Virus record (IMG/VR): IMGVR_UViG_3300018012_000099
Reading direction: 5' to 3' (one strand)
Source of the DNA: a virus
Lineage: Duplodnaviria > Caudoviricetes
Length of the DNA stretch: 64,000 nt
Shown: one piece after another, positions 1 to 64,000 of the stretch
How positions within the stretch are numbered: the stretch's first letter is position 1
Layout: each line of letters starts with the position of its first letter
Notes under the pieces: model-generated
Databases searched by the model: none
Told to the model about the DNA's origin: nothing
What the model saw: the letters and a program-made list of their open reading frames with translations, nothing else
Translations under genes and position numbers: made by a program

Positions 1-8
1 AAGATTTT

Positions 9-617
9 TTGGAACGTAAGAAGAAAGTTATCAAGGTCAAGGTCGAAAATGGTAAGGAGGTTGAGGTAGTGACTGAGAAAATACAGTCAGATTCCAAAAC
101 CGCTGGCTTTTTCGAACGAGCCCAAATTATCAAAAGAGGCGAAGATGATGAAAAAGAAGACGTTCAACTTAACACCGTCAAATCCTCTAAGAAGCCCCGT
201 ACCTTTACCAGTGCTGCCGAAAAAACTCGATATCTTAAAGAAGTCAAGAAAAAGATTGAAAGCGAGGGTGCGCAAATTGCCATCGGGGAAACTGGTTTGG
301 CTTCGATGATTGATTCGAAAAATTTAGAGAGTGCCGACCCTGAATTAGTGTCGGCATTATCGTCAGAGTTGAGCGACGGAGATATAATCACTTCAGCACT
401 CCCCCCGGGTGGCTTGGACGATGAAGATGCTATGACCGATCGTATTTTATCTATTAATAGGGCGGCTGCGGGTAAAGGCAAAAGTAAGAGTAGTGAATAT
501 AATGAAGCTGATGTTAGGTCTCTTCGAGAGATGCATGATCGTGTAGCTAAGTCTAAAAAATCTTTCGAAGATGGTGAAAATCGTGGTGGTAAAGGTGGCG
601 GGTTTTCTAGGGTGTAA
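9..617 (+). CDS. Hypothetical charged protein, probably 5'-truncated by the window edge
   Basis: 202-aa ORF from a TTG at the window edge; stop followed 2 nt later by the next ORF. Confidence 0.65.
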   Translation: MERKKKVIKVKVENGKEVEVVTEKIQSDSKTAGFFERAQIIKRGEDDEKEDVQLNTVKSSKKPRTFTSAAEKTRYLKEVKKKIESEGAQIAIGETGLASMIDSKNLESADPELVSALSSELSDGDIITSALPPGGLDDEDAMTDRILSINRAAAGKGKSKSSEYNEADVRSLREMHDRVAKSKKSFEDGENRGGKGGGFSRV

Positions 618-619
618 AG

Positions 620-928
620 ATGATTCAAATTATCGATAATAAGAAAGTAGAGATGACGCCTGACGAACATCAAATGTATTTGAAGATCGTCAAGTCTTAC
701 ACCACCATGACTAATAAGGGCGAAGATCTATTTATTGATTTATTCGAGACTGATGAGAATGGTATCATTATCTTCCTTAAGCCACCCTCTAAAAGACAGA
801 CTAGTTTTGAAGTATGGATGTTTTTAATGGCACTTTGTCAGCATCAGCACTTGCGTCAAATGTACAAACAGGTAGAAGATGCAATTCAACAAATGAAAAC
901 GAAGATGCAAGAAATGTCTTTTAAATAA
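620..928 (+). CDS. Hypothetical protein
   Basis: 102-aa ORF tightly packed in the + strand operon. Confidence 0.7.
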   Translation: MIQIIDNKKVEMTPDEHQMYLKIVKSYTTMTNKGEDLFIDLFETDENGIIIFLKPPSKRQTSFEVWMFLMALCQHQHLRQMYKQVEDAIQQMKTKMQEMSFK

Positions 929-933
929 TTAAG

Positions 934-950
934 TTTGTCGAGAAAAAGTT
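934..950 (+). promoter_or_regulatory. 17-bp repeated intergenic element TTTGTCGAGAAAAAGTT, copy 1 (candidate early/middle promoter element)
   Basis: Identical copy at 3364-3380; both intergenic, with a TTGTCG -35-like hexamer followed by an AT-rich stretch. Confidence 0.55.
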
Positions 951-982
951 CGTTTAATTCAATATTATAGATAGGAAGACAG

Positions 983-1492
983 ATGGCTCAACAGGTAAGG
1001 CTTGGTGAACTCCTCGGAGACACCATGGAAGAAGAGTTTATTAATTTTGATATGACGGAAATCCAGCAAGTATTGGATAACCTTCGAGATATTAGTGCAA
1101 TCGATTTGGCTCACGCCGAACTATTGCAACAACAGTCGTTAAGAGCCGCAGATATTCTCATCGAATACATGGCTAAAATAGCTAAAACAGTAGGACATTT
1201 AGAAGCCAAAGTTAATAGCACAAAGAATAGGATCTCAATGGAGTACCAAGCACCTGAGGGCGCACGTACCACCTTGGATATGAAGAAATGGGCAGGAGAA
1301 ACGTCGCCCGAAGTAGTTGAAGTGCAGACTAGGTTAGCCGCCGCCAAAGGAAGTAAGGTTTACCTGGACCGAAAATACGAGATTTTAGTCAAAGCCCACC
1401 ATCATTTTAAAGATATTGCGGCGGGCATGCGTAAGACGATCCTTGGATATAGTTCAGGTACCTCGGAACCCACGGCATCAGGCTGGGAATAA
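983..1492 (+). CDS. Hypothetical helical protein, possibly a UvsY-like recombination mediator
   Basis: 169 aa, RBS-like AGGAAG, directly upstream of recA; function inferred only from position and helical character. Confidence 0.6.
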   Translation: MAQQVRLGELLGDTMEEEFINFDMTEIQQVLDNLRDISAIDLAHAELLQQQSLRAADILIEYMAKIAKTVGHLEAKVNSTKNRISMEYQAPEGARTTLDMKKWAGETSPEVVEVQTRLAAAKGSKVYLDRKYEILVKAHHHFKDIAAGMRKTILGYSSGTSEPTASGWE

Positions 1493-1503
1493 TTGGAGAG
1501 AAA

Positions 1504-2697
1504 ATGGCAGATGGTAAGAAGGATAAGTTTAGCGAGTTTTTCGCAAGCTTTGCAGAATCGGAAGATCATTTAGATTTCAGAATTGCTCACGAAACTGTTG
1601 GTGAAAAAATTCCAGCTATTTCTACTGGCTCTTACGCTTTGGATGATGCCCTATCTTCTGGTGGGCTTCCTAAGGGAAGATTAATTCAATATTACGGACC
1701 TCCCGGAAGCGGTAAGACTCTAATGGCTTTAATCGCCATCGTAGAGGCACAGAAAGATGATCCTACTGCACAGCAGATGTTCATCGATGCAGAACAGACT
1801 TTTGATCCGAATTGGGCGGAGATTCTAGGAGTAGATACTTCTAGAGTAATAGTAGTTGATAGTGACACTGCCGCTAATGGTCGCAAATGTTTCGAGATGC
1901 TCTTGGGTGTTCCTAAGGAAGATGCTAAGACTCATCAACTAAAAGGTAAAAGCAAGCCGGGACTGTTTGATAATATTATTAGTGGCGATTTCAACATCAA
2001 TCTAATTGTGTTGGACTCACTGGGTTCCATCGTCCCGCCGGGAGAAGATACTTCTGCAGTTGGTAAAATGAACATGGCTCTTCTAGCCAGATTTCTTACA
2101 ACTACTTTCCGCAAGCTTACTTTGGAAGTGAATAAAGCGCAGGTTCCTTTCATTATTATCAATCATCAGAAAGATAACATGGATCCATATGGTGCAGATC
2201 ATACATTCTCTGGTGGAAACACTTACGCACATACTTTGAGCGCAAATGTTTATTTCGAAGCAGTTCAACGTAAAGATGCTATGATCTTGGACGAGAAGGA
2301 AAACAAGATTGGGCATCCTCTTCGCGCTACTATCGAAAAGTCTAAATTTGGACCTTGGCCACGCAAGTGTGAATTTAAGGTGAACTTTGGAATTGGTGTT
2401 ATAGATAAGCACGAAGAAATCGCACAGCTTGCTTTAGATTACAATGTAGTGACCAAGCCGTCTACCGTGTCTCACGAGTACGGCGACCGTAAATGGGTCG
2501 GTTTTCCTAAGTATTCTGAAGCTATCAAAGACGATTCGGTTCTGGCAGACGAGCTACTGGTTAAAATAAATGCAGCTCGTGAAGCTAAAATGGAAGCCAA
2601 GCGCCAAGAACAAGCTGCAAAGAGAGCCGCTTTTGAAGCGACTGTTGCAGCCGCTCCTGAAAAGAAGACCAAGAAAGGTAAGAAAGATGCCGACTGA
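1504..2697 (+). CDS. recA: RecA/UvsX recombinase
   Basis: ISTGSYALDDAL..GGLPKGR, Walker A GPPGSGKT, FIDAEQ, Walker B LIVLDS, IIINH, KSKFGP. Confidence 0.95.
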   Translation: MADGKKDKFSEFFASFAESEDHLDFRIAHETVGEKIPAISTGSYALDDALSSGGLPKGRLIQYYGPPGSGKTLMALIAIVEAQKDDPTAQQMFIDAEQTFDPNWAEILGVDTSRVIVVDSDTAANGRKCFEMLLGVPKEDAKTHQLKGKSKPGLFDNIISGDFNINLIVLDSLGSIVPPGEDTSAVGKMNMALLARFLTTTFRKLTLEVNKAQVPFIIINHQKDNMDPYGADHTFSGGNTYAHTLSANVYFEAVQRKDAMILDEKENKIGHPLRATIEKSKFGPWPRKCEFKVNFGIGVIDKHEEIAQLALDYNVVTKPSTVSHEYGDRKWVGFPKYSEAIKDDSVLADELLVKINAAREAKMEAKRQEQAAKRAAFEATVAAAPEKKTKKGKKDAD

Positions 2698-3025
2698 TAT
2701 TGCAATAGGAACAGCTAATTTGCCAACCGGAACCCCAATACTCAAGAAACCCGTCTATCTAATAGTGCTAGTAGATGGTTCTGGTAAGACAGCGACAGAG
2801 ACGAATTTTATTGCCACCGATCGTCCAGATCTATCCTACGGTTTTGTTTCAGTAAGGGGAATTTATTGCGAAGCTGATAAAGAAGAGATTGTAAAGAACT
2901 TTGCAGAGCTTGTTAATAAAGCTCCGAAAGATACGGTATTAGAAATGGTATTCCCGGCTCATAGAATTAAGAGCATCAGAAGTTTAGTTTTTAATGCTGT
3001 CAAACCTACTATGGTTAGTAGATAA
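2687..3025 (+). CDS. Hypothetical protein
   Basis: Likely start ATG 2687 (MPTDIAIG) overlapping the recA end; the ORF-track start at 2570 lies inside recA. Confidence 0.65.
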   Translation: MPTDIAIGTANLPTGTPILKKPVYLIVLVDGSGKTATETNFIATDRPDLSYGFVSVRGIYCEADKEEIVKNFAELVNKAPKDTVLEMVFPAHRIKSIRSLVFNAVKPTMVSR

Positions 3026-3045
3026 TTAAGAAAGTGAGATAGAAC

Positions 3046-3363
3046 ATGTCATCTAAGAGAAAGTCAACAAGTGTCCGTAGCAGCACCACTCAAATCAGCG
3101 TCGATGATGTTGTATTAAGTGGTATTCTAACGGTGTTGGTTAGAAGCGATGTAAGAGGTTGGTCTGGTACAATGACGGATCTGCAAACAGCTCTCGTCAG
3201 AGTATTGGGCAAGAGACGCTCTTTGGTTCTCCCTGGTTCACCAGGGGCTCTAAGAGTCGTAGTTAATAGGGTGGTCAATCGACTACGCACCCGTGGTATC
3301 AGCGTAAGATTTACTCGTACGCCTGATCATGCAAGAACTCGTTTCGTAAAATTTTCTAGATAA
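3046..3363 (+). CDS. Small basic protein, winged-helix-like
   Basis: 105 aa, Arg-rich; WSGTMTDL...LPGSPGAL...NRL..RGISV resembles C-terminal wHTH domains of phage/plasmid primase-helicases. Confidence 0.6.
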   Translation: MSSKRKSTSVRSSTTQISVDDVVLSGILTVLVRSDVRGWSGTMTDLQTALVRVLGKRRSLVLPGSPGALRVVVNRVVNRLRTRGISVRFTRTPDHARTRFVKFSR

Positions 3364-3380
3364 TTTGTCGAGAAAAAGTT
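3364..3380 (+). promoter_or_regulatory. 17-bp repeated intergenic element, copy 2
   Basis: Identical to 934-950; TATATT lies 18 nt after TTGTCG. Confidence 0.55.
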
Positions 3381-3401
3381 TAGCGCAATATATTTATAAG
3401 C

Positions 3402-4073
3402 ATGACAAAAACATGCTCTAAATGTAAAATAGAAAAAGATCTATCCACTTTCTCAAAAAGTAAGAGAGGTAAAGGTGGATACAGAGCAGAGTGTAAAGAT
3501 TGCGAAAAACTGTATCGTAAAATTAATAGTAAAAGAAGGCAGGAATATAAAAAGTCTTATTATGAAGATAATAAGACTCAAATAAAAGAATATCAGAAAA
3601 ATAATCAGGAAGAAATAAGAAAATACAAACAGGAATGGTGTAAGAAAAATACTGAAAAATCTAAAATACATAGAAGAGCTTATTTGAATGATCGTTATAA
3701 AAGCGATCCACTTTTTAGATTACACAGGATAGTTTCAAAAGCAACTTATGAGAGCTTGCGAAAAATAGATAGTAGTAAAAATAATCAATCAGTTTTAAAG
3801 TTTTTACCTTTCGAATCTTGGGCAAAATTGAAAAATCATATAGAAAAACAGTTTGAACCCTGGATGACTTGGGATAATCAAGGTAAATATGATCCAAAAA
3901 CATGGAACGATAATGATCAATCTACATGGACTTGGCAGCTGGATCATATCATCCCGCAAAGTAGGTTCAAGTATAGCTCGATGAATGATGAAGAGTTTAG
4001 AAAATGTTGGGCGTTAGATAATCTTCGTCCATATCCATCTAAACATAATGTAACAGAAAAAGATAGAAGATAA
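3402..4073 (+). CDS. HNH homing-endonuclease-like protein
   Basis: N-terminal CxxC...CxxC zinc motif, Lys-rich linker, C-terminal WQLDHIIP...CWALDNLRP; paralog at 63778-64000. Confidence 0.85.
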   Translation: MTKTCSKCKIEKDLSTFSKSKRGKGGYRAECKDCEKLYRKINSKRRQEYKKSYYEDNKTQIKEYQKNNQEEIRKYKQEWCKKNTEKSKIHRRAYLNDRYKSDPLFRLHRIVSKATYESLRKIDSSKNNQSVLKFLPFESWAKLKNHIEKQFEPWMTWDNQGKYDPKTWNDNDQSTWTWQLDHIIPQSRFKYSSMNDEEFRKCWALDNLRPYPSKHNVTEKDRR

Positions 4074-4090
4074 TATCAATAGGAGATCAA

Positions 4091-4816
4091 ATGAGTACAT
4101 TTGGAGAAGTAAGCTGGAATGATGATGTTTTCGCCGGCGAAAATAAGAAACAAACAAATAGTAAGGACCTCTTCCTTCGTCTCAGTGATGGAGATAATGA
4201 GATGAGAATTGTCACCCAACCTTTTCAATACTTGGTTCACAAGTACAAGAAGGAAGGTGATGCTGGATTCGGACAGAAAATTAATTGTTCCGCTATTCAC
4301 GGAAGTTGCCCACTCTGTGCGTTGGGTGATAAAGCTAAGCCACGTTGGCTGCTCGGTGTAATCAGCAAGAGTGGCGCTACATCTGGCACCTATAAGATCC
4401 TGGATATTTCTTTCGCTGTTTTCGGGCAAATCCGCAAGTATGCAAGAAACACCAAGACTTGGGGTGATCCAACCAAGTACGACATCAACATTGTCGTCAA
4501 TAAGAACGCTGACCCAATCAGCTACTACCAAGTTCAACCAATTCCTAAGAGCGCACTAACTGCTGAAGAGCAGAAGGTTCGTGATGAGAAGGTGGACATG
4601 GATGACCTGAAGCGCAGAGTAACTCCACCTACCGCTGATGTTGTGCAGAAGAGAATGGATAAGATCAACGGTGTTGCTACCGACGCTTCTGTCAATGGTA
4701 AGAAGACTGCTGCTGCCTCAAAGGTTGCCTCTAAGGCTACTACTCCGGCAGTTAGCATGACTGATGATGAAGATTTGGAAAATTCTTTTCCATCTTATGA
4801 CGAGCAACAATCATAA
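4091..4816 (+). CDS. ssb: Single-stranded DNA-binding protein (gp32-like)
   Basis: FLRL..GDN.MRI, His/Cys cluster (H...C...CPLC), acidic C-terminal tail, strong RBS AGGAG, biased codon usage. Confidence 0.72.
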   Translation: MSTFGEVSWNDDVFAGENKKQTNSKDLFLRLSDGDNEMRIVTQPFQYLVHKYKKEGDAGFGQKINCSAIHGSCPLCALGDKAKPRWLLGVISKSGATSGTYKILDISFAVFGQIRKYARNTKTWGDPTKYDINIVVNKNADPISYYQVQPIPKSALTAEEQKVRDEKVDMDDLKRRVTPPTADVVQKRMDKINGVATDASVNGKKTAAASKVASKATTPAVSMTDDEDLENSFPSYDEQQS

Positions 4817-4838
4817 GATCGTTTCTGCTTCCTGAGTA

Positions 4839-4878
4839 AAAGGCTTCAAGGATAATACTTTGAAGCCTTTCTAGTTTT
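4839..4878 (+). terminator. Intrinsic terminator after ssb
   Basis: 11-bp stem AAAGGCTTCAA/TTGAAGCCTTT followed by a T-rich tract. Confidence 0.7.
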
Positions 4879-4894
4879 ATCGATAGGAGTTAAT

Positions 4895-5275
4895 GTGGGA
4901 TATAGGACTCAAAGAATTACCGATCGTTTCAAATACGAAAGGGACAAAGAACGTAAACAGGAAAGAACAGAAAATCGTAATAAACAACATATGAAATTAT
5001 GGAATGTGGCTACATTTAGTTGGATAGGAAAGTCTTTTGAAACTGTACAAAATCCTATTTTCATGTCTTTTGTTAGCACAATTGCTACATTTTTAGCCGC
5101 CTATTTCTGTTTTGGTCTCGTATGGTGGAAGTTTGGGCTAATAGCTTCTGCTCCTTATATATTACAATTATCCATTTGGCTGATAAGGAAGTTTGTTCTA
5201 AATGTCAGTCGCATGTTAAAGTGGTGGGATCGTTTTTATGACTGGTGTAATAGAAAAAATTCCGGTCTAGAATAA
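4895..5275 (+). CDS. Hypothetical membrane protein
   Basis: 126 aa; charged N-terminus followed by hydrophobic segments (FMSFVSTIATFLAAYFCFGLVWW; FGLIASAPYILQLSIWLI). Confidence 0.6.
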   Translation: MGYRTQRITDRFKYERDKERKQERTENRNKQHMKLWNVATFSWIGKSFETVQNPIFMSFVSTIATFLAAYFCFGLVWWKFGLIASAPYILQLSIWLIRKFVLNVSRMLKWWDRFYDWCNRKNSGLE

Positions 5276-5324
5276 CCGATTGTAGTATTTTCGGCAACTT
5301 CTACTAATATTTTTTCATCTGTGT

Positions 5325-5969
5325 ATGATTAAACGAGTAATTAGCATAGGTGAGCCGCAAGAGCCACGACAATGTCCAGTTTGCAAAAGAAAATTGCCAA
5401 TTCAGCACTTTATAGATACTGTCAATTTATTTAAGTTGTGCGAAGAGTGTCGAGAAAAGGGACGTATAGCTAATGCTAAAAGAAAAGAAGCACGATCGAA
5501 ACAAGCCAAAGAGCATTATCAAGTTCACAAAGAAGATATTAGCAAACGCAACAAAGAGTGGCGAAAGAAAAACAAAAATAAATTAAGTGAGTACGAAAAA
5601 AGTGATTTCAGAAAACAAAAAAATAAAGAGTGGAGAGAGCAAAAAAGAGTAGAAGATCGTTTTAGATTTGTTTGGTACGCTGCGAAGAGACGAGCAAAAG
5701 CTGCTAACGTTCCCTTCACCATAAGTAAGCGGAATATTATCGATATATTCCCTTCAGATGGGAAGTGTCCGATGTTAGGTATAGAGCTACAGTTTAACAA
5801 TAAGAAGTCATGCGATAACTCGCCATCCTTGGACAGAATTATTCCGAGCGTGGGATATGTGCCCGGCAATATACAACTCATCTCTTACAGAGCCAATAGG
5901 ATCAAGAACGATGCTAGCCTCGAAGAGCTAAAAAGTATTGTAGCTTTTCTTGAGCGAGGCGTCAAATGA
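5325..5969 (+). CDS. HNH-type endonuclease
   Basis: CPVC...CEEC, then CPMLG...SPSLDRIIP..GYVPGNIQLIS..AN..KN. Confidence 0.8.
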   Translation: MIKRVISIGEPQEPRQCPVCKRKLPIQHFIDTVNLFKLCEECREKGRIANAKRKEARSKQAKEHYQVHKEDISKRNKEWRKKNKNKLSEYEKSDFRKQKNKEWREQKRVEDRFRFVWYAAKRRAKAANVPFTISKRNIIDIFPSDGKCPMLGIELQFNNKKSCDNSPSLDRIIPSVGYVPGNIQLISYRANRIKNDASLEELKSIVAFLERGVK

Positions 5970-6514
5970 AGAGAGTGCTTGGCTTCGACGTGTCCAGCTC
6001 GACGATCGGATATTGTGTATTAGAAGTTAGCGATAGCAACGATATTCAATTCATTTTATGCAATTATATTAAGCCTATCAAGAAGGGCAGTATCATTGAG
6101 CGTATAGTGCATACTCGTGATGTTATTCAGAGTATTATTGATCAAGTAAAACCAGATTATATTGCCATTGAAGATATCATTCAATTTATGGCTGGTGCAT
6201 CTACTGCAAAAACAATTATCATGTTGACCAGTTTCAATAGGATGATTAGTTTAGTAGCTTATGATTATTTGAAGAAATGTCCATCACTATATAGTGTTAT
6301 GACAATTCGTCATGGGTTAAAAATTAATAAGATTTTACCTAAGAAGGAAGAGATTCCTGAATTGGTAGCTAAGCACCTAAAGATTACGTTTCCCTATCTC
6401 TTTAACAAAAAGGGCAAAATTAAGGTGGAGAGTTACGATATGGCGGATGGTGTAGCGGTAGCACTCTACCACGCTCTCGTTCTCACCCAACGCATTAAGG
6501 TCAAGAAAAAATGA
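5966..6514 (+). CDS. ruvC: RuvC-like Holliday junction resolvase
   Basis: VLGFDVSSSTIGY, PDYIAIED, C-terminal DMADGVAVA (RNase H-fold acidic residues); ATGA overlap. Confidence 0.8.
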   Translation: MKRVLGFDVSSSTIGYCVLEVSDSNDIQFILCNYIKPIKKGSIIERIVHTRDVIQSIIDQVKPDYIAIEDIIQFMAGASTAKTIIMLTSFNRMISLVAYDYLKKCPSLYSVMTIRHGLKINKILPKKEEIPELVAKHLKITFPYLFNKKGKIKVESYDMADGVAVALYHALVLTQRIKVKKK

Positions 6515-7467
6515 AATTATCTGAAGCTTATTCAATATTAGAAATACCCCAGACAGCCACGCCAGAGGAAGCTAAGAAGAAGTACCGAGAACTTGCTAAA
6601 AAGCTTCATCCAGACGTCAATAAAGCGCCCGATGCCGAAGCCAAGTTTAAAAAGATCAACGAAGCCTATCAGATTATTGAATCAGGTGAAGAGACCGATC
6701 TTCCTACTGGTAACCCTTTCAATCGTAGCTATGATCCCTTTCGTAATCCATTTGATCCTTTTAGTTCATCTAGAAAACAATATTATGCTGGAAACATAAG
6801 TGTTCAGCTTACCATTTCTTTTAAAGATTCAGTTCAAGGAGTAAAGAAGGAAATAAAATACTCTCGTCAAATCAAATGCCCACATTGTCATGGAAGTGGT
6901 AATAAGCCCATTAATAATGGTTGTAAGAAATGTAGTGGTCGTGGTCAAACTACGGTACGTCAAGGTGGAGCAGTTTATATCCAAACTTGCTCGGAGTGTA
7001 TGGGCAGAAGCAAAACTGTTCCCTGTACCGAATGTAATAATGCTGGCGTATTAAGTAGTGAAGCGTCGGTACACGTTTCGATACCCCCAGCGGTCGTAGA
7101 TGGTAATATTTTGCGTCTTCAAAGTATGGGTAATTTTGCAGGAACCTTGATGGGGCTACAAGATCAATATACAGACGTGCATGTACATATACACGTGACT
7201 CCAGAAGAGGGTCTAAAACTAGTAGGTAAAGATATAGTGTCAGATTTAAATATTTCTCTATTAGATGCTTTGCGTGGTTGTACTCGAAAAATCAAATCTA
7301 TTGATGGTAATATGTCGATAACAATAGCTGATGGTACAAAAAACAAAGACGAAGTAGTTTTATCAGTAGGAGATAATAATAGTGTCAAGCATCGCGTCAT
7401 TATCAATGTAGAATATCCTATCAATTTGGACAAATTGATTGATGTCTTACTTGAAGAGGAAAATTAA
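6511..7467 (+). CDS. dnaJ: DnaJ (Hsp40) chaperone with J domain and zinc finger
   Basis: KKYRELAKKLHPDVN (HPD motif), four CxxCxGxG-like repeats, C-terminal LRLQSMGN domain. Confidence 0.93.
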   Translation: MKLSEAYSILEIPQTATPEEAKKKYRELAKKLHPDVNKAPDAEAKFKKINEAYQIIESGEETDLPTGNPFNRSYDPFRNPFDPFSSSRKQYYAGNISVQLTISFKDSVQGVKKEIKYSRQIKCPHCHGSGNKPINNGCKKCSGRGQTTVRQGGAVYIQTCSECMGRSKTVPCTECNNAGVLSSEASVHVSIPPAVVDGNILRLQSMGNFAGTLMGLQDQYTDVHVHIHVTPEEGLKLVGKDIVSDLNISLLDALRGCTRKIKSIDGNMSITIADGTKNKDEVVLSVGDNNSVKHRVIINVEYPINLDKLIDVLLEEEN

Positions 7468-7806
7468 ATGCCATTTAGTATGAATTGTACCAATAAGGGA
7501 TGCCATAAAGTAATGGAGCCTTATATTGATCCTAAAGATGATAAAGTCTATTGTTCTGCTTGCGACAAAGAAATATCTAATGTTACTCATTTTGCTAAAG
7601 TGCAAATGAAGACCCTCAGACAATTTAAGCAAAAGAAAGTTATTTCTTTTGCTGTTAAGTGTCAAAAGTGTGGAAAAGAGGATCGTCCTAAGTTAGTGGG
7701 TGAGGATATAGTATGTAGGGCTTGTAACAAGCCGCACGAGCATCTTAGTGAACCCTTTAAAGTGATGCTGAGAGATAAACTTAGAACTGTAGCACAAGAC
7801 GTTTAA
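7468..7806 (+). CDS. Double zinc-ribbon protein
   Basis: CTNKGC...CSAC and CQKC...CRAC; abuts dnaJ and precedes the primase. Confidence 0.75.
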   Translation: MPFSMNCTNKGCHKVMEPYIDPKDDKVYCSACDKEISNVTHFAKVQMKTLRQFKQKKVISFAVKCQKCGKEDRPKLVGEDIVCRACNKPHEHLSEPFKVMLRDKLRTVAQDV

Positions 7807-7817
7807 GAAAGTCAATT

Positions 7818-8585
7818 ATGTTCGACAAAATCATTGAGTCTTGTCGTTTTCTATTAGAAAATTATCCGGAAGCGCAAGAAGTGAAATCCTATTTAGATGT
7901 TCGTCTTGGCCACGCAAGTCAAGAACTCTTTCAGTTTGGATATTTTCCAAACACTGATCATATTCGGGTTTTAGCAGATTTGGTCGGTGAAGATACCTTA
8001 CTTAAAGATGAATTGCTGTATTATAAATACATGGAAGACTCTCTTTTTCCTCGACGTTTCAAGTTTTGTTATTTTGAACAGCATCCACTTATTATGCCGT
8101 TCCGTGATCCCTATGGAGAGATTGTTGGAATAGTAGCCAGAACTTTACTTCCCGAAGATGAAAGAAAAGCTAAAAAGATAGTTAAGTATAAGAATACAAA
8201 GAACTTTAAGAAGGGATATCGTGTTTTTGGCTTGTTTGAAAATAAACAACACATCATAGATCAAAATAGTATTTATATTGTAGAGGGACAGTTTGATGCT
8301 ATTAAGGCAATGGAAATAGGTTTTAGGAATATTGTAGCTATAGGAAACAATAATATGACTTCCTATCAATTTTCCGTCATTAGCAGATACACTAATAACA
8401 TATTTTTGTTATTAGATAATGATGAAGCTGGCGCATTAGGGAGGGAACGCACGTTACATAAATTTGGCAGTTTAGCCAATATTCGTAATTTTTATATTCC
8501 AGAAGCCTACAAGGACGTAGACGAATACATTACCAAAGAAAAAATTGGTGATTACGCGAACATGTCGTTTGTCGTTAAAGACTAA
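7818..8585 (+). CDS. dnaG: DNA primase catalytic core (Toprim), no N-terminal CHC2 zinc domain
   Basis: LIMPFRD..G.IVG...R, KYKNT, IYIVEGQFDAI, LLLDNDEAG, YKDVDEY. Confidence 0.87.
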   Translation: MFDKIIESCRFLLENYPEAQEVKSYLDVRLGHASQELFQFGYFPNTDHIRVLADLVGEDTLLKDELLYYKYMEDSLFPRRFKFCYFEQHPLIMPFRDPYGEIVGIVARTLLPEDERKAKKIVKYKNTKNFKKGYRVFGLFENKQHIIDQNSIYIVEGQFDAIKAMEIGFRNIVAIGNNNMTSYQFSVISRYTNNIFLLLDNDEAGALGRERTLHKFGSLANIRNFYIPEAYKDVDEYITKEKIGDYANMSFVVKD

Positions 8586-8594
8586 AGAGGTAAT

Positions 8595-8930
8595 ATGTCA
8601 AAAAAGTTATTAGCATGGGAAGAACATACCAGACAAAATACAATAGATGGTCAGCCTTTTGGAGGAATGATTACTTATTGGCGCCGCTGCGACGAAAATG
8701 GAAAAGAAATAATTTATCTAAGTCCAGAAGGAGTAAAACCGTCACAATGTTGGGCTTGGATGTTTTGTGATTTTGGTTCCAGGCTTTGTGGTAGCTGTGA
8801 TGATTTTGAGTGTGCGAAAATGGGTGCTGACGAAGTGGCACAACGATTAGGTTATGAGGTTGAGATAAAAGTGGGTGTTTTTAGTAAAATACGAAATGTG
8901 TTAGAAGAATTACTTGAGTTTAGGTTTTGA
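8595..8930 (+). CDS. Hypothetical protein
   Basis: 111 aa with RBS AGAGG. Confidence 0.6.
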   Translation: MSKKLLAWEEHTRQNTIDGQPFGGMITYWRRCDENGKEIIYLSPEGVKPSQCWAWMFCDFGSRLCGSCDDFECAKMGADEVAQRLGYEVEIKVGVFSKIRNVLEELLEFRF

Positions 8931-8992
8931 GATAAATCGTAGCGACCGATACCAAAGGCAATAACCGTGTTATATAATGTATAGGAGATACT

Positions 8993-9829
8993 ATGCATTA
9001 TATTTATAGAATTACTAATACGGTTAATGGAAAAGTTTATATTGGTCAAACCAACAACCCACCCCTACGATGGTCGCAACACAAGTCTAATGCTAAATAT
9101 GATAGAGGACATCAAGTTATTACCCGAGCTATCACTAAATATGGAGCTAATGTTTTTGAGTTTGAGGTTATAGCTACTTGTCGCACACAAGATGATGTTG
9201 ATTTTGTTGAAGAGCAAGTAATACAGGAATACGATAGTCGTAATCCAGAAAAAGGATATAATGTAGATGTTGGCGGGAACACTTCGCCAAGAACACCAGA
9301 GATTGTAGCAAAAATATCTGCTGCATTAAAAGAACACTATCAGTATAATGAACATTTTCTTAAAGGAAAAATTCTTCCAGAAGAATGGAAAGAGAATATG
9401 TCCAAAGCTGCTATGGGTAAGCCCGGCACTAATACTGGAAAAACTTTTGATGATGAGTGGAAAAATAAAATCTCTAAATCACATGCCGGGAAAGAACAAA
9501 AATCAAGAAGACGATTTTCAGAAGAAATAGAAAAAGAGATATGTAGATTGTATACAATGGATAAATTATCTACTTACTCTTTAGGAAAGAAATTTGAAGT
9601 TCAAAGAACTACAATAGCAGACATTTTGAGAAGACACAACATAGAAACTAGGCAATCAAATTATACTGGTCATTCTAATAACTGTAATATATTTACTCTT
9701 GAACAGGAATTAGAAATATGCAGATTATATCAAGAGGGAAATATCTCTAGAACTGAATTATATAAAAGATTTGGTTGCGGTAAAACTACTATTAGAGATA
9801 TCTTGTTAAGACATAACATCAAACTATAA
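8993..9829 (+). CDS. GIY-YIG homing endonuclease with NUMOD3-like and HTH repeats
   Basis: YIYRITNTVNGKVYIGQT...RW.QH...GYN; C-terminal repeated EICRLY helical units; TATAAT and AGGAG upstream. Confidence 0.9.
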   Translation: MHYIYRITNTVNGKVYIGQTNNPPLRWSQHKSNAKYDRGHQVITRAITKYGANVFEFEVIATCRTQDDVDFVEEQVIQEYDSRNPEKGYNVDVGGNTSPRTPEIVAKISAALKEHYQYNEHFLKGKILPEEWKENMSKAAMGKPGTNTGKTFDDEWKNKISKSHAGKEQKSRRRFSEEIEKEICRLYTMDKLSTYSLGKKFEVQRTTIADILRRHNIETRQSNYTGHSNNCNIFTLEQELEICRLYQEGNISRTELYKRFGCGKTTIRDILLRHNIKL

Positions 9830-9839
9830 GGATGATTAT

Positions 9840-10295
9840 ATGACTAATAGTTATTATAAAAGAAAGAATAGATCAGATTCCTATCAGTGGGTTTTGCTCG
9901 AGACAGTTTGTTCCAACGACATGATGGAGGCTTTCTGCAACGAGGATAGCATTTATAATCGTTTGACCGGAGGTTTCGTATATGACGAGAGAATGTTGGA
10001 GTTGGAAGACCGACTCAAGAAAGAATTTTGGAGAGTGGTAGATACTCTATTAACACCAAGACAGAGAGAGGTGATTCGTCTGTATGCGGATGGTTATACT
10101 CAAATGGAAATCGCTAAGATGTTAAACGTGAACCAAAGTTCAATTACGAAAAGCCTAAATGGTAATGTCGACTATAAAAATGGGAAACGGGTTTATGGTG
10201 GGGCTAAGAAAAAAATTAAAAAGATTCTAGAACACGATGATGTAATTAAAGGCATACTTGATGAAATGGATGCTTTACGTGACGAAAAGTGGTAA
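9840..10295 (+). CDS. Sigma-70 region-4-like helix-turn-helix protein
   Basis: LLTPRQREVIRLYADGYTQMEIAKMLNVNQSSITKSL; no recognisable region 2. Confidence 0.75.
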   Translation: MTNSYYKRKNRSDSYQWVLLETVCSNDMMEAFCNEDSIYNRLTGGFVYDERMLELEDRLKKEFWRVVDTLLTPRQREVIRLYADGYTQMEIAKMLNVNQSSITKSLNGNVDYKNGKRVYGGAKKKIKKILEHDDVIKGILDEMDALRDEKW

Positions 10296-10425
10296 TTCGG
10301 AAAGTTCGTATCGATTTTGGACGTCCTGTGGTAATATTATGAAATTATCTATTAGTAGGCAGGCTACTAAAGTACAGAATATTATACCAATATTTATCTA
10401 TTTAAGATAGAGCACCTTCTGTACC

Positions 10426-10899
10426 ATGGGAGACATGATGTCGAAAAATACGATAGATTATTCAGCTTTAGCCCAACAACTTACCAAAAAAGCCTATAAA
10501 CTCGCTGATGTTAAAGATCAGATTGAGAGTGTGGCTTTTGATGTAGTTCGTTTCAAAGATGGTGATAAAGCTGCTCAACTTTGGGAAGTTCAAAGTGCTG
10601 ACGACGGTGACTATATTGTCGCCCTATATGAAGAGGGCGAAGAGGTTGCTAAGACCGCCAGTGAGTGGAGCGTAGTCATTACTAAGACCGCCGGTGTACT
10701 ACAGGTTTCCTACAAGGGAGATCCGTTGGTTCGTTTGCCATTTACTAAACTTGGCATTCCTCGCGACCAATTAGGTAAGGTTCCCCAATATTTACCAGAA
10801 AAACTAACTTCTAACAAGAAATTGGTGAAGGCTCTGCTCAACGAGCTATCTGCTGAAGCCAAGCACGAGGTATTGAAGAAATACCCAGAACTGGCATAA
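10426..10899 (+). CDS. Hypothetical head-cluster protein
   Basis: 157 aa (start may be ATG 10438 after GGGAG); motifs TKKAY, DKAAQ, AKTAS, TKTAG. Confidence 0.75.
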   Translation: MGDMMSKNTIDYSALAQQLTKKAYKLADVKDQIESVAFDVVRFKDGDKAAQLWEVQSADDGDYIVALYEEGEEVAKTASEWSVVITKTAGVLQVSYKGDPLVRLPFTKLGIPRDQLGKVPQYLPEKLTSNKKLVKALLNELSAEAKHEVLKKYPELA

Positions 10900-10915
10900 C
10901 GGAATAGGTGTATAA

Positions 10916-12526
10916 ATGAGTCTCGACAAAATTCAACAACTAATCAGTAATTTGGCAAAATCTGTAGAGAATAACGAAAAGTTAGCCACTCCGATCTTGG
11001 CTGCCAAATTAGCCAAGTGTGTTGTCGCCCACCCTCATGATCAAACTATCGGTATGATAGCCAGAGTTGTGAAGGATATGGCTGACAAAAACACACTTTT
11101 CATCCGTAAAGCCGAATTCAAAGACTTGGCCAGAAGATTTCATTCTCGTAATAGCAAATTTGCTGAGCTATTTGAAGAAGAGCTGGGCGAGACTGCACCA
11201 GAACCAAACGTTACTACTTTTCCGCGTGATGAGGCTGTTCAAGCTAATCCATATCATGTCGGTGACCAAGTGCTAGCTAATGCGTTAGAAAGCGCTTTTG
11301 ATAAACACCTTCCGCTGAAGATGTACTCTCAACCAGTAGCCGATAAGGCACTGAAATCCGTGGGTAATACTCTGGAAGCTTGGAACTTATCTCCTACTGC
11401 CCTAACTGTCAGTGCTGGCAGCGATAAGTTTATTGTCATTAAGGCTGATTATGAAACTCCAAAGGGTGTCACTAGCTTCTTTGTTCCCGTTGAGGTTCAT
11501 GGTAAGGATATTGTCGAAGCATCCGTCTTCATGGGTAATGCTGGTCCACAAGAGTTGAATCATACCACTATCAAGGCTTATCTTACTACTTTGGCTGGTT
11601 CCAAACTCAAGGTAGATGCTGTCAGCATTCTCGGTGTTTTGACCAAGGCTGCTTCCGAGCATCGTGAAGTTAGCGATGCTGAATTGGCTTTGACTCGTTT
11701 GACCGCTAAGCGTCAGGGCAAGTCCGAATTTTTCGAGGGCTCCGTCGTGGGCCAAAAGATGGCTGAGGCATCTCGTAAAGATGTTCAGCTACCACAATTG
11801 GAAGAATCTAAGACTTTTGAAGAGAAGTTCAATACCGTTCAAGGTTTAGCTGCATGGCAGTTCGGTACTGATAAAATCAATACTGCTAGAAACCACATCG
11901 TTCGTGAATTGGCTACTTTTGGTCATAAGAATCCACAAGTTGTAGTGACTGGTCATGACGACCACACTCTCTTCTTCGGTGTTTCTATAGATACCGGTAA
12001 GGTGGCTTTCACGGTCCCAGTAAAGGTTGCAGACGGAAAGTTAGTCAAGCCAACAGTCATGTTGTGCAACGGTTCGGTTTCTTTCTTCAGTCAGGCTGGT
12101 GTTAACCAATTTGTAACAGAGAGACGTATCGACAATAAGGTAGCTGCCGCCGCTTCTACTATGTCGGCTCTCAAGCCAAGTGAAGTTATTGCTAATTTGC
12201 GTCAAGCAGTTGCTGAAGCTAATTTTGAAAAAGCAGAAGACGCACTTAATGTGTTGGCTAACTCCGGCGATACTAAGGCTTACGCTACCGCATTCCAAAT
12301 CTACATGCACGGACTAGCTGGTCACACGCCAACCGAATCCAAGTGCAGACACGTTGTCAAGAGTGCCAAGACCACTGTTAGCGAGTTCCCAATTTGCGCC
12401 CAGACTGGCTTGCCAACCAACAAGGTATACCAAGACAAGGATGGTAACTGCCGTCCATTGTTCAGAAAAGATATGAGCGAAACCTACGAAGGTGCGGTTT
12501 TCAATAACGCCAAAATCTTCGGATAA
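10916..12526 (+). CDS. Hypothetical head-cluster protein with an internal repeat
   Basis: 536 aa, biased codons; two similar beta units (TSFFVPVEVHG / VAFTVPVKVADG). Confidence 0.8.
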   Translation: MSLDKIQQLISNLAKSVENNEKLATPILAAKLAKCVVAHPHDQTIGMIARVVKDMADKNTLFIRKAEFKDLARRFHSRNSKFAELFEEELGETAPEPNVTTFPRDEAVQANPYHVGDQVLANALESAFDKHLPLKMYSQPVADKALKSVGNTLEAWNLSPTALTVSAGSDKFIVIKADYETPKGVTSFFVPVEVHGKDIVEASVFMGNAGPQELNHTTIKAYLTTLAGSKLKVDAVSILGVLTKAASEHREVSDAELALTRLTAKRQGKSEFFEGSVVGQKMAEASRKDVQLPQLEESKTFEEKFNTVQGLAAWQFGTDKINTARNHIVRELATFGHKNPQVVVTGHDDHTLFFGVSIDTGKVAFTVPVKVADGKLVKPTVMLCNGSVSFFSQAGVNQFVTERRIDNKVAAAASTMSALKPSEVIANLRQAVAEANFEKAEDALNVLANSGDTKAYATAFQIYMHGLAGHTPTESKCRHVVKSAKTTVSEFPICAQTGLPTNKVYQDKDGNCRPLFRKDMSETYEGAVFNNAKIFG

Positions 12527-12529
12527 TTC

Positions 12530-13336
12530 ATGCAAAAGGTAGTCCGACTGGCCCAGCTCTTGGAATTAAAGTACGGGCTTCAGTCCAAGGCTGCTAACAT
12601 ATCAGAAGATCGAATAATCGCGGAAGTCAAGCGTGATGTGCTTGATGCTTTCCGTAATTACTTTTCGCGTTCTGCTAGGGACTCTATGTTCCAATATGCG
12701 GCTGACCTGGGTGAGGCTCAGTCTTCGGAACTAGTGTACAAGATGGATAAGCTTGTCAAAGATCTTGACAAGCTTAAGCCACAGAAATTGATGGAAGCGC
12801 TTAACGATGTCATCGGGTTGATATACCAAATGAAGCAAGACCCAACTAGAGCGGTTCGTAATGTCATTCATGATAGCGTACCGGGAGGTACGGAATCGCA
12901 GCGTAATACTCGTCAACGTTTATTGACCAAATATGAACGCTCTATGTCCATGGCATTTCCAGCTTTACAAAGGGCTGCGATTAAATTGCAAGTAATAGTA
13001 CCAAATGTGGCAATTCACGAAGGCAAGATATCTCGTGAACGTAGCGAATTATCTAAGCAGCAGTTAATCGATTTTATTATAGCTACCCCAACTTTCAAGA
13101 CCTACGGCGTTGATTCGTTGGATGTCATGGAAGAATTCCTTTCTGATCCAGAGATGAGGCAGCGCCTTATTACTTTGATTAACGCTGTCAAGAGAGGGCA
13201 CATTCCATTGGACGGCTCTCAAGTACAAGAGTTTGCTCGTCAAGTCAAACAGCTGCATAACCAAAGAAAACAAACTAACCTTCCTCAATTGGAAGAATCA
13301 GAACCGCCACCTCAGCCGGAAGCGGGAGAGGAATAA
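12530..13336 (+). CDS. Hypothetical head-cluster protein
   Basis: 268 aa; N-terminus VVRLAQLLE..YGLQSKAA resembles those of the 27723 and 46254 proteins. Confidence 0.75.
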   Translation: MQKVVRLAQLLELKYGLQSKAANISEDRIIAEVKRDVLDAFRNYFSRSARDSMFQYAADLGEAQSSELVYKMDKLVKDLDKLKPQKLMEALNDVIGLIYQMKQDPTRAVRNVIHDSVPGGTESQRNTRQRLLTKYERSMSMAFPALQRAAIKLQVIVPNVAIHEGKISRERSELSKQQLIDFIIATPTFKTYGVDSLDVMEEFLSDPEMRQRLITLINAVKRGHIPLDGSQVQEFARQVKQLHNQRKQTNLPQLEESEPPPQPEAGEE

Positions 13337-13366
13337 TCTGGTATTCTGTATCATACGGGAGAAACT

Positions 13367-14083
13367 ATGAGAATTTCTGAAATGTTGAACGCAATGGCTG
13401 CTTGGTTGGAAAGCCCGACTAACGAAGCCCTATTACTTGCAGAAGAAGACGAACAATGCCTCAAGGTCGTGGCTGAATCCTGCGTCCTAGCCGCCGCTTT
13501 ATTGAAAAAAGCTGCGGATGAAGTAGATGTATTGGAGCCATCCGAACCATCGAAAATCACTCCAGAATCGGTACAAGAGTTAGCTAATTTGGCTACTGCC
13601 CTCGATTCTTCTGACGATCCACAACTCAAGAAGCAGGCTTCTGTATTGGATGAATTGCTCTTGACTATTGCTGCGCCCCCAGGTGCGCTCGCGGAAAAGA
13701 AAGCTGCCGATGATTATCGCATCGAAGAATTACGCAAGAAATATGAGGAACCTCGTAAGGAACTGCATGCTCTCGATAAGACTTCTGATTCCCTCAAGGC
13801 TATCGACAAAAGCAACATGACCAAGCAATACAAGATTTTGGAAGCTCCCCTTAGTACAAGAACATGTCCAGATCATCCGGGAGCACAAATGTCTAGGGTA
13901 GGAGAGCATGTTTTTCAATGTGAGTTAGATAAAAAAACATACAATTACGAATCCGGATATGAGCTACAAAATGGAGAAAAAGTTCCAGGTGGGGATGTCG
14001 CAAATCAGACACAAGGTTTGAGCACTCCTTTTCATGCCATATTTGACGATCGCCAGGGACGTTTGGGATACAATCGTGCGTAA
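13367..14083 (+). CDS. Hypothetical head-cluster protein with helical-hairpin module and C-terminal Zn-ribbon-like motif
   Basis: 238 aa; LKKAAD, LKKQAS, EKKAADD; CPDH...C motif. Confidence 0.75.
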   Translation: MRISEMLNAMAAWLESPTNEALLLAEEDEQCLKVVAESCVLAAALLKKAADEVDVLEPSEPSKITPESVQELANLATALDSSDDPQLKKQASVLDELLLTIAAPPGALAEKKAADDYRIEELRKKYEEPRKELHALDKTSDSLKAIDKSNMTKQYKILEAPLSTRTCPDHPGAQMSRVGEHVFQCELDKKTYNYESGYELQNGEKVPGGDVANQTQGLSTPFHAIFDDRQGRLGYNRA

Positions 14084-14103
14084 TCGTTGATATATTTGTG
14101 GTT

Positions 14104-14829
14104 ATGAGCCAAAAGCGCATTCAATGGAATACTCAATTATTTGTGGAACGGTCCGCCGTCATCCACAATGGCAAGTATAAATATCCAGAAACATATATTA
14201 ATGCATTGACACCGATTGTAATTGAGTGTCCTATACATGGTCATTTTAAGCAGCAGCCACGACACCATTTAAACGGTCGTGGATGTCCAACATGTTTCCA
14301 TGAAAAATCAAGAAGTACTATCGATGATTTTGTTGAAAAAGCAAATGAAATTCATAATGGAAAATATACCTATCCTTGCAATTACATCAATTCTCGTACG
14401 TTAATAACTATTAGCTGTCCAATACATGGTTTGTTTGAGCAGAAGCCGCCTGTACATTTGGAAGGAAAGGGGTGTCCTTCTTGCGGAGATATTGCGAGAA
14501 GCGAATTTATTATGCCAATTATTTCTAAAATGGAAATAGACTGGCTCGATTCTCTTGGAATACCGCAAGAATATCGTCAGGCATCGCTTAAAATTGGTAG
14601 GAAAATAATCAAGGCGGATGCTTTTGTCCCGCCTACTAATACAGTTTATGAATTTTACGGTGACTATTGGCATGGCAACCCATTAAAATTTTCTTCTCAT
14701 TCTATAAATTCTGTTAAGGATAAGACATTTGGTGAGTTGTACCAGGCTACCCTTGCTCGCGAGCAGCTTATTGTTCAGGCTGGCTATAAAATCATATCTA
14801 TATGGGAATTAGACTGGAATAACCAATGA
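14104..14829 (+). CDS. Homing-endonuclease-like protein (repeated CPIHG zinc units plus Vsr/PD-(D/E)XK-like nuclease)
   Basis: Two YxYP...I.CPIHG.F.Q.P..HL.GxGCPxC units; KADAFVP..NTVYEFYGDYWHG...IWE. Confidence 0.8.
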   Translation: MSQKRIQWNTQLFVERSAVIHNGKYKYPETYINALTPIVIECPIHGHFKQQPRHHLNGRGCPTCFHEKSRSTIDDFVEKANEIHNGKYTYPCNYINSRTLITISCPIHGLFEQKPPVHLEGKGCPSCGDIARSEFIMPIISKMEIDWLDSLGIPQEYRQASLKIGRKIIKADAFVPPTNTVYEFYGDYWHGNPLKFSSHSINSVKDKTFGELYQATLAREQLIVQAGYKIISIWELDWNNQ

Positions 14830-15581
14830 ACAAGAATGCACTTAAAAAAGTTTTAGAGCATCCCGATCGTGACGAAATTATTGCTAAACTAGTATTGGAT
14901 GTTTCTCCTAAGGATATCAATGAATGGTTAGTCAGCAAATATACTAATGTTAGTGAAACAAAGTTCGTTATTGCTGAAAAGTCTATCAAGACTTTTAAAG
15001 ATAACTATCTGGATGTCTATTCTTTGATTCAAGAAGATATGGCCAAGACCAAGCAAGCTGTGGCAACTTCTACCGAAAACCAGCTTGAATTAGCTGTTCG
15101 TAATAATTCCACTTATCGTAGTAAGATGTTAGAATTAGCTGGTAAAGAAATAGATGTGCGCCAGATGGTGGCTCAGCTGTGTGTGGCTATTGAGACTCGT
15201 GTGGCTCAAGTATTTGATGAAATTCAAGAAAATCCTCGAGATATAAATACTAAAGTTGATCGTCTCTTGATTGATTACGCAGAGGTGTTGGGTAACATAC
15301 TAGAAAAGTATTATAAATTCACTGAAAGTCCATCCGAGATTTCTATTCAGAATAACGTGACACTTCAATTTATGGATCAGCATATTTTGGTATTGCAAGA
15401 GGCAGTTCGCGAAGTTTTATCCGAAATGGATCTAGAGAGTTCTATGCTTTTTATCGAACGTATTCAGATTAAAATGGCTAAGCTTAAGGCACCAGAGAAG
15501 GAAGTTATACCCAATACTGAGATCAGATTAGCGGAGGCTAAGCTGCTTAATGAAACTATTAACAAAAAGTTAAACGAGTAA
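14826..15581 (+). CDS. Hypothetical protein, candidate terminase small subunit
   Basis: N-terminal HTH-like HPDRDEIIAKL..SPKDINEWL followed by a long coiled region; the TerS call is only an inference. Confidence 0.5.
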   Translation: MNKNALKKVLEHPDRDEIIAKLVLDVSPKDINEWLVSKYTNVSETKFVIAEKSIKTFKDNYLDVYSLIQEDMAKTKQAVATSTENQLELAVRNNSTYRSKMLELAGKEIDVRQMVAQLCVAIETRVAQVFDEIQENPRDINTKVDRLLIDYAEVLGNILEKYYKFTESPSEISIQNNVTLQFMDQHILVLQEAVREVLSEMDLESSMLFIERIQIKMAKLKAPEKEVIPNTEIRLAEAKLLNETINKKLNE

Positions 15582-15582
15582 T

Positions 15583-17475
15583 ATGTCAAAAGAAAAGAAG
15601 CCTATCAGAGACCCGCATTCCAAGAGCACGTTACGTGATATCGTAATGAAGCCTAGTAGTGGCGTGTTTGATATGGCAGGGATTGAAAACCCAAATGAGT
15701 TAAATGAAAAAATCAAGAGGCTCATCAAGTTTTTTGAAGAGTATGGTATTGATTATAATAAGTTAGACGAAGAAAATGTTACCAAGATTGCTTATCCTAA
15801 CTATGATCAATATATGCACATTCCTGGTCAACATAATTTGAAGAGATGGTTAGAAACAATTAGAAATATTTATGTTAGTGAGAAAAGTGGGCTAGATCGT
15901 GCTAATGCTGTTCGTCAAGCGACCACTGGTTGGAATTTAATGGAAACTTATGATTTCTTGAATTGGATGAAGTTCTATCAAGAAGGAGCTCACTTGAAAT
16001 ACAAAACAGCACAACTTTGGTATGAAAATGGTCAGCCAGGTTACTTTTTACAGATCAAACCAGATCCTACTAAACCAGAAGAGTCTGTAGTAGATCATCA
16101 TGCTATTCGTGATACACAAGAAGACATCGAACGTCAGGAAGATAGGAAGCGTATCATTGAGAAGCAACGTCAAAAGATTATCGGTCGTTTAGATTCTGCT
16201 GAAAAGTTATTACGCTCTCCTGAAGGACAAATGTTTGCTGGTCCTGAATTAGAAAATCTTATGGAAGCTATTTATAGTTTGAAAAAGAGAGTGCAGTTAG
16301 TCAATAAACTCAGCACTTCTACTCGTTTGTATGAAGATATGATTGTGCGCGAAGGTAATGTTTTACGTCGTAAGGGTTTTATCAAAGCTGCCGAAGTACT
16401 ATATTCGGTAGCTCAAGCTAATAATCCACCTCCTCCAGGTATTGGTAAACCGGGACCTATTGAAGCATTACCGCAACCAGTTCCACCAGATGATCCATCT
16501 GGCGCTGGACATCCCGGTCTTCCCGGTACACTTCCATCTTTGGGACCGGGTATGCCACAAGCTCCTAAGAGCCCACCTTCTACTAGCGAGACACAACCAG
16601 TCGACTTGAAGCCAGTTCCAGTACCAGATGGCACTATCGCTCAAGGACCGCCTTCTCCTATGCCTGAAAGTGTGCCCAAAGGAATCGCAGAATTTCTTGA
16701 TCAGACCGAGACAGGCGGCAAGACTACCCCTGAGGAATTGGGCGCAGAGGACAATCTAGAAGTGCAGGACACTTTGGAAGTCGAAGATGATCAATTAATG
16801 GTAACAGAAGCTCAAATGGCACCACCAGGTCCAGTAGCAGAGGATGTTCCAATGACCACGGCTCCCCGTCGTCTAAAGCCGTCTGTTTCACCGCCAGTCG
16901 CGGAGAAACTACTTGAAGTGACTGAAGATACTCCTCCAGCCAATGAAGCCGGGGTGGAACAAGCTGCCCCCGCAGCTAAGGATTTCGATCGTATTATCGA
17001 TTCTGCTCTAGCCAATGTGACTGTCAATGATGTGGTAGCTAAACTGGAAGATATTGCCAAAATTTTCAAGACTAGAGAAATTCCTCGTCAATTAGCCATG
17101 GTAGATATGATGTTAGATAGTTTAAATTTGGCCTCTATGTTTCCTACTCTTTCCGAAGCCATCAATAAATCTCTCGAATCTAATAACTATGTCTCTACTC
17201 GTTTGGATGATATTATTGCTAGACTACGTGGAGCCATGGTTAGTAAAGAAGTGGATCTCAAGGGAGGTAGCAATGCTCCTCGCGCTGGCAGTGTAGCCAA
17301 AAATTTACAAGATCAAGCCGATAAAGATGAAGCTCGTAAGAAGATGAGAAAAGACCAAGAGACCGCTGAACTAGAAGGTGGCGCTAAACCATCTCCTCAA
17401 GTAGAAATTGGCGAAGACCTAGGTGCTCAACCTCCAGCCGCTCCGGCTCCACCACCTCCACGCCCAGTAGGCTAA
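15583..17475 (+). CDS. Large hypothetical head-cluster protein with Pro-rich and acidic linkers
   Basis: 630 aa; TKIAY, YKTAQ, SVAQ then a Pro-rich tract; helical-hairpin module at ~16336-16416. Confidence 0.8.
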   Translation: MSKEKKPIRDPHSKSTLRDIVMKPSSGVFDMAGIENPNELNEKIKRLIKFFEEYGIDYNKLDEENVTKIAYPNYDQYMHIPGQHNLKRWLETIRNIYVSEKSGLDRANAVRQATTGWNLMETYDFLNWMKFYQEGAHLKYKTAQLWYENGQPGYFLQIKPDPTKPEESVVDHHAIRDTQEDIERQEDRKRIIEKQRQKIIGRLDSAEKLLRSPEGQMFAGPELENLMEAIYSLKKRVQLVNKLSTSTRLYEDMIVREGNVLRRKGFIKAAEVLYSVAQANNPPPPGIGKPGPIEALPQPVPPDDPSGAGHPGLPGTLPSLGPGMPQAPKSPPSTSETQPVDLKPVPVPDGTIAQGPPSPMPESVPKGIAEFLDQTETGGKTTPEELGAEDNLEVQDTLEVEDDQLMVTEAQMAPPGPVAEDVPMTTAPRRLKPSVSPPVAEKLLEVTEDTPPANEAGVEQAAPAAKDFDRIIDSALANVTVNDVVAKLEDIAKIFKTREIPRQLAMVDMMLDSLNLASMFPTLSEAINKSLESNNYVSTRLDDIIARLRGAMVSKEVDLKGGSNAPRAGSVAKNLQDQADKDEARKKMRKDQETAELEGGAKPSPQVEIGEDLGAQPPAAPAPPPPRPVG

Positions 17476-17489
17476 ATCAAAGCAAATGA

Positions 17490-19208
17490 ATGAAACTACG
17501 CGAACTACTTCAACAATTAGTGGCAGTTCAAAAAGCGATAGGCGCCTCCACGCCCTATATCACTGGAGGAACACCTCGCGATAAGTTTATGAATCGATTA
17601 GATAATGTAGCCGATATTGATATCACCACTGGTGATAAAACGGTAGATTATCTGTCGCAAGAATTTGCTATTCAATTACGTAAGAAATACAACGTCACCC
17701 GAAAGACTATGGACGATGGACATAGTACTATCTTCATTGGTAATTTGAAGGTAGATTTCTCTTCTAATTTCATTGTTAATGATATAGAATCTTATTTACA
17801 AAAAATGGGAATTACTAATCCCACCGATCTACAAAAAGAAATGTTTAGTAGGGATTTTACTTGTAATACACTTTTACTAACTGTAGATTTAAAAAAGCTA
17901 TTAGATCCGACCAAGCGCGGTTTTCGTGACATTAGGGAGAAGAAAATAAAGACTTGTCTTGCTCCAGAAATTACATTAACCTCTAATAGAAATAGGGTGA
18001 TTAGATCTGTCTATTTAGCTTGCAAGTTGGGTTTTGAAGTGGATAAATCTATTATCGATTTTGTGCGCCAAAATCCACAGACAGTTAAAATCTCCACTGA
18101 AAAGGTAATGAATGAGAAATTGAATCAAGCTTTCGAAAAAGATGGAGATAAAGCCGCTAAACTCATCACGGAAATGGGTTTATGGAGTCTAATTCCTATC
18201 ACCGAGAAAGTTTACCCTTACTATATGAAACAAATTAAAGGAAGTGTAAAAGCTCGTGCCGCTCTCTTCAATCGAATTGTTAAACAAGCTGACGATGAGA
18301 ATGACGGACCTAATTTCGATTACGGTAAAGGGTTGTATTCCAATATGGGTAAATACAAGAGTGTTAAAGATTTCGAAGAGCATGCCGACAAAGGTCCGAG
18401 CGCTTTCTTTGCTGATGACAATGAAGATCATATGATGCCGCCCAAAGAACATGGAACCAAAATCTATGATTGGAAGAATAGTCCGTATCAAGGTACGCCA
18501 AAAAAACCAATCAAGGACAAGCATAAGTCCGATGATAATGACTTGGGCACCGGCTTCTACGAAAACTTGGAACACTATCAAAGTGTTAGAGATTTCATCG
18601 AGCATACTCCATTAGGACGCGACCACGGTGCTAAAATAAAGCCAGAATGGGCGCGAGCTAAGGACGTCAATCATATCGATTTCCCGGTAGACGAAGATAT
18701 CAATCATGACAGCCTGATTAGACCGGAAGAAGGTCAGTATCAGCCACCCAGACTAGTGGGTCCGTCTGGCACTGATGATCGAACCGTGCAACCTAGCGAT
18801 ACCGGTTTTGATAGCCCACAAATCGAATTTACCTCTCCACAAATTGCTGGCGAGCATAGCTATACACCATTGGACGATTTCGATGGTAGGTCTAGTGATG
18901 CCCTCAATTTTGGTCGAGATTATGATGACGAATCTGCTCCTGTGGGTCGTACCTGGGATGAAGCTTTCGTCGATGATTTAGAAGCCGAGGTGCGGGAAAA
19001 GGAATGGGATTTAGATAGGTTAGCAGCTAAATATGACAATTTAGACGACATGGATATGTTATCTCCTGCCGAAACTGAAATCTATGGATTACCGGATGGA
19101 GTAGATCCGGAAGCTAAAGATGGTGCTCAAACTATCCAAACTGAAAACCCTTTTACAAATACTCTTGATATGGGTCGTCAAATGTATGAAGATAAGTGGA
19201 ACATTTAA
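17490..19208 (+). CDS. Divergent CCA-adding/poly(A) polymerase-family nucleotidyltransferase with a long acidic C-terminal extension
   Basis: YITGGTPRD..DIDITT (GGxxRD, DxD), SRDFTCN; EDxxR replaced by SNRNR; extension begins at IVKQADDE. Confidence 0.85.
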   Translation: MKLRELLQQLVAVQKAIGASTPYITGGTPRDKFMNRLDNVADIDITTGDKTVDYLSQEFAIQLRKKYNVTRKTMDDGHSTIFIGNLKVDFSSNFIVNDIESYLQKMGITNPTDLQKEMFSRDFTCNTLLLTVDLKKLLDPTKRGFRDIREKKIKTCLAPEITLTSNRNRVIRSVYLACKLGFEVDKSIIDFVRQNPQTVKISTEKVMNEKLNQAFEKDGDKAAKLITEMGLWSLIPITEKVYPYYMKQIKGSVKARAALFNRIVKQADDENDGPNFDYGKGLYSNMGKYKSVKDFEEHADKGPSAFFADDNEDHMMPPKEHGTKIYDWKNSPYQGTPKKPIKDKHKSDDNDLGTGFYENLEHYQSVRDFIEHTPLGRDHGAKIKPEWARAKDVNHIDFPVDEDINHDSLIRPEEGQYQPPRLVGPSGTDDRTVQPSDTGFDSPQIEFTSPQIAGEHSYTPLDDFDGRSSDALNFGRDYDDESAPVGRTWDEAFVDDLEAEVREKEWDLDRLAAKYDNLDDMDMLSPAETEIYGLPDGVDPEAKDGAQTIQTENPFTNTLDMGRQMYEDKWNI

Positions 19209-19225
19209 AACCAACGATTATTATG

Positions 19226-19240
19226 GCATACAAATGCATA
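19226..19240 (+). promoter_or_regulatory. Candidate late promoter GCATA-N5-GCATA
   Basis: Instance of the ATW-N6-YAT intergenic motif; second half continues as CATATAAT. Confidence 0.5.
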
Positions 19241-19274
19241 TAATCATATCCAAAAACAGTCTAGAGGTATCTAC

Positions 19275-20225
19275 ATGTCATTACAGTCCACCGCTCAAGA
19301 ACAGCTTTTTGTCGTAGATCCAACAGCGATTACGCCGTTGGAGGTGTCTGTTCCGCTCAATGAGGGCGAAATGGGTTCCCTAGGGCTCAGTGGAGATGTT
19401 TCTCCTGAGGAAATGGCGGGCGCTCCCGCTCTAGAAGTGCATGAGCCAGTAGACAACGTAGAAATTGTCGTTGAAGAACTCCCAGGCGCCCCAGCTGGCA
19501 CCAAGGATCCTGAGCCAATGTTGGAAGTCAGCGAGCCAGGTATACAGGTGGATGAGAAGTCAGCCGCCGATGATCAGGATGCCAAGAAGTCCAACAAGAA
19601 CGAAAGATGGGATTGGGCTTCTAAAGGACCACACGGATTCGTGGGGTGGGTACAAGAGAAGATTAGTAGTGTACCCAAGCACTCTGGCTACGACTCTGCC
19701 GGATTAGAGCGAGCTATGGCTTACATGGAGAAGCTAGATAGTGAAATCTCTAAGGCTATGAGAATGGACTTGGACGGCGAACTAGACGCCAATAAGATTG
19801 AAGAGGTTCGCTCCAAATTGGATGAGGGTATTGCTCGTTTGCAAGATCGTCTCGACAAAGTGAAAGAATCTAAGAAGTCCTCTCGCAAGCGCAAAAAGTC
19901 TGCCGATGAAGCTTCTGAAGGTTTGGTCAAAGAGGCCCAGAAAATTTTGGGTGTGCAAGGCGTGTACATTATGGCTCCTCTGCTGATTTCGGGTATTGCC
20001 AGGATTTGTATTAATGGTTGCATTTCAGCCGGTCATGACATAAGTGATTTGTATCTTCGTCAAGTTAAGCAATGGAAATTGTCCGATCGTGAACAATTTG
20101 AGTTGAAGCAATTATTATTCGATATGGGGTTCCCGATGCCATATGATAGAAGCGTAATGGCTAATGAAGATTTCGATCCCGGTTCTGCGGATAACTATGA
20201 ATTAATGCAACAATTCAAGGGTTAA
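19275..20225 (+). CDS. Hypothetical acidic head-cluster protein
   Basis: 316 aa; STAQ, KSAADDQDAKK, KKSADE, LVKEAQ. Confidence 0.78.
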   Translation: MSLQSTAQEQLFVVDPTAITPLEVSVPLNEGEMGSLGLSGDVSPEEMAGAPALEVHEPVDNVEIVVEELPGAPAGTKDPEPMLEVSEPGIQVDEKSAADDQDAKKSNKNERWDWASKGPHGFVGWVQEKISSVPKHSGYDSAGLERAMAYMEKLDSEISKAMRMDLDGELDANKIEEVRSKLDEGIARLQDRLDKVKESKKSSRKRKKSADEASEGLVKEAQKILGVQGVYIMAPLLISGIARICINGCISAGHDISDLYLRQVKQWKLSDREQFELKQLLFDMGFPMPYDRSVMANEDFDPGSADNYELMQQFKG

Positions 20226-20231
20226 GCGATC

Positions 20232-20900
20232 ATGTCTAAATACACCAGATATCAGTCAGTAGTCTCTAGAAATACTGACGAACATATTAGTGAAGATCAT
20301 TGGCTTAAGCAATTTGAAAAGTCTTTGGAGAAGGGCGCAGTACAACCCCGCCCTCAGAGTTCGCTGTACGACCAAATCAATTCTATCATGAATGGTACCC
20401 CATCCAAGTATCCTTCTGTGCAAGCAGCCGTGGATGATATGATGCAGCGTAGCGGTCTTAGTAATTATCTTAAAACTTCTAAAGAAAACGATGAGGGTAA
20501 TAAGAAAATAGCTGGCGATCAAAATGATAATTTTGACAAAACCATTCCCGTCGAACAAAAACAACAAGACACAAATATTCCGGATATTATTCGTGAAAAT
20601 CCAGCTATTCTCAAAACATTAGAGAATTATATTAGATCTACCCGTGGTAACTTACCTATTCCAGCTATTATAGATAAACTGCATTCTATTCATCGTACAG
20701 ATGTGCCAAAAGATAAAATGTGGGACGATGACAAACTCATTAGATTAGTTAGTAAACTAAATCTTGAAGCCAAAAAAAATAATCCAGCTAACTATGAGGA
20801 TTATGCCAATTTGGCAGTGGGTGATCGTGATACAGCTGATTCGAATGTGGATCCATCCAATACGGACGCTTTTAATGCTTTAATGCCAGCCAAATTGTAA
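20232..20900 (+). CDS. Hypothetical protein upstream of terL
   Basis: 222 aa; NKKIAGDQ at an internal junction. Confidence 0.75.
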   Translation: MSKYTRYQSVVSRNTDEHISEDHWLKQFEKSLEKGAVQPRPQSSLYDQINSIMNGTPSKYPSVQAAVDDMMQRSGLSNYLKTSKENDEGNKKIAGDQNDNFDKTIPVEQKQQDTNIPDIIRENPAILKTLENYIRSTRGNLPIPAIIDKLHSIHRTDVPKDKMWDDDKLIRLVSKLNLEAKKNNPANYEDYANLAVGDRDTADSNVDPSNTDAFNALMPAKL

Positions 20901-20908
20901 TTAAATAA

Positions 20909-22786
20909 ATGACAACATCTGAGAAAGATATTTTTCTAAAATTGAAAAGACAGCTGCTTATGCTTGATCCGGTCTCTTTTTGCCAGACCTATCTCAATTT
21001 AGATGGAAAGCCTTTTACTCTAAGTGGTAATGGATACAAGCCTTTCTGTGACATTTATCGATATATTGGTATCAAGGCTTTAGAACGTAACTCTAAACCC
21101 GTTATTATGGTTAAGGGTCGTCAGGTTGGCGCCACCACTATGGCTAGTGCCTTAGAAATGTATTTCATGGGCTCTGGTATGTTTGGTAACGGCGAAAGAC
21201 CACCCATTCGCGTTATTCACACTTTTCCACAATTGGAACTGGCAGCGGCGTATTCTAAGACCAAGCTCAACCAAATGATCATTACCTCTCTCGTCCCGGA
21301 GGGCGTGGAACAAAAGAGCGGCTCCAAACCGAAGTCCTACATGCAACTCTTGTTGGACCAAAGCGCTTCAGCCAGCGAGTCCTTACATTTTAAGCAGTTC
21401 GCGGGTGGTAATCACTTATGGGTAGAATCTACTGGCGTTGATGCAGACCGTATCATGGGTCGTACCGCTGATGTTATCTTTTTTGATGAAGTACAGAAGA
21501 CCACTGATTTGGCATTAGGTAATGCTCTCAAGATTTTAACTACTGCTAAGTATGGTGAGCCATCTAAAGGGGTGAGAATTTATTTTGGTACGCCTCGTCG
21601 TAAAGGTTCTGATTTCCACAAGATGTGGCAGAACTCTTCTCAACAATATTATTACTTAGGTTGCGAAAACTGCGAAAAACACTTCCCACTCTACACTCCT
21701 GGCTCTAATAATTGGGAAAAAATCTGGATTCACGGCTACACTGTCAAATGTCCACTCTGTGGACATGAACAAAACAAATTAGAAGCTGCCGAGCGCGGCA
21801 AGTGGGTTGCCTTTAAAGATCCTAATGATGATGATTGTAACATGATTGGTTTCCATATCAATCAACTTTACATGCCGATGTTTACTCGTGAAGCTATTGA
21901 GAATGAAAAGCCGGGTAAGCACCCCATTAATACCGAACGTGTTTTTATGAATGAAGTTTTGGGAGAATTCTTTCAAGGAGATTCTAGTCCCATTACTCCT
22001 GACGAAGTGCGTCTTTTTTGTGCCGATCATGAAAGAAAGTTTTCTCCTAGTATCGTTCCAAGTAAGGGTTTAATGCAGCAGATTGCCGTGTTGGGTATCG
22101 ATTATGGTGCCCGTTCTGATTTGGAACAATTAGCTCAACCAGATAAGATTACCAGTCGCGGTCAATCCTATAGTACTGCAGTGGTGCTACTGTCTAAAGG
22201 TCCCGGTTTACTATCTATTGAATTTGCGATGAAATTCAAAAGAAACGATCCTGCTCATAAGAAAGGCATCATAGACCAGTTGATTAGACAATACAATATT
22301 CAACTAGCAGTAGGAGATATTGGTTACTCTAATGACTTTTCTCAAGACCTACAAAATGTCTATGGAGATAAGTATTTGGTTTCTCGTGCTCATCCGTCAG
22401 TCAATGAACATGTTAAGTTTAGACATGATACTTTTCCAAAAGAAATTCTTTTCGAAAGAGACTATTATATTGCTCAGCTCTATGAACAAATGAAAAAAGG
22501 AATGATTAGATTTCCTTATGGTGATTATGAAAGAATTGCTTGGTTGATAGAACATTGTTGTAGTATGGAGATTAAACCTTCTATTTCTAGAACTGGTGGC
22601 GATCCTAGTGTCCATTATGTCAAAGGTGGTACACCAAATGATGGTTTCATGGCTTTACTTAACGCTTATATTGCTTATAAGTTCTTGGTAACCAGAGGGT
22701 TTACTCACAATAACCCTTTACTACAGAATGAAAGAAACATTAATAAACCAATGGTTTTGAGTGGATATGTGTCCAGAAAATTCTAA
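20909..22786 (+). CDS. terL: Terminase large subunit (lambda gpA-like architecture with zinc insert)
   Basis: Walker A-like VKGRQVGATT, Walker B RTADVIFFDEVQ, CENC...CPLC insert, nuclease VLGIDYG, C-terminal PNDGFMAL. Confidence 0.92.
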   Translation: MTTSEKDIFLKLKRQLLMLDPVSFCQTYLNLDGKPFTLSGNGYKPFCDIYRYIGIKALERNSKPVIMVKGRQVGATTMASALEMYFMGSGMFGNGERPPIRVIHTFPQLELAAAYSKTKLNQMIITSLVPEGVEQKSGSKPKSYMQLLLDQSASASESLHFKQFAGGNHLWVESTGVDADRIMGRTADVIFFDEVQKTTDLALGNALKILTTAKYGEPSKGVRIYFGTPRRKGSDFHKMWQNSSQQYYYLGCENCEKHFPLYTPGSNNWEKIWIHGYTVKCPLCGHEQNKLEAAERGKWVAFKDPNDDDCNMIGFHINQLYMPMFTREAIENEKPGKHPINTERVFMNEVLGEFFQGDSSPITPDEVRLFCADHERKFSPSIVPSKGLMQQIAVLGIDYGARSDLEQLAQPDKITSRGQSYSTAVVLLSKGPGLLSIEFAMKFKRNDPAHKKGIIDQLIRQYNIQLAVGDIGYSNDFSQDLQNVYGDKYLVSRAHPSVNEHVKFRHDTFPKEILFERDYYIAQLYEQMKKGMIRFPYGDYERIAWLIEHCCSMEIKPSISRTGGDPSVHYVKGGTPNDGFMALLNAYIAYKFLVTRGFTHNNPLLQNERNINKPMVLSGYVSRKF

Positions 22787-22860
22787 AAGTCTGAAATATT
22801 AGCCCTGACTGATATATCATATATTGAGTATAGTAGAGGGTGTAGTGAAAATGAGGATTC

Positions 22861-24756
22861 ATGGCTAGTAATAAACCCCCTAAACAATGGCAGGGACCAT
22901 CAAAATCAGACCAATATATGGATAAGCGTTCAACTGTTCCACAAGTTAGCGCTATTATGGCCCAAGGTGTTTCCAAAGAAAGAAGAGCGATTCTTTCTGA
23001 TGAAGTTGATCAGGGTGCATTTCGTGATGGTTCTGGACCTACCTACAGTCAGAGAGTAGCAGAAAATCTTGAAACTGCTAACGCCCGTGTCGTGGCATCT
23101 GTTGGTGGATTCAAAAAGAACGCTCAAGTAGTTAGTAGTGTGGGCGGTATGTTCCGTGGTATTCACGGAGATTCTGTCAAACAAACTCCTGAAGTATATT
23201 CTCCTCTGTGGCTCAATTCCAACCTTAATCTACCCCGTGATAGGGCTACTATCAATGCTTGGTGTCGTAGCTTTTATGCTTTGAATCCTTTCGTACATAA
23301 TGCTATCAATCTTCACAGTACTTACCCAATTAGTAAGCTAAGCATTAAGTGTCCTAATAAAGATATTGAGAAGTTCTTCAACGATATGATTGAAGAAATC
23401 GATTTGATGAACATATGTGTACAAATCGCTCAGGAGTACTGGTTACTCGGTGAAGCCTTTGTATATTCTGAACTAGATGAAAGCAAAGGTAAGTGGAGTC
23501 GTTTGCTGATTCAGAACCCAGACTTTATGGTGGTTAAGCGTACCGTAGTGGCTAATGAACCTATTATCCAATTGCGTCCAGATCCTAATCTACAAAAGAT
23601 TATCTTCTCTAACCGTCCTAGTGATATTGAACAGCGCAAACAATTAAACCAACATATCATTGATTCGGTGCGTCGTGGTGAAAATATTCCTCTAGACAAC
23701 TTTCATGTTTCTCATTTGGCTCGTCGTATCAGTCCTTATGAAATCAGAGGTACTGGACTACCAGTCTGTATTTTTCGTCAATTGATGTTATTTGATAAGT
23801 TACGCGAATCCAAATATGCTCAAGCTGATAATATGATCAATCCACTCACCATCGTTAAGATTGGTTCGGCTGATTATAAACCTACTTTCGCCGACTTAGA
23901 AGCTTGGAGAAGTACTTTCGAAGAAGCTCAATATGATAAGGATTTCAAGATTTTTACTCATGAAGGCGTAGATGTTACTAGAGTAGGTTATGGTCAAGGT
24001 ATCTACGATATTTCTGGTGATATTACTCAGTTAGTTAAAGAAATCTACGTGGGACTTCAGGTTCCACCGGTGTTGATGGATGGTGGTGCCGATACTACTT
24101 ACGCCAATGGTGGTGTAGCTTTAGATGTTTTGCGTCAGCGTTACATGCAGTTTCGTAATATGATGTCCCAGTGGTTGAAACGCAAAATCTTTGCTCCTAT
24201 CTCCAAAATTCAAGGATTCTACGATTATTCCGGTGGAGAGAAGCAGCTCATCGTTCCAGAGATTGACTGGAATCATATGTCCTTGTTCGATGCCGGAGAT
24301 TACATTAATAGCATCGTCACTTTAACTCAAGGCACTGATGAAGCTAAGAGAGTTTCTTTGCATACCCTATATCGTTCGATCGGTTTGGAATTTGAAGATG
24401 AAACTCGTAAAATTCGCAAGGAAGCTATCCAAAACGCCATTGCCAAAAAGGAAAAGGCAGCTTTGGAGGCTATGGACCTCAACGCTCTTCGTGCTCTGGA
24501 TGAGGAAGATGAAATTCCGGAACCAGAAAAGAAGCCAGGACAAGAAGAACAGCCAGTTCCGGGCGAAACTCCAGGTGGCGCACCACCTCCAGGTGGTATG
24601 CCAGATTTGGGATTGCCGAGTGGTCCGCCTCCAGGTCCGCTTCCAGGTGGAGGAGCCGCAGCGCTTCCTGCGGCACCTCCAGGTGGCGAGGCGCCCCCGG
24701 GCGGTGGGACACCCCCAGCCGCTCCGCCAGTAGGCGGACCACCGCCCGGTCCATAA
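22861..24756 (+). CDS. Portal protein with Pro/Gly-rich C-terminal tail
   Basis: Directly after terL; WCRSFYALNPFVHNAINLH, EYWLLGEAFVY, FHVSHLAR..SPYEIRGTGL; FKKNAQ near the N-terminus. Confidence 0.85.
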   Translation: MASNKPPKQWQGPSKSDQYMDKRSTVPQVSAIMAQGVSKERRAILSDEVDQGAFRDGSGPTYSQRVAENLETANARVVASVGGFKKNAQVVSSVGGMFRGIHGDSVKQTPEVYSPLWLNSNLNLPRDRATINAWCRSFYALNPFVHNAINLHSTYPISKLSIKCPNKDIEKFFNDMIEEIDLMNICVQIAQEYWLLGEAFVYSELDESKGKWSRLLIQNPDFMVVKRTVVANEPIIQLRPDPNLQKIIFSNRPSDIEQRKQLNQHIIDSVRRGENIPLDNFHVSHLARRISPYEIRGTGLPVCIFRQLMLFDKLRESKYAQADNMINPLTIVKIGSADYKPTFADLEAWRSTFEEAQYDKDFKIFTHEGVDVTRVGYGQGIYDISGDITQLVKEIYVGLQVPPVLMDGGADTTYANGGVALDVLRQRYMQFRNMMSQWLKRKIFAPISKIQGFYDYSGGEKQLIVPEIDWNHMSLFDAGDYINSIVTLTQGTDEAKRVSLHTLYRSIGLEFEDETRKIRKEAIQNAIAKKEKAALEAMDLNALRALDEEDEIPEPEKKPGQEEQPVPGETPGGAPPPGGMPDLGLPSGPPPGPLPGGGAAALPAAPPGGEAPPGGGTPPAAPPVGGPPPGP

Positions 24757-24791
24757 TCCACATAAAATCAAGGGTTAGTGTATGTACTTAT

Positions 24792-24806
24792 GGATAATGC
24801 AGCATT
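24792..24806 (+). promoter_or_regulatory. Candidate late promoter GGATAATGCAGCATT
   Basis: ATW-N6-YAT motif, 35 nt upstream of ATG 24842. Confidence 0.45.
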
Positions 24807-24841
24807 CTTATAGTTATTAGCCTATAAGTAGAGGGTTTTCT

Positions 24842-26152
24842 ATGGATAAAATTGCCCAAAAGAGAAGTCTTCTTAACAGATTGCACGAAATGGCCAATGT
24901 TCCAGCTCGTTCAGCTGAAGAATTCTTCAAACCAGAACTCAAAAGAGTTATGAATGTCTTAATTGATGCCGATGATGTAGTTCGTTCCACATTAGCTGGC
25001 TCGAAGGTAGGTAAAGCTACCCCAGAAGATCCTATCTCAGCCAAGGATTTACTCAAAGAGGCTAAGTCTTTCATCAATCGTCGCGAATATTTATCTGCCG
25101 TGGCCAGTTTAGGTAGATTCCACAAGAAGATGAGTGATGTAGCTAGTGTTCTCAAGAATCTTGACTTGAATGTTAATAACATTCATCACCGCTTCTTGTT
25201 TGAAAAGCTACCAGGCAAACACAAGGAACAGTTAGAGAATATGCGTTCCCGTTTTGCTAGCGAACAATCAGAATACTTTATCAAAGAAGCTAATATTATG
25301 GATTTCTTCCATAATATTGGTACACAACGTGGTCGTGCTTTGGCTGCTTGGGAGAAAAGATATCCTAAAGTAGTTGGTAAAATCCGTGAAGGTGCCATTT
25401 CTCAATTGGAGAATGCTCAAAATATGTTGGAACATTCTTTAACTTTGCTCAAGACAATGGCTTCTGCTAGAGCCGGTCGTAATATTGATGCTTATTTAGA
25501 AGCCAGTAAAGAATTAACTAACGCTTTCAATAAATATGATAATGGTAAAGGCGGTTTCAAAAATTATTATACCGATGTTATTAGACCATATTTAGATACA
25601 CAAGCTAAGATTGAAGCTGAGGAAGCCACCAAGGTCTCTGTTCCTGATTCTTCTAAGGTTTCTCCTGTCGGATCTAATTCCGACACTAGTGGTACTGTTC
25701 CTGCTGGTCCATTACCCGATGCGTTCAAACCAGCGCCCGGACCTGGTGTTACTGGTGAAACTTTGCCAGGTGTTGCTCCACCCACGCAATCATCTCAGGC
25801 TAAACCTGGCGATACTTTAAGTGTGACACCATTACCACCGCCCCCTAACGTTCCATCTGATGTGACTCCGGTGGCTCCCCATCCACCAGTGGTACCCTCT
25901 TTGCCGGTACCAAATGTTCCAGAACAATCTAAACTGGAGAAAGTACATCAAGAAATTATGAAAGAATGGGAAGCCAAAAATAAAAGTAGAACCAGTTCTT
26001 ACAACTCTTTCATTGAGTCTTTAGAGGTATTTTCTAATGAAGATCCTGCTCTATTGGCTGCGCATATTTCTACGTATGCTCGCTCCATTCAAGTTGATGA
26101 TCCAAATACTGCTATTCAATTGTTCAAAATTTCCAAATCTTTGAGGAGGTAA
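24842..26152 (+). CDS. Hypothetical head-cluster protein with a Pro-rich linker
   Basis: 436 aa; begins MDKIAQ; FIKEAN internal. Confidence 0.8.
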   Translation: MDKIAQKRSLLNRLHEMANVPARSAEEFFKPELKRVMNVLIDADDVVRSTLAGSKVGKATPEDPISAKDLLKEAKSFINRREYLSAVASLGRFHKKMSDVASVLKNLDLNVNNIHHRFLFEKLPGKHKEQLENMRSRFASEQSEYFIKEANIMDFFHNIGTQRGRALAAWEKRYPKVVGKIREGAISQLENAQNMLEHSLTLLKTMASARAGRNIDAYLEASKELTNAFNKYDNGKGGFKNYYTDVIRPYLDTQAKIEAEEATKVSVPDSSKVSPVGSNSDTSGTVPAGPLPDAFKPAPGPGVTGETLPGVAPPTQSSQAKPGDTLSVTPLPPPPNVPSDVTPVAPHPPVVPSLPVPNVPEQSKLEKVHQEIMKEWEAKNKSRTSSYNSFIESLEVFSNEDPALLAAHISTYARSIQVDDPNTAIQLFKISKSLRR

Positions 26153-26153
26153 G

Positions 26154-27281
26154 GTGGCTAATTTGGGTTCTAACTTTTATTCTAAGTTAGTACAGCTAGC
26201 CGCAGAAACAGGAATGAAGCCAGAAGATATTTTGGCAGTCATGGTTTCTGAGTCCGGTGTTAATCCTGCTGCACATAATCCTCACGGAGGTGCTACCGGT
26301 TTGATGCAATTCATGCCACAAACCTTACCAAGTGTTGGTTTTCACGGTAGCCCGTCTGATTTTGGTATGCTGTCTGGTGAGGATCAATTACCCTATATCA
26401 AGAGATTGATTGAGGGTAATATGCGTTTGAATGGTGGTCCTTTTACTAACGCTGCCCAATACTATGTAGCTGTTTTTTGGCCGGTAGGTCTTAAGTTACC
26501 TGGAGTACGTCATGGTAATCCTAATACACCTATTGTAGAAGAGAATCCAGAATCAATAGGCGGATACAGTAAAAAATATTACGATATGGGAATTAAAATT
26601 CCTGTGGGTCAAGAACGTGCTGCTTATAAAGCGAACCCACTTTTTCATGGTAATATTCCGGGCACTATCACTTACGGCGATATGATGAAGCAAATAGATA
26701 AGAATAGGAGAAATCCATTATATTCTAAAGCTTTGATGGCTATGAACGAACAAACTGGATATGAACCTGATACCATATCTCTTACTCCTATGTTGGCTCA
26801 ACGTACCAAATTACCCACACATCAATCAAATAATTTTATGGATATTTTAAATCAGTTTGTACATTACCTATCGACAGTTGCCTCTGAACAGCATACAAGT
26901 AAGAAGATATACAAGAAAATGTTACCCAATCATGATATACTTATTCAAATTACTGCGCCCGATTATACTAGCGCTATTGAATTTTCTCGTATTCTTTGTG
27001 CGGCTCTTGATGAAGAAGTGCAGGCCAGTGCGTATCCTCATACCGATGGTAGTCAAATAGTGGAAGTAGAATGCTCTATTCCTGGACCAGCTTTAGGATG
27101 TTTACAAGCTGTAGAACAATTAAATCAATCTCTTACTGAAACTTTTAAGGACGCTACCAAGAAAGTGGGTGGAATTGTAGTTAAAACTCACTGTATAATG
27201 AATAAAAAGTCATCATATCAACAAATCAGCTTGAGGACTGCTGAGACTAATTATAGAAAATTCCTCCTAAAATTTATATAA
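26154..27281 (+). CDS. Lytic transglycosylase (SLT/lysozyme-like) fused to an unknown C-terminal domain
   Basis: LAVMVSESG.NP.A.N..GGATGLMQFMP (catalytic Glu and GLMQ motif); GTG start after AGGAGG. Confidence 0.88.
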   Translation: MANLGSNFYSKLVQLAAETGMKPEDILAVMVSESGVNPAAHNPHGGATGLMQFMPQTLPSVGFHGSPSDFGMLSGEDQLPYIKRLIEGNMRLNGGPFTNAAQYYVAVFWPVGLKLPGVRHGNPNTPIVEENPESIGGYSKKYYDMGIKIPVGQERAAYKANPLFHGNIPGTITYGDMMKQIDKNRRNPLYSKALMAMNEQTGYEPDTISLTPMLAQRTKLPTHQSNNFMDILNQFVHYLSTVASEQHTSKKIYKKMLPNHDILIQITAPDYTSAIEFSRILCAALDEEVQASAYPHTDGSQIVEVECSIPGPALGCLQAVEQLNQSLTETFKDATKKVGGIVVKTHCIMNKKSSYQQISLRTAETNYRKFLLKFI

Positions 27282-27290
27282 GGAAATAAG

Positions 27291-27722
27291 ATGGTTACCG
27301 AACAGGAAGTACAAGAACTAGCGACCAGTAGTAAGAATTCTGGAAGAACTTTAGCTGAGTTCATAGCTGAGTTATATAAAGGCAAGTTTCTAGAAATCTA
27401 TGTTGGTGATTCCTATGAAGAGATAAGTGTGGATCAAGTATCTACTTCTTATCCGGCTGTTTTTTGCGGAAAAGTAGTAACTGCATATAGAGAAGCCTTG
27501 GTCATCAATTGTGTGTTTACCAATCAAGCCAACAAGCTACAACTAGGTAATATAGTGTGCATTAGCGAAAGAGCTATCAGAGCCTTGAATGAAGTGGATG
27601 GAAAAGGAACTTTAGAAGATATGTTGCTGCGTAGCAAAGAAACTTTAGCTATCAAAGAGATGTTTATTGATCCTCCTCGCCACGCACGCCTACCACCCAC
27701 CGTACAACCACCAAAGAAGTAA
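27291..27722 (+). CDS. Hypothetical protein
   Basis: 143-aa ORF in the operon. Confidence 0.7.
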   Translation: MVTEQEVQELATSSKNSGRTLAEFIAELYKGKFLEIYVGDSYEEISVDQVSTSYPAVFCGKVVTAYREALVINCVFTNQANKLQLGNIVCISERAIRALNEVDGKGTLEDMLLRSKETLAIKEMFIDPPRHARLPPTVQPPKK

Positions 27723-28466
27723 ATGAGAACACTCGATGAGATCGTACAACTTGCCGACAACTTTGAACAACGTTGTCAAGATAGTTTGGTAAAGATTGCG
27801 GTGGTCCGCAAATTACCAAACGGCAAGTATCGTGTACTTTCTCAAAAGGGTAAGAACTTAGGAACCTTCGATTCGGAAAAGGCTGCTAACAAACATCTCA
27901 GACAGGTGGAGTATTTCAAACACCTAGATAAGTCGCACGCCGAGGACGATACCTCCGTTATCGATTTGACTGATGCCGACGAATTTGCCTATTCTGCCAT
28001 CATGCGTAAAATGCGTGAAAAGGCTTCTAAAGAGCAGGTAACCATTTTCCTCAAGCTATTCAAAGCCGAATTCGATCGTGCCGTCAAAGCTAAGTTGAAG
28101 AAGCCAGAGCGTTTGGCTTTACAAAACGCTCTGGTCAAGTTCAACAAACTACATAAGATTAAGCTAAGCAAGAAGATGGTCAAGAGTGCAGCCGTTAGCG
28201 AGTTGGGAGACTCCAGGGCTGTTGGCGCCTATTTGGCTAATATCGTCACTTTTATTCTCAATCGTGTGCCACCTGACCATAGACTTATCGCTCGCGATAG
28301 ACTCAAGCAAAAGTTTGCTTTAATGAATACAGATGACATCGCTTCCAAACATTTGCCCGACTCCGCAGCCGTTGCTCAATCTATTACCTTTGTCAAGCAC
28401 GTGCTATTCAATCATGACTCCAACTACATTAAAGAAGTTCTTAACGCCCTGGTGAGCGCACTATGA
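27723..28466 (+). CDS. Hypothetical head-cluster protein with a small basic domain
   Basis: LVKIA followed by VRKLPNGKYRVLSQKGKNLGTFDSEKAANKHLRQVEYFKH; MVKSAA internal. Confidence 0.75.
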   Translation: MRTLDEIVQLADNFEQRCQDSLVKIAVVRKLPNGKYRVLSQKGKNLGTFDSEKAANKHLRQVEYFKHLDKSHAEDDTSVIDLTDADEFAYSAIMRKMREKASKEQVTIFLKLFKAEFDRAVKAKLKKPERLALQNALVKFNKLHKIKLSKKMVKSAAVSELGDSRAVGAYLANIVTFILNRVPPDHRLIARDRLKQKFALMNTDDIASKHLPDSAAVAQSITFVKHVLFNHDSNYIKEVLNALVSAL

Positions 28467-29248
28467 TACACCGATTGCGTAAAGTCGCAGACGGTTTGTT
28501 CCGTGGTAGCGCTCCGACACCAAAGGATGTTTTATGGCTCAAAGAAATTTTAGGCATCAAGAAGATTGTGTCTTTAGATAAAGAGGCTGGTGATAAAATT
28601 GATCGTGCTTGTAAAATGTTGGGTATTGATCATGTCAAAGCTTATATAGAAGGTGTAGATAGAAAGTCTTTGTATAATGTTTTGAGTCAAAATTTGAAGC
28701 ATCTATTAATAGATGGTGGTCCTACATATTTTCATTGTCATGAAGGTAAAGATAGAACTGGTTTACTTGCTGCTTTATTTAAGTGTAAATATATGGGCAT
28801 GGATCCGGAGGCTGCTATTACTGAAGCCAAATCTTTAGGATTTGGTGTTGGTATTCCGCCAGAGATTACTCACCTATATGAGAAGTTGATTCGCGCCTGT
28901 AAACCGCATAAAGATCCAGATGTTAATAATGCTGATATAGTCGGTAATGAAAGAGAGTATATCAGTGATAATCGCGATACTTTCTTGGATGAGAGCCGTC
29001 AAAGCTCTTGGGCTCCATACCTAGATCATACTCGTCAAAACCCAATGGATGCCGTTTATGTTTATATAAATGACCAATCTCCTACTCGTGAAAATTACCA
29101 ACAAACTTGGAAAGAGCCGAAGGAGAGGTTGGAAGAAGCAATAAATTCGCATGAAGATACCATACCTCAAGTTGGCACTTTTAATAATGATGCGGGCGCT
29201 AGAGGATTTGGACCCACCGAAAACTATAGTGGATTTTTTTATGATTAA
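28463..29248 (+). CDS. Dual-specificity/tyrosine phosphatase (PTP superfamily)
   Basis: LFRGSAP, P-loop FHCHEGKDRTG (CX5R); C-terminal extension. Confidence 0.9.
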   Translation: MIHRLRKVADGLFRGSAPTPKDVLWLKEILGIKKIVSLDKEAGDKIDRACKMLGIDHVKAYIEGVDRKSLYNVLSQNLKHLLIDGGPTYFHCHEGKDRTGLLAALFKCKYMGMDPEAAITEAKSLGFGVGIPPEITHLYEKLIRACKPHKDPDVNNADIVGNEREYISDNRDTFLDESRQSSWAPYLDHTRQNPMDAVYVYINDQSPTRENYQQTWKEPKERLEEAINSHEDTIPQVGTFNNDAGARGFGPTENYSGFFYD

Positions 29249-29876
29249 GAAAAAGGCTTACGCTGTACAAATGAGCTATGAAGTGTCTGACGATGAAAAA
29301 CGTCAGGCAGAACATGCTCTTTTGTGTTTTGAGGCATCTCTTAAAGTGCTTCAACAAGCCTCCGATCATCTCAATATTTTAAAGACTCCATTTAAAGATA
29401 ACCCGGAAATGAGTCCTGATGAGGTTATGAAGGCCCGCGCCGCCCTCCGTCGTTTTAGAGACAAATCTATCGATAATTTTAATCATTTTAAAGAAGTATC
29501 TTTTCGATGTGTTAACACCATGCAGGTTTTTGCTTCGGATACGCAATCAGTAAAATTGATGAAGTCTATGATTACTGCCATCGATGAGTTAGAGGTAGAC
29601 GTTAATAATTTTTCTGAAGTATTTGATGATTTGCAATCTAAAGATTTTTCTAAAAATGTAGTATCTGCTATCGAAAATGTCCAAAAACAGTGTGATGATA
29701 TTGAAGAGATCATTGATGAAAGAATTAAACCACATATTCAGAATAATATTCTTGCCACAAGCTGGGTGGATTCAGTTAGTCAAGATTTACAGATGAAAAT
29801 TGAAAAACAGACTCCTCTTATTATGGATTTGTATAATCAGAGGCAAGAACAGCTAAATGATGCTATTAAGGAGTGA
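29241..29876 (+). CDS. Hypothetical coiled-coil protein
   Basis: Likely start ATG 29241 (MIKKKAYA) overlapping the phosphatase stop; ORF-track start at 29151 lies inside that gene. Confidence 0.72.
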   Translation: MIKKKAYAVQMSYEVSDDEKRQAEHALLCFEASLKVLQQASDHLNILKTPFKDNPEMSPDEVMKARAALRRFRDKSIDNFNHFKEVSFRCVNTMQVFASDTQSVKLMKSMITAIDELEVDVNNFSEVFDDLQSKDFSKNVVSAIENVQKQCDDIEEIIDERIKPHIQNNILATSWVDSVSQDLQMKIEKQTPLIMDLYNQRQEQLNDAIKE

Positions 29877-29902
29877 AGCACAGTAGGTAACTAAAATACT
29901 GG

Positions 29903-29917
29903 TAATATCGCCACATA
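29903..29917 (+). promoter_or_regulatory. Candidate late promoter TAATATCGCCACATA
   Basis: ATW-N6-YAT motif followed by TAAT; second instance at 29953-29967. Confidence 0.5.
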
Positions 29918-29996
29918 TAATTGATTTCCATATGATTAACGGAAATTTGTAGCAATATTATATTATACCTGTGTGATCTCCCACTTGGAGAGTGTG

Positions 29997-30143
29997 ATGT
30001 TTATTAAGCACGGCGACGGAAAAATTACTGGCGTTCTTAACGAAGAAAAGCTGACAGAAGAACAAAAAAAATCTGTCGAGAAAGCCGTTAAAGAAACGCA
30101 ACCACCAACTGATACTTCTGAAGAGAAGAAATCAGGGAGCTAA
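29997..30143 (+). CDS. Small 48-aa ORF (MFIKHGDGKITGVLNEEKLTEEQKKSVEKAVKETQPPTDTSEEKKSGS), below the ORF-track cutoff
   Basis: RBS GGAGAG, ATG 29997, TAA 30141-30143, 3 nt before the protease start. Confidence 0.7.
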   Translation: MFIKHGDGKITGVLNEEKLTEEQKKSVEKAVKETQPPTDTSEEKKSGS

Positions 30144-30146
30144 TAC

Positions 30147-33100
30147 ATGCCATTTAACAAATACGGTGAAACTGTTGAGATTAGAATTGAAAACACGGAA
30201 TCGTGTATTCCAGCAGTGAGTCCTGAGATTTTGGAAAACTTCCAGAAGTTTGCTACCAATCTGAAAAAGATTGCGCCAAAGGCAGAAGACTTCTTGTACT
30301 TTTCTGCGGTTATGATGCACGCTGCTGAAGCAGCCGCCCTCAATGACGATGGCACCCCAAGAATGACCGCCAAGGGCGAAGCCGCCCAAGTGAGCTGGGA
30401 TAAAAGCAATAATACTTGGAAATGGGTATCTAATGACCCTAACATTAAGCCATATAAGAATTCTAATGGCGACATTTTCCCCGAAGAAGAATTAGTTAAA
30501 GCACATAAAAAGTGGGTTCACAAGCCTCTTTGCATCGATCATAAGTCCAGTTCGGTAGATCATGTAAGAGGTTTTATTGTTGATACATATTATGATCGCA
30601 ATCTCAAGCGAGTGATTGCGTTATGCGCTTTGGACAAGGCAGGCTATCCTCAATTAGCTAGAAACGTCTCTACGGGCATTTCTAACTGCGTCTCCATGGG
30701 TACGGCTGTGGGTCGTGCTATCTGCACCGATTGCTCCCGTGTGGCTCGTACCGAACAAGATTTTTGTTCTCATATGAAGAATAAGTCTTGCTACGGTGAA
30801 ATCAATATAGACTTGAATCCAATAGAATTATCAATAGTAATGAATGGAGCTGATCAAAGAGCTACCATTAAGCATGTTCTAGCTGCTGCCAATACCCTCA
30901 ATACTTATGTTGAGAATAAGCAAAAGGAATTAGCCAAATTAGCTGATCTGAGTTTTTCAGCTAGTTTGATCGTAAATGACCCACAAGGTATTGAAGGTGG
31001 TGGTTCATCTACCTTCCAGGTAAATGGAAATAATATAGATAAATTCAAGGCCGATCTTGATGAAGCCTTCCAAAGATTGACCGAAATAGCCAATGCTGCA
31101 AAAAAATCTGAAAAAGATACTAATCTTTCAGCATTTAATCAATCGTCGGGCTCCATCTCTATGGATGAAAGTGCCGAAACAGATTCTGGATTGGCTCTCC
31201 AAACTCCGCAAACCGTTAGGTTTGCATCTGCTGATGAGGCAGGTATCAGTGAGCTTCGTGAAGTTACAGCTGCTATCGAAGCCAAACTCAACCAAATGAA
31301 ACACAGCTTGGATAAGTTAGCACAAACTTCTATAAAAACACAAGAGGAAACAATGACTGGATCAAACGAACTGAATAAGAAGGGTTACTACCAGGGAGCC
31401 GGCGGCGTGAATGAGCCAACTCCAGGTCAAGCAAAATATCCTAAGGACCCCCTCAACGAACAACTTCGTGAGAATGAGGATAAACAAATGGTAGGTCAAC
31501 CACCTTTCCCAGGTGTGGGCCCAGTTGATGGAATGCACCCTTCTCCGGGTTCTGCGGATCCATCTGATGAACTACAACGTAAGAAGATGTTAGCCCGTGC
31601 CGAAGCTGAAGAGCGCGCATTGCGTCGTCAAGCTATCGTCAACTTGGCTAAGGAAGCCTTGCAGAATAAGGAAGCTTATTTCCAAGGTGGCGGTGGTGTT
31701 AACGAACCCACTCCAAACAAGCCAAAGTATCCTAAGGACAAGCTCAACGAAGAGTTGCGTGAGTACGAAGATAAGCAGATGGTTGGTCAACCACCTTTCC
31801 CGGGCGTCGGTCCAGTCGATGGCTTACATCCTTCTCCTTCTTCCGCTGATCCTAAGGACGAGTTGAAGCGTAAACAAATGCTCGCTCGTGCTAATGCTCT
31901 CACTGGTCGTTTTACCAAAGCTGCTAATGAAGACGGCACTCTCAACCAGGGCAACAGTGCTTGGGAAATCTTCCTCGGCGAGAAGCTCTTGTTAACTGCT
32001 TCGGTTAATGATTTATCCGCTGGTCGTCCAGAACTATTTTACGATCAAATTGCTACCAAGCCATTCGGTCTACAATTGATTGAAAAGATTAGGACTAAGG
32101 GCGCTGCTAGCGTAGCAAATCTAGTCAAAAAGGGTCAAGTTCCACCTCCTCCAGCAGGTGGTGATGTAGGTGCTCCACCAGCAGGTGATATGGGAGCTCC
32201 AGCAGGTGGTCCTCCAGAGGATACAGGTAAGTCTGGTGATCCAAAGCAAACTGCCATGGAACTAGCTGAAAAGGTTAGAGATTTATCTTCTGATCTTGTG
32301 GAAGCTGTTCGTGCTCTAACTGGTGAACAAGCTGAAATGGGTGCAGGTGATGAAGGTTCTAGCGCCCCTCCAACCGCAGGTGGTGCTCCAGCTATGGCTG
32401 ATGACAGCAAAATGTCCTCTGCCTCTTTTAGCGCCACTACTTTAAATACTCTCAGACGAGAACTAAATAGCGCGTTAACTCACGCTATGAAGGAAGCCGT
32501 TGCAGAACTCAACGATCACAAACAAGAACTTGATATGATCGTCGGTTTGTTCGACAAGGGTGCCGTAGTTGATTCTAACAAGGACACCGTGAGCGCTCTC
32601 GCCGACGATGCTTTTAATGAGACTAAGGCTGCTGTTGCTGATGGCTTTAAGCTAATGAATGCTTTCGTCAAGTACGCTCGTGGTACTGAAGCTATTGTCA
32701 AGCGCGCTGAGATTGAGTCAGAATTACAAGCACTAGGTGCTGATGAAGGAGATGATATGAACGATGCCAAGAAGTCGAAGGACTCCTCTAAGGACAGTCA
32801 CTCCGCTGACGCCGGTGACTTGATGGGTCTAATTAACGACACTAATGCAGATTTAGATGCTGTTCACAGCCTAATGAGCGATGACAACGATCATGTTGGT
32901 GAAGAGCCACATGACGAAGCCATGGAACATCTAGAGGGCTTAGCCGCACTAGATGACGAAAATGGTGCCGTTGAAGTCAAGACTCCAGAACAAGCCGCCC
33001 AAGTAACTAAGGCTAACCCAGCAGCTAGTGTAGTGGTTCAAGCTTCTTTGGATACCCGAGAAGGTCGTTCCGCACTACGCGCCAAGTTAGCTGCCGATGC

Positions 33101-33815
33101 TCTTGGTAAGGAAGATGATGGAGAAGTTCAAGATGCTTCCAAGATTCAGTTCAGCGATATGCTAGATCAAGCTGACGGTCTTGCTGATGGTCAGACCCAC
33201 TTAGATGTCAAGCCGTCCGATAGCCTCGGATTGGTGGAAACTCTACCAGAAGAAAACAAGGCTATGTTGGAAGTCGCTAAGGCTCCACCAAAGGTTCGTA
33301 AGGAAGCCGAAGCTATTCAAAAGCTTGTTTCCGAAGGTTCCTTGGATCCAGCCGATCTAGATGCTTTAGTAGCAGAAGGTTTGGACAAGGATGCAGTGGC
33401 ATACTGGAAGAAGTATTACAGCCAAACTGATGGCGGTTCTGAATTCGCCAGTGAATTGGTTAAGGAGCATGTGAAGGCTCAACTCGAAGAAGAGTTCAAC
33501 AAGTTCCGTGTTAAGATTGCCAGAGCTTACGAGCTAGCCTATGATATGGCTGAACGTGGTATGTGCAACGGCGACAAGGGCTCTATCTCCCTACAAGTTG
33601 AGGAAATCATGAAGTTTGATGATCCAAGCTTCGAATCTCTTAAGAGAGTGGTTGCCAGAAACCCAGTAGTCGGTATGAAGAAGCAAGCTGGACGCCTTCC
33701 ACTAGTTGGCGTACGTGAGAACGACGAGCTATCCTCCACTGCCAGTGTTGAAGAACAAGGTACGGAATATGATAGACTATCCTCTATGTTCGGTAACAAA
33801 AAGGGCTCATTCTAA
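30147..33815 (+). CDS. Prohead maturation protease fused to a scaffold/core polyprotein
   Basis: N-terminal domain NSNGDIFP..EL...KPLCIDH...VRGFIVD...VSMG...ELSIV..GAD (HK97/assemblin-like His/Ser) with a Cys/His insert; long acidic/helical C-terminal region; lies between portal and capsid genes. Confidence 0.85.
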   Translation: MPFNKYGETVEIRIENTESCIPAVSPEILENFQKFATNLKKIAPKAEDFLYFSAVMMHAAEAAALNDDGTPRMTAKGEAAQVSWDKSNNTWKWVSNDPNIKPYKNSNGDIFPEEELVKAHKKWVHKPLCIDHKSSSVDHVRGFIVDTYYDRNLKRVIALCALDKAGYPQLARNVSTGISNCVSMGTAVGRAICTDCSRVARTEQDFCSHMKNKSCYGEINIDLNPIELSIVMNGADQRATIKHVLAAANTLNTYVENKQKELAKLADLSFSASLIVNDPQGIEGGGSSTFQVNGNNIDKFKADLDEAFQRLTEIANAAKKSEKDTNLSAFNQSSGSISMDESAETDSGLALQTPQTVRFASADEAGISELREVTAAIEAKLNQMKHSLDKLAQTSIKTQEETMTGSNELNKKGYYQGAGGVNEPTPGQAKYPKDPLNEQLRENEDKQMVGQPPFPGVGPVDGMHPSPGSADPSDELQRKKMLARAEAEERALRRQAIVNLAKEALQNKEAYFQGGGGVNEPTPNKPKYPKDKLNEELREYEDKQMVGQPPFPGVGPVDGLHPSPSSADPKDELKRKQMLARANALTGRFTKAANEDGTLNQGNSAWEIFLGEKLLLTASVNDLSAGRPELFYDQIATKPFGLQLIEKIRTKGAASVANLVKKGQVPPPPAGGDVGAPPAGDMGAPAGGPPEDTGKSGDPKQTAMELAEKVRDLSSDLVEAVRALTGEQAEMGAGDEGSSAPPTAGGAPAMADDSKMSSASFSATTLNTLRRELNSALTHAMKEAVAELNDHKQELDMIVGLFDKGAVVDSNKDTVSALADDAFNETKAAVADGFKLMNAFVKYARGTEAIVKRAEIESELQALGADEGDDMNDAKKSKDSSKDSHSADAGDLMGLINDTNADLDAVHSLMSDDNDHVGEEPHDEAMEHLEGLAALDDENGAVEVKTPEQAAQVTKANPAASVVVQASLDTREGRSALRAKLAADALGKEDDGEVQDASKIQFSDMLDQADGLADGQTHLDVKPSDSLGLVETLPEENKAMLEVAKAPPKVRKEAEAIQKLVSEGSLDPADLDALVAEGLDKDAVAYWKKYYSQTDGGSEFASELVKEHVKAQLEEEFNKFRVKIARAYELAYDMAERGMCNGDKGSISLQVEEIMKFDDPSFESLKRVVARNPVVGMKKQAGRLPLVGVRENDELSSTASVEEQGTEYDRLSSMFGNKKGSF
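31377..31892 (+). repeat. 75-codon in-frame direct repeat (31377-31601 and 31668-31892)
   Basis: KKGYYQGAGGVNEPTP...DKQMVGQPPFPGVGPVDGMHPSP...MLARA versus KEAYFQGGGGVNEPTP...DKQMVGQPPFPGVGPVDGLHPSP...MLARA. Confidence 0.95.
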
Positions 33816-33844
33816 AACTAGCTAACTAGGAAATAGGACTTACA

Positions 33845-34576
33845 ATGAAAAACAACAGTGTATCAGATTTCGTAGCTGCATCCATGGATGCAGCTCTGAA
33901 GAGCCAAGAATACAAGACCCTCTTTGGTACTCAGTATAAGTATGCTGACGACCAAAATGATGCCAAGAAAGAAACCATGTGTGCCAAACACGGTGAAATG
34001 GATTCTTGCATGGCTGATGACAATGACGCCAAGAAGAAGGACTCCTCTAAAGATTCTTCCAGTGCCTCGGATCAAAATGATGCTCGTAAGAGCAAGGATT
34101 CCTCATCTTCCTCCTCTTCTTCTAGCAAGGATTCTTCCTCTGCTGATGATCAGGCAGCTAAAGCTAAGAAGGATTCTAAGGATTCCAGTAGCGCAGATGA
34201 TCAAGATGCCAAGAAAAAGGATTCTAAGGACTCTAGCTCTGCTGATGATTCCGAGGAAAAGGTTTCCAGCGCTTTCGATGTGGCTATTGACAGCTTGCTA
34301 ACTGCTTCTGCTGCTTTAGATTCTGTTGGTCTCGGACGTGGTTCCGCCCTCAGCTTGAAGCTAGCTTCCTTGGTTGTTGAAGCCAAGAAGAAGGACAAGG
34401 ACTCTAAGAAGTCTTCTAAGGACTCCAAGAAGAGTGATTCTAACTCCGCTAAGGACAAGAAGCACAGCAAGGATTCCAAGGATTCTAAGAAGAGCGATTC
34501 CCATTCCGCTAAGGATAAGAAGAGCGATTCTAAGAAGTCTGACTCTAAGGACTCTAAGAAGTCTTCTAAGAAGTAA
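33845..34576 (+). CDS. Low-complexity Lys/Asp/Ser-rich protein
   Basis: Repeated ADDQ/N-DAKKKDS-KDSSS units and SKKSDSKD tail; YKYADD junction; helical-hairpin module. Confidence 0.8.
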   Translation: MKNNSVSDFVAASMDAALKSQEYKTLFGTQYKYADDQNDAKKETMCAKHGEMDSCMADDNDAKKKDSSKDSSSASDQNDARKSKDSSSSSSSSSKDSSSADDQAAKAKKDSKDSSSADDQDAKKKDSKDSSSADDSEEKVSSAFDVAIDSLLTASAALDSVGLGRGSALSLKLASLVVEAKKKDKDSKKSSKDSKKSDSNSAKDKKHSKDSKDSKKSDSHSAKDKKSDSKKSDSKDSKKSSKK

Positions 34577-34584
34577 GGGATCCC

Positions 34585-34800
34585 ATGTTCAAGAACAGCT
34601 TTGAGAACGAAATATTTCGTTCGATGGAGAAAACTCTAGTCAAAAATCAGACTGAGAACAACACGCACGGACTGAATAAGTTAGCTAAAGCTGTAGATTA
34701 TTTGAACGACGCTGCTGTTATCTTTGAGCGTGCAGGTATGACCCAAGAAGCCGATCTCATCACTGAGGTACTAGCTGGTTTAGCCAAGGATCTCAAATGA
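34585..34800 (+). CDS. Small hypothetical protein (N-terminal motif plus helical-hairpin module)
   Basis: 71 aa; MFKNSFENEIFRSM and LNDAAVIFERAGMTQEADLI. Confidence 0.72.
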   Translation: MFKNSFENEIFRSMEKTLVKNQTENNTHGLNKLAKAVDYLNDAAVIFERAGMTQEADLITEVLAGLAKDLK

Positions 34801-35639
34801 TTAAAAAGAGTGTCTTTGAAAATGAATTGATTGCAGGAATGCAGCAGGAACTGCGCAAACAAGCCTCAGGTGAAACGCCCGATCTTGTGAAGGCGGGAGA
34901 ATGTTTGCATGCTGCCTTGGAGATTTTAGAAGACGCAGGCTTATCACGCCATGCCGATAAGGTATTGGGCATTCTGCACAAGATTGCTGCTGATTCAACT
35001 AAGCGCATTCACAAAGTACCTACCCTTCAAGAATTAATGAGACATGGTTTAACCACCGAAGATATTCAATCTTTCGGGCGTGGTGACACTGGTGCCAAGA
35101 TGAAGATGAACTTGGTGCTTCGTAAAATGGACTTAGGAGAGCACGAAATTGCTCAGTTTATTGGTAAGCACAATGTGGTACCAGAACACGAACTAAAAAC
35201 CTATCAAAAATTCATGGGATGGATGCAAGATCCATTTAAAGTTGACGAAGGACCAGTTCAGCCGGGACAAACTGTGGAACTACAAAGTTTACCACAGTTA
35301 CCAGAAAATGAGAGTAATAAGCCAGTGGGTGAAGAAATTACTTTCAAGAGTTTGGCGAGTAAACCAGGACGTCCTGACAGGATTTCTGATGTTCATACTA
35401 AGAAATTAACGCCCGCTAAAATGGTGGAAAATCTTAAGCATCACGGCACTGAATTTAATATGCCAGATTTAGGTTGGGCTGACTTTGATCCAGAATTAGC
35501 TGATGCTCTGGATGCTCACAGTGCTGATGAAATGAATATTGAAGATATTTTTGATGCCGATATTGCTGATGACACTTTGGAAGTTTCCGACCTAGTTCCA
35601 CTAGAAGACTTCGAAGATGAAGTATCTTCTCCGAAGTAA
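34797..35639 (+). CDS. Hypothetical head-cluster protein
   Basis: 280 aa; N-terminus paralogous to the 34585 protein; LRKQAS, LHKIAAD; acidic C-terminus. Confidence 0.78.
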   Translation: MIKKSVFENELIAGMQQELRKQASGETPDLVKAGECLHAALEILEDAGLSRHADKVLGILHKIAADSTKRIHKVPTLQELMRHGLTTEDIQSFGRGDTGAKMKMNLVLRKMDLGEHEIAQFIGKHNVVPEHELKTYQKFMGWMQDPFKVDEGPVQPGQTVELQSLPQLPENESNKPVGEEITFKSLASKPGRPDRISDVHTKKLTPAKMVENLKHHGTEFNMPDLGWADFDPELADALDAHSADEMNIEDIFDADIADDTLEVSDLVPLEDFEDEVSSPK

Positions 35640-35655
35640 TTCAAAGTGTGGATGA

Positions 35656-36495
35656 TTAAGTTAGTTCACAAAATTCTTTGTATTTATCGTATTTGCGTGG
35701 CAAATAAATAGTCGTGTCTTGATACAACCAGTCCAATACTTTTTTGACTTGCAGATTACCACCGACAGAAAGAACGGTAGTGATTTGATTAGTTTTGGGT
35801 TTGGACAGCGATATAGAACAGTGAATGTCTAATTTGTTTTCTAGTAAATCTTTGACTACCAAGCAGAATTGTCCTGTGGAAGTAATTTGCCAGCCCCAGT
35901 CTACCTGTCCTGTTTTCGTGGGTTTTCGAGCATATAAGCTCCCATCACCATCGAAGTAGCCCCTGATAAAATGTTGCTGCAATTTTGGGTCAACCAGCCA
36001 CTCTGGCCATGTTAGGATCAAACTCTTGACTGGAATACATCCCAATTTGGTGAGTTGTTGTGTTAGTAATTTACTGTTAATTCGTAGACGATAATATATT
36101 TCTGATACACTTGAATCGCTTACTATTTCAACAGAAGATAGTGGAGAAATCAAATCTCGAAATCTTTCCAATATCACTTTATCTTTCTCTTGTAACTTGA
36201 TGCTTATCTCGTAACTGTGGGCTTTCTTCACATAATTATTACCATCAGCATACATAAATCCCAATGTGTATGCTTTTTCTTCCGTGTCAATTATGTCAAA
36301 GAAATTTTCGTTGGGTATATATTTTCTTGTATATGACTGTGTAATTCTTCTTTGTATGCCGCATCTTTTCAAAGTGTTCATAATGAAAGTTTGAGAACAG
36401 CCGCATTTTTCAGCTACCTGATAAGTGTCCAGACCAGACGTATAAAGAGCAACTATAGTGGAGTCGAGTTCAGGAGATGATTTTATTTTCTGCAT
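35656..36495 (-). CDS. LAGLIDADG homing endonuclease (free-standing)
   Basis: EEKAYTLGFMYADG and HFIRGYFDGDGS double motif; antisense to the operon. Confidence 0.9.
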   Translation of the reverse strand: MQKIKSSPELDSTIVALYTSGLDTYQVAEKCGCSQTFIMNTLKRCGIQRRITQSYTRKYIPNENFFDIIDTEEKAYTLGFMYADGNNYVKKAHSYEISIKLQEKDKVILERFRDLISPLSSVEIVSDSSVSEIYYRLRINSKLLTQQLTKLGCIPVKSLILTWPEWLVDPKLQQHFIRGYFDGDGSLYARKPTKTGQVDWGWQITSTGQFCLVVKDLLENKLDIHCSISLSKPKTNQITTVLSVGGNLQVKKVLDWLYQDTTIYLPRKYDKYKEFCELT

Positions 36496-36602
36496 ATTTA
36501 AGTATATAACCAGCCCGGTTGAAGTTTTTGTGAGGAATGAATGAAAATAACTAGAATGCCGAACATTGCGGCTCCAAAAAACTCAATGATTTCAGGTAGT
36601 TA

Positions 36603-37292
36603 ATGTTGCGCTTGGTCCAAGTCGGAAATACTTTACCTGTCTCTTTTATTTGTGATCCAAGCGCGGAGTTTCAACCAGGTATGGTGGCCGAGCTTACTGT
36701 TATTGGTAACCAAGTGATGGCTACTGTCAGTAACGGCACTGCTCCGCTTGGTATTATTGACGATATCAAAACCAAAGCTTTTACCAATGTCAGCTGGAAC
36801 GAAGTAATTATCGTCCCGGCTATTGGTGTTCCGGGACCTAATAATACTATCGTGACGCCAGTAGATATTAAAGCGGAACTGAGAAGACCAAATATTGTTC
36901 CTACCAGTTTCAGTTCGACTGTTAATGTTCTATTAAATCCAATTAATGGAGTTATTACCTTCGTGGCTGGCACTCAGCTTAATTTCGATGCTGCTGGTAC
37001 AGGTACTCCTAACGCTATTCGTTCAGTAGTTAATTATACCTATCAAGTAGCCAATATTCCTGGCGATGATAGCACCCAGGGTTCTGGTCGTATGACCGTT
37101 TGGTTTGAAAGAATGTTTTTTCAAACCGATCAATATGAATCTAACCAACAATATCCTGTCCGTGCTAATTTATATTGTAGTGAAGTTGGGCAATTAACTA
37201 CTCGCCGTCCTAGCCCTATTCATCCAGCCATAGGGATGGTAACAGCTCCACCCACTCCAATGAACCCTATGATCGAGATTTTATTTTTTTAA
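36603..37292 (+). CDS. Capsid decoration/cement-like protein
   Basis: MLRLVQVG..PVSF..DP..EFQPG.VAEL; beta-rich; N-terminus loosely parallels the 43293 protein; function inferred. Confidence 0.55.
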   Translation: MLRLVQVGNTLPVSFICDPSAEFQPGMVAELTVIGNQVMATVSNGTAPLGIIDDIKTKAFTNVSWNEVIIVPAIGVPGPNNTIVTPVDIKAELRRPNIVPTSFSSTVNVLLNPINGVITFVAGTQLNFDAAGTGTPNAIRSVVNYTYQVANIPGDDSTQGSGRMTVWFERMFFQTDQYESNQQYPVRANLYCSEVGQLTTRRPSPIHPAIGMVTAPPTPMNPMIEILFF

Positions 37293-37360
37293 TTCGGAAT
37301 ACGAGTTGAAAGCATGGTTTGCGTCTACTGCATTATGGTAGATTAAATTCTTTATCTGAC

Positions 37361-37375
37361 TAATATCTCAGCATA
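37361..37375 (+). promoter_or_regulatory. Candidate late promoter TAATATCTCAGCATA
   Basis: ATW-N6-YAT motif 30 nt upstream of ATG 37406. Confidence 0.5.
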
Positions 37376-37405
37376 ATATAGACAAATCAACCGTTGGGGC
37401 TATTT

Positions 37406-38605
37406 ATGACTTTTAAACATGTGAAATTTGAGGATTCTCCTGTAATGCGCTCTTTAGAGAGGGTGGCGCAGCAAAAGGGATTGGTTAAGGCAGATTCCCT
37501 TCAAAAAACAGCTGTTGCTAAGAAGATTGTTTCCAACTTAGTACCTACTGAAAGTTTACTTGACAACGTTCTTAGGTTATGTGTTGGTTTGCGAGAACGC
37601 GGATTCGATAAACAAGCTGAAGATTTGGAAACTCACCTGTCCAACTACAAGAAAGCTCAAACGTTATATGAAACTTCTCCTGAAAAGGGAGAAGATGTAA
37701 TTGAGTTTGCGCATCCAGAAGGTAGTCATAAACTCGAGGGAGTAGATGCTAAGGATGATGGTGCCGTCTTTGAAGATATTCTAGATCAAATGGCTAAGTC
37801 CATTGAAATGGTCAACAAGAAACCAACTGGCAAATTATCTGAAGCTCAAAAAGCTATTCAAGCTGTAAAGGTAACTCTAGGTGCCGCCCCTTTAGACGTT
37901 AATTCTCTATACGCCCAGGCACAAGATGCGTTAGAGAAGTTTCGTAGTACTATGGGTAGTATTGCTACCATGATGGGCGAAAATGCCAGCACTAATTCTG
38001 AGTATTTGGATGGCATCAAAAATGTGTTAGATAAGAAACAAGTCTACCAAATGACCTCCGGTCATTTATATGGTCGCACTCCGGTAGCCTCTATTCTGCT
38101 TAATGTCTATGACAATTTTAAAAATACTATGGAACCTAGCTATCTTAATCCATTTGGTTGGGGCGGACCTTCCGCTTGGAGCCCCAAACAAGAACAGGCT
38201 TGGCAAGAAGTACAGAAGTATTTTCCCGTGTTGAAAAAGTATGCCGATCGATTTCACACTGTGGTTTCTCAAATTAATGATATCGAGAGCGGCGTCGCCA
38301 CCAAAGCCGATCAAGAAGCGGTCTCACAATTCGATCCTGAAGGTCCCGCCAATATCCTAATTAGTAAACTACAGGGTTTGAAAGAGACCATCAATACAGA
38401 TATTTCTAAAATTCAACAAAAGAAACTACCCAACGCTAATGATTTGGTTGGCTGGTTAAATAAAGCTAGAGATAATTTCGTAACCAAATATATGCAAGAA
38501 TTAACTGCTTCGGATAAGGGAGAGCAAGTAACCGCTGATTATGGCGCTAAATACAATAATCTTAAATCCAAGATTGATGCCTTTGAACAAAGGTGGTTAG
38601 CATGA
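37406..38605 (+). CDS. Hypothetical internal/ejection-like protein
   Basis: LQKTAV, helical hairpin then YKKAQ; LYE..P...IEFAHPE shared with the 41890 protein. Confidence 0.75.
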   Translation: MTFKHVKFEDSPVMRSLERVAQQKGLVKADSLQKTAVAKKIVSNLVPTESLLDNVLRLCVGLRERGFDKQAEDLETHLSNYKKAQTLYETSPEKGEDVIEFAHPEGSHKLEGVDAKDDGAVFEDILDQMAKSIEMVNKKPTGKLSEAQKAIQAVKVTLGAAPLDVNSLYAQAQDALEKFRSTMGSIATMMGENASTNSEYLDGIKNVLDKKQVYQMTSGHLYGRTPVASILLNVYDNFKNTMEPSYLNPFGWGGPSAWSPKQEQAWQEVQKYFPVLKKYADRFHTVVSQINDIESGVATKADQEAVSQFDPEGPANILISKLQGLKETINTDISKIQQKKLPNANDLVGWLNKARDNFVTKYMQELTASDKGEQVTADYGAKYNNLKSKIDAFEQRWLA

Positions 38606-39687
38606 ACGGTAAGAAAGGTTTAGTCAACCTGATTAAAAAGGTAGCACAGGAATTAGAGGACGCTCCGGGAGTGACTCCTAAGAGAGCTCCTGCGCCACCA
38701 CCGCCCAATTTGCCGCCCCCTCCCCCTCCGCCCATTGGGACGCCGGCACCCGCCGATTCAGTTGTCCCTAGCGAGGCGAAGTCAGTCGAATCAATGGAGC
38801 CCCCCGCCAGCATCGTGAGGATGCAAACAGAATTAAAGAATTTGGCTAATACCATGACCAGCCAAGTGGATCTGAAACAATTGGCTGGACCTCAGGGTGC
38901 AGTTGGACCAGATCCCACCCGAGAACAAAAACAAGCCTATGGACGTATGTCTTTCGCTGATTTTATTACCCAGCACTACACCAGAGACTCCGATATTCCG
39001 GGTGTAGAGTTTGATTGGGATCCAACCAAAACTGACATGAAGGATAAAGATCCTTCCAAACCAATTCGTACTAATGTAGTAATGGATACCATGCAAAGAA
39101 TTGGTCAGCCGGAAAGCGAGTTTAAGATTGATGGTATTTGGGGTCCTAGAACTAATGCTTCTTTGCGTAACGCCTATGCTATGGCTTTTGGTATGCTGAA
39201 AATGGCTACAGATTTCAAATATCAACCTCGTGCATATAATCAACGTAATTTGCAAGCCTTGAAGGAATTGATTCCACATTCTGCCAACGAAATTTCTATT
39301 CAAGAGAAGATTGAGAGGGCTGGCGAGATTTCTAAACACTTACAGTTGATTAGGGCTCTATATCGAGAAATAGAAACAAATATTTTTAATAGGAAAGAGT
39401 TCCAGCCTTATATTGATGGTACGCAACCTTATGCTACTTATGCTCCAGGCAAGGCGTTGGATCCTCGTATGATTGATGAGCTCAACCAGAAGTTTATTAA
39501 CATGAAGGTAATGGGAACTGTTGATGGTAAAAATGTTGCTGTTCCTATTTTGGTAAGTGATTTGGTGAGTACGCAAGCTTTAACAGACTGGCAGAAGAAG
39601 AATATGCCAAGTATGTCTCTTGTAGATATTTTATCTCAGATTAAAAAACACTTAGATAGTACTGATCCTGCTAAAAGGACACAATAA
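38602..39687 (+). CDS. Hypothetical protein with a peptidoglycan-binding-like motif
   Basis: IKKVAQ then a Pro-rich tract; IDGIWGPRT resembles the DG..G..T motif of PG-binding domains. Confidence 0.7.
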   Translation: MNGKKGLVNLIKKVAQELEDAPGVTPKRAPAPPPPNLPPPPPPPIGTPAPADSVVPSEAKSVESMEPPASIVRMQTELKNLANTMTSQVDLKQLAGPQGAVGPDPTREQKQAYGRMSFADFITQHYTRDSDIPGVEFDWDPTKTDMKDKDPSKPIRTNVVMDTMQRIGQPESEFKIDGIWGPRTNASLRNAYAMAFGMLKMATDFKYQPRAYNQRNLQALKELIPHSANEISIQEKIERAGEISKHLQLIRALYREIETNIFNRKEFQPYIDGTQPYATYAPGKALDPRMIDELNQKFINMKVMGTVDGKNVAVPILVSDLVSTQALTDWQKKNMPSMSLVDILSQIKKHLDSTDPAKRTQ

Positions 39688-40832
39688 TGACTTTTATTCT
39701 TGAAGATAAACAATTAGTAGATACGCTACTTAGATACGCTCAAGCCGCACAACCACAGAGATATATGGCTGTCAGCCCAGAGGATGTTAATGTCGTGCGT
39801 GGTCTAATTGGTGATCTAGAACAGAAGTTATCTGGAGAAGCTGTTGCTGTGGAACCGGAAATTACTACTGGCAGTGAACAAAATGCCGCGCTTTCCAGCT
39901 CCAATATGAAAAATCTGAGTACCTTAGTTAATTGGTTGGGTATGAATGGTATCAAAGTCAATGGTAAGAACGTAGTAGTCGGATGGGATGATTTGCCTAA
40001 TGATCCGTCTTATGTAGCATACCAATTTGAAGGAGATCAAACTTTTAGACCTTCTAATCAATTGGTTTTTAAGGTCAATAAGGAATTACTGGCTCAATAT
40101 CTCAACAGTTTACGAAGTCAATTATCCAAATTACCTAACCCAGTGATGCAAGCCCAAGTAGATGGGTTGGTTCGTGAAGCTAACGAACAATTAGGTACCG
40201 GTGTGGGTAAAGACCACCCAGAGGTGAAACAAACTCCCGATTCTAAGTCAAGTGGTAATGCTTCGCCAAATCAACCGGGACCAAGTGGTGCGCCACAAGC
40301 CGCTACTCTGCAACAACTGGCAGACATTTTACCATTACAGAGAGATGTATTGGATTTTGGAAGAGTCAGAGATTTTATTAATCACTATCGTAGTTTGGTG
40401 GGTGCAAGTACCGATCCAAATAGAGCACAACAAGCTAATGTAGCGATGGATCAGGCGGAACAGTTTATGCAAGCCGCTACTAAAAATACCTTGGGTCAAA
40501 GTATGACTACTTTTCATATGGACGGATTGTCAGCTAATGATTTGAAAGAATGGTCTACTCCTCCTGATCCGGGTCAAGCCGCTCGTACTCGTGGTAGTGC
40601 TAGGGCCTTAGCCGACTATCTAGAACAGGTAGTACGACAGGTGTATGTCATTGTTAAAGATTTATACAACTCGCACTATCAACAGCTCAGAGATCCAAGA
40701 TTATCTGATTTAAATCTGGCTATTCAACAACAAGTAGGTGGTCCCAGCATCCCATTTGGGAGCTCTTTAGCTAGTTCTAACATGGATGATATTCAAACGG
40801 CTCGTGCCAGATTGCCACAAGTAGGAGCCTAA
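39687..40832 (+). CDS. Hypothetical Gln/Ala-rich protein
   Basis: 381 aa; TAATG stop-start coupling at both ends; LLRYAQ near the N-terminus. Confidence 0.78.
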   Translation: MTFILEDKQLVDTLLRYAQAAQPQRYMAVSPEDVNVVRGLIGDLEQKLSGEAVAVEPEITTGSEQNAALSSSNMKNLSTLVNWLGMNGIKVNGKNVVVGWDDLPNDPSYVAYQFEGDQTFRPSNQLVFKVNKELLAQYLNSLRSQLSKLPNPVMQAQVDGLVREANEQLGTGVGKDHPEVKQTPDSKSSGNASPNQPGPSGAPQAATLQQLADILPLQRDVLDFGRVRDFINHYRSLVGASTDPNRAQQANVAMDQAEQFMQAATKNTLGQSMTTFHMDGLSANDLKEWSTPPDPGQAARTRGSARALADYLEQVVRQVYVIVKDLYNSHYQQLRDPRLSDLNLAIQQQVGGPSIPFGSSLASSNMDDIQTARARLPQVGA

Positions 40833-41842
40833 TGACTAAAGGTAATGCCAGTTTTTATCTAGATACACAGCTCGTTGAAACAGTTTTAGGAGATGGTAAA
40901 TTCACCAAAACTGCGCAGGCTGGAATTTTGTCTGGATTGGGGGGCATGGTTAAAGAATATTTTGGTGCTCACTTCGATCCCAACGATAAGGAGGGTAGCG
41001 TCATTAATATGTTAGCTCCCGCCGCCATTTCCTCTCTCTTCCGTGCTTTTGGTTTTGGTAAGCTGGGGTTGCTATTTGGTGTAGCTGCTAGTGCTTTACA
41101 TTTGGATGTAGCGAGTATGATTCGTAGTATCTACGAGCGTCTCAAAGTATCTATTGGAAAGGGTCAGGTTACACCATCCGAAGTAGATGGCGCAGTTAAT
41201 GAAGCTATCCAAGAGCATACCACTTCCCCACAAGAAAATGACCAGTCCCCCGCTTTCGATAAGAGAAATTTCGATAAAGAAATAAGAGATGCTCGCATAG
41301 TGCGTTTAGCTTTAGAGCAATATGAAACACAATTGTTTCAATTAACCAAAGAAGGCGCTCCCGCCCGTGGTTGGTTTTCTAGTGCCAAGCGTTCTGCTAC
41401 TGGTAACTTGATTGGTCGTATTATCGGATGGGTTTTTAAACTTATTCTAATGTCGGCAGGTTTTATGGTAGCTGGAGACATCGCCAACAAACTATTAGGT
41501 CGTCCTAATGCTCTAGATCATACTTATCAGGCAGCCCCTTCCAGCGAAAATAGCATCACTTCACATCCCGCATCTTCTAATGTGTGGATAGAACACGTGA
41601 CCAATGATCCAAATTCCATCGAGAATATGTTGCTTGGTTTTACCAGGGATATTTATCCGAATTTAGTGGGTAAAGAAGATGCTATTAAAAAATCTCCTAC
41701 TTTTCAAGCCATTAAAGATCAAATTGTTTGGTATAACCATACGGCTGCGGGAGAGCCGGAGGTCTATATTCCAGCAATATATACAGATAAGAAATCTCTA
41801 GTGGATCGTTACATCAATGAGGTGACCAAAAATGCATCTTGA
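40832..41842 (+). CDS. Hypothetical protein with hydrophobic Gly/Ala-rich segments (ejection/pilot-like)
   Basis: FTKTAQ then AGILSGLGG...; FGFGKLGLLFGVAASAL; IIGWVFKLILMSAGFMVAG. Confidence 0.75.
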   Translation: MTKGNASFYLDTQLVETVLGDGKFTKTAQAGILSGLGGMVKEYFGAHFDPNDKEGSVINMLAPAAISSLFRAFGFGKLGLLFGVAASALHLDVASMIRSIYERLKVSIGKGQVTPSEVDGAVNEAIQEHTTSPQENDQSPAFDKRNFDKEIRDARIVRLALEQYETQLFQLTKEGAPARGWFSSAKRSATGNLIGRIIGWVFKLILMSAGFMVAGDIANKLLGRPNALDHTYQAAPSSENSITSHPASSNVWIEHVTNDPNSIENMLLGFTRDIYPNLVGKEDAIKKSPTFQAIKDQIVWYNHTAAGEPEVYIPAIYTDKKSLVDRYINEVTKNAS

Positions 41843-41848
41843 TTACCT

Positions 41849-41863
41849 GCATATCCAAGCATA
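41849..41863 (+). promoter_or_regulatory. Candidate late promoter GCATA-N5-GCATA
   Basis: ATW-N6-YAT motif; supports ATG 41890 as the true start of the next gene. Confidence 0.5.
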
Positions 41864-41889
41864 TTCATATAATTTACCATGGTGGGATA

Positions 41890-43179
41890 ATGAGACGTTC
41901 AGATATTTTTGAGACTTTTGTCAAGATAGCCGAAGAAAAGGGCTTGGTTTCCAAAGGTTCACCAGAATCTGTGAAGGAAACTTTAGAAAAGACTCATCGT
42001 GCCGATTCTTTAAGTATTGAGGATATTGCTCATTTGTATAACACCAAACCTGGTGCTCCCAAGGAGATGGAATATAAGAAAAATATCGTGGAAATTGCTC
42101 ATCCTGAGCCTCAAGTGCTGTTTAATTCCTATGATAAGCTCAATGCTTTAGTGGAAAATATTCAAGAGCGTCAGAACATTCTTCTACATATCGTCAACAA
42201 AAATTCTCCCGATGGACAGTTGACCAATCGTAAATATGCCAAACGCGACTTCATTCTTTCTTTGGTGAGAGTGGGCAACGATATGGATAATCGTGGTCAG
42301 TCTGATCTAGTGACTTTAGCTGATGCTTGTTTGTATCAAGCTACAGCTAAATCTCTAAAGAAAAACGCTCAATTACAGCTAATTATTCCACTTATCGCTG
42401 CCGCGATGGGAGGATTATATGCTAAACAGCATCTTCGTTTTCATAGCGATGGTTTTGAAAGAGATTATCAGAAGGCGGTGGCTGAATTAGACGATTTGCT
42501 CAATTCTAATAGTAATTTTGGGGTAGGATACGAATATAAACCAGAATTTATTACTCGAGTCAATGATATCAAGAATAAGTTAAACGATTTAAACACTTCC
42601 GTTCAATCCGTTTTACCGGAGTTAGATAAATTGGAAGCGCCACATACCGGATCTGAATTGGTCACCATTGCTAAACAACCAGACACCCATGAAGCCCTAC
42701 ATGCTCTGCAAGAGTTTAAGAAAGTAGTAGGAGAAGTATATCCATATTTACGTCAAGTAGTGGCTGACTTTAGCAATGAAGGCTATAAACAACGCCAAAT
42801 TCAAGATAAGGGATGGTTAACTGGCGTGGTAGATAGCACCGAGGTATTGCACGGTGGCAAAGGGTTAATTGCGGATGATTTTGATGATGTAGCTCATGCC
42901 TTACAAACTATCTTCTATGATGTGGCAAATATTCAGAAATCTTTATCTGGTGCTGATAATGCTGCTGCTCTAGCTCAACAACAATTACAATCCGCCCAAG
43001 CTAGTATGCCGGGTGAAGAAGCTTCTCAAGAACCAGAATCTGCCTCAGTACCTCTTCCAACTGCCCACGAAATGGGTGGTAGAACTTCCACAGTTCCTGC
43101 TAATCCGGTGGAACAAGATCAGGCTTCCCAGTTGGAAAAAGAACTCTCCGACTTCTCTTGGGAAGATTTAAAGGGCTAA
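41890..43179 (+). CDS. Hypothetical internal/ejection-like protein, paralogous to the 37406 protein
   Basis: FVKIAEEKGLV, IVEIAHPEP, helical hairpin, LKKNAQ followed by hydrophobic LQLIIPLIAAAMGGLY. Confidence 0.78.
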   Translation: MRRSDIFETFVKIAEEKGLVSKGSPESVKETLEKTHRADSLSIEDIAHLYNTKPGAPKEMEYKKNIVEIAHPEPQVLFNSYDKLNALVENIQERQNILLHIVNKNSPDGQLTNRKYAKRDFILSLVRVGNDMDNRGQSDLVTLADACLYQATAKSLKKNAQLQLIIPLIAAAMGGLYAKQHLRFHSDGFERDYQKAVAELDDLLNSNSNFGVGYEYKPEFITRVNDIKNKLNDLNTSVQSVLPELDKLEAPHTGSELVTIAKQPDTHEALHALQEFKKVVGEVYPYLRQVVADFSNEGYKQRQIQDKGWLTGVVDSTEVLHGGKGLIADDFDDVAHALQTIFYDVANIQKSLSGADNAAALAQQQLQSAQASMPGEEASQEPESASVPLPTAHEMGGRTSTVPANPVEQDQASQLEKELSDFSWEDLKG

Positions 43180-43292
43180 TCGAATTATTTTGACCAAATC
43201 TGGGAATAATACTATATCCCTGATGTAAGTCAAAGGTGTAAGTATATGCCGATTGCAAAAATCGAGCATTCAAGATTAAATAGGAAAATAAA

Positions 43293-44093
43293 ATGTCTCT
43301 AAAACTTTTACAACCAGGCATTCAGCCTTTGGGTCAATTTGATGGTCTCGACTCTGACGTATTAACGTTGAAGGGTGGAGAAGTTGTTTCTTTTGCTTCT
43401 ACCCAAACCTCTGGTCAACCAGGTGTTACTACTGCGAGTTTGGATAAAGCGGCTTATGATTCATTCGACGGATACGTCAATGGTGGCAGCAACGTCTTTT
43501 ATCGTCCAGTGGTAACTAGACTGTGGAATGGTACTAACCTTCCTGCTGACGGTTATACTGCTGTAACAGCTAGTGCTCCAGTGGGCGCTGCAACCGGTCG
43601 TCCTTTGATGCTCGCTGACGATGGTATTACTGGTTACGGTACTCTCTTCGGTACTGTAGTTGGTGGTACTGTTGGTCAAGTTTCCTACGGTCCAAACAGC
43701 GTTGTTGCTTCTGCTAACTTGCTCGGACCTCACACCGCTACCGGTTCTGGTAAAGTAACTTGCTGGGATAAGCCAGGTCTCTACGCCGTCTCCTTGGACG
43801 CTGTCGATACTACCGCTTCTACTGGTTTAGTTCCAACTAACGTTACAACTGCTACCGTCGGCGTTGCCCTTGGATTCACTTCCTTGGGACTCTTGACTCC
43901 AAGCGGTTCTGCTCAAGACATTACTCACGGTCTAGTGAGCGTGGGTCACTTCGTTGAGTTCAACACCAACGGTTCTTTGGTTACTACTCCTAACTTCCTA
44001 GTTGCCGCTCTCAATAGCCCATCTGGTAACGTTAGCTCGCTTGGTCCAAGATCCTTCGCCTTTGCTACTATTTACTTTGCTCCAAAGAGCTAA
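43293..44093 (+). CDS. Capsid decoration/cement protein
   Basis: Directly upstream of the major capsid gene, strongly biased codons, Gly/Thr/Ala-rich beta protein. Confidence 0.65.
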   Translation: MSLKLLQPGIQPLGQFDGLDSDVLTLKGGEVVSFASTQTSGQPGVTTASLDKAAYDSFDGYVNGGSNVFYRPVVTRLWNGTNLPADGYTAVTASAPVGAATGRPLMLADDGITGYGTLFGTVVGGTVGQVSYGPNSVVASANLLGPHTATGSGKVTCWDKPGLYAVSLDAVDTTASTGLVPTNVTTATVGVALGFTSLGLLTPSGSAQDITHGLVSVGHFVEFNTNGSLVTTPNFLVAALNSPSGNVSSLGPRSFAFATIYFAPKS

Positions 44094-44121
44094 TCTGACT
44101 AGTCAGTTTAGTTGAAATCTT

Positions 44122-44160
44122 AAAACAACCAGCTCATTCGAGCTGGTTGTTTTGTTTTTT
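44122..44160 (+). terminator. Intrinsic terminator
   Basis: 14-bp stem AAAACAACCAGCTC/GAGCTGGTTGTTTT, 4-nt loop, T-tract. Confidence 0.85.
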
Positions 44161-44184
44161 ATGCATTTAAAATTCAAAATATGG

Positions 44185-44199
44185 TAATATTGAGTTATT
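44185..44199 (+). promoter_or_regulatory. Candidate promoter for the major capsid gene TAATATTGAGTTATT
   Basis: ATW-N6-YAT motif between the terminator and two leader hairpins (44207-44223, 44224-44238). Confidence 0.5.
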
Positions 44200-44268
44200 C
44201 TTGTTGATACGCAATTTGCGTATGCTGGTTTTTCCGGCAAACATTTCCAATAAAAACGTGGAGAACAC

Positions 44269-45282
44269 ATGAATATGTTCAATAACCAAGGCGCAGTAAA
44301 CGCCTCATCCCTTAAGGATGCACTACAGACTCTCGTCAAGTATGCTGCTATTCTCGAAGAGAACACCCCAGCAAATCAAGGCTTGGCAGGTCAACCATCT
44401 TTGTCTGATGACAAGCGTGATGAGTTGATTTCTCGTGCCATTATGACCCAAGACGGTAAAATTGCTCTAGCTCAGGCTATGGCAAACCCAATCCGTAGAA
44501 ACCTAGATTATCATGGTATCGCTCGTCGTGCCTTGGTGGTCGATCCATTGCCACAAGGTGCTATGCCAACTTACGATAGAGATATCGATGTTGCCGCTGT
44601 AGTTATCTCCAGCAACGGTACTGGTCCAGAATCCAGAGTATTCGGTGACAGAGTAGTTGTCCCTGAATTCGAAGTTTACGCAAATCCAACCGTTAGAATC
44701 GCCGAAGTCAAGCGTCGTAGATTCAACGTTATCGATAGAGCAGTCCAGAAGGCTCGTCAAGAAATCATGGCTCAAGAAGACGCAAACGTTTTCGCAGCTT
44801 TGGATGCAGCCGCTTCTGTGGAAAATACTCTAACCGACATCGCTGATGCCGGTCTTCTCAAGAGAGACTTGGTTGAAATCAAGCAACAAGTTGATCGTTG
44901 GGACTTAGTTACTACCAAGTACTTCATGAACATCAATGAGTTCACTGACATCCTCAAGTGGGGTTCTGGTGGTGGACAAGGCGTTGGTGGTGGAGACTTC
45001 GATCCAGTAACCATGCGTGAAGTTCTACAAACTGGTCTTTACGCTCATATTTGGGGTACTGACATTATGGTAAGCAAGATTGTTCCTCCTGGAACGATAT
45101 ACGGCGTAGCAGATCCTGAATTCGTCGGAGTCATGCCAATTCGTCAAGACATTGAAGTCTTGCCAGCAGACGAACCAAAGCAATTGAAGCTTGGATGGGT
45201 CGTCAGTGAAATAATTGGTATAGCGATAGTTAACCCACGTAGTGTTGCGGCCGGTAGGAAATCGGTTGTCATCGGGGCTTGA
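44269..45282 (+). CDS. Major capsid protein (HK97 fold)
   Basis: KIALAQAMANPIRRNLDY.GIARRALVVDPLPQG..P.YDRD; E-loop/P-domain-like pattern ending GIAIVNPR; strongest codon bias; flanked by terminators. Confidence 0.9.
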   Translation: MNMFNNQGAVNASSLKDALQTLVKYAAILEENTPANQGLAGQPSLSDDKRDELISRAIMTQDGKIALAQAMANPIRRNLDYHGIARRALVVDPLPQGAMPTYDRDIDVAAVVISSNGTGPESRVFGDRVVVPEFEVYANPTVRIAEVKRRRFNVIDRAVQKARQEIMAQEDANVFAALDAAASVENTLTDIADAGLLKRDLVEIKQQVDRWDLVTTKYFMNINEFTDILKWGSGGGQGVGGGDFDPVTMREVLQTGLYAHIWGTDIMVSKIVPPGTIYGVADPEFVGVMPIRQDIEVLPADEPKQLKLGWVVSEIIGIAIVNPRSVAAGRKSVVIGA

Positions 45283-45326
45283 TCCTGAATAATATCCAAT
45301 AGTTAGCAATAACTAATTGAAACTTG

Positions 45327-45356
45327 AAAAAGCTATCGTATGATAGCTTTTTCTTT
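45327..45356 (+). terminator. Intrinsic terminator after the capsid gene
   Basis: Stem AAAAAGCTATC/GATAGCTTTTT, loop GTAT. Confidence 0.82.
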
Positions 45357-45396
45357 GTTATATAGCAGGTGTGTATGTATATAATGTGGAGCTTTT

Positions 45397-46236
45397 ATGA
45401 TTTCTGTAGAATTATATGAAGAATGTAAAAAATTATATTTAGGCGGTCATTCAATATCTAAAATTTGTTTGGAAAAACATTTGGATAGGCACAATTTGGG
45501 GCGTCGTTTTAAAAAAGATGGAATAAATGTTGGATTAGGTTGCTCAAATGCTCGAACATATAATCTAAATGAGCATTATTTTGACCATATTGATTCTGAA
45601 GAAAAAGCATATATGTTAGGATTCATATATGCGGATGGTAATAATCTATTTCAAACAAATAGAATTGCGATACAACTATCGATTGTAGATAAGGAGATAC
45701 TTCAAAAATTTTCTCAAATTATGTTCGGACAAGAGAATTTAAAATATCGCAAGAATAAAAATAATAAAGGAATTGAATTTGAATATGTGTCTTTAAGTAT
45801 GTATAGCAAACATATGAGCCAGCATCTTGCTACCTTGGGCGTGGTAGAAGCCAAATCCCATAAAATTGTCTTTCCTGACTGGCTTGATAAGTCTTTGTAT
45901 CGTCATTTTATCCGAGGACTAATCGATGGGGATGGTTGGATTTATCTGCCCAATGATAATCGAGATAGTCCTAATGTTGGACTAATTTGCACTCGCAAGT
46001 TAAATGATTTTCTAAAAGACTATTTTGAGAAAGAATTGAGGCTCAAATCTTATTTAGTCAAGGCATATAAACAGGATTTCGAAGTTATGTGTGAAATTCG
46101 TGTTAAGAACTATCACCAATGCAAAATATTTTTGGACTGGCTGTACAAGAGCGCCACTATCTCTTTGCAGAGGAAGTATGAATTATATCAGGAATTTCTC
46201 AACCGATACGATAATTTGAGAGATCAAAACAAGTAA
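45397..46236 (+). CDS. LAGLIDADG homing endonuclease (free-standing), paralog of 35656-36495
   Basis: EEKAYMLGFIYADG and HFIRGLIDGDGW. Confidence 0.9.
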   Translation: MISVELYEECKKLYLGGHSISKICLEKHLDRHNLGRRFKKDGINVGLGCSNARTYNLNEHYFDHIDSEEKAYMLGFIYADGNNLFQTNRIAIQLSIVDKEILQKFSQIMFGQENLKYRKNKNNKGIEFEYVSLSMYSKHMSQHLATLGVVEAKSHKIVFPDWLDKSLYRHFIRGLIDGDGWIYLPNDNRDSPNVGLICTRKLNDFLKDYFEKELRLKSYLVKAYKQDFEVMCEIRVKNYHQCKIFLDWLYKSATISLQRKYELYQEFLNRYDNLRDQNK

Positions 46237-46253
46237 TTATTTTACATCTACCT

Positions 46254-46880
46254 ATGAGCCTCGATCGTTTATTAAAACAAGCCGAATACTTCGAAAAATT
46301 GTCGCAACAAGACCCATATGATAGTAATTTGCGTAATTTGGTAGTGAATACTCGCCCCGATGGACGCAATTTTTCATTTCGTGAAGTAGTGGATGTAGTG
46401 TTACAAGATCTAACATCTTTGGATCGAAGTGAAAAGGATCCGGAGGTTTCCCAAGCTAGTCATGGATTATTGAATATTCTTAATAGCCTGGAAGTTCCCG
46501 ATCCCAATGCTATGTTAAATGCAGCGAAGGCGGCTAATAATGTTATTCAACAGAGATATGCTAATGATGCTGAAAAAACCAAAATAGCCAAATATCTAGT
46601 ATCTCTGACGCAAATCATCATCAATAAGTATTTTACCCAAAAATCCACAGATACGTCTGGTGGTGATGTGACCACCGAAGGAACTTATGTGTTTCTGCAA
46701 AGAATATTTAATACTCTTCATAGCGGTCAATCTTTAAATGAGAATGATGCCAATGAGTGGAAAAATTCTCGTACCTTTTATGTGCGACGACTTAATGGGT
46801 TAAATTCTCTACCCAATTTGACACCATCTCAGCAAAACGAGAAACAACTAATCGAATTTGTGATCAGCAAATTGCACTAA
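46254..46880 (+). CDS. Hypothetical protein
   Basis: 208 aa; MSLDRLLKQAEYFE N-terminus. Confidence 0.7.
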   Translation: MSLDRLLKQAEYFEKLSQQDPYDSNLRNLVVNTRPDGRNFSFREVVDVVLQDLTSLDRSEKDPEVSQASHGLLNILNSLEVPDPNAMLNAAKAANNVIQQRYANDAEKTKIAKYLVSLTQIIINKYFTQKSTDTSGGDVTTEGTYVFLQRIFNTLHSGQSLNENDANEWKNSRTFYVRRLNGLNSLPNLTPSQQNEKQLIEFVISKLH

Positions 46881-46955
46881 ATATTCTTATTGTCTCTTGT
46901 GTGAAAATTTTCCATAGAAAAATGAGTGATATTCCTGTATTTCTTTGGAGATTAT

Positions 46956-48176
46956 ATGCCAGATAATGAAACATTTTTTCAAAAACTGACCGATATTAAT
47001 TTTACGGTGAAAAATCTTTCACCTATCAGGAAAATACATATCTTCAATTACCCTATTTTCCCTGGTCAGACCCGAGATCTATTAGCCATTCCAGAGATTT
47101 CAGAAGCAGATATCCGACACTCTTTAATTAAAGGAGAGCTGGCTAATTTTATTCGCATGGGAGTGATCGATATTGTATCTAGCAGTATAGATTTGGTACA
47201 AGAAGATGCTAGTCAAGAAAATTTTTTAGTTAATGCGGGTTTGGTTGTTAATTCTCTGTTAGAGGCGCCCTTTACACAAACACAAACCGTATATGTTAAT
47301 AAGGCAGGTAGTGATACTTTAGGGACAGGTTCCTTGGTTCTACCATTTCAAACTATTAGTCATGCTCTTTCAGTCATTACAGACGCTTCACAAACTAAAG
47401 TATACAATATTACTGTAGGTGCCGGAGAATATACTGAAGATCTTCTCATTCGCCCTTGGGTTGGTATAACTGGGGTGCCCGGAACCAGCGCTTTTGAAGG
47501 ATTAACTACTGTTACTGTTAATTCTATTAGTTTTTCTCCATTATGGGCTGGTCCTACTTATAATGTGTCTTGGATGAGTCACATTACTTTTAATAATCAG
47601 CCTATATTTAATTTTAGCACTTTAAGCAGTATAAATGGACAATTAACATTTTTCGATTGCTTATTTAATTCTGGTGCCACTTATATTGGTGCTGGTAGTG
47701 GTAATGTTAATAATATTAATTGGGACGATTGCTTATCTTATGCCTTAGTTACCGTTAAAGACTGTCAATTTTTCTTTATGACTGGCGGATCACTAATTCA
47801 GATTACTGGCGGAGGTAATGCTCTTGATATTACTTCCACTGTGGAGGCAACTACTTGGTTAGCCTTACAGTGTGCTGTGAATGGCAATGTTAACTTACAT
47901 ACTCCTTTAATTAATCCAGTAGTGACCGCTCAATTGGTGGGGTGCGCGGTAGTAGGTACTCTAACTCTTAATGGCAATGTTACTTACACTTCCACGGCTA
48001 CTGGAATACCATCCAGTATTACATTGTTAAATTCTGCACCGCCACCCGTATTATCCACACAGGCCAATGCTATAGGATATGTCCCTACATCCAATGCCAA
48101 TTGGAATAATAGCGCCCCCACCACCGTTACTGCTGCTTTAGACCGTATTGCCGCTAAAATAGGTCCTATTTCATAA
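46956..48176 (+). CDS. Spike/fibre-like protein with a beta-helix-like region
   Basis: Start after GGAG; N-terminal domain shared with the 50230 protein; VYVNKAGSD..GTGS..LPFQTISHAL...ITVGAGEY lead-in typical of pectin-lyase-like beta helices; C-terminal TTVTAALDRIAA. Confidence 0.65.
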   Translation: MPDNETFFQKLTDINFTVKNLSPIRKIHIFNYPIFPGQTRDLLAIPEISEADIRHSLIKGELANFIRMGVIDIVSSSIDLVQEDASQENFLVNAGLVVNSLLEAPFTQTQTVYVNKAGSDTLGTGSLVLPFQTISHALSVITDASQTKVYNITVGAGEYTEDLLIRPWVGITGVPGTSAFEGLTTVTVNSISFSPLWAGPTYNVSWMSHITFNNQPIFNFSTLSSINGQLTFFDCLFNSGATYIGAGSGNVNNINWDDCLSYALVTVKDCQFFFMTGGSLIQITGGGNALDITSTVEATTWLALQCAVNGNVNLHTPLINPVVTAQLVGCAVVGTLTLNGNVTYTSTATGIPSSITLLNSAPPPVLSTQANAIGYVPTSNANWNNSAPTTVTAALDRIAAKIGPIS

Positions 48177-48178
48177 TT

Positions 48179-49471
48179 TTAACGTAATACCGCTTGTCGA
48201 AGCATTTCTAACAGATATTCTTTATCATTATGCTCGGGATGTTCCAAAATTTCCTGATAGCAAACATCTAAAAGTGCCTTCATTCTGGGACCGGGGGTCA
48301 TTCCCGCTTTTAGAAGATCGTCTCCGTTAATTTGCATAGCCTTACGAGAATGTACCGTGGTATCTTGGTATTTTGCCAGCAGCGTTTCCGCAGGCACGTC
48401 CATGGCTCTGGTTAACTTTATAAATTCATTATAGGTATGCTCCCATGGGTCGGGGGCTTCATTCTTGAACTTTGCTATAAACTTCCTGTAGGGAAACGCT
48501 CCGTCTTCTAGGTGCTGAAAATCTAACAACCTTTGCAGTAGGAAAGCAACTCTCTTGATGGATTTGTTTGAGAATTTAAGATCAATAAGCTCCTGCTCCA
48601 CTAGTAAGTGTGGTAACTTGTTGTAGAGTAAGGCTAAACGGGTTTCTAACTCACCCGCACATTGATTCAGTGACGGAATTAGGGGAAGTTGTCGTCCCAT
48701 CAAGCATGGACAGACAATATCCAAGGCTCCGGACATGTGTAGGTACATAACTCCAGCATGAGGGCGTGAAGTCATAAGAGTTTTGCTTAGTTCGTCATTG
48801 ATACGTTCTTTGGAAACCTTCTTCAAGGTTTCCAAAGAATCTATCATTCCCTGAAAGGTTTCATCATGGATAGCGAAGCCAAAACGTGCAGCGAAACGAG
48901 CTGCTCGCATAATACGTAAACCGTCTTCTTGGAATCGTTTTTGTGGAACCCCCACAGCACGAATGAGACCAATCTTAATGTCTTCGTATCCGTGAAAAGG
49001 ATCCACGCCCACATTGCTTACTGGATCGAAGGCTATGGCGTTGATGGTAAAATCTCGACGAGCCAAATCTTCCGTGATGTTTGTAACAAATTGGACCGAT
49101 GCCGGACGACGTCCATCTCGATATTCACCTTCTACTCGAAAAGTGGTGACTTCGAAATGATTTTCCACGCCTTCGCCCATGCATACCGTCACTGTGCCAT
49201 GTTGCAGTCCCGTAGGAATGGTTCTTTCAAACAGTTGGATGACTTGTTCAGGCGAAGCGTTAGTAGTAATGTCCCAATCTTTGGGCTGTAGTCCAAGATG
49301 TAGGTCTCGTACGCACCCTCCTACGATGTAGGCTTGAAAACCTGGATTCTGTAGAATGTTACAAATTTCGATAGCTTTTGGATGAATTAGGGGCTGAAAA
49401 AGACGATTATGTGACATATGCGGTAACATAAAGTTTAAAATTTGGGTGTCAAGCCCTTTCTTCAGCCGCAC
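48179..49471 (-). CDS. cca: CCA-adding enzyme (class II tRNA nucleotidyltransferase)
   Basis: AYIVGGCVRD, DWDITT, EVTTFR.EGEY.DGRRP loop, DLARRDFTINAIA, EDGLRIMRAARF. Confidence 0.92.
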   Translation of the reverse strand: MRLKKGLDTQILNFMLPHMSHNRLFQPLIHPKAIEICNILQNPGFQAYIVGGCVRDLHLGLQPKDWDITTNASPEQVIQLFERTIPTGLQHGTVTVCMGEGVENHFEVTTFRVEGEYRDGRRPASVQFVTNITEDLARRDFTINAIAFDPVSNVGVDPFHGYEDIKIGLIRAVGVPQKRFQEDGLRIMRAARFAARFGFAIHDETFQGMIDSLETLKKVSKERINDELSKTLMTSRPHAGVMYLHMSGALDIVCPCLMGRQLPLIPSLNQCAGELETRLALLYNKLPHLLVEQELIDLKFSNKSIKRVAFLLQRLLDFQHLEDGAFPYRKFIAKFKNEAPDPWEHTYNEFIKLTRAMDVPAETLLAKYQDTTVHSRKAMQINGDDLLKAGMTPGPRMKALLDVCYQEILEHPEHNDKEYLLEMLRQAVLR

Positions 49472-49518
49472 TTAGATAATATTTCGATATATTATTGTAA
49501 TCTCAATAGGAATTCTAC

Positions 49519-50226
49519 ATGAAGCTTGACCAATTAACAGATCTGTACAGTCTAATTTCTAGAGGTGCCGAAAAAATACGGTTCAGAAAAACATCTATGA
49601 GATTAAGGCAAGCTGAATTTAACTCTGTTACTTTTAATCAGGGATTCACTAAAGTTGCCTTTGATACTCGTAGAATAGATCAAGCAAATCAATATAATCC
49701 TCGTCGTGGACTACAGTACTATAATCGTAGTGAGGCTTTTATCACCGAAGCTATGTCACAAAAAATTAAGAATTTTTCCAAACTCCGTCACGTGCTTAAT
49801 TCTATCAAAGATATTTATGGCCAGGAACCAGAGTGGCAAGATAGCAACGCTCGTGTATTATTAACTACTTTAGATAATGGCTTGCGCACTATTATTAAGG
49901 ATGGCGATTTTACTGAAGCACAACCTGGATTAGGCAGTTTTAATTATATTGAAGAGTTATTACATGTTAGATATCGTCTTGGTTTTGATGATTTGGTTAG
50001 TATGAGTGAGCTTGATTTACGACAAGTTATCTTAGCTAAAGATGAAGAGTTAACTAGGAAGGATGTGTCTCAATCTTTAGAGATCACTAAGAAAGATGTA
50101 ATCACTAAAGATTACGATTCTTTGATCGAAAAATTGTTTGATGGATGTAAGGCAAGTGCAGATAACCCCGATGTAGAGAGGACTATTAGCATAACTATTA
50201 GAGACCGATTCCATAAAGAAGGATAA
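49519..50226 (+). CDS. Hypothetical protein
   Basis: 235 aa; FTKVAF; preceded by an ATW-N6-YAT motif at 49477-49491. Confidence 0.72.
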   Translation: MKLDQLTDLYSLISRGAEKIRFRKTSMRLRQAEFNSVTFNQGFTKVAFDTRRIDQANQYNPRRGLQYYNRSEAFITEAMSQKIKNFSKLRHVLNSIKDIYGQEPEWQDSNARVLLTTLDNGLRTIIKDGDFTEAQPGLGSFNYIEELLHVRYRLGFDDLVSMSELDLRQVILAKDEELTRKDVSQSLEITKKDVITKDYDSLIEKLFDGCKASADNPDVERTISITIRDRFHKEG

Positions 50227-50229
50227 GTT

Positions 50230-50943
50230 ATGAGTAGTGAAAGTAATTTTGCTTATGCTCTTAAATACAATACTCATTTTATTGTAAGAAATATTACAGG
50301 TAGTTCTGTAAACTCACCTTATCAAAAAACTATTTTTATTTTTAATTATCCCATTAATTATGGAGATACTAGAGATATTTTGGCTATCCCTGGAATAGAA
50401 GAAACAAATATTCGTGCTTCGCTTCTCAAAGGCGTATTACGTCACAAGTTATTATGTGGAGATATTCAATTAGTTTCCAGCAATATTGATTTAATTCAGT
50501 TTAGCGATAAACAACGTACTTTTCTTCAAGGTTTTGGATTTGGTAAAGGTATTGCTGTGGGATATAATGAATTAGATGGATATGTACAAAGTCTTTTTGG
50601 TGGCGGGGGTAGTGGAGGAATTACACCACAACAGCATGAAACACTTAGGCAACTTATTCATTTCATATCGGATGGTCCGGGTGATGGATTTGCTACAGGC
50701 GCCGTTAGAATTATCAGTCCAGCAGGGAGCTCATTCCCTACCTCAATAATATGGTATTTAGATGGTACGCTAACTACTAAATTAGTAGAAAGATTAAATG
50801 TATGGGACAGTAATGGTATGCCGTCCACTATTACTTGGAATATGTACGATTTAGATGGTATTACTATTATTCATACCATAATAGATACGATTACATACGT
50901 CAACAATATTTTTGAAACAACAAGAGTTAGGACGATCATATGA
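50230..50943 (+). CDS. Hypothetical structural protein sharing an N-terminal domain with the 46956 protein
   Basis: IFNYPI..G.TRD.LAIP.I.E..IR.SL.KG.L...VSS.IDL conserved in both. Confidence 0.75.
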   Translation: MSSESNFAYALKYNTHFIVRNITGSSVNSPYQKTIFIFNYPINYGDTRDILAIPGIEETNIRASLLKGVLRHKLLCGDIQLVSSNIDLIQFSDKQRTFLQGFGFGKGIAVGYNELDGYVQSLFGGGGSGGITPQQHETLRQLIHFISDGPGDGFATGAVRIISPAGSSFPTSIIWYLDGTLTTKLVERLNVWDSNGMPSTITWNMYDLDGITIIHTIIDTITYVNNIFETTRVRTII

Positions 50944-51581
50944 ATAATCTGTGTTCAATATATAAAGTTACTAATAAAACCAATGGTAAAATTTATATTG
51001 GTCAAACTTGGCTTACTTTACGAAAAAGATGGCGGTTTCACTCTAATGATAAAAGTGGTTGCATTAAATTACGAACAGCTATTAAAAAATATGGTATTAA
51101 TAGTTTTAGTATAAATCTTATTACTCTTTGTGGAACACAAGAGTCTGCTGACTATTGGGAAGATTATTTTATTAAACACTATGATGCCATTAAAAATGGC
51201 TACAATATAAAAGAAGGCGGTAGTCGTGGCAAATGGTCAGAAGAAAGTAAAATGAAGCTTTCAAAATCTAACATGGGACATTTAGTTAGTAATGAAACAA
51301 GAAAAAAATTATCTGTTTCTCATAGCGGCAAAGAATTTTCGGAAAAACATAAGCAGAATATATCAAGATCTCATATGGGCAAAATACATACTCAAGAAAC
51401 TAAAGAAAAAATGCGTGGAGAAAATAATGCACGCGCCAAACTTAACAAAGATCAAATAAATGAGATAATTAATTTATATAGCACTGGTAATTATTCATCC
51501 AGGCAGCTTGCTAAAAAATTCGGTATTGGCAAGACGCAAATTCTTAGAATAATTAACAAAAAATCCTGGGTTAATATTTAA
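50940..51581 (+). CDS. GIY-YIG homing endonuclease
   Basis: SIYKVTNKTNGKIYIGQT...GYN; NUMOD3-like HLVSNETRKKLS / HTQETKEKM; C-terminal HTH. Confidence 0.9.
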   Translation: MNNLCSIYKVTNKTNGKIYIGQTWLTLRKRWRFHSNDKSGCIKLRTAIKKYGINSFSINLITLCGTQESADYWEDYFIKHYDAIKNGYNIKEGGSRGKWSEESKMKLSKSNMGHLVSNETRKKLSVSHSGKEFSEKHKQNISRSHMGKIHTQETKEKMRGENNARAKLNKDQINEIINLYSTGNYSSRQLAKKFGIGKTQILRIINKKSWVNI

Positions 51582-51590
51582 GGTGAACTA

Positions 51591-53339
51591 ATGTCAAACG
51601 AATCACCCGCAGCCATTTTATTTGACGAATTAGGTAATCCGGTTGGGGTTATGTTCGATGGATATGCGTATCGATTACAAGTAGAAGCTAAATTAGCCTC
51701 TAATGTAGATAATTTTTTATCGTCAGATCGATCTATTTTTGGGAGCGGTGTAATAGCAGATAGACTTTCGCAAGTATCTGCCAGTTTTGTAGGACAGCTA
51801 ACAGATACATTTAATAATAATATTGGTCAAATTACTTCTGGTAGCGGCTCAATTAATATTTCTAACAGTGTACTACAAGTTTCATCTGGTACTGATAATA
51901 CATCTACTGTTCAAGTATTTACCAATAGCACTACAAAATATTATCCAGGCAGAGAAATTTATGTGCAATTTACCGCAGGGTTTACCATTCCAACCGATGT
52001 TAATAGTGAACAACAAGCTGGTTTATATGATGGGTACAATGGATTCTTTATTGGTTATCATGGGACAATATTTGGACTCACGATTCGTAATCTTTCAATG
52101 GATTCTTTTGTTCCTCTATCTTCTTGTAATGGAGATTTGTTGGATGGTAATATCAACAGTAAGTTTACTCGAGATAATGTACCAGAGGTTCTTAATTTTA
52201 CCTTTTCCAATGTTTATCGCATTAGATTTGGGTGGCTAGGCAGCGCCCCCATATTATTTCAGATAATGGCACCAGATGGTCAATGGGTAACATTCCACAC
52301 CATACGACAACCAAATACAAGTTCTATGCCAGGTATTGCGGATCCAAATTTGCCAATTACTTTTGAAATTATAAAGAATAGTTCCGATACCAATAATATT
52401 CAAATAACTACCAGTTCTTGGGACGCTGGTATAGTCGATAGCTCTCAGAGTCCTTTTAGGATTGTTCCAACATTTTCTTTATTAAACTCTACTAGCGAAT
52501 TATTAGATGGCTATGCTTCGTTTATCGGAATTTCAGAAGATGTTTCCACTTATGTTTCTATAGATATTACCGTATTATCCGATCAAATTAGTGATGTTAA
52601 TGGATTATTATTAGAATGGTCTCAAGATGGTATTATTTTTGCTTATCCTGAAAAGTTTACCATTTTACCTGGTCTGGGAGCCTTTTATTCTTTTGCACCA
52701 AGAGCTAAATATTTTAGATTAACATATACAAACGGTCCGGTAAATCAAACACAATTTTCTTTAACAACTGTTTATTATCCGGTTAACCGATCTATTTACG
52801 TACAAAATTTAAATACTGATATTGCTGCACAAAGAGCTACCGATGTAGTTAGATCTGTTTTGGCCGCTCAGAAAACAGGTGGTATTAACAGTGATTATAC
52901 TAATTTACAGGCAACTGATGATGGTATTCTAAAAGTTATCTCTGAAATTACAGATAGTGTTAATGGTCCGGTGGCTGTTAAATCTCCGTTTACTGCCGCC
53001 ATAGCGAGTGATCCGGCTTTGGTGGTTGCTATTTCACCTAATAATTCATTTACTGTTACTACAACTAAACCGGCAACCAGCGTCACCTCAAGTGTTTCTG
53101 GTTCTACCTCCAATTCTAATTTTCTACCTTCTAATGGAACTAGGTTAGGTGCTACGATTTACAATGATTCGTCAGCTTTGCTGTACATAAAATTAGGTGC
53201 CGTGGCAAGTGTCACTGATTATACTATTAAACTTTTTCCATTAAGTTATTATGAAGTTCCATATGGCTATACTGGACAAATAGATGGCATTTGGTCAAAT
53301 GCAACCGGATTTGTTAGAATTAGTGAATTAACATCTTAA
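51591..53339 (+). CDS. Fibre/spike-like structural protein (modular)
   Basis: 582 aa, beta-rich; N- and C-terminal modules shared with the 53397 protein, internal module shared with the 54542 protein. Confidence 0.7.
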   Translation: MSNESPAAILFDELGNPVGVMFDGYAYRLQVEAKLASNVDNFLSSDRSIFGSGVIADRLSQVSASFVGQLTDTFNNNIGQITSGSGSINISNSVLQVSSGTDNTSTVQVFTNSTTKYYPGREIYVQFTAGFTIPTDVNSEQQAGLYDGYNGFFIGYHGTIFGLTIRNLSMDSFVPLSSCNGDLLDGNINSKFTRDNVPEVLNFTFSNVYRIRFGWLGSAPILFQIMAPDGQWVTFHTIRQPNTSSMPGIADPNLPITFEIIKNSSDTNNIQITTSSWDAGIVDSSQSPFRIVPTFSLLNSTSELLDGYASFIGISEDVSTYVSIDITVLSDQISDVNGLLLEWSQDGIIFAYPEKFTILPGLGAFYSFAPRAKYFRLTYTNGPVNQTQFSLTTVYYPVNRSIYVQNLNTDIAAQRATDVVRSVLAAQKTGGINSDYTNLQATDDGILKVISEITDSVNGPVAVKSPFTAAIASDPALVVAISPNNSFTVTTTKPATSVTSSVSGSTSNSNFLPSNGTRLGATIYNDSSALLYIKLGAVASVTDYTIKLFPLSYYEVPYGYTGQIDGIWSNATGFVRISELTS

Positions 53340-53343
53340 ATAT

Positions 53344-53358
53344 CAATAAAAAAGCATA
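53344..53358 (+). promoter_or_regulatory. Candidate late promoter CAATAAAAAAGCATA
   Basis: ATW-N6-YAT motif upstream of ATG 53397. Confidence 0.42.
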
Positions 53359-53396
53359 CTGGTAAGTAATACCATTTGAATTATAATGGAGCCTTC

Positions 53397-54101
53397 ATGT
53401 CTAGTCAATCGCCAGCATCAGTTTTGTATAGTTCAGATGGTTATGAATTAGCCTCGATACCTGGCGCCATTATTCCAACTGGCACTCGTGCTATTTTAGT
53501 TGATGGTACAGATGGTACTCACGCACGTACTTTGTTAACTGATGCGCTTGGACGGCTTCAAGTAGTGGGGGCTGGTACCGCGGGCAGTCAGAGTGGCGGT
53601 GTTATTACTATTCAAGGCGATCCATCTGGTACCCCTGTTCCCGTTTCGGGCACGGTCGCAGTTAGTTCTGTTGGCGGTACTGTTACGGTAGCTGGTACTG
53701 TCACTTCGAATCAGGGCGCACCTAATACTCTAACCAATGCTTGGCCAGTTGAAATTACAGATGGCACTAATGTTTTAGGAACCTCCTCTCATCCAGTTAA
53801 TATTACGGGGTCCGTCACTACCAGCAAATCTTCTACTGGCACTATTACTAGTGTATCTGGTTCTGTTACTAGCATCACATTATTAGCTTCAAATGCTAAT
53901 AGAATTTCTGCGACTATTTTTAATGATGCCCCGTCTGGTAACATATTATACATAGCGCTTGCAGCTAGTTCAAGTACTGCGGCTTATACCGTTAAACTGT
54001 GGCCTGGCTCTTACTGGGAATTACCGGTGGATTATACCGGCACTATTTCTGGAATTTGGACTGCAGCCACCGGAAACGCATTAGTGACTGAACTGACTTA
54101 A
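53397..54101 (+). CDS. Fibre-like structural protein (modular)
   Basis: Start MSSQSPAS after GGAG; NAWPVEITDGTN module; C-terminal ..ATIFND...YT.KL.P.SY.E.P..YTG.I.GIW module. Confidence 0.72.
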   Translation: MSSQSPASVLYSSDGYELASIPGAIIPTGTRAILVDGTDGTHARTLLTDALGRLQVVGAGTAGSQSGGVITIQGDPSGTPVPVSGTVAVSSVGGTVTVAGTVTSNQGAPNTLTNAWPVEITDGTNVLGTSSHPVNITGSVTTSKSSTGTITSVSGSVTSITLLASNANRISATIFNDAPSGNILYIALAASSSTAAYTVKLWPGSYWELPVDYTGTISGIWTAATGNALVTELT

Positions 54102-54108
54102 AGGTAAA

Positions 54109-54516
54109 ATGCCGTTATTTTCACCACCGTTGGATATAAAAAGTAACGGCACTGATCTGGGACCAGTTTCTACTATAGATTTTACCACTGGTATTACTGT
54201 TTCTGAAGCTAATGCAGTTGCTACCGTTAGTGATATTGATACGGGCGGTGGCGATGTTACCATGGTAGAAATAGATTTTGGAACTATACCTACTAGATCA
54301 AAAACGTTTGTAGTAACTGATGCGACCATTACGAGTAGTTCTCATATTATGGTGACGCAATCTGGTACCGCCTCTACAGGTCGTTCTGCCGATGAAAATG
54401 AGATGGATCCTATTACTTTTTCAGGCACTCCACAATCTGGACAATTTATTTTAATCGCTAATACCCTTAATGGTCCGGTGGTTGGTAAATATAGGGCGAA
54501 TTACATGGTAGGGTAA
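54109..54516 (+). CDS. Small fibre-associated protein
   Basis: 135 aa, Thr/Gly-rich. Confidence 0.65.
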   Translation: MPLFSPPLDIKSNGTDLGPVSTIDFTTGITVSEANAVATVSDIDTGGGDVTMVEIDFGTIPTRSKTFVVTDATITSSSHIMVTQSGTASTGRSADENEMDPITFSGTPQSGQFILIANTLNGPVVGKYRANYMVG

Positions 54517-54541
54517 ATCACTAATAAGAAAGTATTAAGTT

Positions 54542-56674
54542 ATGGCTATAATTCAATCGGGTTCGTCCTCATCTTTACTCACTGTTGATGCTACATCCAC
54601 AGCAGCACGCGCTACTTTGTATGATATCAGTGGTAACGCCATGTGCGACGTAGCCTCTTTAAACAATATTTTAAACGCTCTCAATGCCAATGTCACATTT
54701 ACGTTGGGAGGGCAATCTACTATTGGTTTTAACGTTGCCGGTACTTCTGGTACTTTAACACTTACTTTTGAAGCCACTATTGATAATTTGAATTGGTTTA
54801 CCATTAACGGTACTCCGTTGGGTGGCGGATCTCCCGTTAGTTCTGTCACGGGAAATGGACAGTGGTTGGCTGACACAGGTGGCTTCTATGCCGTCCGCGC
54901 CCGCATTTCTGCCTTTACCTCGGGATCCATGACGGTGAGTTTAGTGGTTTCTCCTTCACCATCTAAAAATATTGCTCAAAACATAACTACCAGCGGAACC
55001 ATTACCATATCTGGAGCAGTAAATCAAGGCACTCCCAATACGTTAGCTAATGCTTGGCCAGTAGAGATGACTGATGGCACCAATGTGCTAGGTACTTCGT
55101 CACATCCTTTGCGAATGGACCCAACAGGGACGACCACACAACCAGTTTCCGGTACATTAACAACCAATCCAAATCCTATAGCTGATAGAACTGCTACGGG
55201 CACTATCACTGCTAATGGTCAAACTGTCAGCATCAGTACTAATGGTATTGGTACAGTGGGAGTTTTTATTGGCACTACCGCTTGGACTGGAACAATTTCT
55301 TTCGAGGGAACTATTAATGGTACTGACTGGTTTAGCGTAGTTGGTTTGCCAGTTGGCGCTGATACTATTGGTGTTACTTCTACTACTGCTAATGGGCAAT
55401 GGAGAGTAATTGGTTCTGGTTTGCTTGATGTGAGAGTGCACGCGACCGCTGCTATCACTGGTACGGCTACTATCACTCTGGAGGCTAATGCTACGGGCGG
55501 TTTGGTTAAGTCGGCACAAGGCTCGCCGAATTCCATAGCTAATTCATGGCCAGTAGAAGTAACTGACGGTACAAATATTCTTGGAACTTCAAGCCATCCA
55601 GTTCGCACAGATCCAACAGGCTCTACAACTCAACCAGTTTCTATTTCGGGAACGGTACTAGTATCAGGAACAGTTATCGCCAATCAGGGCACTGCAAATA
55701 CAGTTTCTAATGCATGGCCAACATTAATTACAGATGGTACCAATACAGCGGCTGTTAAAGCGGCTAGCACAGGTGCAGTTACTACTGATCCATCAGCAGT
55801 AGTGGCGTTGTCACCAAACTCTCCACTTCCAAATCTGGGTAACGTAGATTCTGGTAATAGCAGTACCGTTGCATTGGGTGCCAGCGCAACCTTTACAGGT
55901 ACTGGAACAAGTGGTCTAGGATACTCTGTTATTGCTGTTTCAGTTATGGCTATTGGCGCTTCAGCTCCACCAGGAACTTTGATTATCGAACAATCATCTG
56001 ATAATACCAACTGGGATGTTCAGGATTCGTATTCAGTAGTTGGTGGTACCGCTTCTCCGACAGGTGAATTTGATATTACTATTAACCTAAGAGCTAAATT
56101 TTATAGGGTTGTTTATGTAAATGGTGCTACCGCTCAAACAGCTTTTAGATTGCAAACTATTACGATTCCAGTCTTCTCTCCACAGTCGGACGCACCAACT
56201 CAAAAGGGTATTCAGGCGAATACATATTTACCAGTTCAGGAACCAAAAGATACTGGTAGAACAGTTAGAACATTTGTTGCCACTAATACTGCTGGTATAG
56301 CTACAGAAGCTATGGTGACACTAACACCTTATACTGGATTTACGGCAGGATCTACAGGAACAAGTTTTACGGTAACGGCAGGTAAAACTCTTAGATTACA
56401 GACTTTAACCGTGTCTGTAAGAACAGCCACTACTACTGGTCTTGGTGCCATCATTAGATTGAGAATTTCTAGCAGCGGCGCAGCAACAACGTCTACTGGA
56501 GCAATGGTTATCGCCGGAGCTTTTTCTGGTGCCGCTACCGGTGGTGTAGGTACTGCTACAGTAAACTTTCCAGATGGTTTGGAACTATCTGGAACACAAC
56601 AATTTGGAATATCAGAATTGGCAAGTAGCACGAGCGCCTTCGTAGATATTTCACTGGTTGGATATGAATACTAA
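54542..56674 (+). CDS. Large Thr/Gly/Ala-rich fibre-like protein with internal repeats
   Basis: 710 aa; three WP.E.TDGTN units, two FE.TI....WF...G.P.G beta domains, C-terminal GYEY domain shared with the 59278 protein. Confidence 0.75.
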   Translation: MAIIQSGSSSSLLTVDATSTAARATLYDISGNAMCDVASLNNILNALNANVTFTLGGQSTIGFNVAGTSGTLTLTFEATIDNLNWFTINGTPLGGGSPVSSVTGNGQWLADTGGFYAVRARISAFTSGSMTVSLVVSPSPSKNIAQNITTSGTITISGAVNQGTPNTLANAWPVEMTDGTNVLGTSSHPLRMDPTGTTTQPVSGTLTTNPNPIADRTATGTITANGQTVSISTNGIGTVGVFIGTTAWTGTISFEGTINGTDWFSVVGLPVGADTIGVTSTTANGQWRVIGSGLLDVRVHATAAITGTATITLEANATGGLVKSAQGSPNSIANSWPVEVTDGTNILGTSSHPVRTDPTGSTTQPVSISGTVLVSGTVIANQGTANTVSNAWPTLITDGTNTAAVKAASTGAVTTDPSAVVALSPNSPLPNLGNVDSGNSSTVALGASATFTGTGTSGLGYSVIAVSVMAIGASAPPGTLIIEQSSDNTNWDVQDSYSVVGGTASPTGEFDITINLRAKFYRVVYVNGATAQTAFRLQTITIPVFSPQSDAPTQKGIQANTYLPVQEPKDTGRTVRTFVATNTAGIATEAMVTLTPYTGFTAGSTGTSFTVTAGKTLRLQTLTVSVRTATTTGLGAIIRLRISSSGAATTSTGAMVIAGAFSGAATGGVGTATVNFPDGLELSGTQQFGISELASSTSAFVDISLVGYEY

Positions 56675-56686
56675 AGGAGATATAAA

Positions 56687-56989
56687 ATGGCAAATAAACC
56701 AACTTTACTAATTAATTTTCAGTTTGATTATGATGGAACAACCGCAACAATAGTGGTAAATCCAAAAACTGGTCCCGTATTTTTAACAAATCAAGTAGGA
56801 TTTACAGAACTAACACCTGCTTTTAATGCTACTGTTACAGGAGTAATTTCTGGAAGCGTAACTATTACAGATAATGCTACTCAGCCAGTTGCAACAACTG
56901 CTTCGGTAGCAGGTGGTAATTTAACAGTTAATATTCCCGCTGGATTTAGCGCCGGACCCTTATATTGTACAGCCACAATTTCTTTTTGA
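56687..56989 (+). CDS. Small beta-rich structural protein
   Basis: 100 aa with RBS AAGGAG. Confidence 0.68.
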   Translation: MANKPTLLINFQFDYDGTTATIVVNPKTGPVFLTNQVGFTELTPAFNATVTGVISGSVTITDNATQPVATTASVAGGNLTVNIPAGFSAGPLYCTATISF

Positions 56990-57136
56990 AAAGAGCTAAT
57001 TAATCAAGCACTAACATTCAATAGTTCAGTAGTTAGCTTTTTATTTTATATCTGTTTGAAAGGAATTAGTTTTAAAAGACTAACATGATATATAAAAGTT
57101 AAACCCCGTGCGACGAAAAGGTGTGTAGACTATGAA

Positions 57137-58009
57137 ATGGAAGCACATATGAGAGCCCTTGTTCTTAGTGGCGGCGGGAGTAAATCAGCCTATTCCGTTG
57201 GTGTGCTGCAACATTTATTGGGTAATTTAGAAATTAAATATGATGCTATCGTTGGCGTCTCCTCTGGAGCCATTTGTGCTGCTTTTTTAGGTATGTTTTC
57301 TCATGGCTATGAAAAAGAATCTATCGACGCCCTGTCTAAAATATGGCTCAGTTTAAATAACGAAAAAATATATCAGAGATGGAATCCCTTTGGTCGTTTT
57401 CATGTGCTTTGGAAATTAGGATTTTTTGATAATTCACCCATGAAAGATTTAATCAGAGATAGCATATCATTAGAAAAAATACGATTATCGGGCAAAAATA
57501 TTACTGTTGGAACTGTCAGTTTAACTTCGGGAAAATATACCAATTTTGATCAGAATTCAGATGATTTTATTGGTGCGGTTATTAGTTCTGCCGCTTTTCC
57601 AGTTATGTTTGAACCTGTCATGATTGGAAATCAATTGTGGAGCGATGGGGGCATAAAATCTATTAGCCCTATTCATACGGCAATTATGCTGGGAGCAGAC
57701 CAAATTGATGTGATCGCTACCTCCCCAGAAACACGAGATAAAAGATGGATTGACAAGCCATCCATTATAGATATAATCAAGAGATCATTTGATCTCTTTA
57801 CGGAAAAAATACTTTCTAATGATATCGAAAAAGCCATCCTGTACAATAAGCTGGCATCCGTGGGATTAACCGAGAAAAAATGCGTACAGCTCAACATTAT
57901 CCGCCCAGATTACAACTTAATTGAGGATTTATTGGACTTCCATCCCACTAAAATAGCTGAAATGATTCAAAAAGGCTATCGCGACGCAAAATTGAAGTAC
58001 ACAGTGTAA
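57137..58009 (+). CDS. Patatin-like phospholipase
   Basis: LVLSGGGSKSAY, nucleophile GVSSG (GxSxG), WSDGG. Confidence 0.9.
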   Translation: MEAHMRALVLSGGGSKSAYSVGVLQHLLGNLEIKYDAIVGVSSGAICAAFLGMFSHGYEKESIDALSKIWLSLNNEKIYQRWNPFGRFHVLWKLGFFDNSPMKDLIRDSISLEKIRLSGKNITVGTVSLTSGKYTNFDQNSDDFIGAVISSAAFPVMFEPVMIGNQLWSDGGIKSISPIHTAIMLGADQIDVIATSPETRDKRWIDKPSIIDIIKRSFDLFTEKILSNDIEKAILYNKLASVGLTEKKCVQLNIIRPDYNLIEDLLDFHPTKIAEMIQKGYRDAKLKYTV

Positions 58010-58042
58010 TAATTCTACATACTATGATAGGAGCGCGCAAGA

Positions 58043-58402
58043 ATGACAACCAATGATTTCCCGGGAATTGGCTATACTAACTATGGACGTAATTTTAACT
58101 TTTTTCAAAAAGTATCGGTTACTGCCACCAGTTTTGGATCTAATAGTGTTGATGGATACCAGCCTGATGCTTTGATCACGTTTCCAACACAAACTGTAAC
58201 TTTTCAATTGGAGCCTGCCGCCGAATCTGACGGATATGGTCTCATTCAATATTCTTTTAATGGAATAACCATCGATGGCGACATGAGTTACGGAAATTAT
58301 AGTGCTAATTTAACTTTTGAAAATCGAGTTATTTCTAAAATTTGGTTTAAACTCGTTTCTGGTAGCGCTACCGTTAGAATAGAGGCTTGGGGCATTCGTT
58401 GA
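58043..58402 (+). CDS. Hypothetical beta-rich structural protein
   Basis: 119 aa, RBS AGGAG; two DGY motifs; ATW-N6-YAT motif at 58007-58021. Confidence 0.7.
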   Translation: MTTNDFPGIGYTNYGRNFNFFQKVSVTATSFGSNSVDGYQPDALITFPTQTVTFQLEPAAESDGYGLIQYSFNGITIDGDMSYGNYSANLTFENRVISKIWFKLVSGSATVRIEAWGIR

Positions 58403-58455
58403 TCGTTTAATATTTTTGGAGATGTTGAAGCCTGGGCATATAAATACATATTTAT

Positions 58456-59262
58456 ATGCGAGGTAAAATGGGAAGAAAATTTGTTGATTTGACTGGTCAG
58501 TGTTTCGGTATTCTAACTGTTATTAGGAAAACAGATAAAAATAAATTTGGACAATCTCGTTGGGTTTGTCGATGCACATGCGGCAATGAAATTACTACTG
58601 TCGGAAATAGGTTGATACAGGGCGGTGTAAAATCTTGTGGGTGCATCAAATTTACTAAAGATTTAAGTGGGCAAAAATTTGGTAGTTTGACGGTATTAAA
58701 TCAGTCCAAAACCGCTAACCAAAAAAATACTGGTAAACATATTTTTTGGTTGTGTCAATGTGTTTGTGGGATTAAAAAAGTTATTAGGGGAGATTCTTTG
58801 AAAAATGGAGAAGTAGTTTCGTGTGGTTGTTTACATCCACGTAAACCACATTCTGATCCAGAATCGGCTAGAATGTCCAGTGCTCGAAATGTATATAGAA
58901 ATACTTATATGGACGGAGATTTAAGTTTTGAAGATTTCTACGATCTTTCACAGTTGCCATGTTATTATTGTGGGGCACTTCCGTCAAATCGAGAAAATGT
59001 TTTTTTGAGACATCAATCCACAGATTTTGCAAAACGAAACGGTCTTTTTATTTACAATGGTCTTGACCGCGTGGACAGTAATTACGCACATGATAAGGAT
59101 AATGTTGTTCCGTGCTGCTACCCATGCAATTGGTCTAAATCCAGCAGAAGTGTCGATGATTTTGAAATATGGATAGTAAAATTGGCTATAAATTTGTGTA
59201 GCAGAGATAAATCCAAGTATCAGGAAATTATTGAATCTGTAGATGGTAATATGGTAGTATAA
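58456..59262 (+). CDS. HNH-type homing endonuclease with repeated Cys-rich DNA-binding units
   Basis: Two DL.GQ.FG.LTV...W.C.C.CG...SCGC units; NGLDRVDS...NVVPCC..CN. Confidence 0.85.
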   Translation: MRGKMGRKFVDLTGQCFGILTVIRKTDKNKFGQSRWVCRCTCGNEITTVGNRLIQGGVKSCGCIKFTKDLSGQKFGSLTVLNQSKTANQKNTGKHIFWLCQCVCGIKKVIRGDSLKNGEVVSCGCLHPRKPHSDPESARMSSARNVYRNTYMDGDLSFEDFYDLSQLPCYYCGALPSNRENVFLRHQSTDFAKRNGLFIYNGLDRVDSNYAHDKDNVVPCCYPCNWSKSSRSVDDFEIWIVKLAINLCSRDKSKYQEIIESVDGNMVV

Positions 59263-59277
59263 TAAAGTAATGAGGAG

Positions 59278-60357
59278 ATGATAATGACAATTTCATTAGA
59301 CAGTTTAACTTCTGATCCAGTTGGAACAGAAAATGGTTTAGTTACAAGAAATATTCCATCAGGAACACAAGATGTTAGTGGTTCTGAAGTTATTATCGAT
59401 GGTTATGTCCAAACCAATCCTAATGTTATTGTTTCTAATTTTCCATCGGAACAGCACGTACTTGTTGATGGTTATGTGGAAACTAATCCGGTGGTTATTC
59501 AGGGTACCAATCCTTGGAATGTTAGTATTAGTAATTTTCCATCCGATCAACATGTGATAATAGATGGCTATGTACAAACTAATCCAAATGTTAATGTCAC
59601 TAATTTTCCAGCAACACAAGCGGTCACTCAAAGTACTAGTCCGTGGGTAGTTTCATCTTCTGGCAATTTTAATAACTCTTCTGTTTCTTCTATTGCATCG
59701 GGCGCCCCCACTTCAGCTACTTTTGTTGGTGGTGAGGTTCAAGCTGTACAATCAGGTTTAACATCTGGAGATTTGTATCCACTCTCTTTAACCACTACTG
59801 GATTATTGCGTGTCGACGGATCAAATATTACACAGCCTGTCAGCGGTACCGTAACTGTCAATCAAGGCTCAGCGGCTGCCTTATCAGGCGCGTGGCCAGT
59901 AGAGATAACTGATGGATATGGTAATATTCTTGGAACTTCTTCCAATCCTATTATAACTACATCTAAAGCTGTTAATCGTACGACATTAACTTTTGTAGGT
60001 TCTCATTTTAATGGTGTAAGTAATACAGAAACTATGATAACTTTTACCCCATATTCTAATTTTGTGGCGGGAACTGCCGGAACTTCTTTTGCTGTTGACA
60101 CTGGTAAAACATTAAGATTACAAAGTATAATTTTAAGTGGTTATAATGGCAACGGATTTTTTAATTTAAGAATTTCTAGTAGCGGATCTGTTACCACAAG
60201 TACGCCAATTATTATAAGTGTGTATTTAACAGGCACTGTTAATGTTCCAATTCCAGAAGGACTAGAATTGACTGGATCGGTACAATTTGGAGTATCTCAA
60301 GTGCAAACTCCTACTGGCGCTGTATTTAGTATGACTATTACTGGATACGAATATTAA
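59278..60357 (+). CDS. Fibre-like structural protein with three DGYV(Q/E)TNP repeats
   Basis: Repeats at the N-terminus, WPVEITDG module, C-terminal domain paralogous to the 54542 protein ending GYEY. Confidence 0.75.
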   Translation: MIMTISLDSLTSDPVGTENGLVTRNIPSGTQDVSGSEVIIDGYVQTNPNVIVSNFPSEQHVLVDGYVETNPVVIQGTNPWNVSISNFPSDQHVIIDGYVQTNPNVNVTNFPATQAVTQSTSPWVVSSSGNFNNSSVSSIASGAPTSATFVGGEVQAVQSGLTSGDLYPLSLTTTGLLRVDGSNITQPVSGTVTVNQGSAAALSGAWPVEITDGYGNILGTSSNPIITTSKAVNRTTLTFVGSHFNGVSNTETMITFTPYSNFVAGTAGTSFAVDTGKTLRLQSIILSGYNGNGFFNLRISSSGSVTTSTPIIISVYLTGTVNVPIPEGLELTGSVQFGVSQVQTPTGAVFSMTITGYEY

Positions 60358-60383
60358 TTTTCCTGTAAGTTTAGGGGTAAGTC

Positions 60384-60725
60384 ATGCCATTTAGATTAAA
60401 TGATAATGGACAAATAGATACGACTAAATATAATGATCGCGCCATGTCTGAGCGAGAGACTCGACATAAATTATTATCTTGGGCGAGACAATTAGGCTAT
60501 GAAAGGGATATGCTACTGTTGTTTGCTAAGTTTGATAAACTACTAAAAAACTGTACTAATGAGGGAGAACGCAAAGATATTGCTGCATTAGGGTGGGCAG
60601 AAACCCTAAAATTGATGGGCTCATATGGCACTTTTTTCATGGATGGAAAAGTAATTTATTCGAAGGAAGATGATCAAAGATACTCTTTGCTCTTGAATAA
60701 AGAAGATAAAGGAATTGTGAAATGA
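60384..60725 (+). CDS. Hypothetical protein
   Basis: 113-aa ORF overlapping the start of the csp gene. Confidence 0.68.
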
Positions 60726-60955
60726 CAGATAGTAAGTTTTTTGGCGAAGTGTTATGGTTCGATCCTGCTAGAGGATTTGGATTTATAGGTTGGGAGAAAG
60801 ATGGCGTACAACAAAAAGACCTGTTTGTCCACTTTTCCGATATTTCGTGCGAAGGTTTTAAAACCCTTTACAAGCATCAAAAGGTATCTTTTGGTCTGGG
60901 CACCAACATTCGTGGGCAACCCAAAGCAGTGGATGTCGCCGTCTTGAAGAACTAA
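60722..60955 (+). CDS. csp: Cold-shock domain protein
   Basis: GEVLWFD..RGFGFI (RNP1), DLFVHFSDI (RNP2), GFKTL. Confidence 0.92.
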
Positions 60956-60956
60956 A

Positions 60957-61040
60957 TTATCTATCTAGTTCTCTAATGATGATGTCTAATTTGCTGTTAA
61001 CATTATCCGTCAAGTTTTTGCCGTTAATTTTGAAAACCAC
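60957..61040 (-). pseudogene. Orphan 27-codon remnant resembling the C-terminus of the holin-like gene at 61635-61907
   Basis: VVFKINGKNLTDNVNSKLDIIIRELDR* aligns gap-free with VKNLENICTNKLDEILEHLKND*. Confidence 0.55.
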
Positions 61041-61642
61041 TTAGATGATAATTGTCTGAACTTTTTAATTTGTTTAGTTTTAGATATTTTTGCTTTAGTC
61101 TCTTCTGAACGTGGCTTACCAAAAGTCCAATGTTTATCTTGACGACAAGCGTTACTTATTTTGTTTTTAGTTTCTTGCGAGTGTTGTTTACCAAACATTG
61201 AGGTTTCTTGACCTATTTTTCTTGGTCTTTGTTTGGCTTTTTCCGACATTATCTGTTTGGTGTCCAAAGAATGTGTTTTGCCAAACATTTTATTATTTTC
61301 TCCCAAATTTAATTTTGAAAGTCTCTTTTTGCTTTCTTCTGAATGCCCTCCCTTATACCCTTCACCACCGTTAGTTAAATTATAGACATTGTTCTTGCCT
61401 AATAATTCTTTAGCTCTAATAATCCACTCTATCTCAGTATAATTAGCTTGATCTTCTGTTTCTACGCTAGTAATAATATTTAATGAAAAATTTTGTCTCC
61501 CATATTTGTTAATAGCAAGATCAATAGGCATAGACTTACTTTTACATGAATTGTGTTCCCAATTTCTTCTTTTGAGATTATTAGTTTGACCAATATATAC
61601 TTTACCATTGATCAAATTTTCATAAATATAAATATCAATCAT
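61010..61642 (-). CDS. GIY-YIG homing endonuclease
   Basis: DIYIYENLINGKVYIGQT; NUMOD3-like repeats FGKTHS / FGKQHS / FGKPRS. Confidence 0.9.
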   Translation of the reverse strand: MIDIYIYENLINGKVYIGQTNNLKRRNWEHNSCKSKSMPIDLAINKYGRQNFSLNIITSVETEDQANYTEIEWIIRAKELLGKNNVYNLTNGGEGYKGGHSEESKKRLSKLNLGENNKMFGKTHSLDTKQIMSEKAKQRPRKIGQETSMFGKQHSQETKNKISNACRQDKHWTFGKPRSEETKAKISKTKQIKKFRQLSSKWFSKLTAKT

Positions 61643-61907
61643 TTTTTAAATGTTCCAATATTTCATCTAATTTATTGGTACAAATATTTTCTAGATTTTT
61701 TACTTTGACATCCAGAGATGTAATATCTTTAGCATCTTGTAAAATGTGGTCGTTCAAACTTTTTTCAATATTGCTTAATTGATCGTCATGTTTTTGTCTG
61801 TATGTTCTAATTAATCCAATTACAGAAATAACGACGGCTACTATGACGCCAACGGAACTAATAATATCTTTGAGTTGTGACCACTGAATAACAGTGGGAT
61901 CACTCAT
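61635..61907 (-). CDS. Small single-TM protein with a coiled-coil C-terminus (holin-like)
   Basis: IISSVGVIVAVVISVIGLI followed by RTYRQK; the holin function is inferred. Confidence 0.6.
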   Translation of the reverse strand: MSDPTVIQWSQLKDIISSVGVIVAVVISVIGLIRTYRQKHDDQLSNIEKSLNDHILQDAKDITSLDVKVKNLENICTNKLDEILEHLKND

Positions 61908-62044
61908 TTTTTTCGCCTTTTAGTTTTGATTTTGGCGATAACGATGTCGCATTTATCACTAACTTGTTCGCAATCCGTTGCCACCTGTTCAGATGCTTCT
62001 AACACATCTGTTTGTTGTTTTACTTGTTGTTGCTTTTGTACCAT
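61904..62044 (-). CDS. Small 46-aa ORF (MVQKQQQVKQQTDVLEASEQVATDCEQVSDKCDIVIAKIKTKRRKK), below the ORF-track cutoff
   Basis: RBS AAGGGG, starts 2 nt after the upstream stop, ATGA overlap with the holin-like gene. Confidence 0.68.
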   Translation of the reverse strand: MVQKQQQVKQQTDVLEASEQVATDCEQVSDKCDIVIAKIKTKRRKK

Positions 62045-62046
62045 AA

Positions 62047-62508
62047 TTACCCCTTAGTAGCAATAAAAGGCTTGAACTCATCCATCTGCGCTAAATCGGC
62101 ATTCTCATTAGCGTATTCTTCATCTTTCTTTTGCTGATCGAGGTTGGAAACTTCTAATTCTTCGTAATGCGTCTCTTTGATTTCTAAGATAGATCGTTCC
62201 CTAGTTGGAATAAAGGTCTCTTTTAAGAATGGCATACTAGGTTGAATGATGTTGGGAGCCGTTTGACGAACTTTTATCTTATCGCTCTTTTTATAGATGG
62301 ATCCGCTAGATGCTGATTTTTGAAGTTGTTCTAAGGTATATTGATAATGTCTCTTATCCAATAGATTAATGGAACGAAATGCTGGCACCGTCAGATTTAA
62401 ATCTGCCAGACTAACATTACGATTACAAACGTTAGAAATCCAGAAGGTAGGAGCTTCTTTTACCATATGAGACCTCTTTGTAATACTAGTATATTCATAA
62501 TTTGTCAT
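62047..62508 (-). CDS. Hypothetical protein
   Basis: 153 aa; F.I.N....N-type start loosely resembles the 46956/50230 domain. Confidence 0.68.
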   Translation of the reverse strand: MTNYEYTSITKRSHMVKEAPTFWISNVCNRNVSLADLNLTVPAFRSINLLDKRHYQYTLEQLQKSASSGSIYKKSDKIKVRQTAPNIIQPSMPFLKETFIPTRERSILEIKETHYEELEVSNLDQQKKDEEYANENADLAQMDEFKPFIATKG

Positions 62509-62525
62509 AATACCAAAGGAACCAG

Positions 62526-62882
62526 ATGACCGAAATCTTACAATACATGCCGGGTATGCAAGTCACTATCTTTTTGGAAACATTAGATATCAATGGACAA
62601 CGTACCAACGATGGATATGATGGATACACCGTACCCGTGGTGACTCGTATCATTTTGCCGGGTTATACCTTAGCGATGGGATATCCACAACCACTTATTC
62701 AATTGGATGTAGGTCTATATACTTTTCAGTTTCAATTGCCTAGTGGAGCCGCGGCAGTCGGCAGTTATTTAGTAGATGTAGCCTATATGAATACGTTGGG
62801 GTTTGTGAATTATCAAACTTATCAAATTATTGTGACTGCGCCGTTTGGTCTCTACGGTATAACTGTGCCGAGTGTATCATGA
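62526..62882 (+). CDS. Ig-like (BppU-type) structural protein
   Basis: VTIFLETLD.NG...GLYTFQFQLP...GSYLVD; resembles the N-terminus of the next gene. Confidence 0.62.
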   Translation: MTEILQYMPGMQVTIFLETLDINGQRTNDGYDGYTVPVVTRIILPGYTLAMGYPQPLIQLDVGLYTFQFQLPSGAAAVGSYLVDVAYMNTLGFVNYQTYQIIVTAPFGLYGITVPSVS

Positions 62883-63775
62883 TTAAGGGTAGAGGCGAAT
62901 TAATTGACGTGACAGATCAGGTCAATTTAATTGTACAATTTAAAGATGCATCAGGTAACCCCATCAACACGGATTCCTTTCCACAAATTTCTATTGTTCA
63001 ACCCAGTGGCTTGGTGCTATTAGCGCCCACTTCTATGGGAGTAGCTCAAGTGGGGACGGGTCAATATTCCTATATCTTTACCGTTCCTATCAACGGTCCT
63101 TATGGTGTCTTCAATGATGTTTGGACGGGTTTTATCAATGGTTCTCGTGTGCAAGCCACTTTGAGTTTTGTGGTGACTCACACCCAGATTCCAGCCATCA
63201 ATACGGATGGTTACATTCATTTGGGTGATGATCCAGGATTTCGTTATTCCCAATGTGCTATTCAAAATATCAACAAATTGATTAAATCACTGAAGGCTAG
63301 ACTTAACAGCGCCGGTAAAGCTAAATCGGTAGATGGTTATGGCAATACTATCTATGTGGATTGTGATATCTTTTCAATTGATATGTTGGTGACTTTTATT
63401 GCTACAGCTTTGTGGGATTTTAATCAGGTGCCGTATTTTACTTTCTTTACTTTTGATGAAGATGATTTCGTTAATCAGTTCGGGGAGATTTTGGTGGAGG
63501 GAGCTACTTTGTATGCGTTGGCTTCCAAGGCTTTGATCGAGAGGGGAAGAGAGTTTCAGATTACGGATAATGGATTGAATTTTAATCCGCCGACGGTAAG
63601 TGAGTTGATGGAGACACAGTATTCGACACTACTAACGGCATATAATGATAAGCTACGATATATAAAGAACTCACTTCGTCCGGCACCAAGAGGTTTAGGA
63701 GTATTTAGTATGAATAGTGCTATAAACCCGGCATTTGCAAGATTACGCCACCTTAGGGCGAGACGTCTGATCTAA
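62879..63775 (+). CDS. Neck/head-tail adaptor-like protein with an N-terminal Ig-like domain
   Basis: VQFKDASG...GTGQYSYIFTVP; DIFSIDML..FI.TAL.DFNQ.P and ...FQITDNG.NF.PP helical adaptor-like C-terminus. Confidence 0.6.
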   Translation: MIKGRGELIDVTDQVNLIVQFKDASGNPINTDSFPQISIVQPSGLVLLAPTSMGVAQVGTGQYSYIFTVPINGPYGVFNDVWTGFINGSRVQATLSFVVTHTQIPAINTDGYIHLGDDPGFRYSQCAIQNINKLIKSLKARLNSAGKAKSVDGYGNTIYVDCDIFSIDMLVTFIATALWDFNQVPYFTFFTFDEDDFVNQFGEILVEGATLYALASKALIERGREFQITDNGLNFNPPTVSELMETQYSTLLTAYNDKLRYIKNSLRPAPRGLGVFSMNSAINPAFARLRHLRARRLI

Positions 63776-63777
63776 TA

Positions 63778-64000
63778 TTATCTATGTCTAGTTCTATTAA
63801 TACCTTCTAGAAAGTTCTGTTTAGATGATAAGGGACGTAAATTATTTAATGACCAACATCTCATAAATTTTTCATCGTCCATGGAGGTATAATCAAACAG
63901 TGACTGTGGAATAATATGGTCGATTTGCCATGTCCATGTTGAGCTGGCATTATCGTCCCATGTTTTAGGATTATATTTGCCATAGTTGTCCCAAGACATC
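63778..64000 (-). CDS. HNH homing-endonuclease-like protein, C-terminal part only (truncated by the window)
   Basis: WDNYGKYNPKTW...WTWQIDHIIPQS...CWSLNNLRPL, close paralog of 3402-4073. Confidence 0.85.
   Translation of the reverse strand, partial: MSWDNYGKYNPKTWDDNASSTWTWQIDHIIPQSLFDYTSMDDEKFMRCWSLNNLRPLSSKQNFLEGINRTRHR

Follow-up and report, generated by a model that had tools for sequence, protein, structure and literature searches.

Seven helical-hairpin segments in and around the head-gene block of a phage G-related megaphage appear to be a mixed set rather than one module

The DNA analysed here is a stretch of 64,000 nucleotides (the window) from an uncultured megaphage, a relative of Bacillus phage G. 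An initial annotation had described a helical-hairpin label shared by seven otherwise unrelated proteins, and the seven peptide segments mostly lie in the head-gene block. All of them were located on the + strand, no more than a few bases from where they had been placed, at 13577-13660, 16342-16416, 34295-34357, 34699-34773, 34902-34991, 37568-37660 and 42262-42333. Their host ORFs are long and conserved in about 30-60 related phage contigs. Two of the proteins, 13367 and 15583, stand outside the recognisable head block, and both are devoid of the N-terminal K-x-A motif described below. A megablast search with 8.5 kb of the window against GenBank phages gave no match. Similarly, none of the seven hairpin proteins was matched by PHROG (E 0.01 or better) or Pfam (above gathering score), and no family was recognised among them in this way. 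A TPR-like repeat was rejected, given one hairpin per protein and the lack of a Pfam match. ESM Atlas look-ups with 37394, 13367 and 15583 returned no usable matches, and a single-protein locus search with 37394 returned none.

Profile comparison indicates that 33845, 34585 and 34797 are three tandem paralogs (group A) having in common a three-helix N-terminal domain of about 65 aa, composed of an N-terminal helix and the hairpin. The entire 34585 protein (34585..34800, + strand, 71 aa, present in 63 loci) corresponds to this domain; it was aligned to the 34797 family over 65 columns by hhalign (99%, E 3e-18) and also by BLASTP (E 3e-6). The 33845 protein (33845..34576, + strand, 243 aa, orthologs in 64 loci) is organized as an N-terminal helix, a Ser/Asp/Lys-rich low-complexity insert of about 115 aa, the hairpin (aa 141-182, nt 34265-34390), a KLA conserved among orthologs (aa 172-174, nt 34358-34366) and a Lys-rich tail. 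The hairpin is its best conserved part, and after removal of the low-complexity insert the alignment to 34585 and 34797 covers the protein from end to end (E 1e-5, with decoys scoring 12-13). In 34797 (34797..35639, + strand, 280 aa, analysed by hhalign and AlphaFold2), the N-domain occupies aa 1-69 (nt 34797-35003), with a KIA conserved in orthologs at aa 62-64 (nt 34980-34988). AlphaFold2 placed helices at residues 4-25, 30-46 and 50-69, the block-mean pLDDT being 89-94 over residues 31-60. Beyond the N-domain comes a confidently predicted helical domain (aa 77-144, pLDDT about 97), then a variable acidic tail. Conservation in 34797 is 0.5-0.8 for the N-terminal part versus 0.21-0.47 for the C-terminal part (one bin 0.69).

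The same N-domain is followed by nothing in 34585, by a Lys/Ser/Asp-rich tail in 33845 and by a small helical domain with an acidic tail in 34797. Three copies occur in 50 loci, two in 15 and one in 4, always adjoining the protease-scaffold gene. In five complete relatives of about 450 kb, the domain was found only in 2-3 adjacent genes downstream of this gene. No group A homolog was detectable in phage G, the nearest isolate; gp20 of phage G, which occupies the same position after the protease, was considered and discarded, as no similarity was found. A Foldseek search of BFVD with the 34797 model pointed to two small proteins of uncultured phages, probable relatives of group A, at 43% and 29% identity.

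The 37394 protein was reassigned to start at Met5 of the ORF (37406..38605, + strand). It is composed of an N-terminal helix ending in LERVA, a hairpin insert ending in a conserved YKKA (ORF aa 55-88, nt 37556-37657), a module with an A-H-P motif (ORF aa 88-150, nt 37655-37843) and a helical C-terminal part of low conservation. The hairpin, placed between the N-terminal helix and the region in common with the paralog 41839, is kept in 45 of 45 orthologs. AlphaFold2 predicted its helices at residues 51-64 and 68-89, numbered from Met5, with pLDDT above 90. As in 34797, conservation falls along the protein, from 0.5-0.8 in the N-terminal part to 0.15-0.3 in the C-terminal part.

The 41839 protein (41890..43179, + strand, true start Met18) is a paralog of 37394 (hhalign 95.8%, E 8e-9) without the hairpin insert. 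The two segments thus occupy non-homologous positions: the 37394 hairpin falls in a gap of 41839 in the profile alignment, and the 41839 segment (ORF aa 139-170, nt 42253-42348), a helix-DN-helix of the form LVRxxNDLDN...LRxLADxC that differs from the 37394 hairpin, aligns with another part of 37394. Neither the turn Gly nor the following KNA is conserved in 41839 orthologs. An unbiased comparison revealed instead a shared module of about 58 aa with the A-H-P motif, present in 37394, in 41839 (ORF aa 62-130, nt 42022-42228) and in the scaffold tail of the 30147 protein (an A-H-P-like copy, aa 993-1051, nt 33123-33299).

The two remaining segments are those of 15583 and 13367. A helix-Gly-helix segment followed by a Pro-rich linker occupies aa 247-285 (16321..16437, + strand) of the 630-aa protein encoded at 15583-17475 and is conserved in 45 orthologs; its top cross-family score, to 37394, was 19.6 versus a decoy maximum of 21.3. 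The last one, conserved in 39 orthologs, is a helical segment at aa 66-104 (13562..13678, + strand) of the 238-aa protein encoded at 13367-14083. In the window copy its turn lacks Gly and its spacing departs from the pattern proposed for the seven segments, and the protein is uniformly conserved over its whole length. A zinc-ribbon-like Cys/His pattern was observed near the C-terminus of the 13367 protein.

The paralogies reduce the seven segments to five independent groups (group A, 37394, 41839, 15583 and 13367), so that the carriers are not otherwise unrelated proteins: the seven strings exist, but five of their hosts fall into the paralogous sets 33845/34585/34797 and 37394/41839. The written pattern, beginning L-x-x-[AGC], was matched exactly in one of the seven segments (37394). 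A shorter core pattern had 6 matches in the window versus 0.49 in shuffles, and its frequency there was about 6-fold that in E. coli proteins (61 kaa), an enrichment that is circular because four of these matches defined the pattern; the two extra ones are part of the folds of the protease and of the capsid protein. What the seven segments have in common is heptad-spaced hydrophobics, a Gly that ends the helix and precedes a hydrophobic residue, and small residues where the helices touch. Given helix capping, such features are the look of any antiparallel helical hairpin.

We then compared the groups with one another against reversed decoys. HMMER between families gave no cross-family match above the decoys, and profile-profile scores from hhalign between the five groups (15-23) overlapped the decoy maxima (14.6-21.3). 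In leave-one-group-out HMMs the omitted hairpin was not recovered for four of the five groups (37394, 15583, 13367 and 41839). The HMM built without group A scored 34585 at 12.0 at the correct place, the best unrelated ORF reaching 11.6 and the best decoy 8.6. An HMM from all seven segments recovered only its own seven families and seven unassigned ORFs. By these comparisons the segments form a mixed set, not one module, and their similarity appears to be generic helix-Gly-helix; the 41839, 15583 and 13367 segments in particular have no demonstrable link to the other hairpins. The proposal of one modular label in seven unrelated proteins was not supported, no common sequence signal being found past this generic shape and the group A N-domain being the sole module that could be demonstrated. 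Since three of the segments belong to one gene family, one is a conserved insert and three are unrelated, the finding is mostly ordinary.

The hairpins could nevertheless represent one functional address label, either convergent or too diverged to be recognised from sequence, that docks cargo proteins onto the scaffold or the inside of the capsid before being removed at K-x-A. Among 29 families, hairpin sub-profiles tended to pick each other as top or near-top matches, reciprocally though weakly and at the right positions (34797 to 37394, 21.7; 37394 to 15583, 20.5; 13367 to 41839, 23.1). Some hairpin-hairpin scores exceed the decoy maxima, so a very diverged or convergent relationship is possible. 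Moreover, 34797 and 37394 have the same order of N-terminal helix, K-x-A, hairpin, K-x-A and remainder, and the hairpins are among the best conserved parts of fast-evolving proteins. However, the decoy-controlled comparisons give no support to such a label. The segments are scattered from aa 28 to aa 285 of their proteins (hairpin starts at residues 28-247), and the paralogs 37394 and 41839 do not have them in the same order relative to other modules. Orthologs of 41839 do not conserve the turn Gly, and the window's 13367 protein lacks it; two of the carriers are encoded away from the recognisable head block, and only 2-3 genes per genome have the group A module. We consider a single label unlikely.

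Structure comparisons were also performed. Foldseek against PDB (both models) and BFVD (34797 model) gave nothing at E 0.001 or better, and in a wide structure search generic helical hairpins and bundles were all that came up, no Z exceeding 6.8. A single label would resemble the P22-type scaffolding helix-turn-helix that grips the coat protein, and the 34797 hairpin superposes on the helix-turn-helix of the capsid-bound Pa193 phage scaffold (9b40_G) with Z 4.8 and an rmsd of 1.6 A over 41 residues, a fit equalled or bettered by many unrelated hairpins. Complex prediction with 34797 aa 1-70 and 30147 aa 760-1222 gave a score of 0.00 with both chains poorly folded, which is evidence neither way.

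The 30147 protein (30147..33815, + strand, 1222 aa) is a protease-scaffold fusion, identified by PHROG as head maturation protease (domain at about aa 105-260) and by tblastn to phage G gp19. At its N-terminus the K-x-A motif matches that of gp19, KIA being followed by PK, by A or E, by E or D and by DF, and similarity to phage G gp21 was found in the C-terminal third (E 3e-4). It contains ten conserved [KR]-x-A sites, and the motif starts each duplicated cassette of this polyprotein and also occurs at other segment borders. The scaffold's own C-terminal hairpin (aa 1118-1166) was tried as a match to the seven segments and rejected, its score to 34585 (15.1) being noise; its best match was aa 214-248 of 12530 (25.4 versus a decoy of 22.7). 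The major capsid protein (44269..45282, + strand, 54% identity to phage G gp27) carries LVKYA at aa 22-26 (nt 44332-44346), within a 43-aa N-terminal extension missing from the phage G capsid protein. In this extension [KR]-Y-A is invariant in 37 relatives. A literature search yielded no cleavage sites for phage G (PMC12484599) or for this clade.

We defined the K-x-A motif as [LIVFM]-x-[KR]-x-A within the first 30 or so residues. Among head-block proteins 11 of 19 carry it; the proportion is lower in the rest of the window (7 of 55 proteins, p 2e-4) and in E. coli (13 of 187 proteins, p 2e-7). These p-values are optimistic, since the sequences had already been inspected when the motif was drawn up. 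Such sites border the group A and 37394 hairpins. As for the claim that a K-x-A site usually follows the hairpin, the site is conserved there in 33845, 34797 and 37394; it lies within the hairpin in 13367 and 15583, whereas 41839 orthologs do not conserve it and the 34585 hairpin has none after it. On the whole, the K-x-A observation holds better than the seven-hairpin module.

The hairpins might also be ordinary parts of mature, uncut proteins. In that case K-x-A would not be a protease site but would help an amphipathic N-terminal helix to bind or fold, and no propeptide would be involved. Strong hairpin conservation would also fit a permanent structural role, helices rich in Lys and Ala often contain [KR]-x-A, as the N-terminal copies in non-head proteins illustrate, and 34585 is the domain alone, so that its removal would leave nothing. 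Against this, the motif is located within the capsid-protein extension that phage G lacks, at the cassette starts and other borders of the polyprotein, and is strongly enriched at head-protein N-termini. Moreover, the pattern is the usual prohead-protease substrate signature in T4 and in the phiKZ/SPN3US group (PMC10052503). This explanation seems improbable to us.

We favour, with moderate confidence, a mixed set made of the group A domain, a clade-wide insert in 37394 and family-specific helix-turn-helix stretches in 41839, 15583 and 13367, in which the group A and 37394 proteins would be trimmed prohead proteins. Two parts of the modular-label idea survive in it: a group A N-domain that is joined, at a conserved K-x-A, to three different C-terminal tails, and a 37394 hairpin inserted between conserved K-x-A sites. 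From this anatomy and its conservation we infer cleavage, a binding partner and a virion location for these proteins. Group A and 37394, and these only, may belong to the prohead core or be internal proteins, and would be held in the assembling core by their well-conserved N-terminal parts. The prohead protease would then trim them at [LIVFM]-x-[KR]-x-A on both sides of the hairpin, in parallel with the N-terminal propeptides of other giant phages, which are long and cut several times. A targeting role for the group A and 37394 hairpins is possible.

More speculatively, and doubtfully in our view, megaphages of the phage G lineage would use a previously undescribed prohead-protease code, cutting after [LIVFM]-x-[KR]-x-A, with the group A domain and the 37394 hairpin as excisable docking cassettes, flanked by such sites at either end, that load variable cargo into the prohead core. 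Such cassettes would be akin to the scaffold helix-turn-helix and reusable for foreign proteins in very large capsids. If the two elements do dock and are then excised, they would provide a handle on internal-protein uptake by capsids of megaphages with genomes of about 450-500 kb, and a candidate tag for cargo loading. For now the result serves chiefly as a correction, in that the seven-protein module should be dropped as a family. Attention is better turned to two features with more support, a short helix with L-V-K-x-A at the N-terminus and the A-H-P module of the scaffold tail, 37394 and 41839.

Among known systems, the helix-turn-helix of P22-type scaffolds has been used experimentally to load cargo into P22 particles. 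This coat-binding domain is an antiparallel helical hairpin of about 40 residues, which the hairpins confidently predicted by AlphaFold2 in 34797 and 37394 may resemble. Unlike it, the seven segments are N-terminal or internal in non-scaffold proteins; the P22-type domain is at the C-terminus of the scaffold itself with no bordering protease sites. The two have no sequence similarity, and the Z 4.8 match was no better than to dozens of unrelated hairpins.

Head and internal proteins of phiKZ, 201phi2-1 and SPN3US have N-terminal regions of tens to hundreds of residues with several protease motifs; SPN3US propeptides measure 20-254 aa and are cut at several sites (PMC10052503). A targeting or assembly role of giant-phage propeptides has been proposed and is unproven (PMC10052503). 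Similarly, N-terminal motif-bearing regions and paralogous families of putative internal proteins are encountered here, with a recurring short motif, defined post hoc in our case, that is enriched near head-protein N-termini and kept in orthologs. In contrast, the candidate motif has Ala before the cut, [LIVFM]-x-[KR]-x-A, and theirs has Glu, A/S/G-x-E. Also, this phage belongs to the phage G lineage, and its predicted proteins have no sequence relationship to those of the phiKZ group (no PHROG or Pfam match).

As in T4, where gp67 and gp68 are small core proteins, genes for small, putative core proteins stand here beside the protease-scaffold gene. Mullaney and Black reportedly described the capsid targeting sequence of the T4 internal proteins in 1996 (cited in PMC10052503). 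This N-terminal peptide of IPI-III, of about 10 residues, ends at a prohead-protease site and directs cargo into the core. Whereas the T4 signal is at the extreme N-terminus, the hairpins here are internal and 35-40 residues long, that of 33845 being 140 residues in. By analogy, the better counterpart of the T4 signal in the window is thus not the hairpin but the short N-terminal helix ending in L-V-K-x-A.

The window comprises the block of head genes of an uncultured megaphage. By PHROG profile, the large terminase lies at 20909-22786, the portal at 22861-24756 and an internal protein bearing a transglycosylase at 26154-27281, and the 1222-aa protein 30147-33815 carries a head maturation protease domain in its N-terminal part. 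The capsid protein (44269-45282) shares 54% identity with gp27 of Bacillus phage G. Proteins are named below by their ORF start. The protease domain of 30147 matches phage G gp19. Metagenomic relatives of this protease-scaffold protein number in the hundreds, on contigs reaching ~500 kb. We took 240 related loci around the protease-scaffold, terminase and capsid genes, and ortholog alignments for 30 protein families were built from the first 160 of them. Free-standing endonuclease genes interrupt the block at 35656-36495 (- strand), 45397-46236 (+) and 14098-14829 (+). The first two are paralogous (BLASTP E 6e-38), PHROG matches designate 35656 as endonuclease and 14098 as HNH endonuclease, and the presence of all three in only some relatives fits mobile homing endonucleases.

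The initial annotation had read seven segments, in proteins that it took as otherwise unrelated (13367, 15583, 33845, 34585, 34797, 37394 and 41839), as one candidate helical-hairpin capsid-targeting propeptide usually lying beside K-x-A sites. This observation held in part: all seven peptide strings were found in the window and each hairpin is kept within its own ortholog family, but the pattern as written matches 37394 only. A shortened core pattern gave 6 matches in the window versus 0.49 in shuffles, a figure to be read knowing that four of the six had served to define the pattern and that two of those four are paralogs; of the other two, one falls within the protease fold (aa 162) and one within the capsid protein (aa 79). 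Across 61 kaa of E. coli proteins, this core showed no enrichment (ratio 1.3).

We then compared 22 families all-against-all by profile, an unbiased search with three clear results: a match of 34585 to 34797 across the entire N-terminal 65 aa (99%, E 3e-18), a match of 37394 to 41839 (95.8%, E 8e-9) and a weaker one of the C-terminal part of 30147 to 37394. The hairpin sub-profile links 33845 to both 34585 and 34797 (E 4e-5), and 33845 without its ~115-aa low-complexity insert aligns with them from end to end (E 1e-5, with reversed decoys scoring 12-13). The seven are not all unrelated: 33845, 34585 and 34797 are tandem paralogs (group A), and 37394 is matched by 41839. The latter alignment has a gap in 41839 where 37394 has its hairpin; the 41839 segment pairs with a different stretch of 37394, and its turn Gly is not conserved among orthologs.

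Between the five independent groups (group A, 37394, 41839, 15583 and 13367), no BLASTP match was detected at E < 1, no cross-family HMMER match of any hairpin profile against 8869 ORFs exceeded reversed decoys, and hhalign scores (15-23) were at the level of decoy maxima (14.6-21.3). When the seven segments were combined into one HMM, it recovered only its own seven families and seven unassigned ORFs (best 25.8), probably divergent members of group A; among other assigned families none scored above decoys. When each group was left out in turn, the omitted hairpin did not rise above background in four of five cases. With group A omitted, 34585 scored 12.0 at the correct position (best unrelated ORF 11.6, best decoy 8.6). 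The weak reciprocal matches between hairpins are to be expected of segments hand-picked for resemblance. A single label across the seven proteins does not form a real family.

AlphaFold2 with family alignments predicted helical hairpins with confidence, placing the helices of the 37394 hairpin at 51-64 and 68-89 (pLDDT > 90; numbering from the true start Met5) and three helices in the N-terminal domain of 34797 (4-25, 30-46 and 50-69). Residues 77-144 of 34797 (35025-35228), after that domain, are predicted to form a small all-helical domain (pLDDT ~97), and the whole 34797 model had no fold match in PDB or BFVD. Fold searches yielded generic hairpins only. Among them was the helix-turn-helix of the phage Pa193 scaffold in its capsid-bound form (Z 4.8, rmsd 1.6 A, 41 residues), and many unrelated structures match as well or better. 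The common hairpin shape is therefore uninformative.

On profile evidence, the element common to the scaffold and the internal-protein candidates in the unbiased search is not the hairpin but a ~58-aa module with A-H-P and VET/VEN motifs, located at 33123-33299 (30147 aa 993-1051), 37655-37843 (37394 ORF aa 88-150) and 42022-42228 (41839 ORF aa 62-130). The 37394 module matched that of 30147 with a sub-profile hhalign score of ~41 (E 1e-5 to 1e-6; reversed decoys < 19) and that of 41839 (over aa 64-130) with E 1e-7. The direct score from 30147 to 41839 was marginal (23.4), and the reverse search lands elsewhere in 30147. A conserved K-x-A site precedes the module in all three proteins, and this may be a scaffold-derived assembly module. 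Protease and scaffold, one protein in the window, are encoded separately in phage G (gp19-gp21, 16840-19728 of its locus L161): gp19 is the protease, and the similarity of gp21 is to the C-terminal third of 30147 (hhalign E 3e-4). The C-terminal hairpin of the scaffold (30147 aa 1118-1166, 33498-33644) has its best profile match, a marginal one, in 12530 aa 214-248 (13169-13273; score 25.4, decoy maximum 22.7).

Group A carries one domain with three different tails; 50 loci have three copies, 15 have two and 4 have one. Across five complete relatives of ~450 kb, the domain of 34585/34797 type is confined to the two neighbouring genes that follow the protease-scaffold gene. Protein 33845 (33845-34576) has an insert rich in Ser/Asp/Lys and a Lys-rich tail with KDSKKS-like repeats, and may be an internal head protein that contacts DNA. 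The 37394 hairpin is present in 45/45 orthologs, with a conserved [KR]-x-[AS] at its end. In 37394, 41839, 34797 and 33845, conservation is much higher in the N-terminal than in the C-terminal parts, which suits contact with a conserved assembly machinery. The longest-ORF starts of 37394 (37394-37405) and 41839 (41839-41889) are probably wrong: ortholog alignments place them at Met5 (nt 37406, as does the Atlas record) and Met18 (nt 41890) respectively. Conserved sites flank the hairpins of 34797 (LRKQA and HKIA) and 37394 (LQKTA and YKKA). The initial interpretation is supported in part: a modular cleavable label is not sustained for the seven proteins jointly; group A and the 37394 insert may plausibly have a cleavable role in assembly.

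The motif [LIVFM]-x-[KR]-x-A, a pattern set after inspection of the data, occurs in the first ~30 residues of 11/19 head-block proteins versus 7/55 other window proteins (p 2e-4) and, over the same span, 13/187 E. coli proteins (p 2e-7 against the head block). It lies in the first ~30 codons of many genes between 22861 and 45282, and in the phage G locus, and is kept in orthologs; examples are LVKYA (capsid protein), LVKIA (27723), LRKVA (28463), IKKVA (38593) and FTKTA (40832). Protein 28463 (28463-29248) is a Cys-dependent phosphatase inside the head block (Pfam Y_phosphatase3 and Y_phosphatase2, above cutoffs), which its N-terminal LRKVA suggests may be a packaged enzyme. In the capsid protein, the motif is invariant inside a 43-aa N-terminal extension (44269-44397), which is absent from the capsid protein annotated in phage G. 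This extension is kept in the 37 relatives studied, and the overall identity of their capsid proteins is 90-98%. The protease N-terminal KIA-PK(A/E)(E/D)DF is common to 30147 and phage G gp19, and several phage G head-region proteins start with MKRLI, then S/K, K, T/A and A, as in gp13 (MKRLISKTA) and gp38 (MKRLIKKA); the N-terminal K-x-A motifs of gp20 and gp19 read RLKKTA and VVKIA. The motif is a candidate code for the prohead protease, with Ala preceding the cut; by analogy with T4 and SPN3US (PMC10052503), the proteins may be cleaved at K-x-A.

Follow-up and report, generated by a model that had tools for sequence, protein, structure and literature searches.

The open reading frame P0001, located in the head block of a 64-kb stretch of phage DNA (the whole of which is referred to here as the window), is tentatively predicted to encode a capsid-targeted enzyme that would be released by the prohead protease and would add nucleotides to RNA 3' ends. 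The evidence for this reading comes from a minimal class II nucleotidyltransferase (NTase) core in which the catalytic residues are kept, from an acidic and largely disordered partner region related to a cassette of the protease-scaffold polyprotein, and from conserved K-x-A junctions at which the genes for enzyme and partner are fused or split. The features are collected in Table 1.

Table 1. Features of P0001 and of other genes in the window
Feature	Position	Strand	Basis
P0001, whole ORF, 572 aa; minimal class II nucleotidyltransferase fused to acidic disordered partner module	17490..19208	+	ORF list, translation
NTase module, aa 1-252; head and neck domains of class II CCA/PAP fold, basic	17490..18245	+	PF01743, AF2, Foldseek
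Motif A, GGTPRD (aa 26-31) and DIDIT (aa 42-46), catalytic D42 and D44	17565..17627	+	Regex; conservation
D89 in LKVDFSS, third catalytic carboxylate position	17754..17756	+	Aligns with E of FEVTTFR in canonical paralog P0002
Motif B variant SRDFTCN (aa 120-126), replacing RRDFTxN	17847..17867	+	Alignment to solved CCA enzymes and P0002
Motif D variant SNRNRVIR (aa 165-172), replacing EDxxRxxR	17982..18005	+	Alignment; R169 and R172 nearly invariant
Junction helix SVKARAALFNRIVKQA, aa 253-267, with candidate prohead-protease site I-V-K-Q-A|D at its end	18246..18290	+	Conservation; gene starts; AF2 helix 242-270
Repeat unit 1, GKGLYSNMGKYKSVKDFEEH, aa 279-298	18324..18383	+	G[KT]G[LF]Y.N...Y.SV.DF.EH regex; aligns with second half of protease-scaffold cassette
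Repeat unit 2, GTGFYENLEHYQSVRDFIEH, aa 353-372	18546..18605	+	Same regex; cassette alignment
Acidic, mostly disordered C-terminal region, aa 391-572, pI 4.05	18660..19205	+	Low pLDDT with and without NTase domain
Terminase large subunit	20909-22786	+	PF05876, phrog_675 and phrog_16240 matches cover terminase and portal (20909..24756)
Portal	22861-24756	+	As for terminase
Protease-scaffold polyprotein, 1222 aa, head maturation protease domain at aa ~105-214	30147..33815	+	phrog_18299
Canonical cca paralog P0002, 430 aa; GGCVRD, flexible loop, RRDFTIN, EDGLR	48179..49471	-	NF009814

The P0001 Family and Its Genomic Setting

A protein identical to P0001 is encoded on 18 contigs, the longest of 245 kb, and its relatives number in the hundreds, on phage contigs of 200-500 kb. 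Together they constitute a large clade of minimal class II nucleotidyltransferases, so far uncharacterised, in uncultivated huge phages whose MCP most closely resembles the one of Bacillus phage G (54%). Phage G itself lacks a P0001-like gene, and the multi-omics paper on this phage mentions no such enzyme. A search of sequencing runs listed 14 wetland-metagenome DNA runs and none of RNA.

As the first-pass annotation had proposed, P0001 lies inside the head operon. It precedes the DNA-packaging genes (the terminase and portal pair is found two genes downstream), and its position in the morphogenesis block is kept in relatives. The gene order ahead of TerL and portal is the same in the window and in two relative contigs, L001 and L002; in a further contig, L004, which ends before TerL, only the upstream gene order matches. 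The head block also encodes an SLT-domain protein and, 9 kb downstream of P0001, a Cys-phosphatase. No tRNA genes were found in the 64-kb window, and the flanking proteins and the partner gave no Pfam, NCBIfam or PHROGs match.

A Minimal Catalytic Core with Rewritten Motifs

The assignment of P0001 to the class II CCA/PAP fold with intact catalytic carboxylates was borne out by domain and structural searches. The PolyA_pol head domain (PF01743) was recognised at aa 23-153 with an E-value of 1.9e-11 and 44.8 bits, above the gathering cut-off of 23; PHROG matches pointed to the same fold; the AF2 model reached a pLDDT of 95-98 across about aa 1-250/260; and the Foldseek matches in the PDB, which span ~240 aa at 17-22% identity, included A-, CC- and CCA-adding enzymes as well as PAP. 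The structural matches stop near aa 240, and the rest of P0001 is disordered and unrelated to body/tail domains according to AF2 and Foldseek. The class II fold modelled for P0001 is thus one of head and neck only, about 240 aa in size, without body or tail.

A regex check placed every motif quoted in the first-pass annotation where it had been claimed to be. [quoted passage not shown] The remaining hallmarks had been described as altered, and alignments to solved CCA enzymes and to the phage's own cca paralog agreed with that description: RRD reads SRD (aa 120-122), the EDxxR template reads SNRNR (aa 165-169), with the Arg alone retained, and the flexible loop expected 3' of D89 is absent, the E.YRDGRRP of P0002 having no counterpart. 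Of 107 covered relatives, 106 contain SRDFTCN, and motif B opens with Ser in 140 of 142 family members; [ST]N[KR]NRV[IV]R is near-universal among relatives. Position 166 is occupied by Asn in 69 of 74 close relatives, and 27 of 52 distant relatives have Asp there. These alignments indicate that SRD is family-wide and that the D-to-N change at motif D is a mark of the close clade. Because they are conserved across the family, the motif changes are far beyond chance. Across 150 diverse sequences, the nearly invariant residues were G26, G27, R30, D31, D42, D44, D89, S120, R121, D122, N126, D139, D147, R169 and R172. Judged by conservation, the catalytic core formed by head and neck is intact and experiences strong purifying selection, and the enzyme module is probably active. 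The same module is also found in relatives as a free-standing protein of ~250 aa.

Family Membership and Nucleotide Choice

Class II nucleotidyltransferases are a textbook case of protein-templated nucleotide choice, and the flexible loop between their motifs A and B carries a conserved Arg needed for A-addition. The earlier judgement that P0001 is probably not a CCA enzyme was upheld, as the curated CCA and PcnB cut-offs were widely missed, body/tail, flexible loop and template Glu/Asp are gone, and a separate canonical cca, only 21% identical to P0001, passes. Specifically, the NF009814 CCA equivalog (cut-off 290) gave 319.6 bits for P0002 and 50 bits for P0001, while P0001 obtained 45 bits with TIGR02692 (cut-off 439) and, with the PcnB models, 33.4 bits against 305.65 (TIGR01942) and 15 against 702 (NF008634). 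Loss of the flexible loop is a hallmark of CC-adding enzymes (PMC2532741) and is shared by P0001; however, these enzymes retain EDxxR and the body/tail, both of which are absent from P0001. According to the model scores and the motif comparison, P0001 lies outside the CCA-adding and PcnB families.

Two published mutational studies bear on the altered template. When the two template positions of the human enzyme were randomised in a library that included S, T and N, D165 and R168 were the only residues recovered under selection for A- or CCA-repair (PMC11784652). For E. coli PAP, A-specificity persists in the E211A and D212A mutants and is abolished by R215A (PMC2532741). The suggestion of a new specificity, made in the first-pass annotation, was not sustained, given that the base-reading Arg is invariant, that distant relatives keep the Asp and that Arg alone sets the selectivity of E. 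coli PAP; on the first and last of these grounds (PMC2532741), a switch to U or G specificity was also considered and rejected. By analogy, the likeliest nucleotide for P0001 would be A or C, because the base-reading Arg169 is retained, although this is a guess because Asn166 could alter the choice of base and Ser120 that of the sugar. The first Arg of RRD, whose position is occupied here by Ser120, presumably serves in ribose discrimination; no published data on such a role were found in the accessible papers.

An Acidic Partner, Fused or Separate

The acidic extension of ~300 aa with a doubled unit, described at the outset as following IVKQADDE (aa 263-270), is present at exactly those coordinates; its description was refined in that, from the gene arrangement of many relatives, the "extension" is a separate, translationally coupled downstream protein. 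In L002 and L004, an NTase of ~250 aa is followed by an ORF that overlaps it by 11 nt, the L002 pair consisting of a 252-aa enzyme and a 423-aa partner. Repeat unit 1 is modelled as local helices (pLDDT 75-83), and the Y-K-S-V-x-D-F core of the repeats occurs in one to three copies in most relatives, so that it, too, is far beyond chance. The C-terminal region contains the short conserved motifs NxIDFPxD, L.FGRDY, GLPDG and NP.YGT and finishes in an invariant YEDKWNI (nt 19185-19205); YEDKWNI, GLPDG, DFPxD and FGRDY were found in no other protein of the window.

The two halves differ markedly in charge, the tail having a pI of 4.36 versus 9.55 for the enzyme (aa 1-267), and the same polarity is seen in split enzyme/partner pairs. 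When the extension was modelled alone (pTM 0.22), the local segments to which AF2 gave intermediate confidence were those already seen in the full-length model, so that there is no sign of the repeats docking on the enzyme; prediction of a complex between NTase aa 1-252 and extension aa 253-572 gave a score of 0.00, with a pLDDT below 50 for the partner, an outcome that speaks neither for nor against an interaction. A search of the ESM Atlas with the split partner P0050 yielded no usable match.

K-x-A Junctions and a Cassette Shared with the Scaffold

The junction helix that separates enzyme and tail is strongly conserved (R256 93%, A257 81%, K265 96%, A/G267 93%), and the genes of some relatives begin at this helix. 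About 20 partner proteins have the N-terminus MxxK[KF]AYFQGGGG and the C-terminus YEDKWNI, and other partner proteins begin at the second junction. As read from these gene starts, the breakpoints of fusion and fission are exactly the conserved K-x-A junctions, which bound partner modules. In the morphogenesis block, 50 K-x-A sites were observed versus 20 expected from shuffles (2.5-fold), and 6 versus 4.7 in the early block, an expectation that leaves uncontrolled the possible partial enrichment of [hydrophobic]-x-K-x-A through its fit to amphipathic helices. The sites cluster in N-terminal regions, including aa 22-26 of the MCP, and are positionally conserved in orthologues. In T4, gp21 cleaves after Glu in L/I-x-E, and the code of phiKZ gp175 is S/A/G-x-E; the proposed K-x-A code differs from both.

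A second connection with head assembly was provided by the protease-scaffold polyprotein, which contains two tandem cassettes of ~75 aa, from nt 31377 and 31668, homologous to partner module B (26 aa at 65-77% identity within an alignable stretch of ~75 aa). The cassette region is 72-89% identical in at least 694 polyprotein relatives, the module B cassette occurs once or twice per prohead protease-scaffold polyprotein, and 16 contigs carry both a cassette polyprotein and an NTase/partner gene. P0001 lacks module B and the K-x-A-YFQGGGG cassette head, retaining two partial copies of the cassette, namely its repeats, which correspond to a diverged second half; since the head is missing, the scaffold link is weaker here than in most relatives.

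A Proposed Route into the Capsid

The earlier idea of a virion-packaged, protease-activated transferase thus received support that is indirect, consisting of the conserved position in the morphogenesis block, the K-x-A junctions with their fissions and fusions, the 2.5-fold enrichment and the shared cassette. A position in the late operon is insufficient by itself as proof of packaging. Taken together, these sequence features suggest that the capsid probably takes up P0001 and conveys it to the next host. Under the proposed mechanism, the partner would co-assemble with the scaffold/protease core, bringing the enzyme into the prohead, where the prohead protease would cleave at K-x-A (in P0001, after Ala267). 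Cleavage would release a basic 267-aa enzyme from the acidic tail, which may also mask the enzyme electrostatically, and the freed enzyme would remain with the DNA until ejected into the next host. There, it would add untemplated nucleotides, most likely A or C, to RNA 3' ends, with a single nucleotide specificity and without the ability to measure out a CCA end; likely targets would be host mRNA, tagged for decay, or tRNA acceptor ends, which might be blocked or repaired. In the split relatives, packaging would need non-covalent binding, as their 250-aa enzyme and the partner are not covalently joined.

Alternative Readings

An unlikely alternative is that of a late cytoplasmic enzyme that is not packaged and is potentially toxic, acting on phage or host RNA, with the acidic partner as an inhibitor or adaptor resembling an antitoxin or a nucleic-acid mimic. 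It would agree with the opposite charges of the halves, fused or split, with the tight translational coupling implied by the 11-nt overlap, with an extension that is disordered with or without the enzyme, and with the toxicity upon expression of Gp22, a short NTase-like protein of Klebsiella phage fHe-Kpn01 (PMC7291057). However, it leaves unexplained the cassette shared with the protease-scaffold, the gene-splitting K-x-A junctions and the fixed position in the morphogenesis block, and P0001 matched neither PADLOC defence systems nor toxin-antitoxin families.

The loss of all RNA-positioning domains, and the constant pairing of the enzyme with a partner in which a Tyr/Ser motif is conserved, seen also in relatives only ~45% identical, could also be explained if the substrate were a protein. 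In that case, NMP would be transferred onto a hydroxyl of the partner (for instance, the Tyr or Ser of Y-K-S-V-x-D-F), and maybe of the scaffold cassette too, as a step in head assembly or maturation. Tyr nucleotidylation has a precedent among Pol-beta-fold enzymes, such as GlnE, GlnD and MntA; however, class II CCA/PAP-type enzymes are not known to modify proteins, Tyr and Ser are missing from the scaffold cassette where Y-K-S would align (GSADPSDEL), and a basic surface (pI 9.55) suits nucleic acid. This reading is improbable.

Slightly less probable still is a partial tRNA 3'-end enzyme, of the CC- or A-adding kind, that would repair tRNA together with the canonical cca and maybe the head-block phosphatase, as a counter-defence against host toxins that damage tRNA ends. 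The missing flexible loop, the best sequence match in the PDB (a split-function enzyme, cca2 of 9ns4), the Cys-phosphatase downstream and the frequency of RNA-repair NTases in jumbo phages (PMC7824862) are in its favor. However, the tail domain of tRNA NTases contacts the T and D loops (PMC3925840), and P0001 has no body/tail with which to grip the tRNA elbow; its template Asp is replaced, whereas the human enzyme gave no substitute under A-/CCA-repair selection (PMC11784652); it falls far under every curated tRNA-NTase model; and the phage already has a full CCA enzyme. Finally, a catalytically dead remnant, which would serve a head protein only as a passenger or structural part, might be suspected from the loss of the first Arg of RRD, the Glu/Asp of EDxxR, the flexible loop and the body/tail, but is very improbable in view of the at least 90% conservation, in 150 diverse sequences, of the three metal-binding carboxylates, the GG-R-D triphosphate motif, R121/D122, R169 and R172, of the free-standing ~250-aa versions of the module and of the conservation of the substituted residues themselves.

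Comparison with Known Systems

The solved class II tRNA NTases (the CCA-adding enzymes of G. stearothermophilus, 1miv, and T. maritima, 3h37; the A-adding enzyme of A. aeolicus, 1vfg/4wby; and the CC-adding 3wfo-3wfs) have the same head/neck fold as P0001 over ~240 residues, and share with it GGxxRD...DxD, the third carboxylate, the R-D of motif B, the aspartates of motif C and the Arg of motif D. In contrast to them, P0001, which is 17-22% identical, has no body/tail, reads SRD instead of RRD and [ST]NxxR instead of EDxxR, is fused or coupled to a disordered acidic protein and is encoded in a head-assembly block. PcnB (PDB 3aqk-3aqn) has the same superfamily core; its selectivity comes from the motif D Arg with E211A/D212A tolerated, which is the residue pattern retained in P0001 (PMC2532741), and the flexible loop is dispensable in it. 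However, PcnB retains EDxxR, RRD and a C-terminal RNA-binding region, and P0001 does not.

Similar in design are the short phage proteins with a PolyA_pol head (~170-300 aa), such as the "tRNA nucleotidyltransferase" of Autographiviridae and Atlas clusters of ~245 aa (96-100% viral), which, like P0001, are viral, minimal and made of the head (plus neck) only. The toxic Gp22 of fHe-Kpn01 is one of them. Their similarity to P0001 is remote (identities in BFVD do not exceed 19%), neither pairing with a scaffold-cassette protein nor a location before the terminase is described for them, and none is biochemically characterised in the accessible papers. When 50,697 phage records were searched by tblastn, full-length P0001 found nothing at E 1e-5, the enzyme module gave only weak or partial matches (Lak phages, 33% over aa 114-209; Aeromonas phage 65, 25%), and no cultured phage with the P0001 gene was found.

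With regard to the proposed loading, capsid-targeted and protease-processed internal proteins of large phages are exemplified by T4 Alt and the T4 internal proteins and by the ejection proteins of the phiKZ/SPN3US type. The latter form a bolus (PMC5694885). P0001 resembles such internal enzymes in the location among head genes and the basic predicted mature enzyme, and candidate points of likeness are a targeting element shared with the scaffold or core and a prohead-protease site where enzyme and targeting part meet. In contrast to them, P0001 shows no homology, its candidate targeting part is C-terminal, very long, acidic, disordered and sometimes a separate protein, and its packaging is a prediction.

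Significance

In its strongest form, which we consider doubtful, the proposal is that a disordered acidic protein copying a scaffold cassette carries a re-templated minimal NTase into the prohead, with K-x-A release, as a new enzyme-loading route; this would make it the first RNA 3'-tailing enzyme to be delivered in a virion, with host RNA or tRNA as its targets within seconds of the DNA entering the cell, and with nucleotide choice by Arg and Asn instead of Arg and Asp. More generally, P0001 represents a natural family with hundreds of members that has dispensed with the half that measures tRNA, with the switch from C to A (formed by the loop and its Glu partner) and with the template Asp while keeping every catalytic residue, and so constitutes a natural experiment on what the core alone does and what the Arg alone selects. 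The coupling to the scaffold cassette and the K-x-A splits supply a testable model of how cargo enzymes are loaded into huge-phage capsids, and K-x-A is a candidate for the code by which a so far unstudied prohead protease cleaves. Were the enzyme delivered at infection, RNA tailing would join the short list of activities injected by phages.

The Nucleotidyltransferase Module

P0001, the 572-aa product of the ORF in the head block, carries a nucleotidyltransferase (NTase) module followed by an acidic extension, and it is only 21% identical to P0002, the canonical 430-aa cca paralog of the window. Its sole Pfam domain is the PolyA_pol head domain (aa 23-153, 44.8 bits), and its PHROGs matches are "tRNA nucleotidyltransferase" families. 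An AlphaFold2 model based on a 150-sequence alignment reached pLDDT values of 95-98 over aa 1-260, and Foldseek matched about 240 residues of it, at 17-22% identity, to A-, CC- and CCA-adding enzymes and to PAP; as modelled, the module is a class II head and neck only. Among 150 diverse members of the family, G26, G27, R30, D31, D42, D44, T46, D89 (the third carboxylate), S120, R121, D122, N126, D139, D147, R169 and R172 are near-invariant, and the conservation of the whole catalytic set argues for an active enzyme rather than a relic.

The first-pass annotation held that the protein was probably not a CCA enzyme, and the curated models agree. P0001 falls far below the cut-offs of the CCA equivalog NF009814 (50 bits against 290), of TIGR02692 (45 against 439) and of the PcnB model (33 against 306), while P0002 passes NF009814 at 319.6 bits. 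The phage thus has an ordinary CCA enzyme in P0002, and P0001 must be different. The cca gene lies on the opposite strand, embedded among structural genes for the major capsid protein (MCP) and a tail protein, and no tRNA genes were found in the window.

Positions of features in the window (nt) and within P0001 or the 1222-aa protease-scaffold polyprotein (aa)
Feature	Position	Strand	Method
Sigma-70 region 4/HTH protein	nt 9840-10295
Endonuclease ORF	nt 14098-14829
630-aa protein	nt 15583-17475
P0001	nt 17490-19208	+
GGTPRD	aa 26-31 of P0001		regex
DIDIT	aa 42-46 of P0001		regex
SRD	aa 120-122 of P0001		regex
SNRNR	aa 165-169 of P0001		regex
IVKQADDE	aa 263-270 of P0001		regex
G[KT]G[LF]Y.N...Y.SV.DF.EH units, two	nt 18324-18383 and 18546-18605	+	regex
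Portal	nt 22861-24756
SLT protein	nt 26154-27281
Cys-dependent phosphatase	nt 28463-29248
Polyprotein	nt 30147-33815	+
Polyprotein cassettes, starts	aa 411 (nt 31377) and aa 508 (nt 31668)
MCP	nt 44269
Tail protein	nt 46926
cca (P0002)	nt 48179-49471	-

Altered Motifs and the Choice of Nucleotide

All the motif positions claimed for P0001 at first pass were recovered in the ORF, and so were its three departures from the canonical pattern. In HMMER alignments, SRDFTCN falls on the RRDFTxN of solved CCA enzymes and SNRNRVIR on their EDplRilR, and the flexible loop of P0002 (E.YRDGRRP, accompanied there by GGCVRD, RRDFTIN and EDGLR) has no counterpart in P0001 in the paralog alignment. The first arginine of RRD may have a role in sugar discrimination, on which we found no published data.

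A word-index search retrieved 197 relatives, many on contigs of 200-511 kb, and an exhaustive search 1,972 proteins at E ≤ 1e-3. SRDFTCN is present in 106 of 107 covered relatives, 140 of 142 sequences have Ser at the first RRD position, and nearly all close relatives have [ST]N[KR]NRV[IV]R. At the template Asp position, 69 of 74 close relatives carry Asn, and Asp is retained by 27 of 52 distant ones, mostly of about 245 aa; at the template Glu position, Ser or Thr is found in the close clade and variable residues elsewhere. This distribution indicates that SRD is old and that the change from Asp to Asn is derived in the clade of the window.

In the Aquifex aeolicus CC-adding enzyme, the template Asp and Arg bond the 4-NH2 and N3 of CTP, and the tail domain holds the T and D loops of the tRNA (PMC3925840). 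When all three template positions of the human enzyme were randomised with codons including S, T and N, selection for A- or CCA-repair recovered only Asp and Arg at the two base-reading positions and tolerated D, G and Q at the Glu position; the pairing of this Glu with a loop Arg was proposed as the lever of the C-to-A switch (PMC11784652). In E. coli PAP, A-specificity was almost unchanged by E211A or D212A, and R215A led to random incorporation (PMC2532741).

P0001 has lost the loop together with its Glu partner, has also lost the Asp, and has kept the Arg, from which we infer that it can neither switch specificity nor make CCA. By analogy with PAP, it could still select a base through Arg169, the nucleotide added being most likely A or C. 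A switch to U or G is not supported, since the base-selecting Arg is retained.

A Separable Acidic Partner

The region beyond the module was first described as an acidic extension of about 300 aa. Its acidity and repeats stand, but in relatives L002 and L004, on other contigs, it is a separate gene. On the 485-kb contig of L002, the end of a 252-aa enzyme ORF and the beginning of a 423-aa ORF homologous to the extension share 11 nt; L004 shows the same overlap with a shorter partner retaining GPGAGFYSNLDKYKSVMDF, and the partner in L005 is more diverged. About 20 independent partners start with M-x-x-K-[KF]-A-Y-F-Q-G-G-G-G and end with ...YEDKWNI, and a second group starts at an R-A-x-L-F-x-x-I-x-K-x-A helix.

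In the usual fused layout, the NTase is followed by K-[KV]-A/YFQGGGGVNEP...GPGTGWH..YKSVxDF (module B), the RAxLFxRIxKxA helix, optional Cys-rich or repeat inserts, DENDGPNFDYGxGLYxNMxKYxSVxDF, an acidic region and YEDKWNI. P0001 has no module B, and its enzyme passes directly into the helix, where R256 (93%), K265 (96%) and A/G267 (93%) are conserved. Short motifs are conserved along the last 180 or so residues, and the C-terminus is invariant; the extension is predicted to be disordered, with a few local helices, whether or not the enzyme domain is included. Large mid-region inserts occur in P0066, P0118, P0099 and P0200 (LRV/HEAT-like repeats, Cys-rich zinc-ribbon-like segments, PF14284 and PF18905), so that, by sequence, the middle appears to behave as a permissive linker. 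Residues 1-267 of P0001 have a pI of 9.55 and a net charge of +13, and residues 268-572 a pI of 4.36 and a net charge of -39, a polarity also found in the split pairs.

Head-Block Synteny and a Shared Cassette

The order [~530][~260][~237][~250][~630][NTase(+partner)][~320][~222][TerL][portal][~430][SLT][...][Cys-phosphatase] is identical in the window, L001 and L002, and L004 agrees upstream as far as its contig extends. Downstream in the window lie the polyprotein, with a head-maturation protease domain (phrog_18299), the MCP (phrog_2522), which shares 54% identity with gp27 of Bacillus phage G, and the tail protein.

When the partners were searched against all window ORFs, the head of module B matched two tandem cassettes in the polyprotein (65-77% identity over 26 aa, within an alignment of about 75 aa). 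Each cassette starts K-x-[AG]-Y-[FY]-Q-G-x-G-G-V-N-E-P, and its second half can be aligned to the GPGxGWH..YKSVxDF unit, which makes the two repeats of P0001 diverged partial cassette copies. At least 694 polyproteins share the cassette region at 72-89% identity, with one or two copies in 117 of 120 among the matches listed, and 89 of 267 NTase-family and partner proteins have the cassette; both kinds of gene occur together on 16 contigs, paired on the basis of equal length. Such conservation, judged from sequence, goes far beyond that of a mere linker. Two polyprotein homologues of about 1570 aa (P0354, P0378) contain intein and homing-endonuclease domains (PF05203, PF14528, PF14890), which suggests intein insertion into this head gene in some phages.

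A Candidate Cleavage Motif

[hydrophobic]-x-K-x-A was evaluated as a candidate prohead-protease code. The 10.4-44.3 kb block contains 50 occurrences against 20.1 expected from composition-preserving shuffles, and the early block 6 against 4.7. Twelve lie in the polyprotein, and many at residues 5-40 of head-block proteins (MCP aa 22-26 included), the N-terminal ones keeping their positions in the orthologues from L001 and L002. The single site of P0001, I-V-K-Q-A267/D, lies at the module boundary, and in split relatives the gene boundaries coincide exactly with the two K-x-A junctions, as expected if cleaved and separately encoded mature products are alike. These findings are suggestive of a protease code and not proof of one, as amphipathic helices favour such motifs too.

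Neighbouring Genes

The Cys-dependent phosphatase of the head block (Y_phosphatase2/3, also matching a polymorphic-toxin DSP-PTPase model) has an N-terminal MIHRLRKVA/D site, is conserved in L001 and L002, and is possibly another packaged enzyme. The SLT lytic-transglycosylase domain protein, just past the portal-proximal genes, bears a weak resemblance to endolysin-domain internal virion proteins (phrog_342), which makes it a candidate ejected cell-wall enzyme. The portal ends in a Pro/Gly/Ala-rich low-complexity tail of about 90 aa, and a long Pro-rich region makes up the centre and C-terminus of the 630-aa protein encoded upstream of the NTase; such tails seem typical of the head proteins of this phage. 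The endonuclease ORF (phrog_681 "endonuclease", phrog_559 "HNH endonuclease"), between two syntenic head-block genes, is missing from this place in L001, and L002 has a DUF723 protein there instead, a pattern resembling the insertion of a mobile homing endonuclease. A 151-aa protein whose only domain is sigma-70 region 4/HTH immediately precedes the morphogenesis block and keeps its position in L001 and L002.

Proposed Mechanism

We tentatively propose that a minimal enzyme adding nucleotides to RNA 3' ends would enter the prohead by way of the scaffold-like cassette of its partner. There, K-x-A cleavage would release the basic enzyme from its acidic, possibly masking, tail; the enzyme would then leave with the DNA at ejection and add A or C to the RNA or tRNA of the host. 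The fold, the catalytic conservation, the exclusion from the CCA and PAP families, fusion and fission, synteny, cassette homology and charge asymmetry are observations, whereas packaging, cleavage, nucleotide and substrate are conjectural. The complete chain seems to us a little less than an even prospect. The acidic partner could instead be an inhibitor or adaptor of a late cytoplasmic enzyme; the charge polarity would suit such a pair, the cassette shared with the polyprotein would be left unexplained, and we regard this as unlikely. A protein nucleotidyltransferase targeting the Tyr/Ser motif of the partner, a motif that does recur in the repeats, is improbable. Partial repair of tRNA ends, which fits poorly with the lost template and the passing paralog, is decidedly improbable. 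A dead remnant, at odds with the near-invariant catalytic residues, is very improbable.

The proposed tailing enzyme belongs to a family for which we found no description in the literature, nor did we find any characterised class II enzyme made of head and neck only; large viral clusters of PolyA_pol-head proteins of about 245 aa do exist, auto-annotated as CCA enzymes. The DNA of the window comes from wetland metagenomes. The fold and the chemistry are of a known type and the architecture of P0001 is minimal; what is new is the template and the coupling to the capsid-assembly machinery.

Follow-up and report, generated by a model that had tools for sequence, protein, structure and literature searches.

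What could make a single tripeptide, Asp-Gly-Tyr (DGY), recur across the outer structural proteins of one phage? A sequence-only reading of the 64,000-nucleotide stretch analysed here (the window) had counted 17 DGY in eight proteins, against about one expected from composition, and had proposed a short linear signal, such as a docking peptide or a site of Tyr modification.

DGY enrichment and its confinement to the virion exterior

All of these counts are reproduced: 17 sites lie in the same eight ORFs and in the same numbers per ORF (43293-63775; Table 1), where composition predicts 0.96 over all 26 ORFs of 43293-63999 (Poisson p 6e-16), an enrichment in outward-facing virion proteins of ~17-fold over chance. 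The 4,600 aa of structural sequence given at the time was inexact, as the carriers amount to 2,220 aa of a region that totals 6,557 aa. In this region the expectation is 1.8 given its 54 DG dipeptides and 3.5 under a first-order Markov model (p 2e-7), and DGY ranks first, by far the most enriched of all tripeptides, under both the composition and the Markov model. The enrichment persists (p <1e-9) when paralogous repeats (in ORF 59278 the three tandem 23-aa units, in ORF 62526 the DGYDGY) are collapsed: 14 sites are left (Poisson 2.6e-12), with Tyr following 14 of 51 DG (binomial p 7e-10, or 6e-6 corrected for 8,000 tripeptides). The variants NGY, EGY, DGF, DGW, DAY, DSY and YGD all occur at expectation, DGT and DGI are likewise enriched (~3-fold), and an extended consensus is absent across 131 non-redundant DGY contexts. 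DGY codons vary synonymously at all three positions and the gene calls are the same with TAG read as Gln, so the signal lies at the protein level. The enrichment is not an artefact: an origin in chance, composition, a DNA-level motif or gene calling retains virtually no probability, being refuted by these statistics, by the codon variation and stable gene calls, and by recurrence of the same pattern in ~140 related contigs.

Table 1. DGY-carrying proteins of the window and other features discussed in the text.
Feature	Length (aa)	Coordinates	Strand	DGY sites, aa (nt)	Remarks
DGY outside the virion module (the only one in the window)		10089..10097	+		HTH of sigma-70 region-4 protein, ORF 9840-10295
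Capsid cement/decoration protein	266	43293..44093	+	59 (43467-43475), 86 (43548-43556)	Directly upstream of major head protein
Major head protein	337	44269..45282	+	0 (one DG)	PHROG 2522, E 1e-78; internal negative control
tRNA CCA-adding enzyme	430	48179..49471	-		Pfam PolyA_pol (E 1e-36), PolyA_pol_RNAbd, tRNA_NucTran2_2; outside DGY feature
Two-domain fibre-type protein	237	50230..50943	+	116 (50575-50583)	
Lectin-like receptor-binding or virion structural protein	582	51591..53339	+	23 (51657-51665), 147 (52029-52037), 306 (52506-52514)	PHROG 1645
Fibre-type protein	241	53376..54101	+	21 (53436-53444)	TTG start; alternative ATG at 53397
Small virion-module protein	119	58043..58402	+	37 (58151-58159), 63 (58229-58237)	
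Trimeric fibre protein	359	59278..60357	+	41 (59398-59406), 64 (59467-59475), 96 (59563-59571), 212 (59911-59919)	First three each head a 23-aa tandem repeat; fourth in 'AWPVEIT-DGYGN' module
Small virion-module protein	118	62526..62882	+	29-34 (62610-62627)	DGYDGY
Virion-module protein	298	62879..63775	+	110 (63206-63214), 152 (63332-63340)	

The distribution of these sites supports the earlier proposal that DGY is confined to outward-facing proteins. Within the window the carriers include cement, lectin-like receptor-binding and trimeric fibre proteins, and the rest of the same phage's virion module holds 40 more DGY (2.5 expected) in sheath outer domains, peripheral baseplate proteins and fibres, those of the sheath and of the gp6-like wedge lying solely outside the conserved core; with the window included, Tyr follows 57 of 167 DG (p 2e-41). 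The 1668-aa tail protein and the gp25-like protein of this phage contain no DGY, nor does the head cluster (10426-43179, 10,646 aa), where, as had been claimed, no DG is followed by Tyr, the number of DG being 44 rather than ~35. Across 80 relatives there is 1 DGY in 162,580 aa of head-gene product, and 295 against 29 expected in the genes downstream. For active avoidance of DGY by head proteins the signal is no more than suggestive (one DGY among 204 DG contexts taken as roughly independent, p 0.02), and the isolated DGY in the sigma-70 region-4 protein is coincidental.

The carriers had been described as mostly non-homologous, which holds only in part, since short fibre modules beginning with DGY are common to several of them. 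The 43293 product matches the folds of capsid cement/decoration chains of Pam3, BB1, HFTV1, TW1, XM1 and E217 (Z 9.5-8.1), and its atlas neighbours are Phage_cement families; its DGY59 persists in all but one of 120 orthologues (119), DGY86 sits in an insertion loop found in few, and three variable sites of the family have undergone at least 20 gain or loss events. In the 50230 protein, DGY116 marks the junction between the N-terminal domain and a Gly-rich linker preceding a widespread C-terminal domain (aa 125-237) that terminates 859 varied proteins, often with DGY immediately N-terminal to it within unrelated linkers; the site is kept in three of four syntenic orthologues. The AF2 model of the 51591 protein (pLDDT 79.5) matches ConA-like beta-sandwiches (the TM4 gp23 receptor-binding domain, legume lectins) and places aa 23 in a two-residue hairpin turn, aa 147 in a hairpin loop and aa 306 in a loop; DGY147 is a GY insertion present in 4 of 82 homologues, and DGY306 occurs in no homologue. 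DGY21 of the fibre-type protein at 53376, counted the same from the ATG start used by the earlier reading, belongs to a conserved N-terminal module that, with its DGY, recurs in metagenomic homologues (P0007, P0013, P0018). The modules of the 59278 fibre are common to more than 200 homologues on huge-phage contigs, and its predicted homotrimer (aa 20-250) reaches a score of 0.66, the best of three controls 0.00; the same mark was attained by 20 of 30 proteins whose solved structure is a pair of one chain and by 1 of 23 solved as single chains. In the trimer model strand residues 93-95 fall in the confident interface and residues 96-101 (DGYVQT) outside it.

DGY sites are thus found in beta-hairpin turns, loops and linkers, and most come after a hydrophobic beta-strand. 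The linkers and N-terminal arms first emphasized make up a minority; of the suggestion that the sites might be ordinary buried beta-turns, the turn does emerge from the models, and the predicted hairpin turns and loops, like the DGYVQT segment beyond the trimer interface, would put the motif in an accessible context. A short linear signal accords with the lack of extended consensus, with these positions and with the site turnover described below.

Clade specificity and turnover of sites

DGY-rich phages form a clade of uncultivated huge phages, and the enrichment is specific to this clade. In one close relative (G001) 41 of 44 DGY fall inside the virion block. Among outgroups, none of 48 DG in S-RIM2 is followed by Tyr (it has DGD at the site homologous to DGY147), T4 shows no excess (5 of 66, and 0 DGY in 22 DG of its fibres), and the huge phages Rctr197k, Tunturi_5, LR745208 and Bacillus phage G have DGY near expectation, with no virion-wide excess in phage G (Tyr after 3 of 55 DG in its tail module), where an excess in one cluster comes largely from one paralogous module.

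As to whether DGY positions are conserved in homologues, single sites largely are not, and what is conserved across the clade is motif density. Over aligned positions of the window and G001, 3 DGY are shared, 7 occur in the window only and 3 in G001 only: the first DGY of the 62526 protein is shared, the first of the 58043 protein is FGT in G001, and a G001 orthologue 85% identical to the 62879 protein carries DGF and DAY at its two sites. Similarly, 265 DGY in a 1345-aa protein family are spread over 32 alignment columns; where DG is kept in these columns, it is followed by Y 171 times, I 22, S 14, N 13, T 11 and F 3. Because Phe almost never replaces Tyr, the Tyr hydroxyl may well matter, to judge from these substitutions.

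A linked glycosyltransferase cassette and the possible roles of DGY

In this phage the last DGY-rich gene is succeeded, after 22 nt and in the same orientation, by a cassette of GT4-like, two GT2, SAM methyltransferase and NDP-sugar dehydratase genes. All 5 large relatives and all 62 IMG/VR loci have the GT4-like gene at the corresponding place, and the 10 kb upstream of it in related loci contain 741 DGY against 44.7 expected; a GT4-like profile search of the four DGY-poor huge phages gave no match. One relative (G003) is DGY-enriched yet lacks a GT2 match, so the GT4-like gene alone is universal. As the cassette-bearing, DGY-rich phages are all one clade, this co-occurrence counts as one evolutionary event, and since the cassette also holds a gene for an Fpg/Nei DNA glycosylase, its role could lie instead in modifying DNA or the host surface.

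Tyr modification, raised by the sequence-only reading, still leads, now with this conserved cassette, which that reading had not named, as candidate. We tentatively favour DGY as the recognition site of a phage-encoded modification, probably Tyr glycosylation. DGY would be a selected, clade-specific short motif presented at hairpin tips, loops and inter-domain linkers of outward-facing virion proteins, where selection would hold its number high as individual sites come and go; it would act as a sequon at which the Tyr hydroxyl is modified after translation, with O-glycosylation by the adjacent cassette as the best candidate chemistry, and the outside of the virion would then bear a glycan coat. 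We infer both that the Tyr bears an attached group and that proteins are the substrates of the cassette, and DGY may be a new protein-modification site. Counting against the sequon are the preceding hydrophobic strands, as in ordinary D-G hairpin turns, the invariance of DGY59 in the cement protein, consistent with a role in structure or contacts, and the rarity of Tyr O-glycosylation, known mainly from S-layer proteins.

The main alternative, possible though somewhat doubtful, is that nothing is attached and DGY serves structure alone, as a D-G beta-turn with the hydroxyl of the following Tyr engaged in a fixed hydrogen bond, either inside the hairpin or across to an adjacent subunit. Such a micro-motif would have been inherited in the clade and spread by duplication and shuffling of short fibre modules. 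Precedents for such motifs exist in the Asp-box, the tyrosine corner and the His boxes of T-even phages, and the modelled turns and loops after beta-strands, the near-invariant DGY59, the recurrent fibre modules headed by DGY (23-aa repeat, 'AWPV..TDGYGN' module, N-terminal modules), the parallel enrichment of DGT and DGI, as hairpins predict, and the DGY-containing module of phage G, which lacks the cassette, all fit. However, an intrinsically stabilizing turn should not be clade-specific, and DGY is not in excess in S-RIM2, in T4 fibres or in three huge phages; Tyr is not enriched after N-G turns, close relatives keep the density and conserve the sites poorly, and sites appear in insertion loops, inter-domain linkers and outside the confident trimer interface. 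It is unlikely that DGY sites instead form numerous weakly binding patches over the surface of the virion, in which the Asp carboxylate and the Tyr ring and hydroxyl would bind a ligand such as host polysaccharide, mucus-like glycans or a metal ion, with selection for how many sites there are and not for where they lie. Stable density with shifting positions, the preference for Tyr over Phe and the confinement to proteins that face outward, one of them a receptor-binding protein with a lectin fold, would suit such patches, as would the choline- or glucan-binding hairpin repeats of cell-wall-binding proteins, with their D/N-G turns and aromatic residues; yet three residues without flanking consensus seldom form a binding site, no ligand is known, and the conserved sugar-transferase cassette would be left without a role.

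It is quite improbable that DGY serves some other chemistry (isomerisation or cleavage at Asp-Gly; phosphorylation, nucleotidylation, sulfation or oxidative cross-linking at Tyr) or is a docking peptide for an assembly chaperone. The same motif specificity and outer-virion restriction would apply, and D-G is the most isomerisation-prone context of Asp; against this, ORFs are full length with no sign of processing, and more than 50 sites per virion module ill suit a chaperone-docking signal. The 'atypical nucleotidyltransferase' once suggested to act on Tyr is, by its Pfam matches, a standard tRNA CCA-adding enzyme, and the proposed Tyr/dual phosphatase finds no support: five large relatives yield no dual-specificity (DSPc) family match, nor any to Sulfotransfer_3 or GT8.

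Comparison with known systems

By its major head protein (54% identical to gp27) the closest cultured relative is Bacillus phage G, likewise a huge myophage in which a decoration gene immediately precedes that of the major head protein; its decoration protein gp26 has no sequence similarity to the 43293 protein and, unlike the phage studied here, it has no GT4-like gene, with glycosyltransferase matches elsewhere only sub-threshold. The Asp-box (S-x-D-x-G-x-T-W), a beta-hairpin motif that recurs in unrelated folds across all life without a proven function, resembles DGY as a short D/G/aromatic motif at surface hairpins of non-homologous beta-rich proteins, but differs in consensus and spacing, and DGY is limited to the outer virion proteins of one phage clade, where its sites turn over fast. 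In T-even tail-fibre adhesins (gp37, gp38), His boxes and glycine-rich motifs punctuate variable segments; short conserved motifs likewise bound fibre modules here, but DGY occurs also in cement, sheath and baseplate proteins and in loops of globular lectin domains. Sequon turnover is familiar from the glycan shields of eukaryotic virus glycoproteins, and chlorovirus capsid glycans occupy atypical sequons and are made by virus-encoded enzymes; as there, motif number is kept while positions shift over a restricted surface, although those glycans are Asn-linked and of eukaryotic systems, whereas DGY belongs to a bacteriophage and its modification is hypothetical. Among phages, the capsids of mycobacteriophages Che8 and Rita are glycosylated by phage-encoded glycosyltransferases (Freeman et al. 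2023, cited in PMC11256854). Their glycans have been reported from the major capsid protein, whose counterpart in our phage lacks DGY, and they are not known to have a Tyr-based tripeptide site, glycosylation here being only inferred. As in Che8 and Rita, phage-encoded glycosyltransferase genes lie beside or near structural genes, with outer virion proteins as the presumed targets of a would-be glycan coat.

Excess of an exact tripeptide in outward-facing proteins

Translation of the 72 ORFs of the window recovered every site named in the sequence-only reading, namely 17 Asp-Gly-Tyr (DGY) tripeptides in eight ORFs of the late region, together with one extra site elsewhere, within the helix-turn-helix of a sigma-70 region-4 protein. 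No other tripeptide of the late region comes near the enrichment of DGY under either model. The excess survives the collapse of repeats: when the three tandem repeats of the repeat fibre and the DGYDGY of ORF 62526 are reduced, 14 sites are left and Tyr follows 14 of 51 Asp-Gly (DG) dipeptides (p 7e-10, or 6e-6 corrected for 8,000 tripeptides). The near-variants NGY, EGY, SGY, DGF, DGW, DAY, DSY and YGD are all at expectation, and the signal is therefore the exact tripeptide rather than a general taste for turns or aromatics. A DNA-level motif or recoding was ruled out as the cause, as synonymous codons vary at all three positions and the gene calls in the window are unaffected by reading TAG as Gln; no tRNA genes were found in the window. 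That the pattern is an artefact is hardly credible to us.

Coordinates and counts for the regions and genes discussed (window nucleotides unless a locus is named)
Feature	Position	Observation
Head cluster	10426-43179	10,646 aa; 44 DG; 0 DGY, 1.25 expected
Late region, 26 ORFs	from 43293	6,557 aa; 54 DG; 17 DGY; expected 0.96 (composition), 1.8 (given DG) or 3.5 (Markov)
Capsid cement/decoration protein	43293-44093	Directly upstream of major head protein; VIA-align structure search, Z 9.5-8.1 against ten chains of capsid decoration or cement proteins; Atlas neighbours
Major head protein	ORF 44269	PHROG 2522; no DGY
Fibre-type protein	50230-50943	Ends in widespread C-terminal domain (aa 125-237), 859 hits
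Lectin-type receptor-binding protein	ORF 51591	AF2 pLDDT 79.5; ConA-like sandwich resembling TM4 gp23 receptor-binding domain and legume lectins
Repeat fibre	59278-60357	Homotrimer model of residues 20-250
CCA-adding enzyme	48179-49471 (-)	Opposite strand, between capsid and fibre genes; no DGY
Homing endonucleases	45397-46236; 50940-51581; 58456-59262; 61010-61642 (-); 8993-9829	One LAGLIDADG, three GIY-YIG/NUMOD3, one HNH/endonuclease VII-like; dense in the virion module, interspersed among capsid and fibre genes; LAGLIDADG, GIY-YIG and HNH genes of the late stretch without DGY
Patatin-like phospholipase (lipase)	57137-58009	E 3e-25; inside fibre gene block; conserved in relatives L002 and G001; no DGY
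208-aa ORF	46254-46880 (+)	No Pfam match; position similar to a 191-aa gene of L002 that adjoins the CCA-adding enzyme and has a weak RelA_SpoT match
Sigma-70 region-4 protein	ORF 9840	Extra DGY
RecA-like protein	1504-2697	Early region
RuvC	5966-6514	Early region
DnaJ	6511-7467	Early region; full length (J domain, zinc-finger region, C-terminal domain)
DnaG-type primase core	7818-8585	Early region
Sugar-enzyme cassette, same phage	L132:13025-18957	Same strand, 22 nt after gene of 1345-aa protein
Sugar-enzyme cassette, G001	L098:17390-19290 and L099:667-5717	Same set of genes

Beyond the window, the same phage was followed outward through overlapping public contigs encoding identical proteins, and the remaining virion module holds 40 DGY in 15,231 aa (2.5 expected; 40 of 113 DG), such that across the whole virion module Tyr follows 57 of 167 DG (p 2e-41). 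The further carriers include two proteins of about 650 aa and others of 1936, 2391 and 1345 aa, as well as the sheath, with DGY at aa 209 and 418 (both outside its conserved core, aa 759-936), and a gp6-like wedge, none of whose four sites falls in its conserved core (aa 3-264). A 1668-aa tail protein, a gp25-like protein and several small tail proteins have none. Within the late stretch itself, DGY is missing from the major head protein and from genes that are plainly not structural, namely those of the CCA-adding enzyme, the homing endonucleases and the patatin-like lipase.

The pattern recurs among relatives. Three syntenic contigs of 160-503 kb carry 18, 16 and 8 DGY per 21 kb, where about 0.9 is expected in each. 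In the closest large relative (G001), whose major head protein is 95% identical to that of the window, only one tripeptide is more enriched than DGY across the genome, and 41 of the 44 DGY fall within the virion block; a complete 452-kb relative (G003) has the same pattern in weaker form. Across 80 IMG/VR loci, 295 DGY are found from the cement gene onward (29 expected), as against 1 in 162,580 aa of upstream head genes. In the 10 kb upstream of the cement gene of these loci (L007-L086), a single DGY occurs among 528 DG dipeptides. Relatedness reduces the sample to 204 roughly independent contexts, in which 5.7 DGY would be expected and one is seen (p 0.02); avoidance of DGY in head-cluster proteins is thus only suggestive.

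The outgroups, in contrast, show no such excess, and the enrichment is accordingly a property of one clade. Tyr follows none of 48 DG in the structural proteins of S-RIM2, which has DGD at the site homologous to DGY147 of the lectin-type protein, while T4 has 5 of 38 in tail and baseplate, 0 of 22 in fibres and 0 of 6 in head proteins. Rctr197k (5 DGY, 5.5 expected), Tunturi_5 (17, 11.4 expected) and LR745208 (21, 18.3 expected) are similar, as is the tail module of Bacillus phage G (3 of 55 DG), whose major head protein is 54% identical to that of the window. A separate region of phage G (NC_023719.1, 316-348 kb; L230-L232) encodes six giant proteins with a repeated '..NGRHT-DGY-WYVRG..' module; in this cluster Tyr follows 13 of 63 DG, an excess that is largely one paralogous module, and DGF occurs seven times.

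Carrier proteins, structural setting and turnover of sites

The cement gene immediately precedes that of the major head protein, as does the gene of gp26 ('capsid decoration') in phage G. The Phage_cement label of the cement protein comes from Atlas feature and structure neighbours only; Pfam gave no family at E up to 0.1, including no match to the Phage_cement profile. A Foldseek search with the model found nothing; the wider VIA search did recover the fold. A nearly invariant Gly-rich stretch of this protein ('DDGI.GYGTLFG.VVGGTVGQ', aa 111-148), modelled by AF2 at pLDDT below 50, probably makes contact with the capsid lattice or with trimer partners. PDB sequence searches with the fibre proteins gave no match, the phage collection held no close cultured relatives of the lectin-type protein or of the 10916 protein, and single-protein scans of viral contigs found nothing for the lectin-type protein or for the GT4-like protein discussed below, although alignment queries did match. 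Fibre-type proteins that are otherwise unrelated, hundreds of them and the longest of 1,012 aa, end in the C-terminal domain of the 50230 protein (about 110 aa, with a conserved 'HETLRQLIHF..GPGDGF' stretch), which they probably have in common as a tip or for attachment.

In the AF2 model of the lectin-type protein, DGY23 forms a two-residue hairpin turn between strands 17-22 and 25-28, DGY147 a hairpin loop between strands 139-146 and 150-157 (pLDDT about 95), and DGY306 lies in the loop preceding strand 310-312. The majority of sites elsewhere come after a hydrophobic strand, and confidence in the cement model is low near DGY59. The homotrimer model of the repeat fibre scored 0.66, with 0.00 for the best of three controls; among proteins of solved structure, 20 of 30 pairs of one chain and 1 of 23 single chains attained this mark. 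The confident interface of the model includes strand residues 93-95 and does not name 96-101, which marks the latter only as uncertain, and a role for DGY as core staple of the trimer is unsupported. The 23-aa repeat of this fibre has a faint, below-threshold match (aa 88-102) to the YscD/CdsD BON-like family PF16693 (22.2 bits, cut-off 24), probably due to repeat composition.

Some carriers are hidden relatives with common modules, DGY heading the 23-aa repeat, an 'AWPV..T-DGYGN' module, N-terminal modules and a 'PG.DGY.L' unit. However, common descent of these modules is insufficient to account for the gains of DGY observed. All but one of 120 cement orthologues (63-82% identical) retain DGY59. 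Three additional sites are variable: one at aa 17, where DGL has become DGY, one within an insertion loop and one at aa 172, which need at least 9, 5 and 6 changes, respectively, on a tree from which these columns were left out. In the family of the lectin-type protein, 4 of 82 homologues have DGY147, which arose when GY was inserted into an older 'YD-NG' hairpin, and DGY306 occurs only in the protein of the window. At aligned positions, the window phage and G001 have three sites in common, seven in the window only and three in G001 only; in one orthologue pair that is 85% identical, DGY of the window corresponds to DGF and DAY in G001. The 51 orthologues of the 1345-aa protein carry 265 DGY over 32 columns, the fullest column having it in 42 of 51 and the sparsest in a single orthologue. 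At these columns, the residue after a kept D-G is Y 171 times, followed by I (22), S (14), N (13), T (11), V (7) and F (3). Since Tyr is ordinarily replaced by Phe more often than by any other residue, the rarity of Phe here points to the hydroxyl group. No extended consensus beyond D-G-Y was found in 131 non-redundant contexts.

A linked sugar-enzyme cassette and the possible role of DGY

Directly after the gene of the 1345-aa protein, the last DGY-rich gene and the last of the baseplate/fibre genes, lies a cassette encoding, in order, a GT4-like glycosyltransferase, a SAM methyltransferase, a GT2, an Fpg/Nei DNA glycosylase, a 335-aa protein, a second GT2 and an NDP-sugar 4,6-dehydratase/epimerase, followed in G001 by a TubZ/PhuZ-like tubulin and a GH25 lysozyme. 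The GT4-like gene sits at this point in five of five large relatives and in all 62 long IMG/VR loci retrieved with its profile. In these 62 loci, the 10 kb upstream of the gene contain 741 DGY (44.7 expected) and the 10 kb downstream 22 (29.8 expected). The profile found no match in phage G, Rctr197k, LR745208 or Tunturi_5; lineages with the gene are all DGY-rich and these four huge phages without it are not, but all the positives form one clade. GT2 is weakened as the key enzyme, as G003 lacks a GT2 match and keeps the enrichment.

We tentatively favour the reading of DGY as a modification sequon, with Tyr glycosylation the most likely chemistry. Specifically, an exposed D-G-Y hairpin tip might be recognised in trans by a phage enzyme that modifies its Tyr, the tip serving as acceptor site of a cytoplasmic protein Tyr-O-glycosylation system; a phage-made glycan, possibly methylated and with a deoxy sugar, would then coat the outside of capsid, sheath, baseplate and fibres. 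That all of this holds, with D-G-Y the acceptor of a previously unknown system of this kind and the coat a trait of a large environmental clade of huge phages, we consider somewhat unlikely. It is quite possible, if not what we expect, that DGY is instead a purely structural hairpin or assembly motif. The case for modification is circumstantial: the sites resemble common D-G turns, one site being invariant, all positives belong to one clade, and the cassette, with its DNA glycosylase gene, may have another target. Generic hairpin propensity is ruled out as a full explanation, given that NGY and DGF are at expectation and the outgroups lack the excess. Recognition in trans fits better than a self-contained structural role because the specificity for the tripeptide is strict, only outward-facing proteins or domains of a single clade are affected, density is conserved while positions shift and sites are gained by both substitution and insertion, Phe is nearly absent at the Tyr position, and the linkage to the sugar-transferase cassette is unbroken.

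Multivalent ligand-binding patches strike us as improbable, and other chemistries or docking signals as slightly more so. As regards such chemistries, the earlier proposal of a phage Tyr/dual phosphatase gained no support: DSPc phosphatase, like GT8 and Sulfotransfer_3, had no family match in the five large relatives. The 'atypical nucleotidyltransferase' suggested to act on Tyr proved to be an ordinary tRNA CCA-adding enzyme; with all three domains present (PolyA_pol, E 1e-36; RNA-binding, E 6e-13; tRNA_NucTran2_2, E 5e-15), there is no reason to see it as Tyr-modifying.

Significance and comparison with known systems

Should DGY prove to be a modification site, phage virion glycosylation would have its first defined sequon. 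It would also be a rare instance of sugars linked to Tyr in proteins, with a simple code of three residues that glyco-engineering could use, and sequence alone would reveal which proteins and domains face outward on the particles of a large clade of uncultivated huge phages. A structural role would instead make it a new recurring beta-hairpin motif that strictly needs the Tyr hydroxyl, and still a useful marker of the clade's fibre modules. The prediction is sharp and cheap to test, as more than 50 defined tyrosines per virion module either do or do not carry a mass shift.

Virion glycosylation is known already, and so are short motifs that serve recognition or structure at the surface of virions. 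Our literature searches found no paper on a DGY motif in phages or tail fibres, and those on Tyr O-glycosylation returned S-layer work only, without a sequon. Among the work cited in PMC11256854, mycobacteriophages are a precedent for phage-encoded virion glycosylation, and the likeness to such systems lies in phage-encoded glycosyltransferase and sugar genes linked to structural genes. As in the Asp-box, a hairpin turn appears to recur in unrelated folds, which among modelled DGY carriers are a cement fold, a lectin sandwich and fibres; however, the S-x-D-x-G-x-T-W consensus is absent, only D-G-Y being common to the 131 contexts. Similarly, DGY heads fibre repeat modules in the manner of the His box and Gly-rich motifs of T-even fibres, but the motif is D-G-Y rather than HxH or Gly-rich, and it is present outside fibres too.
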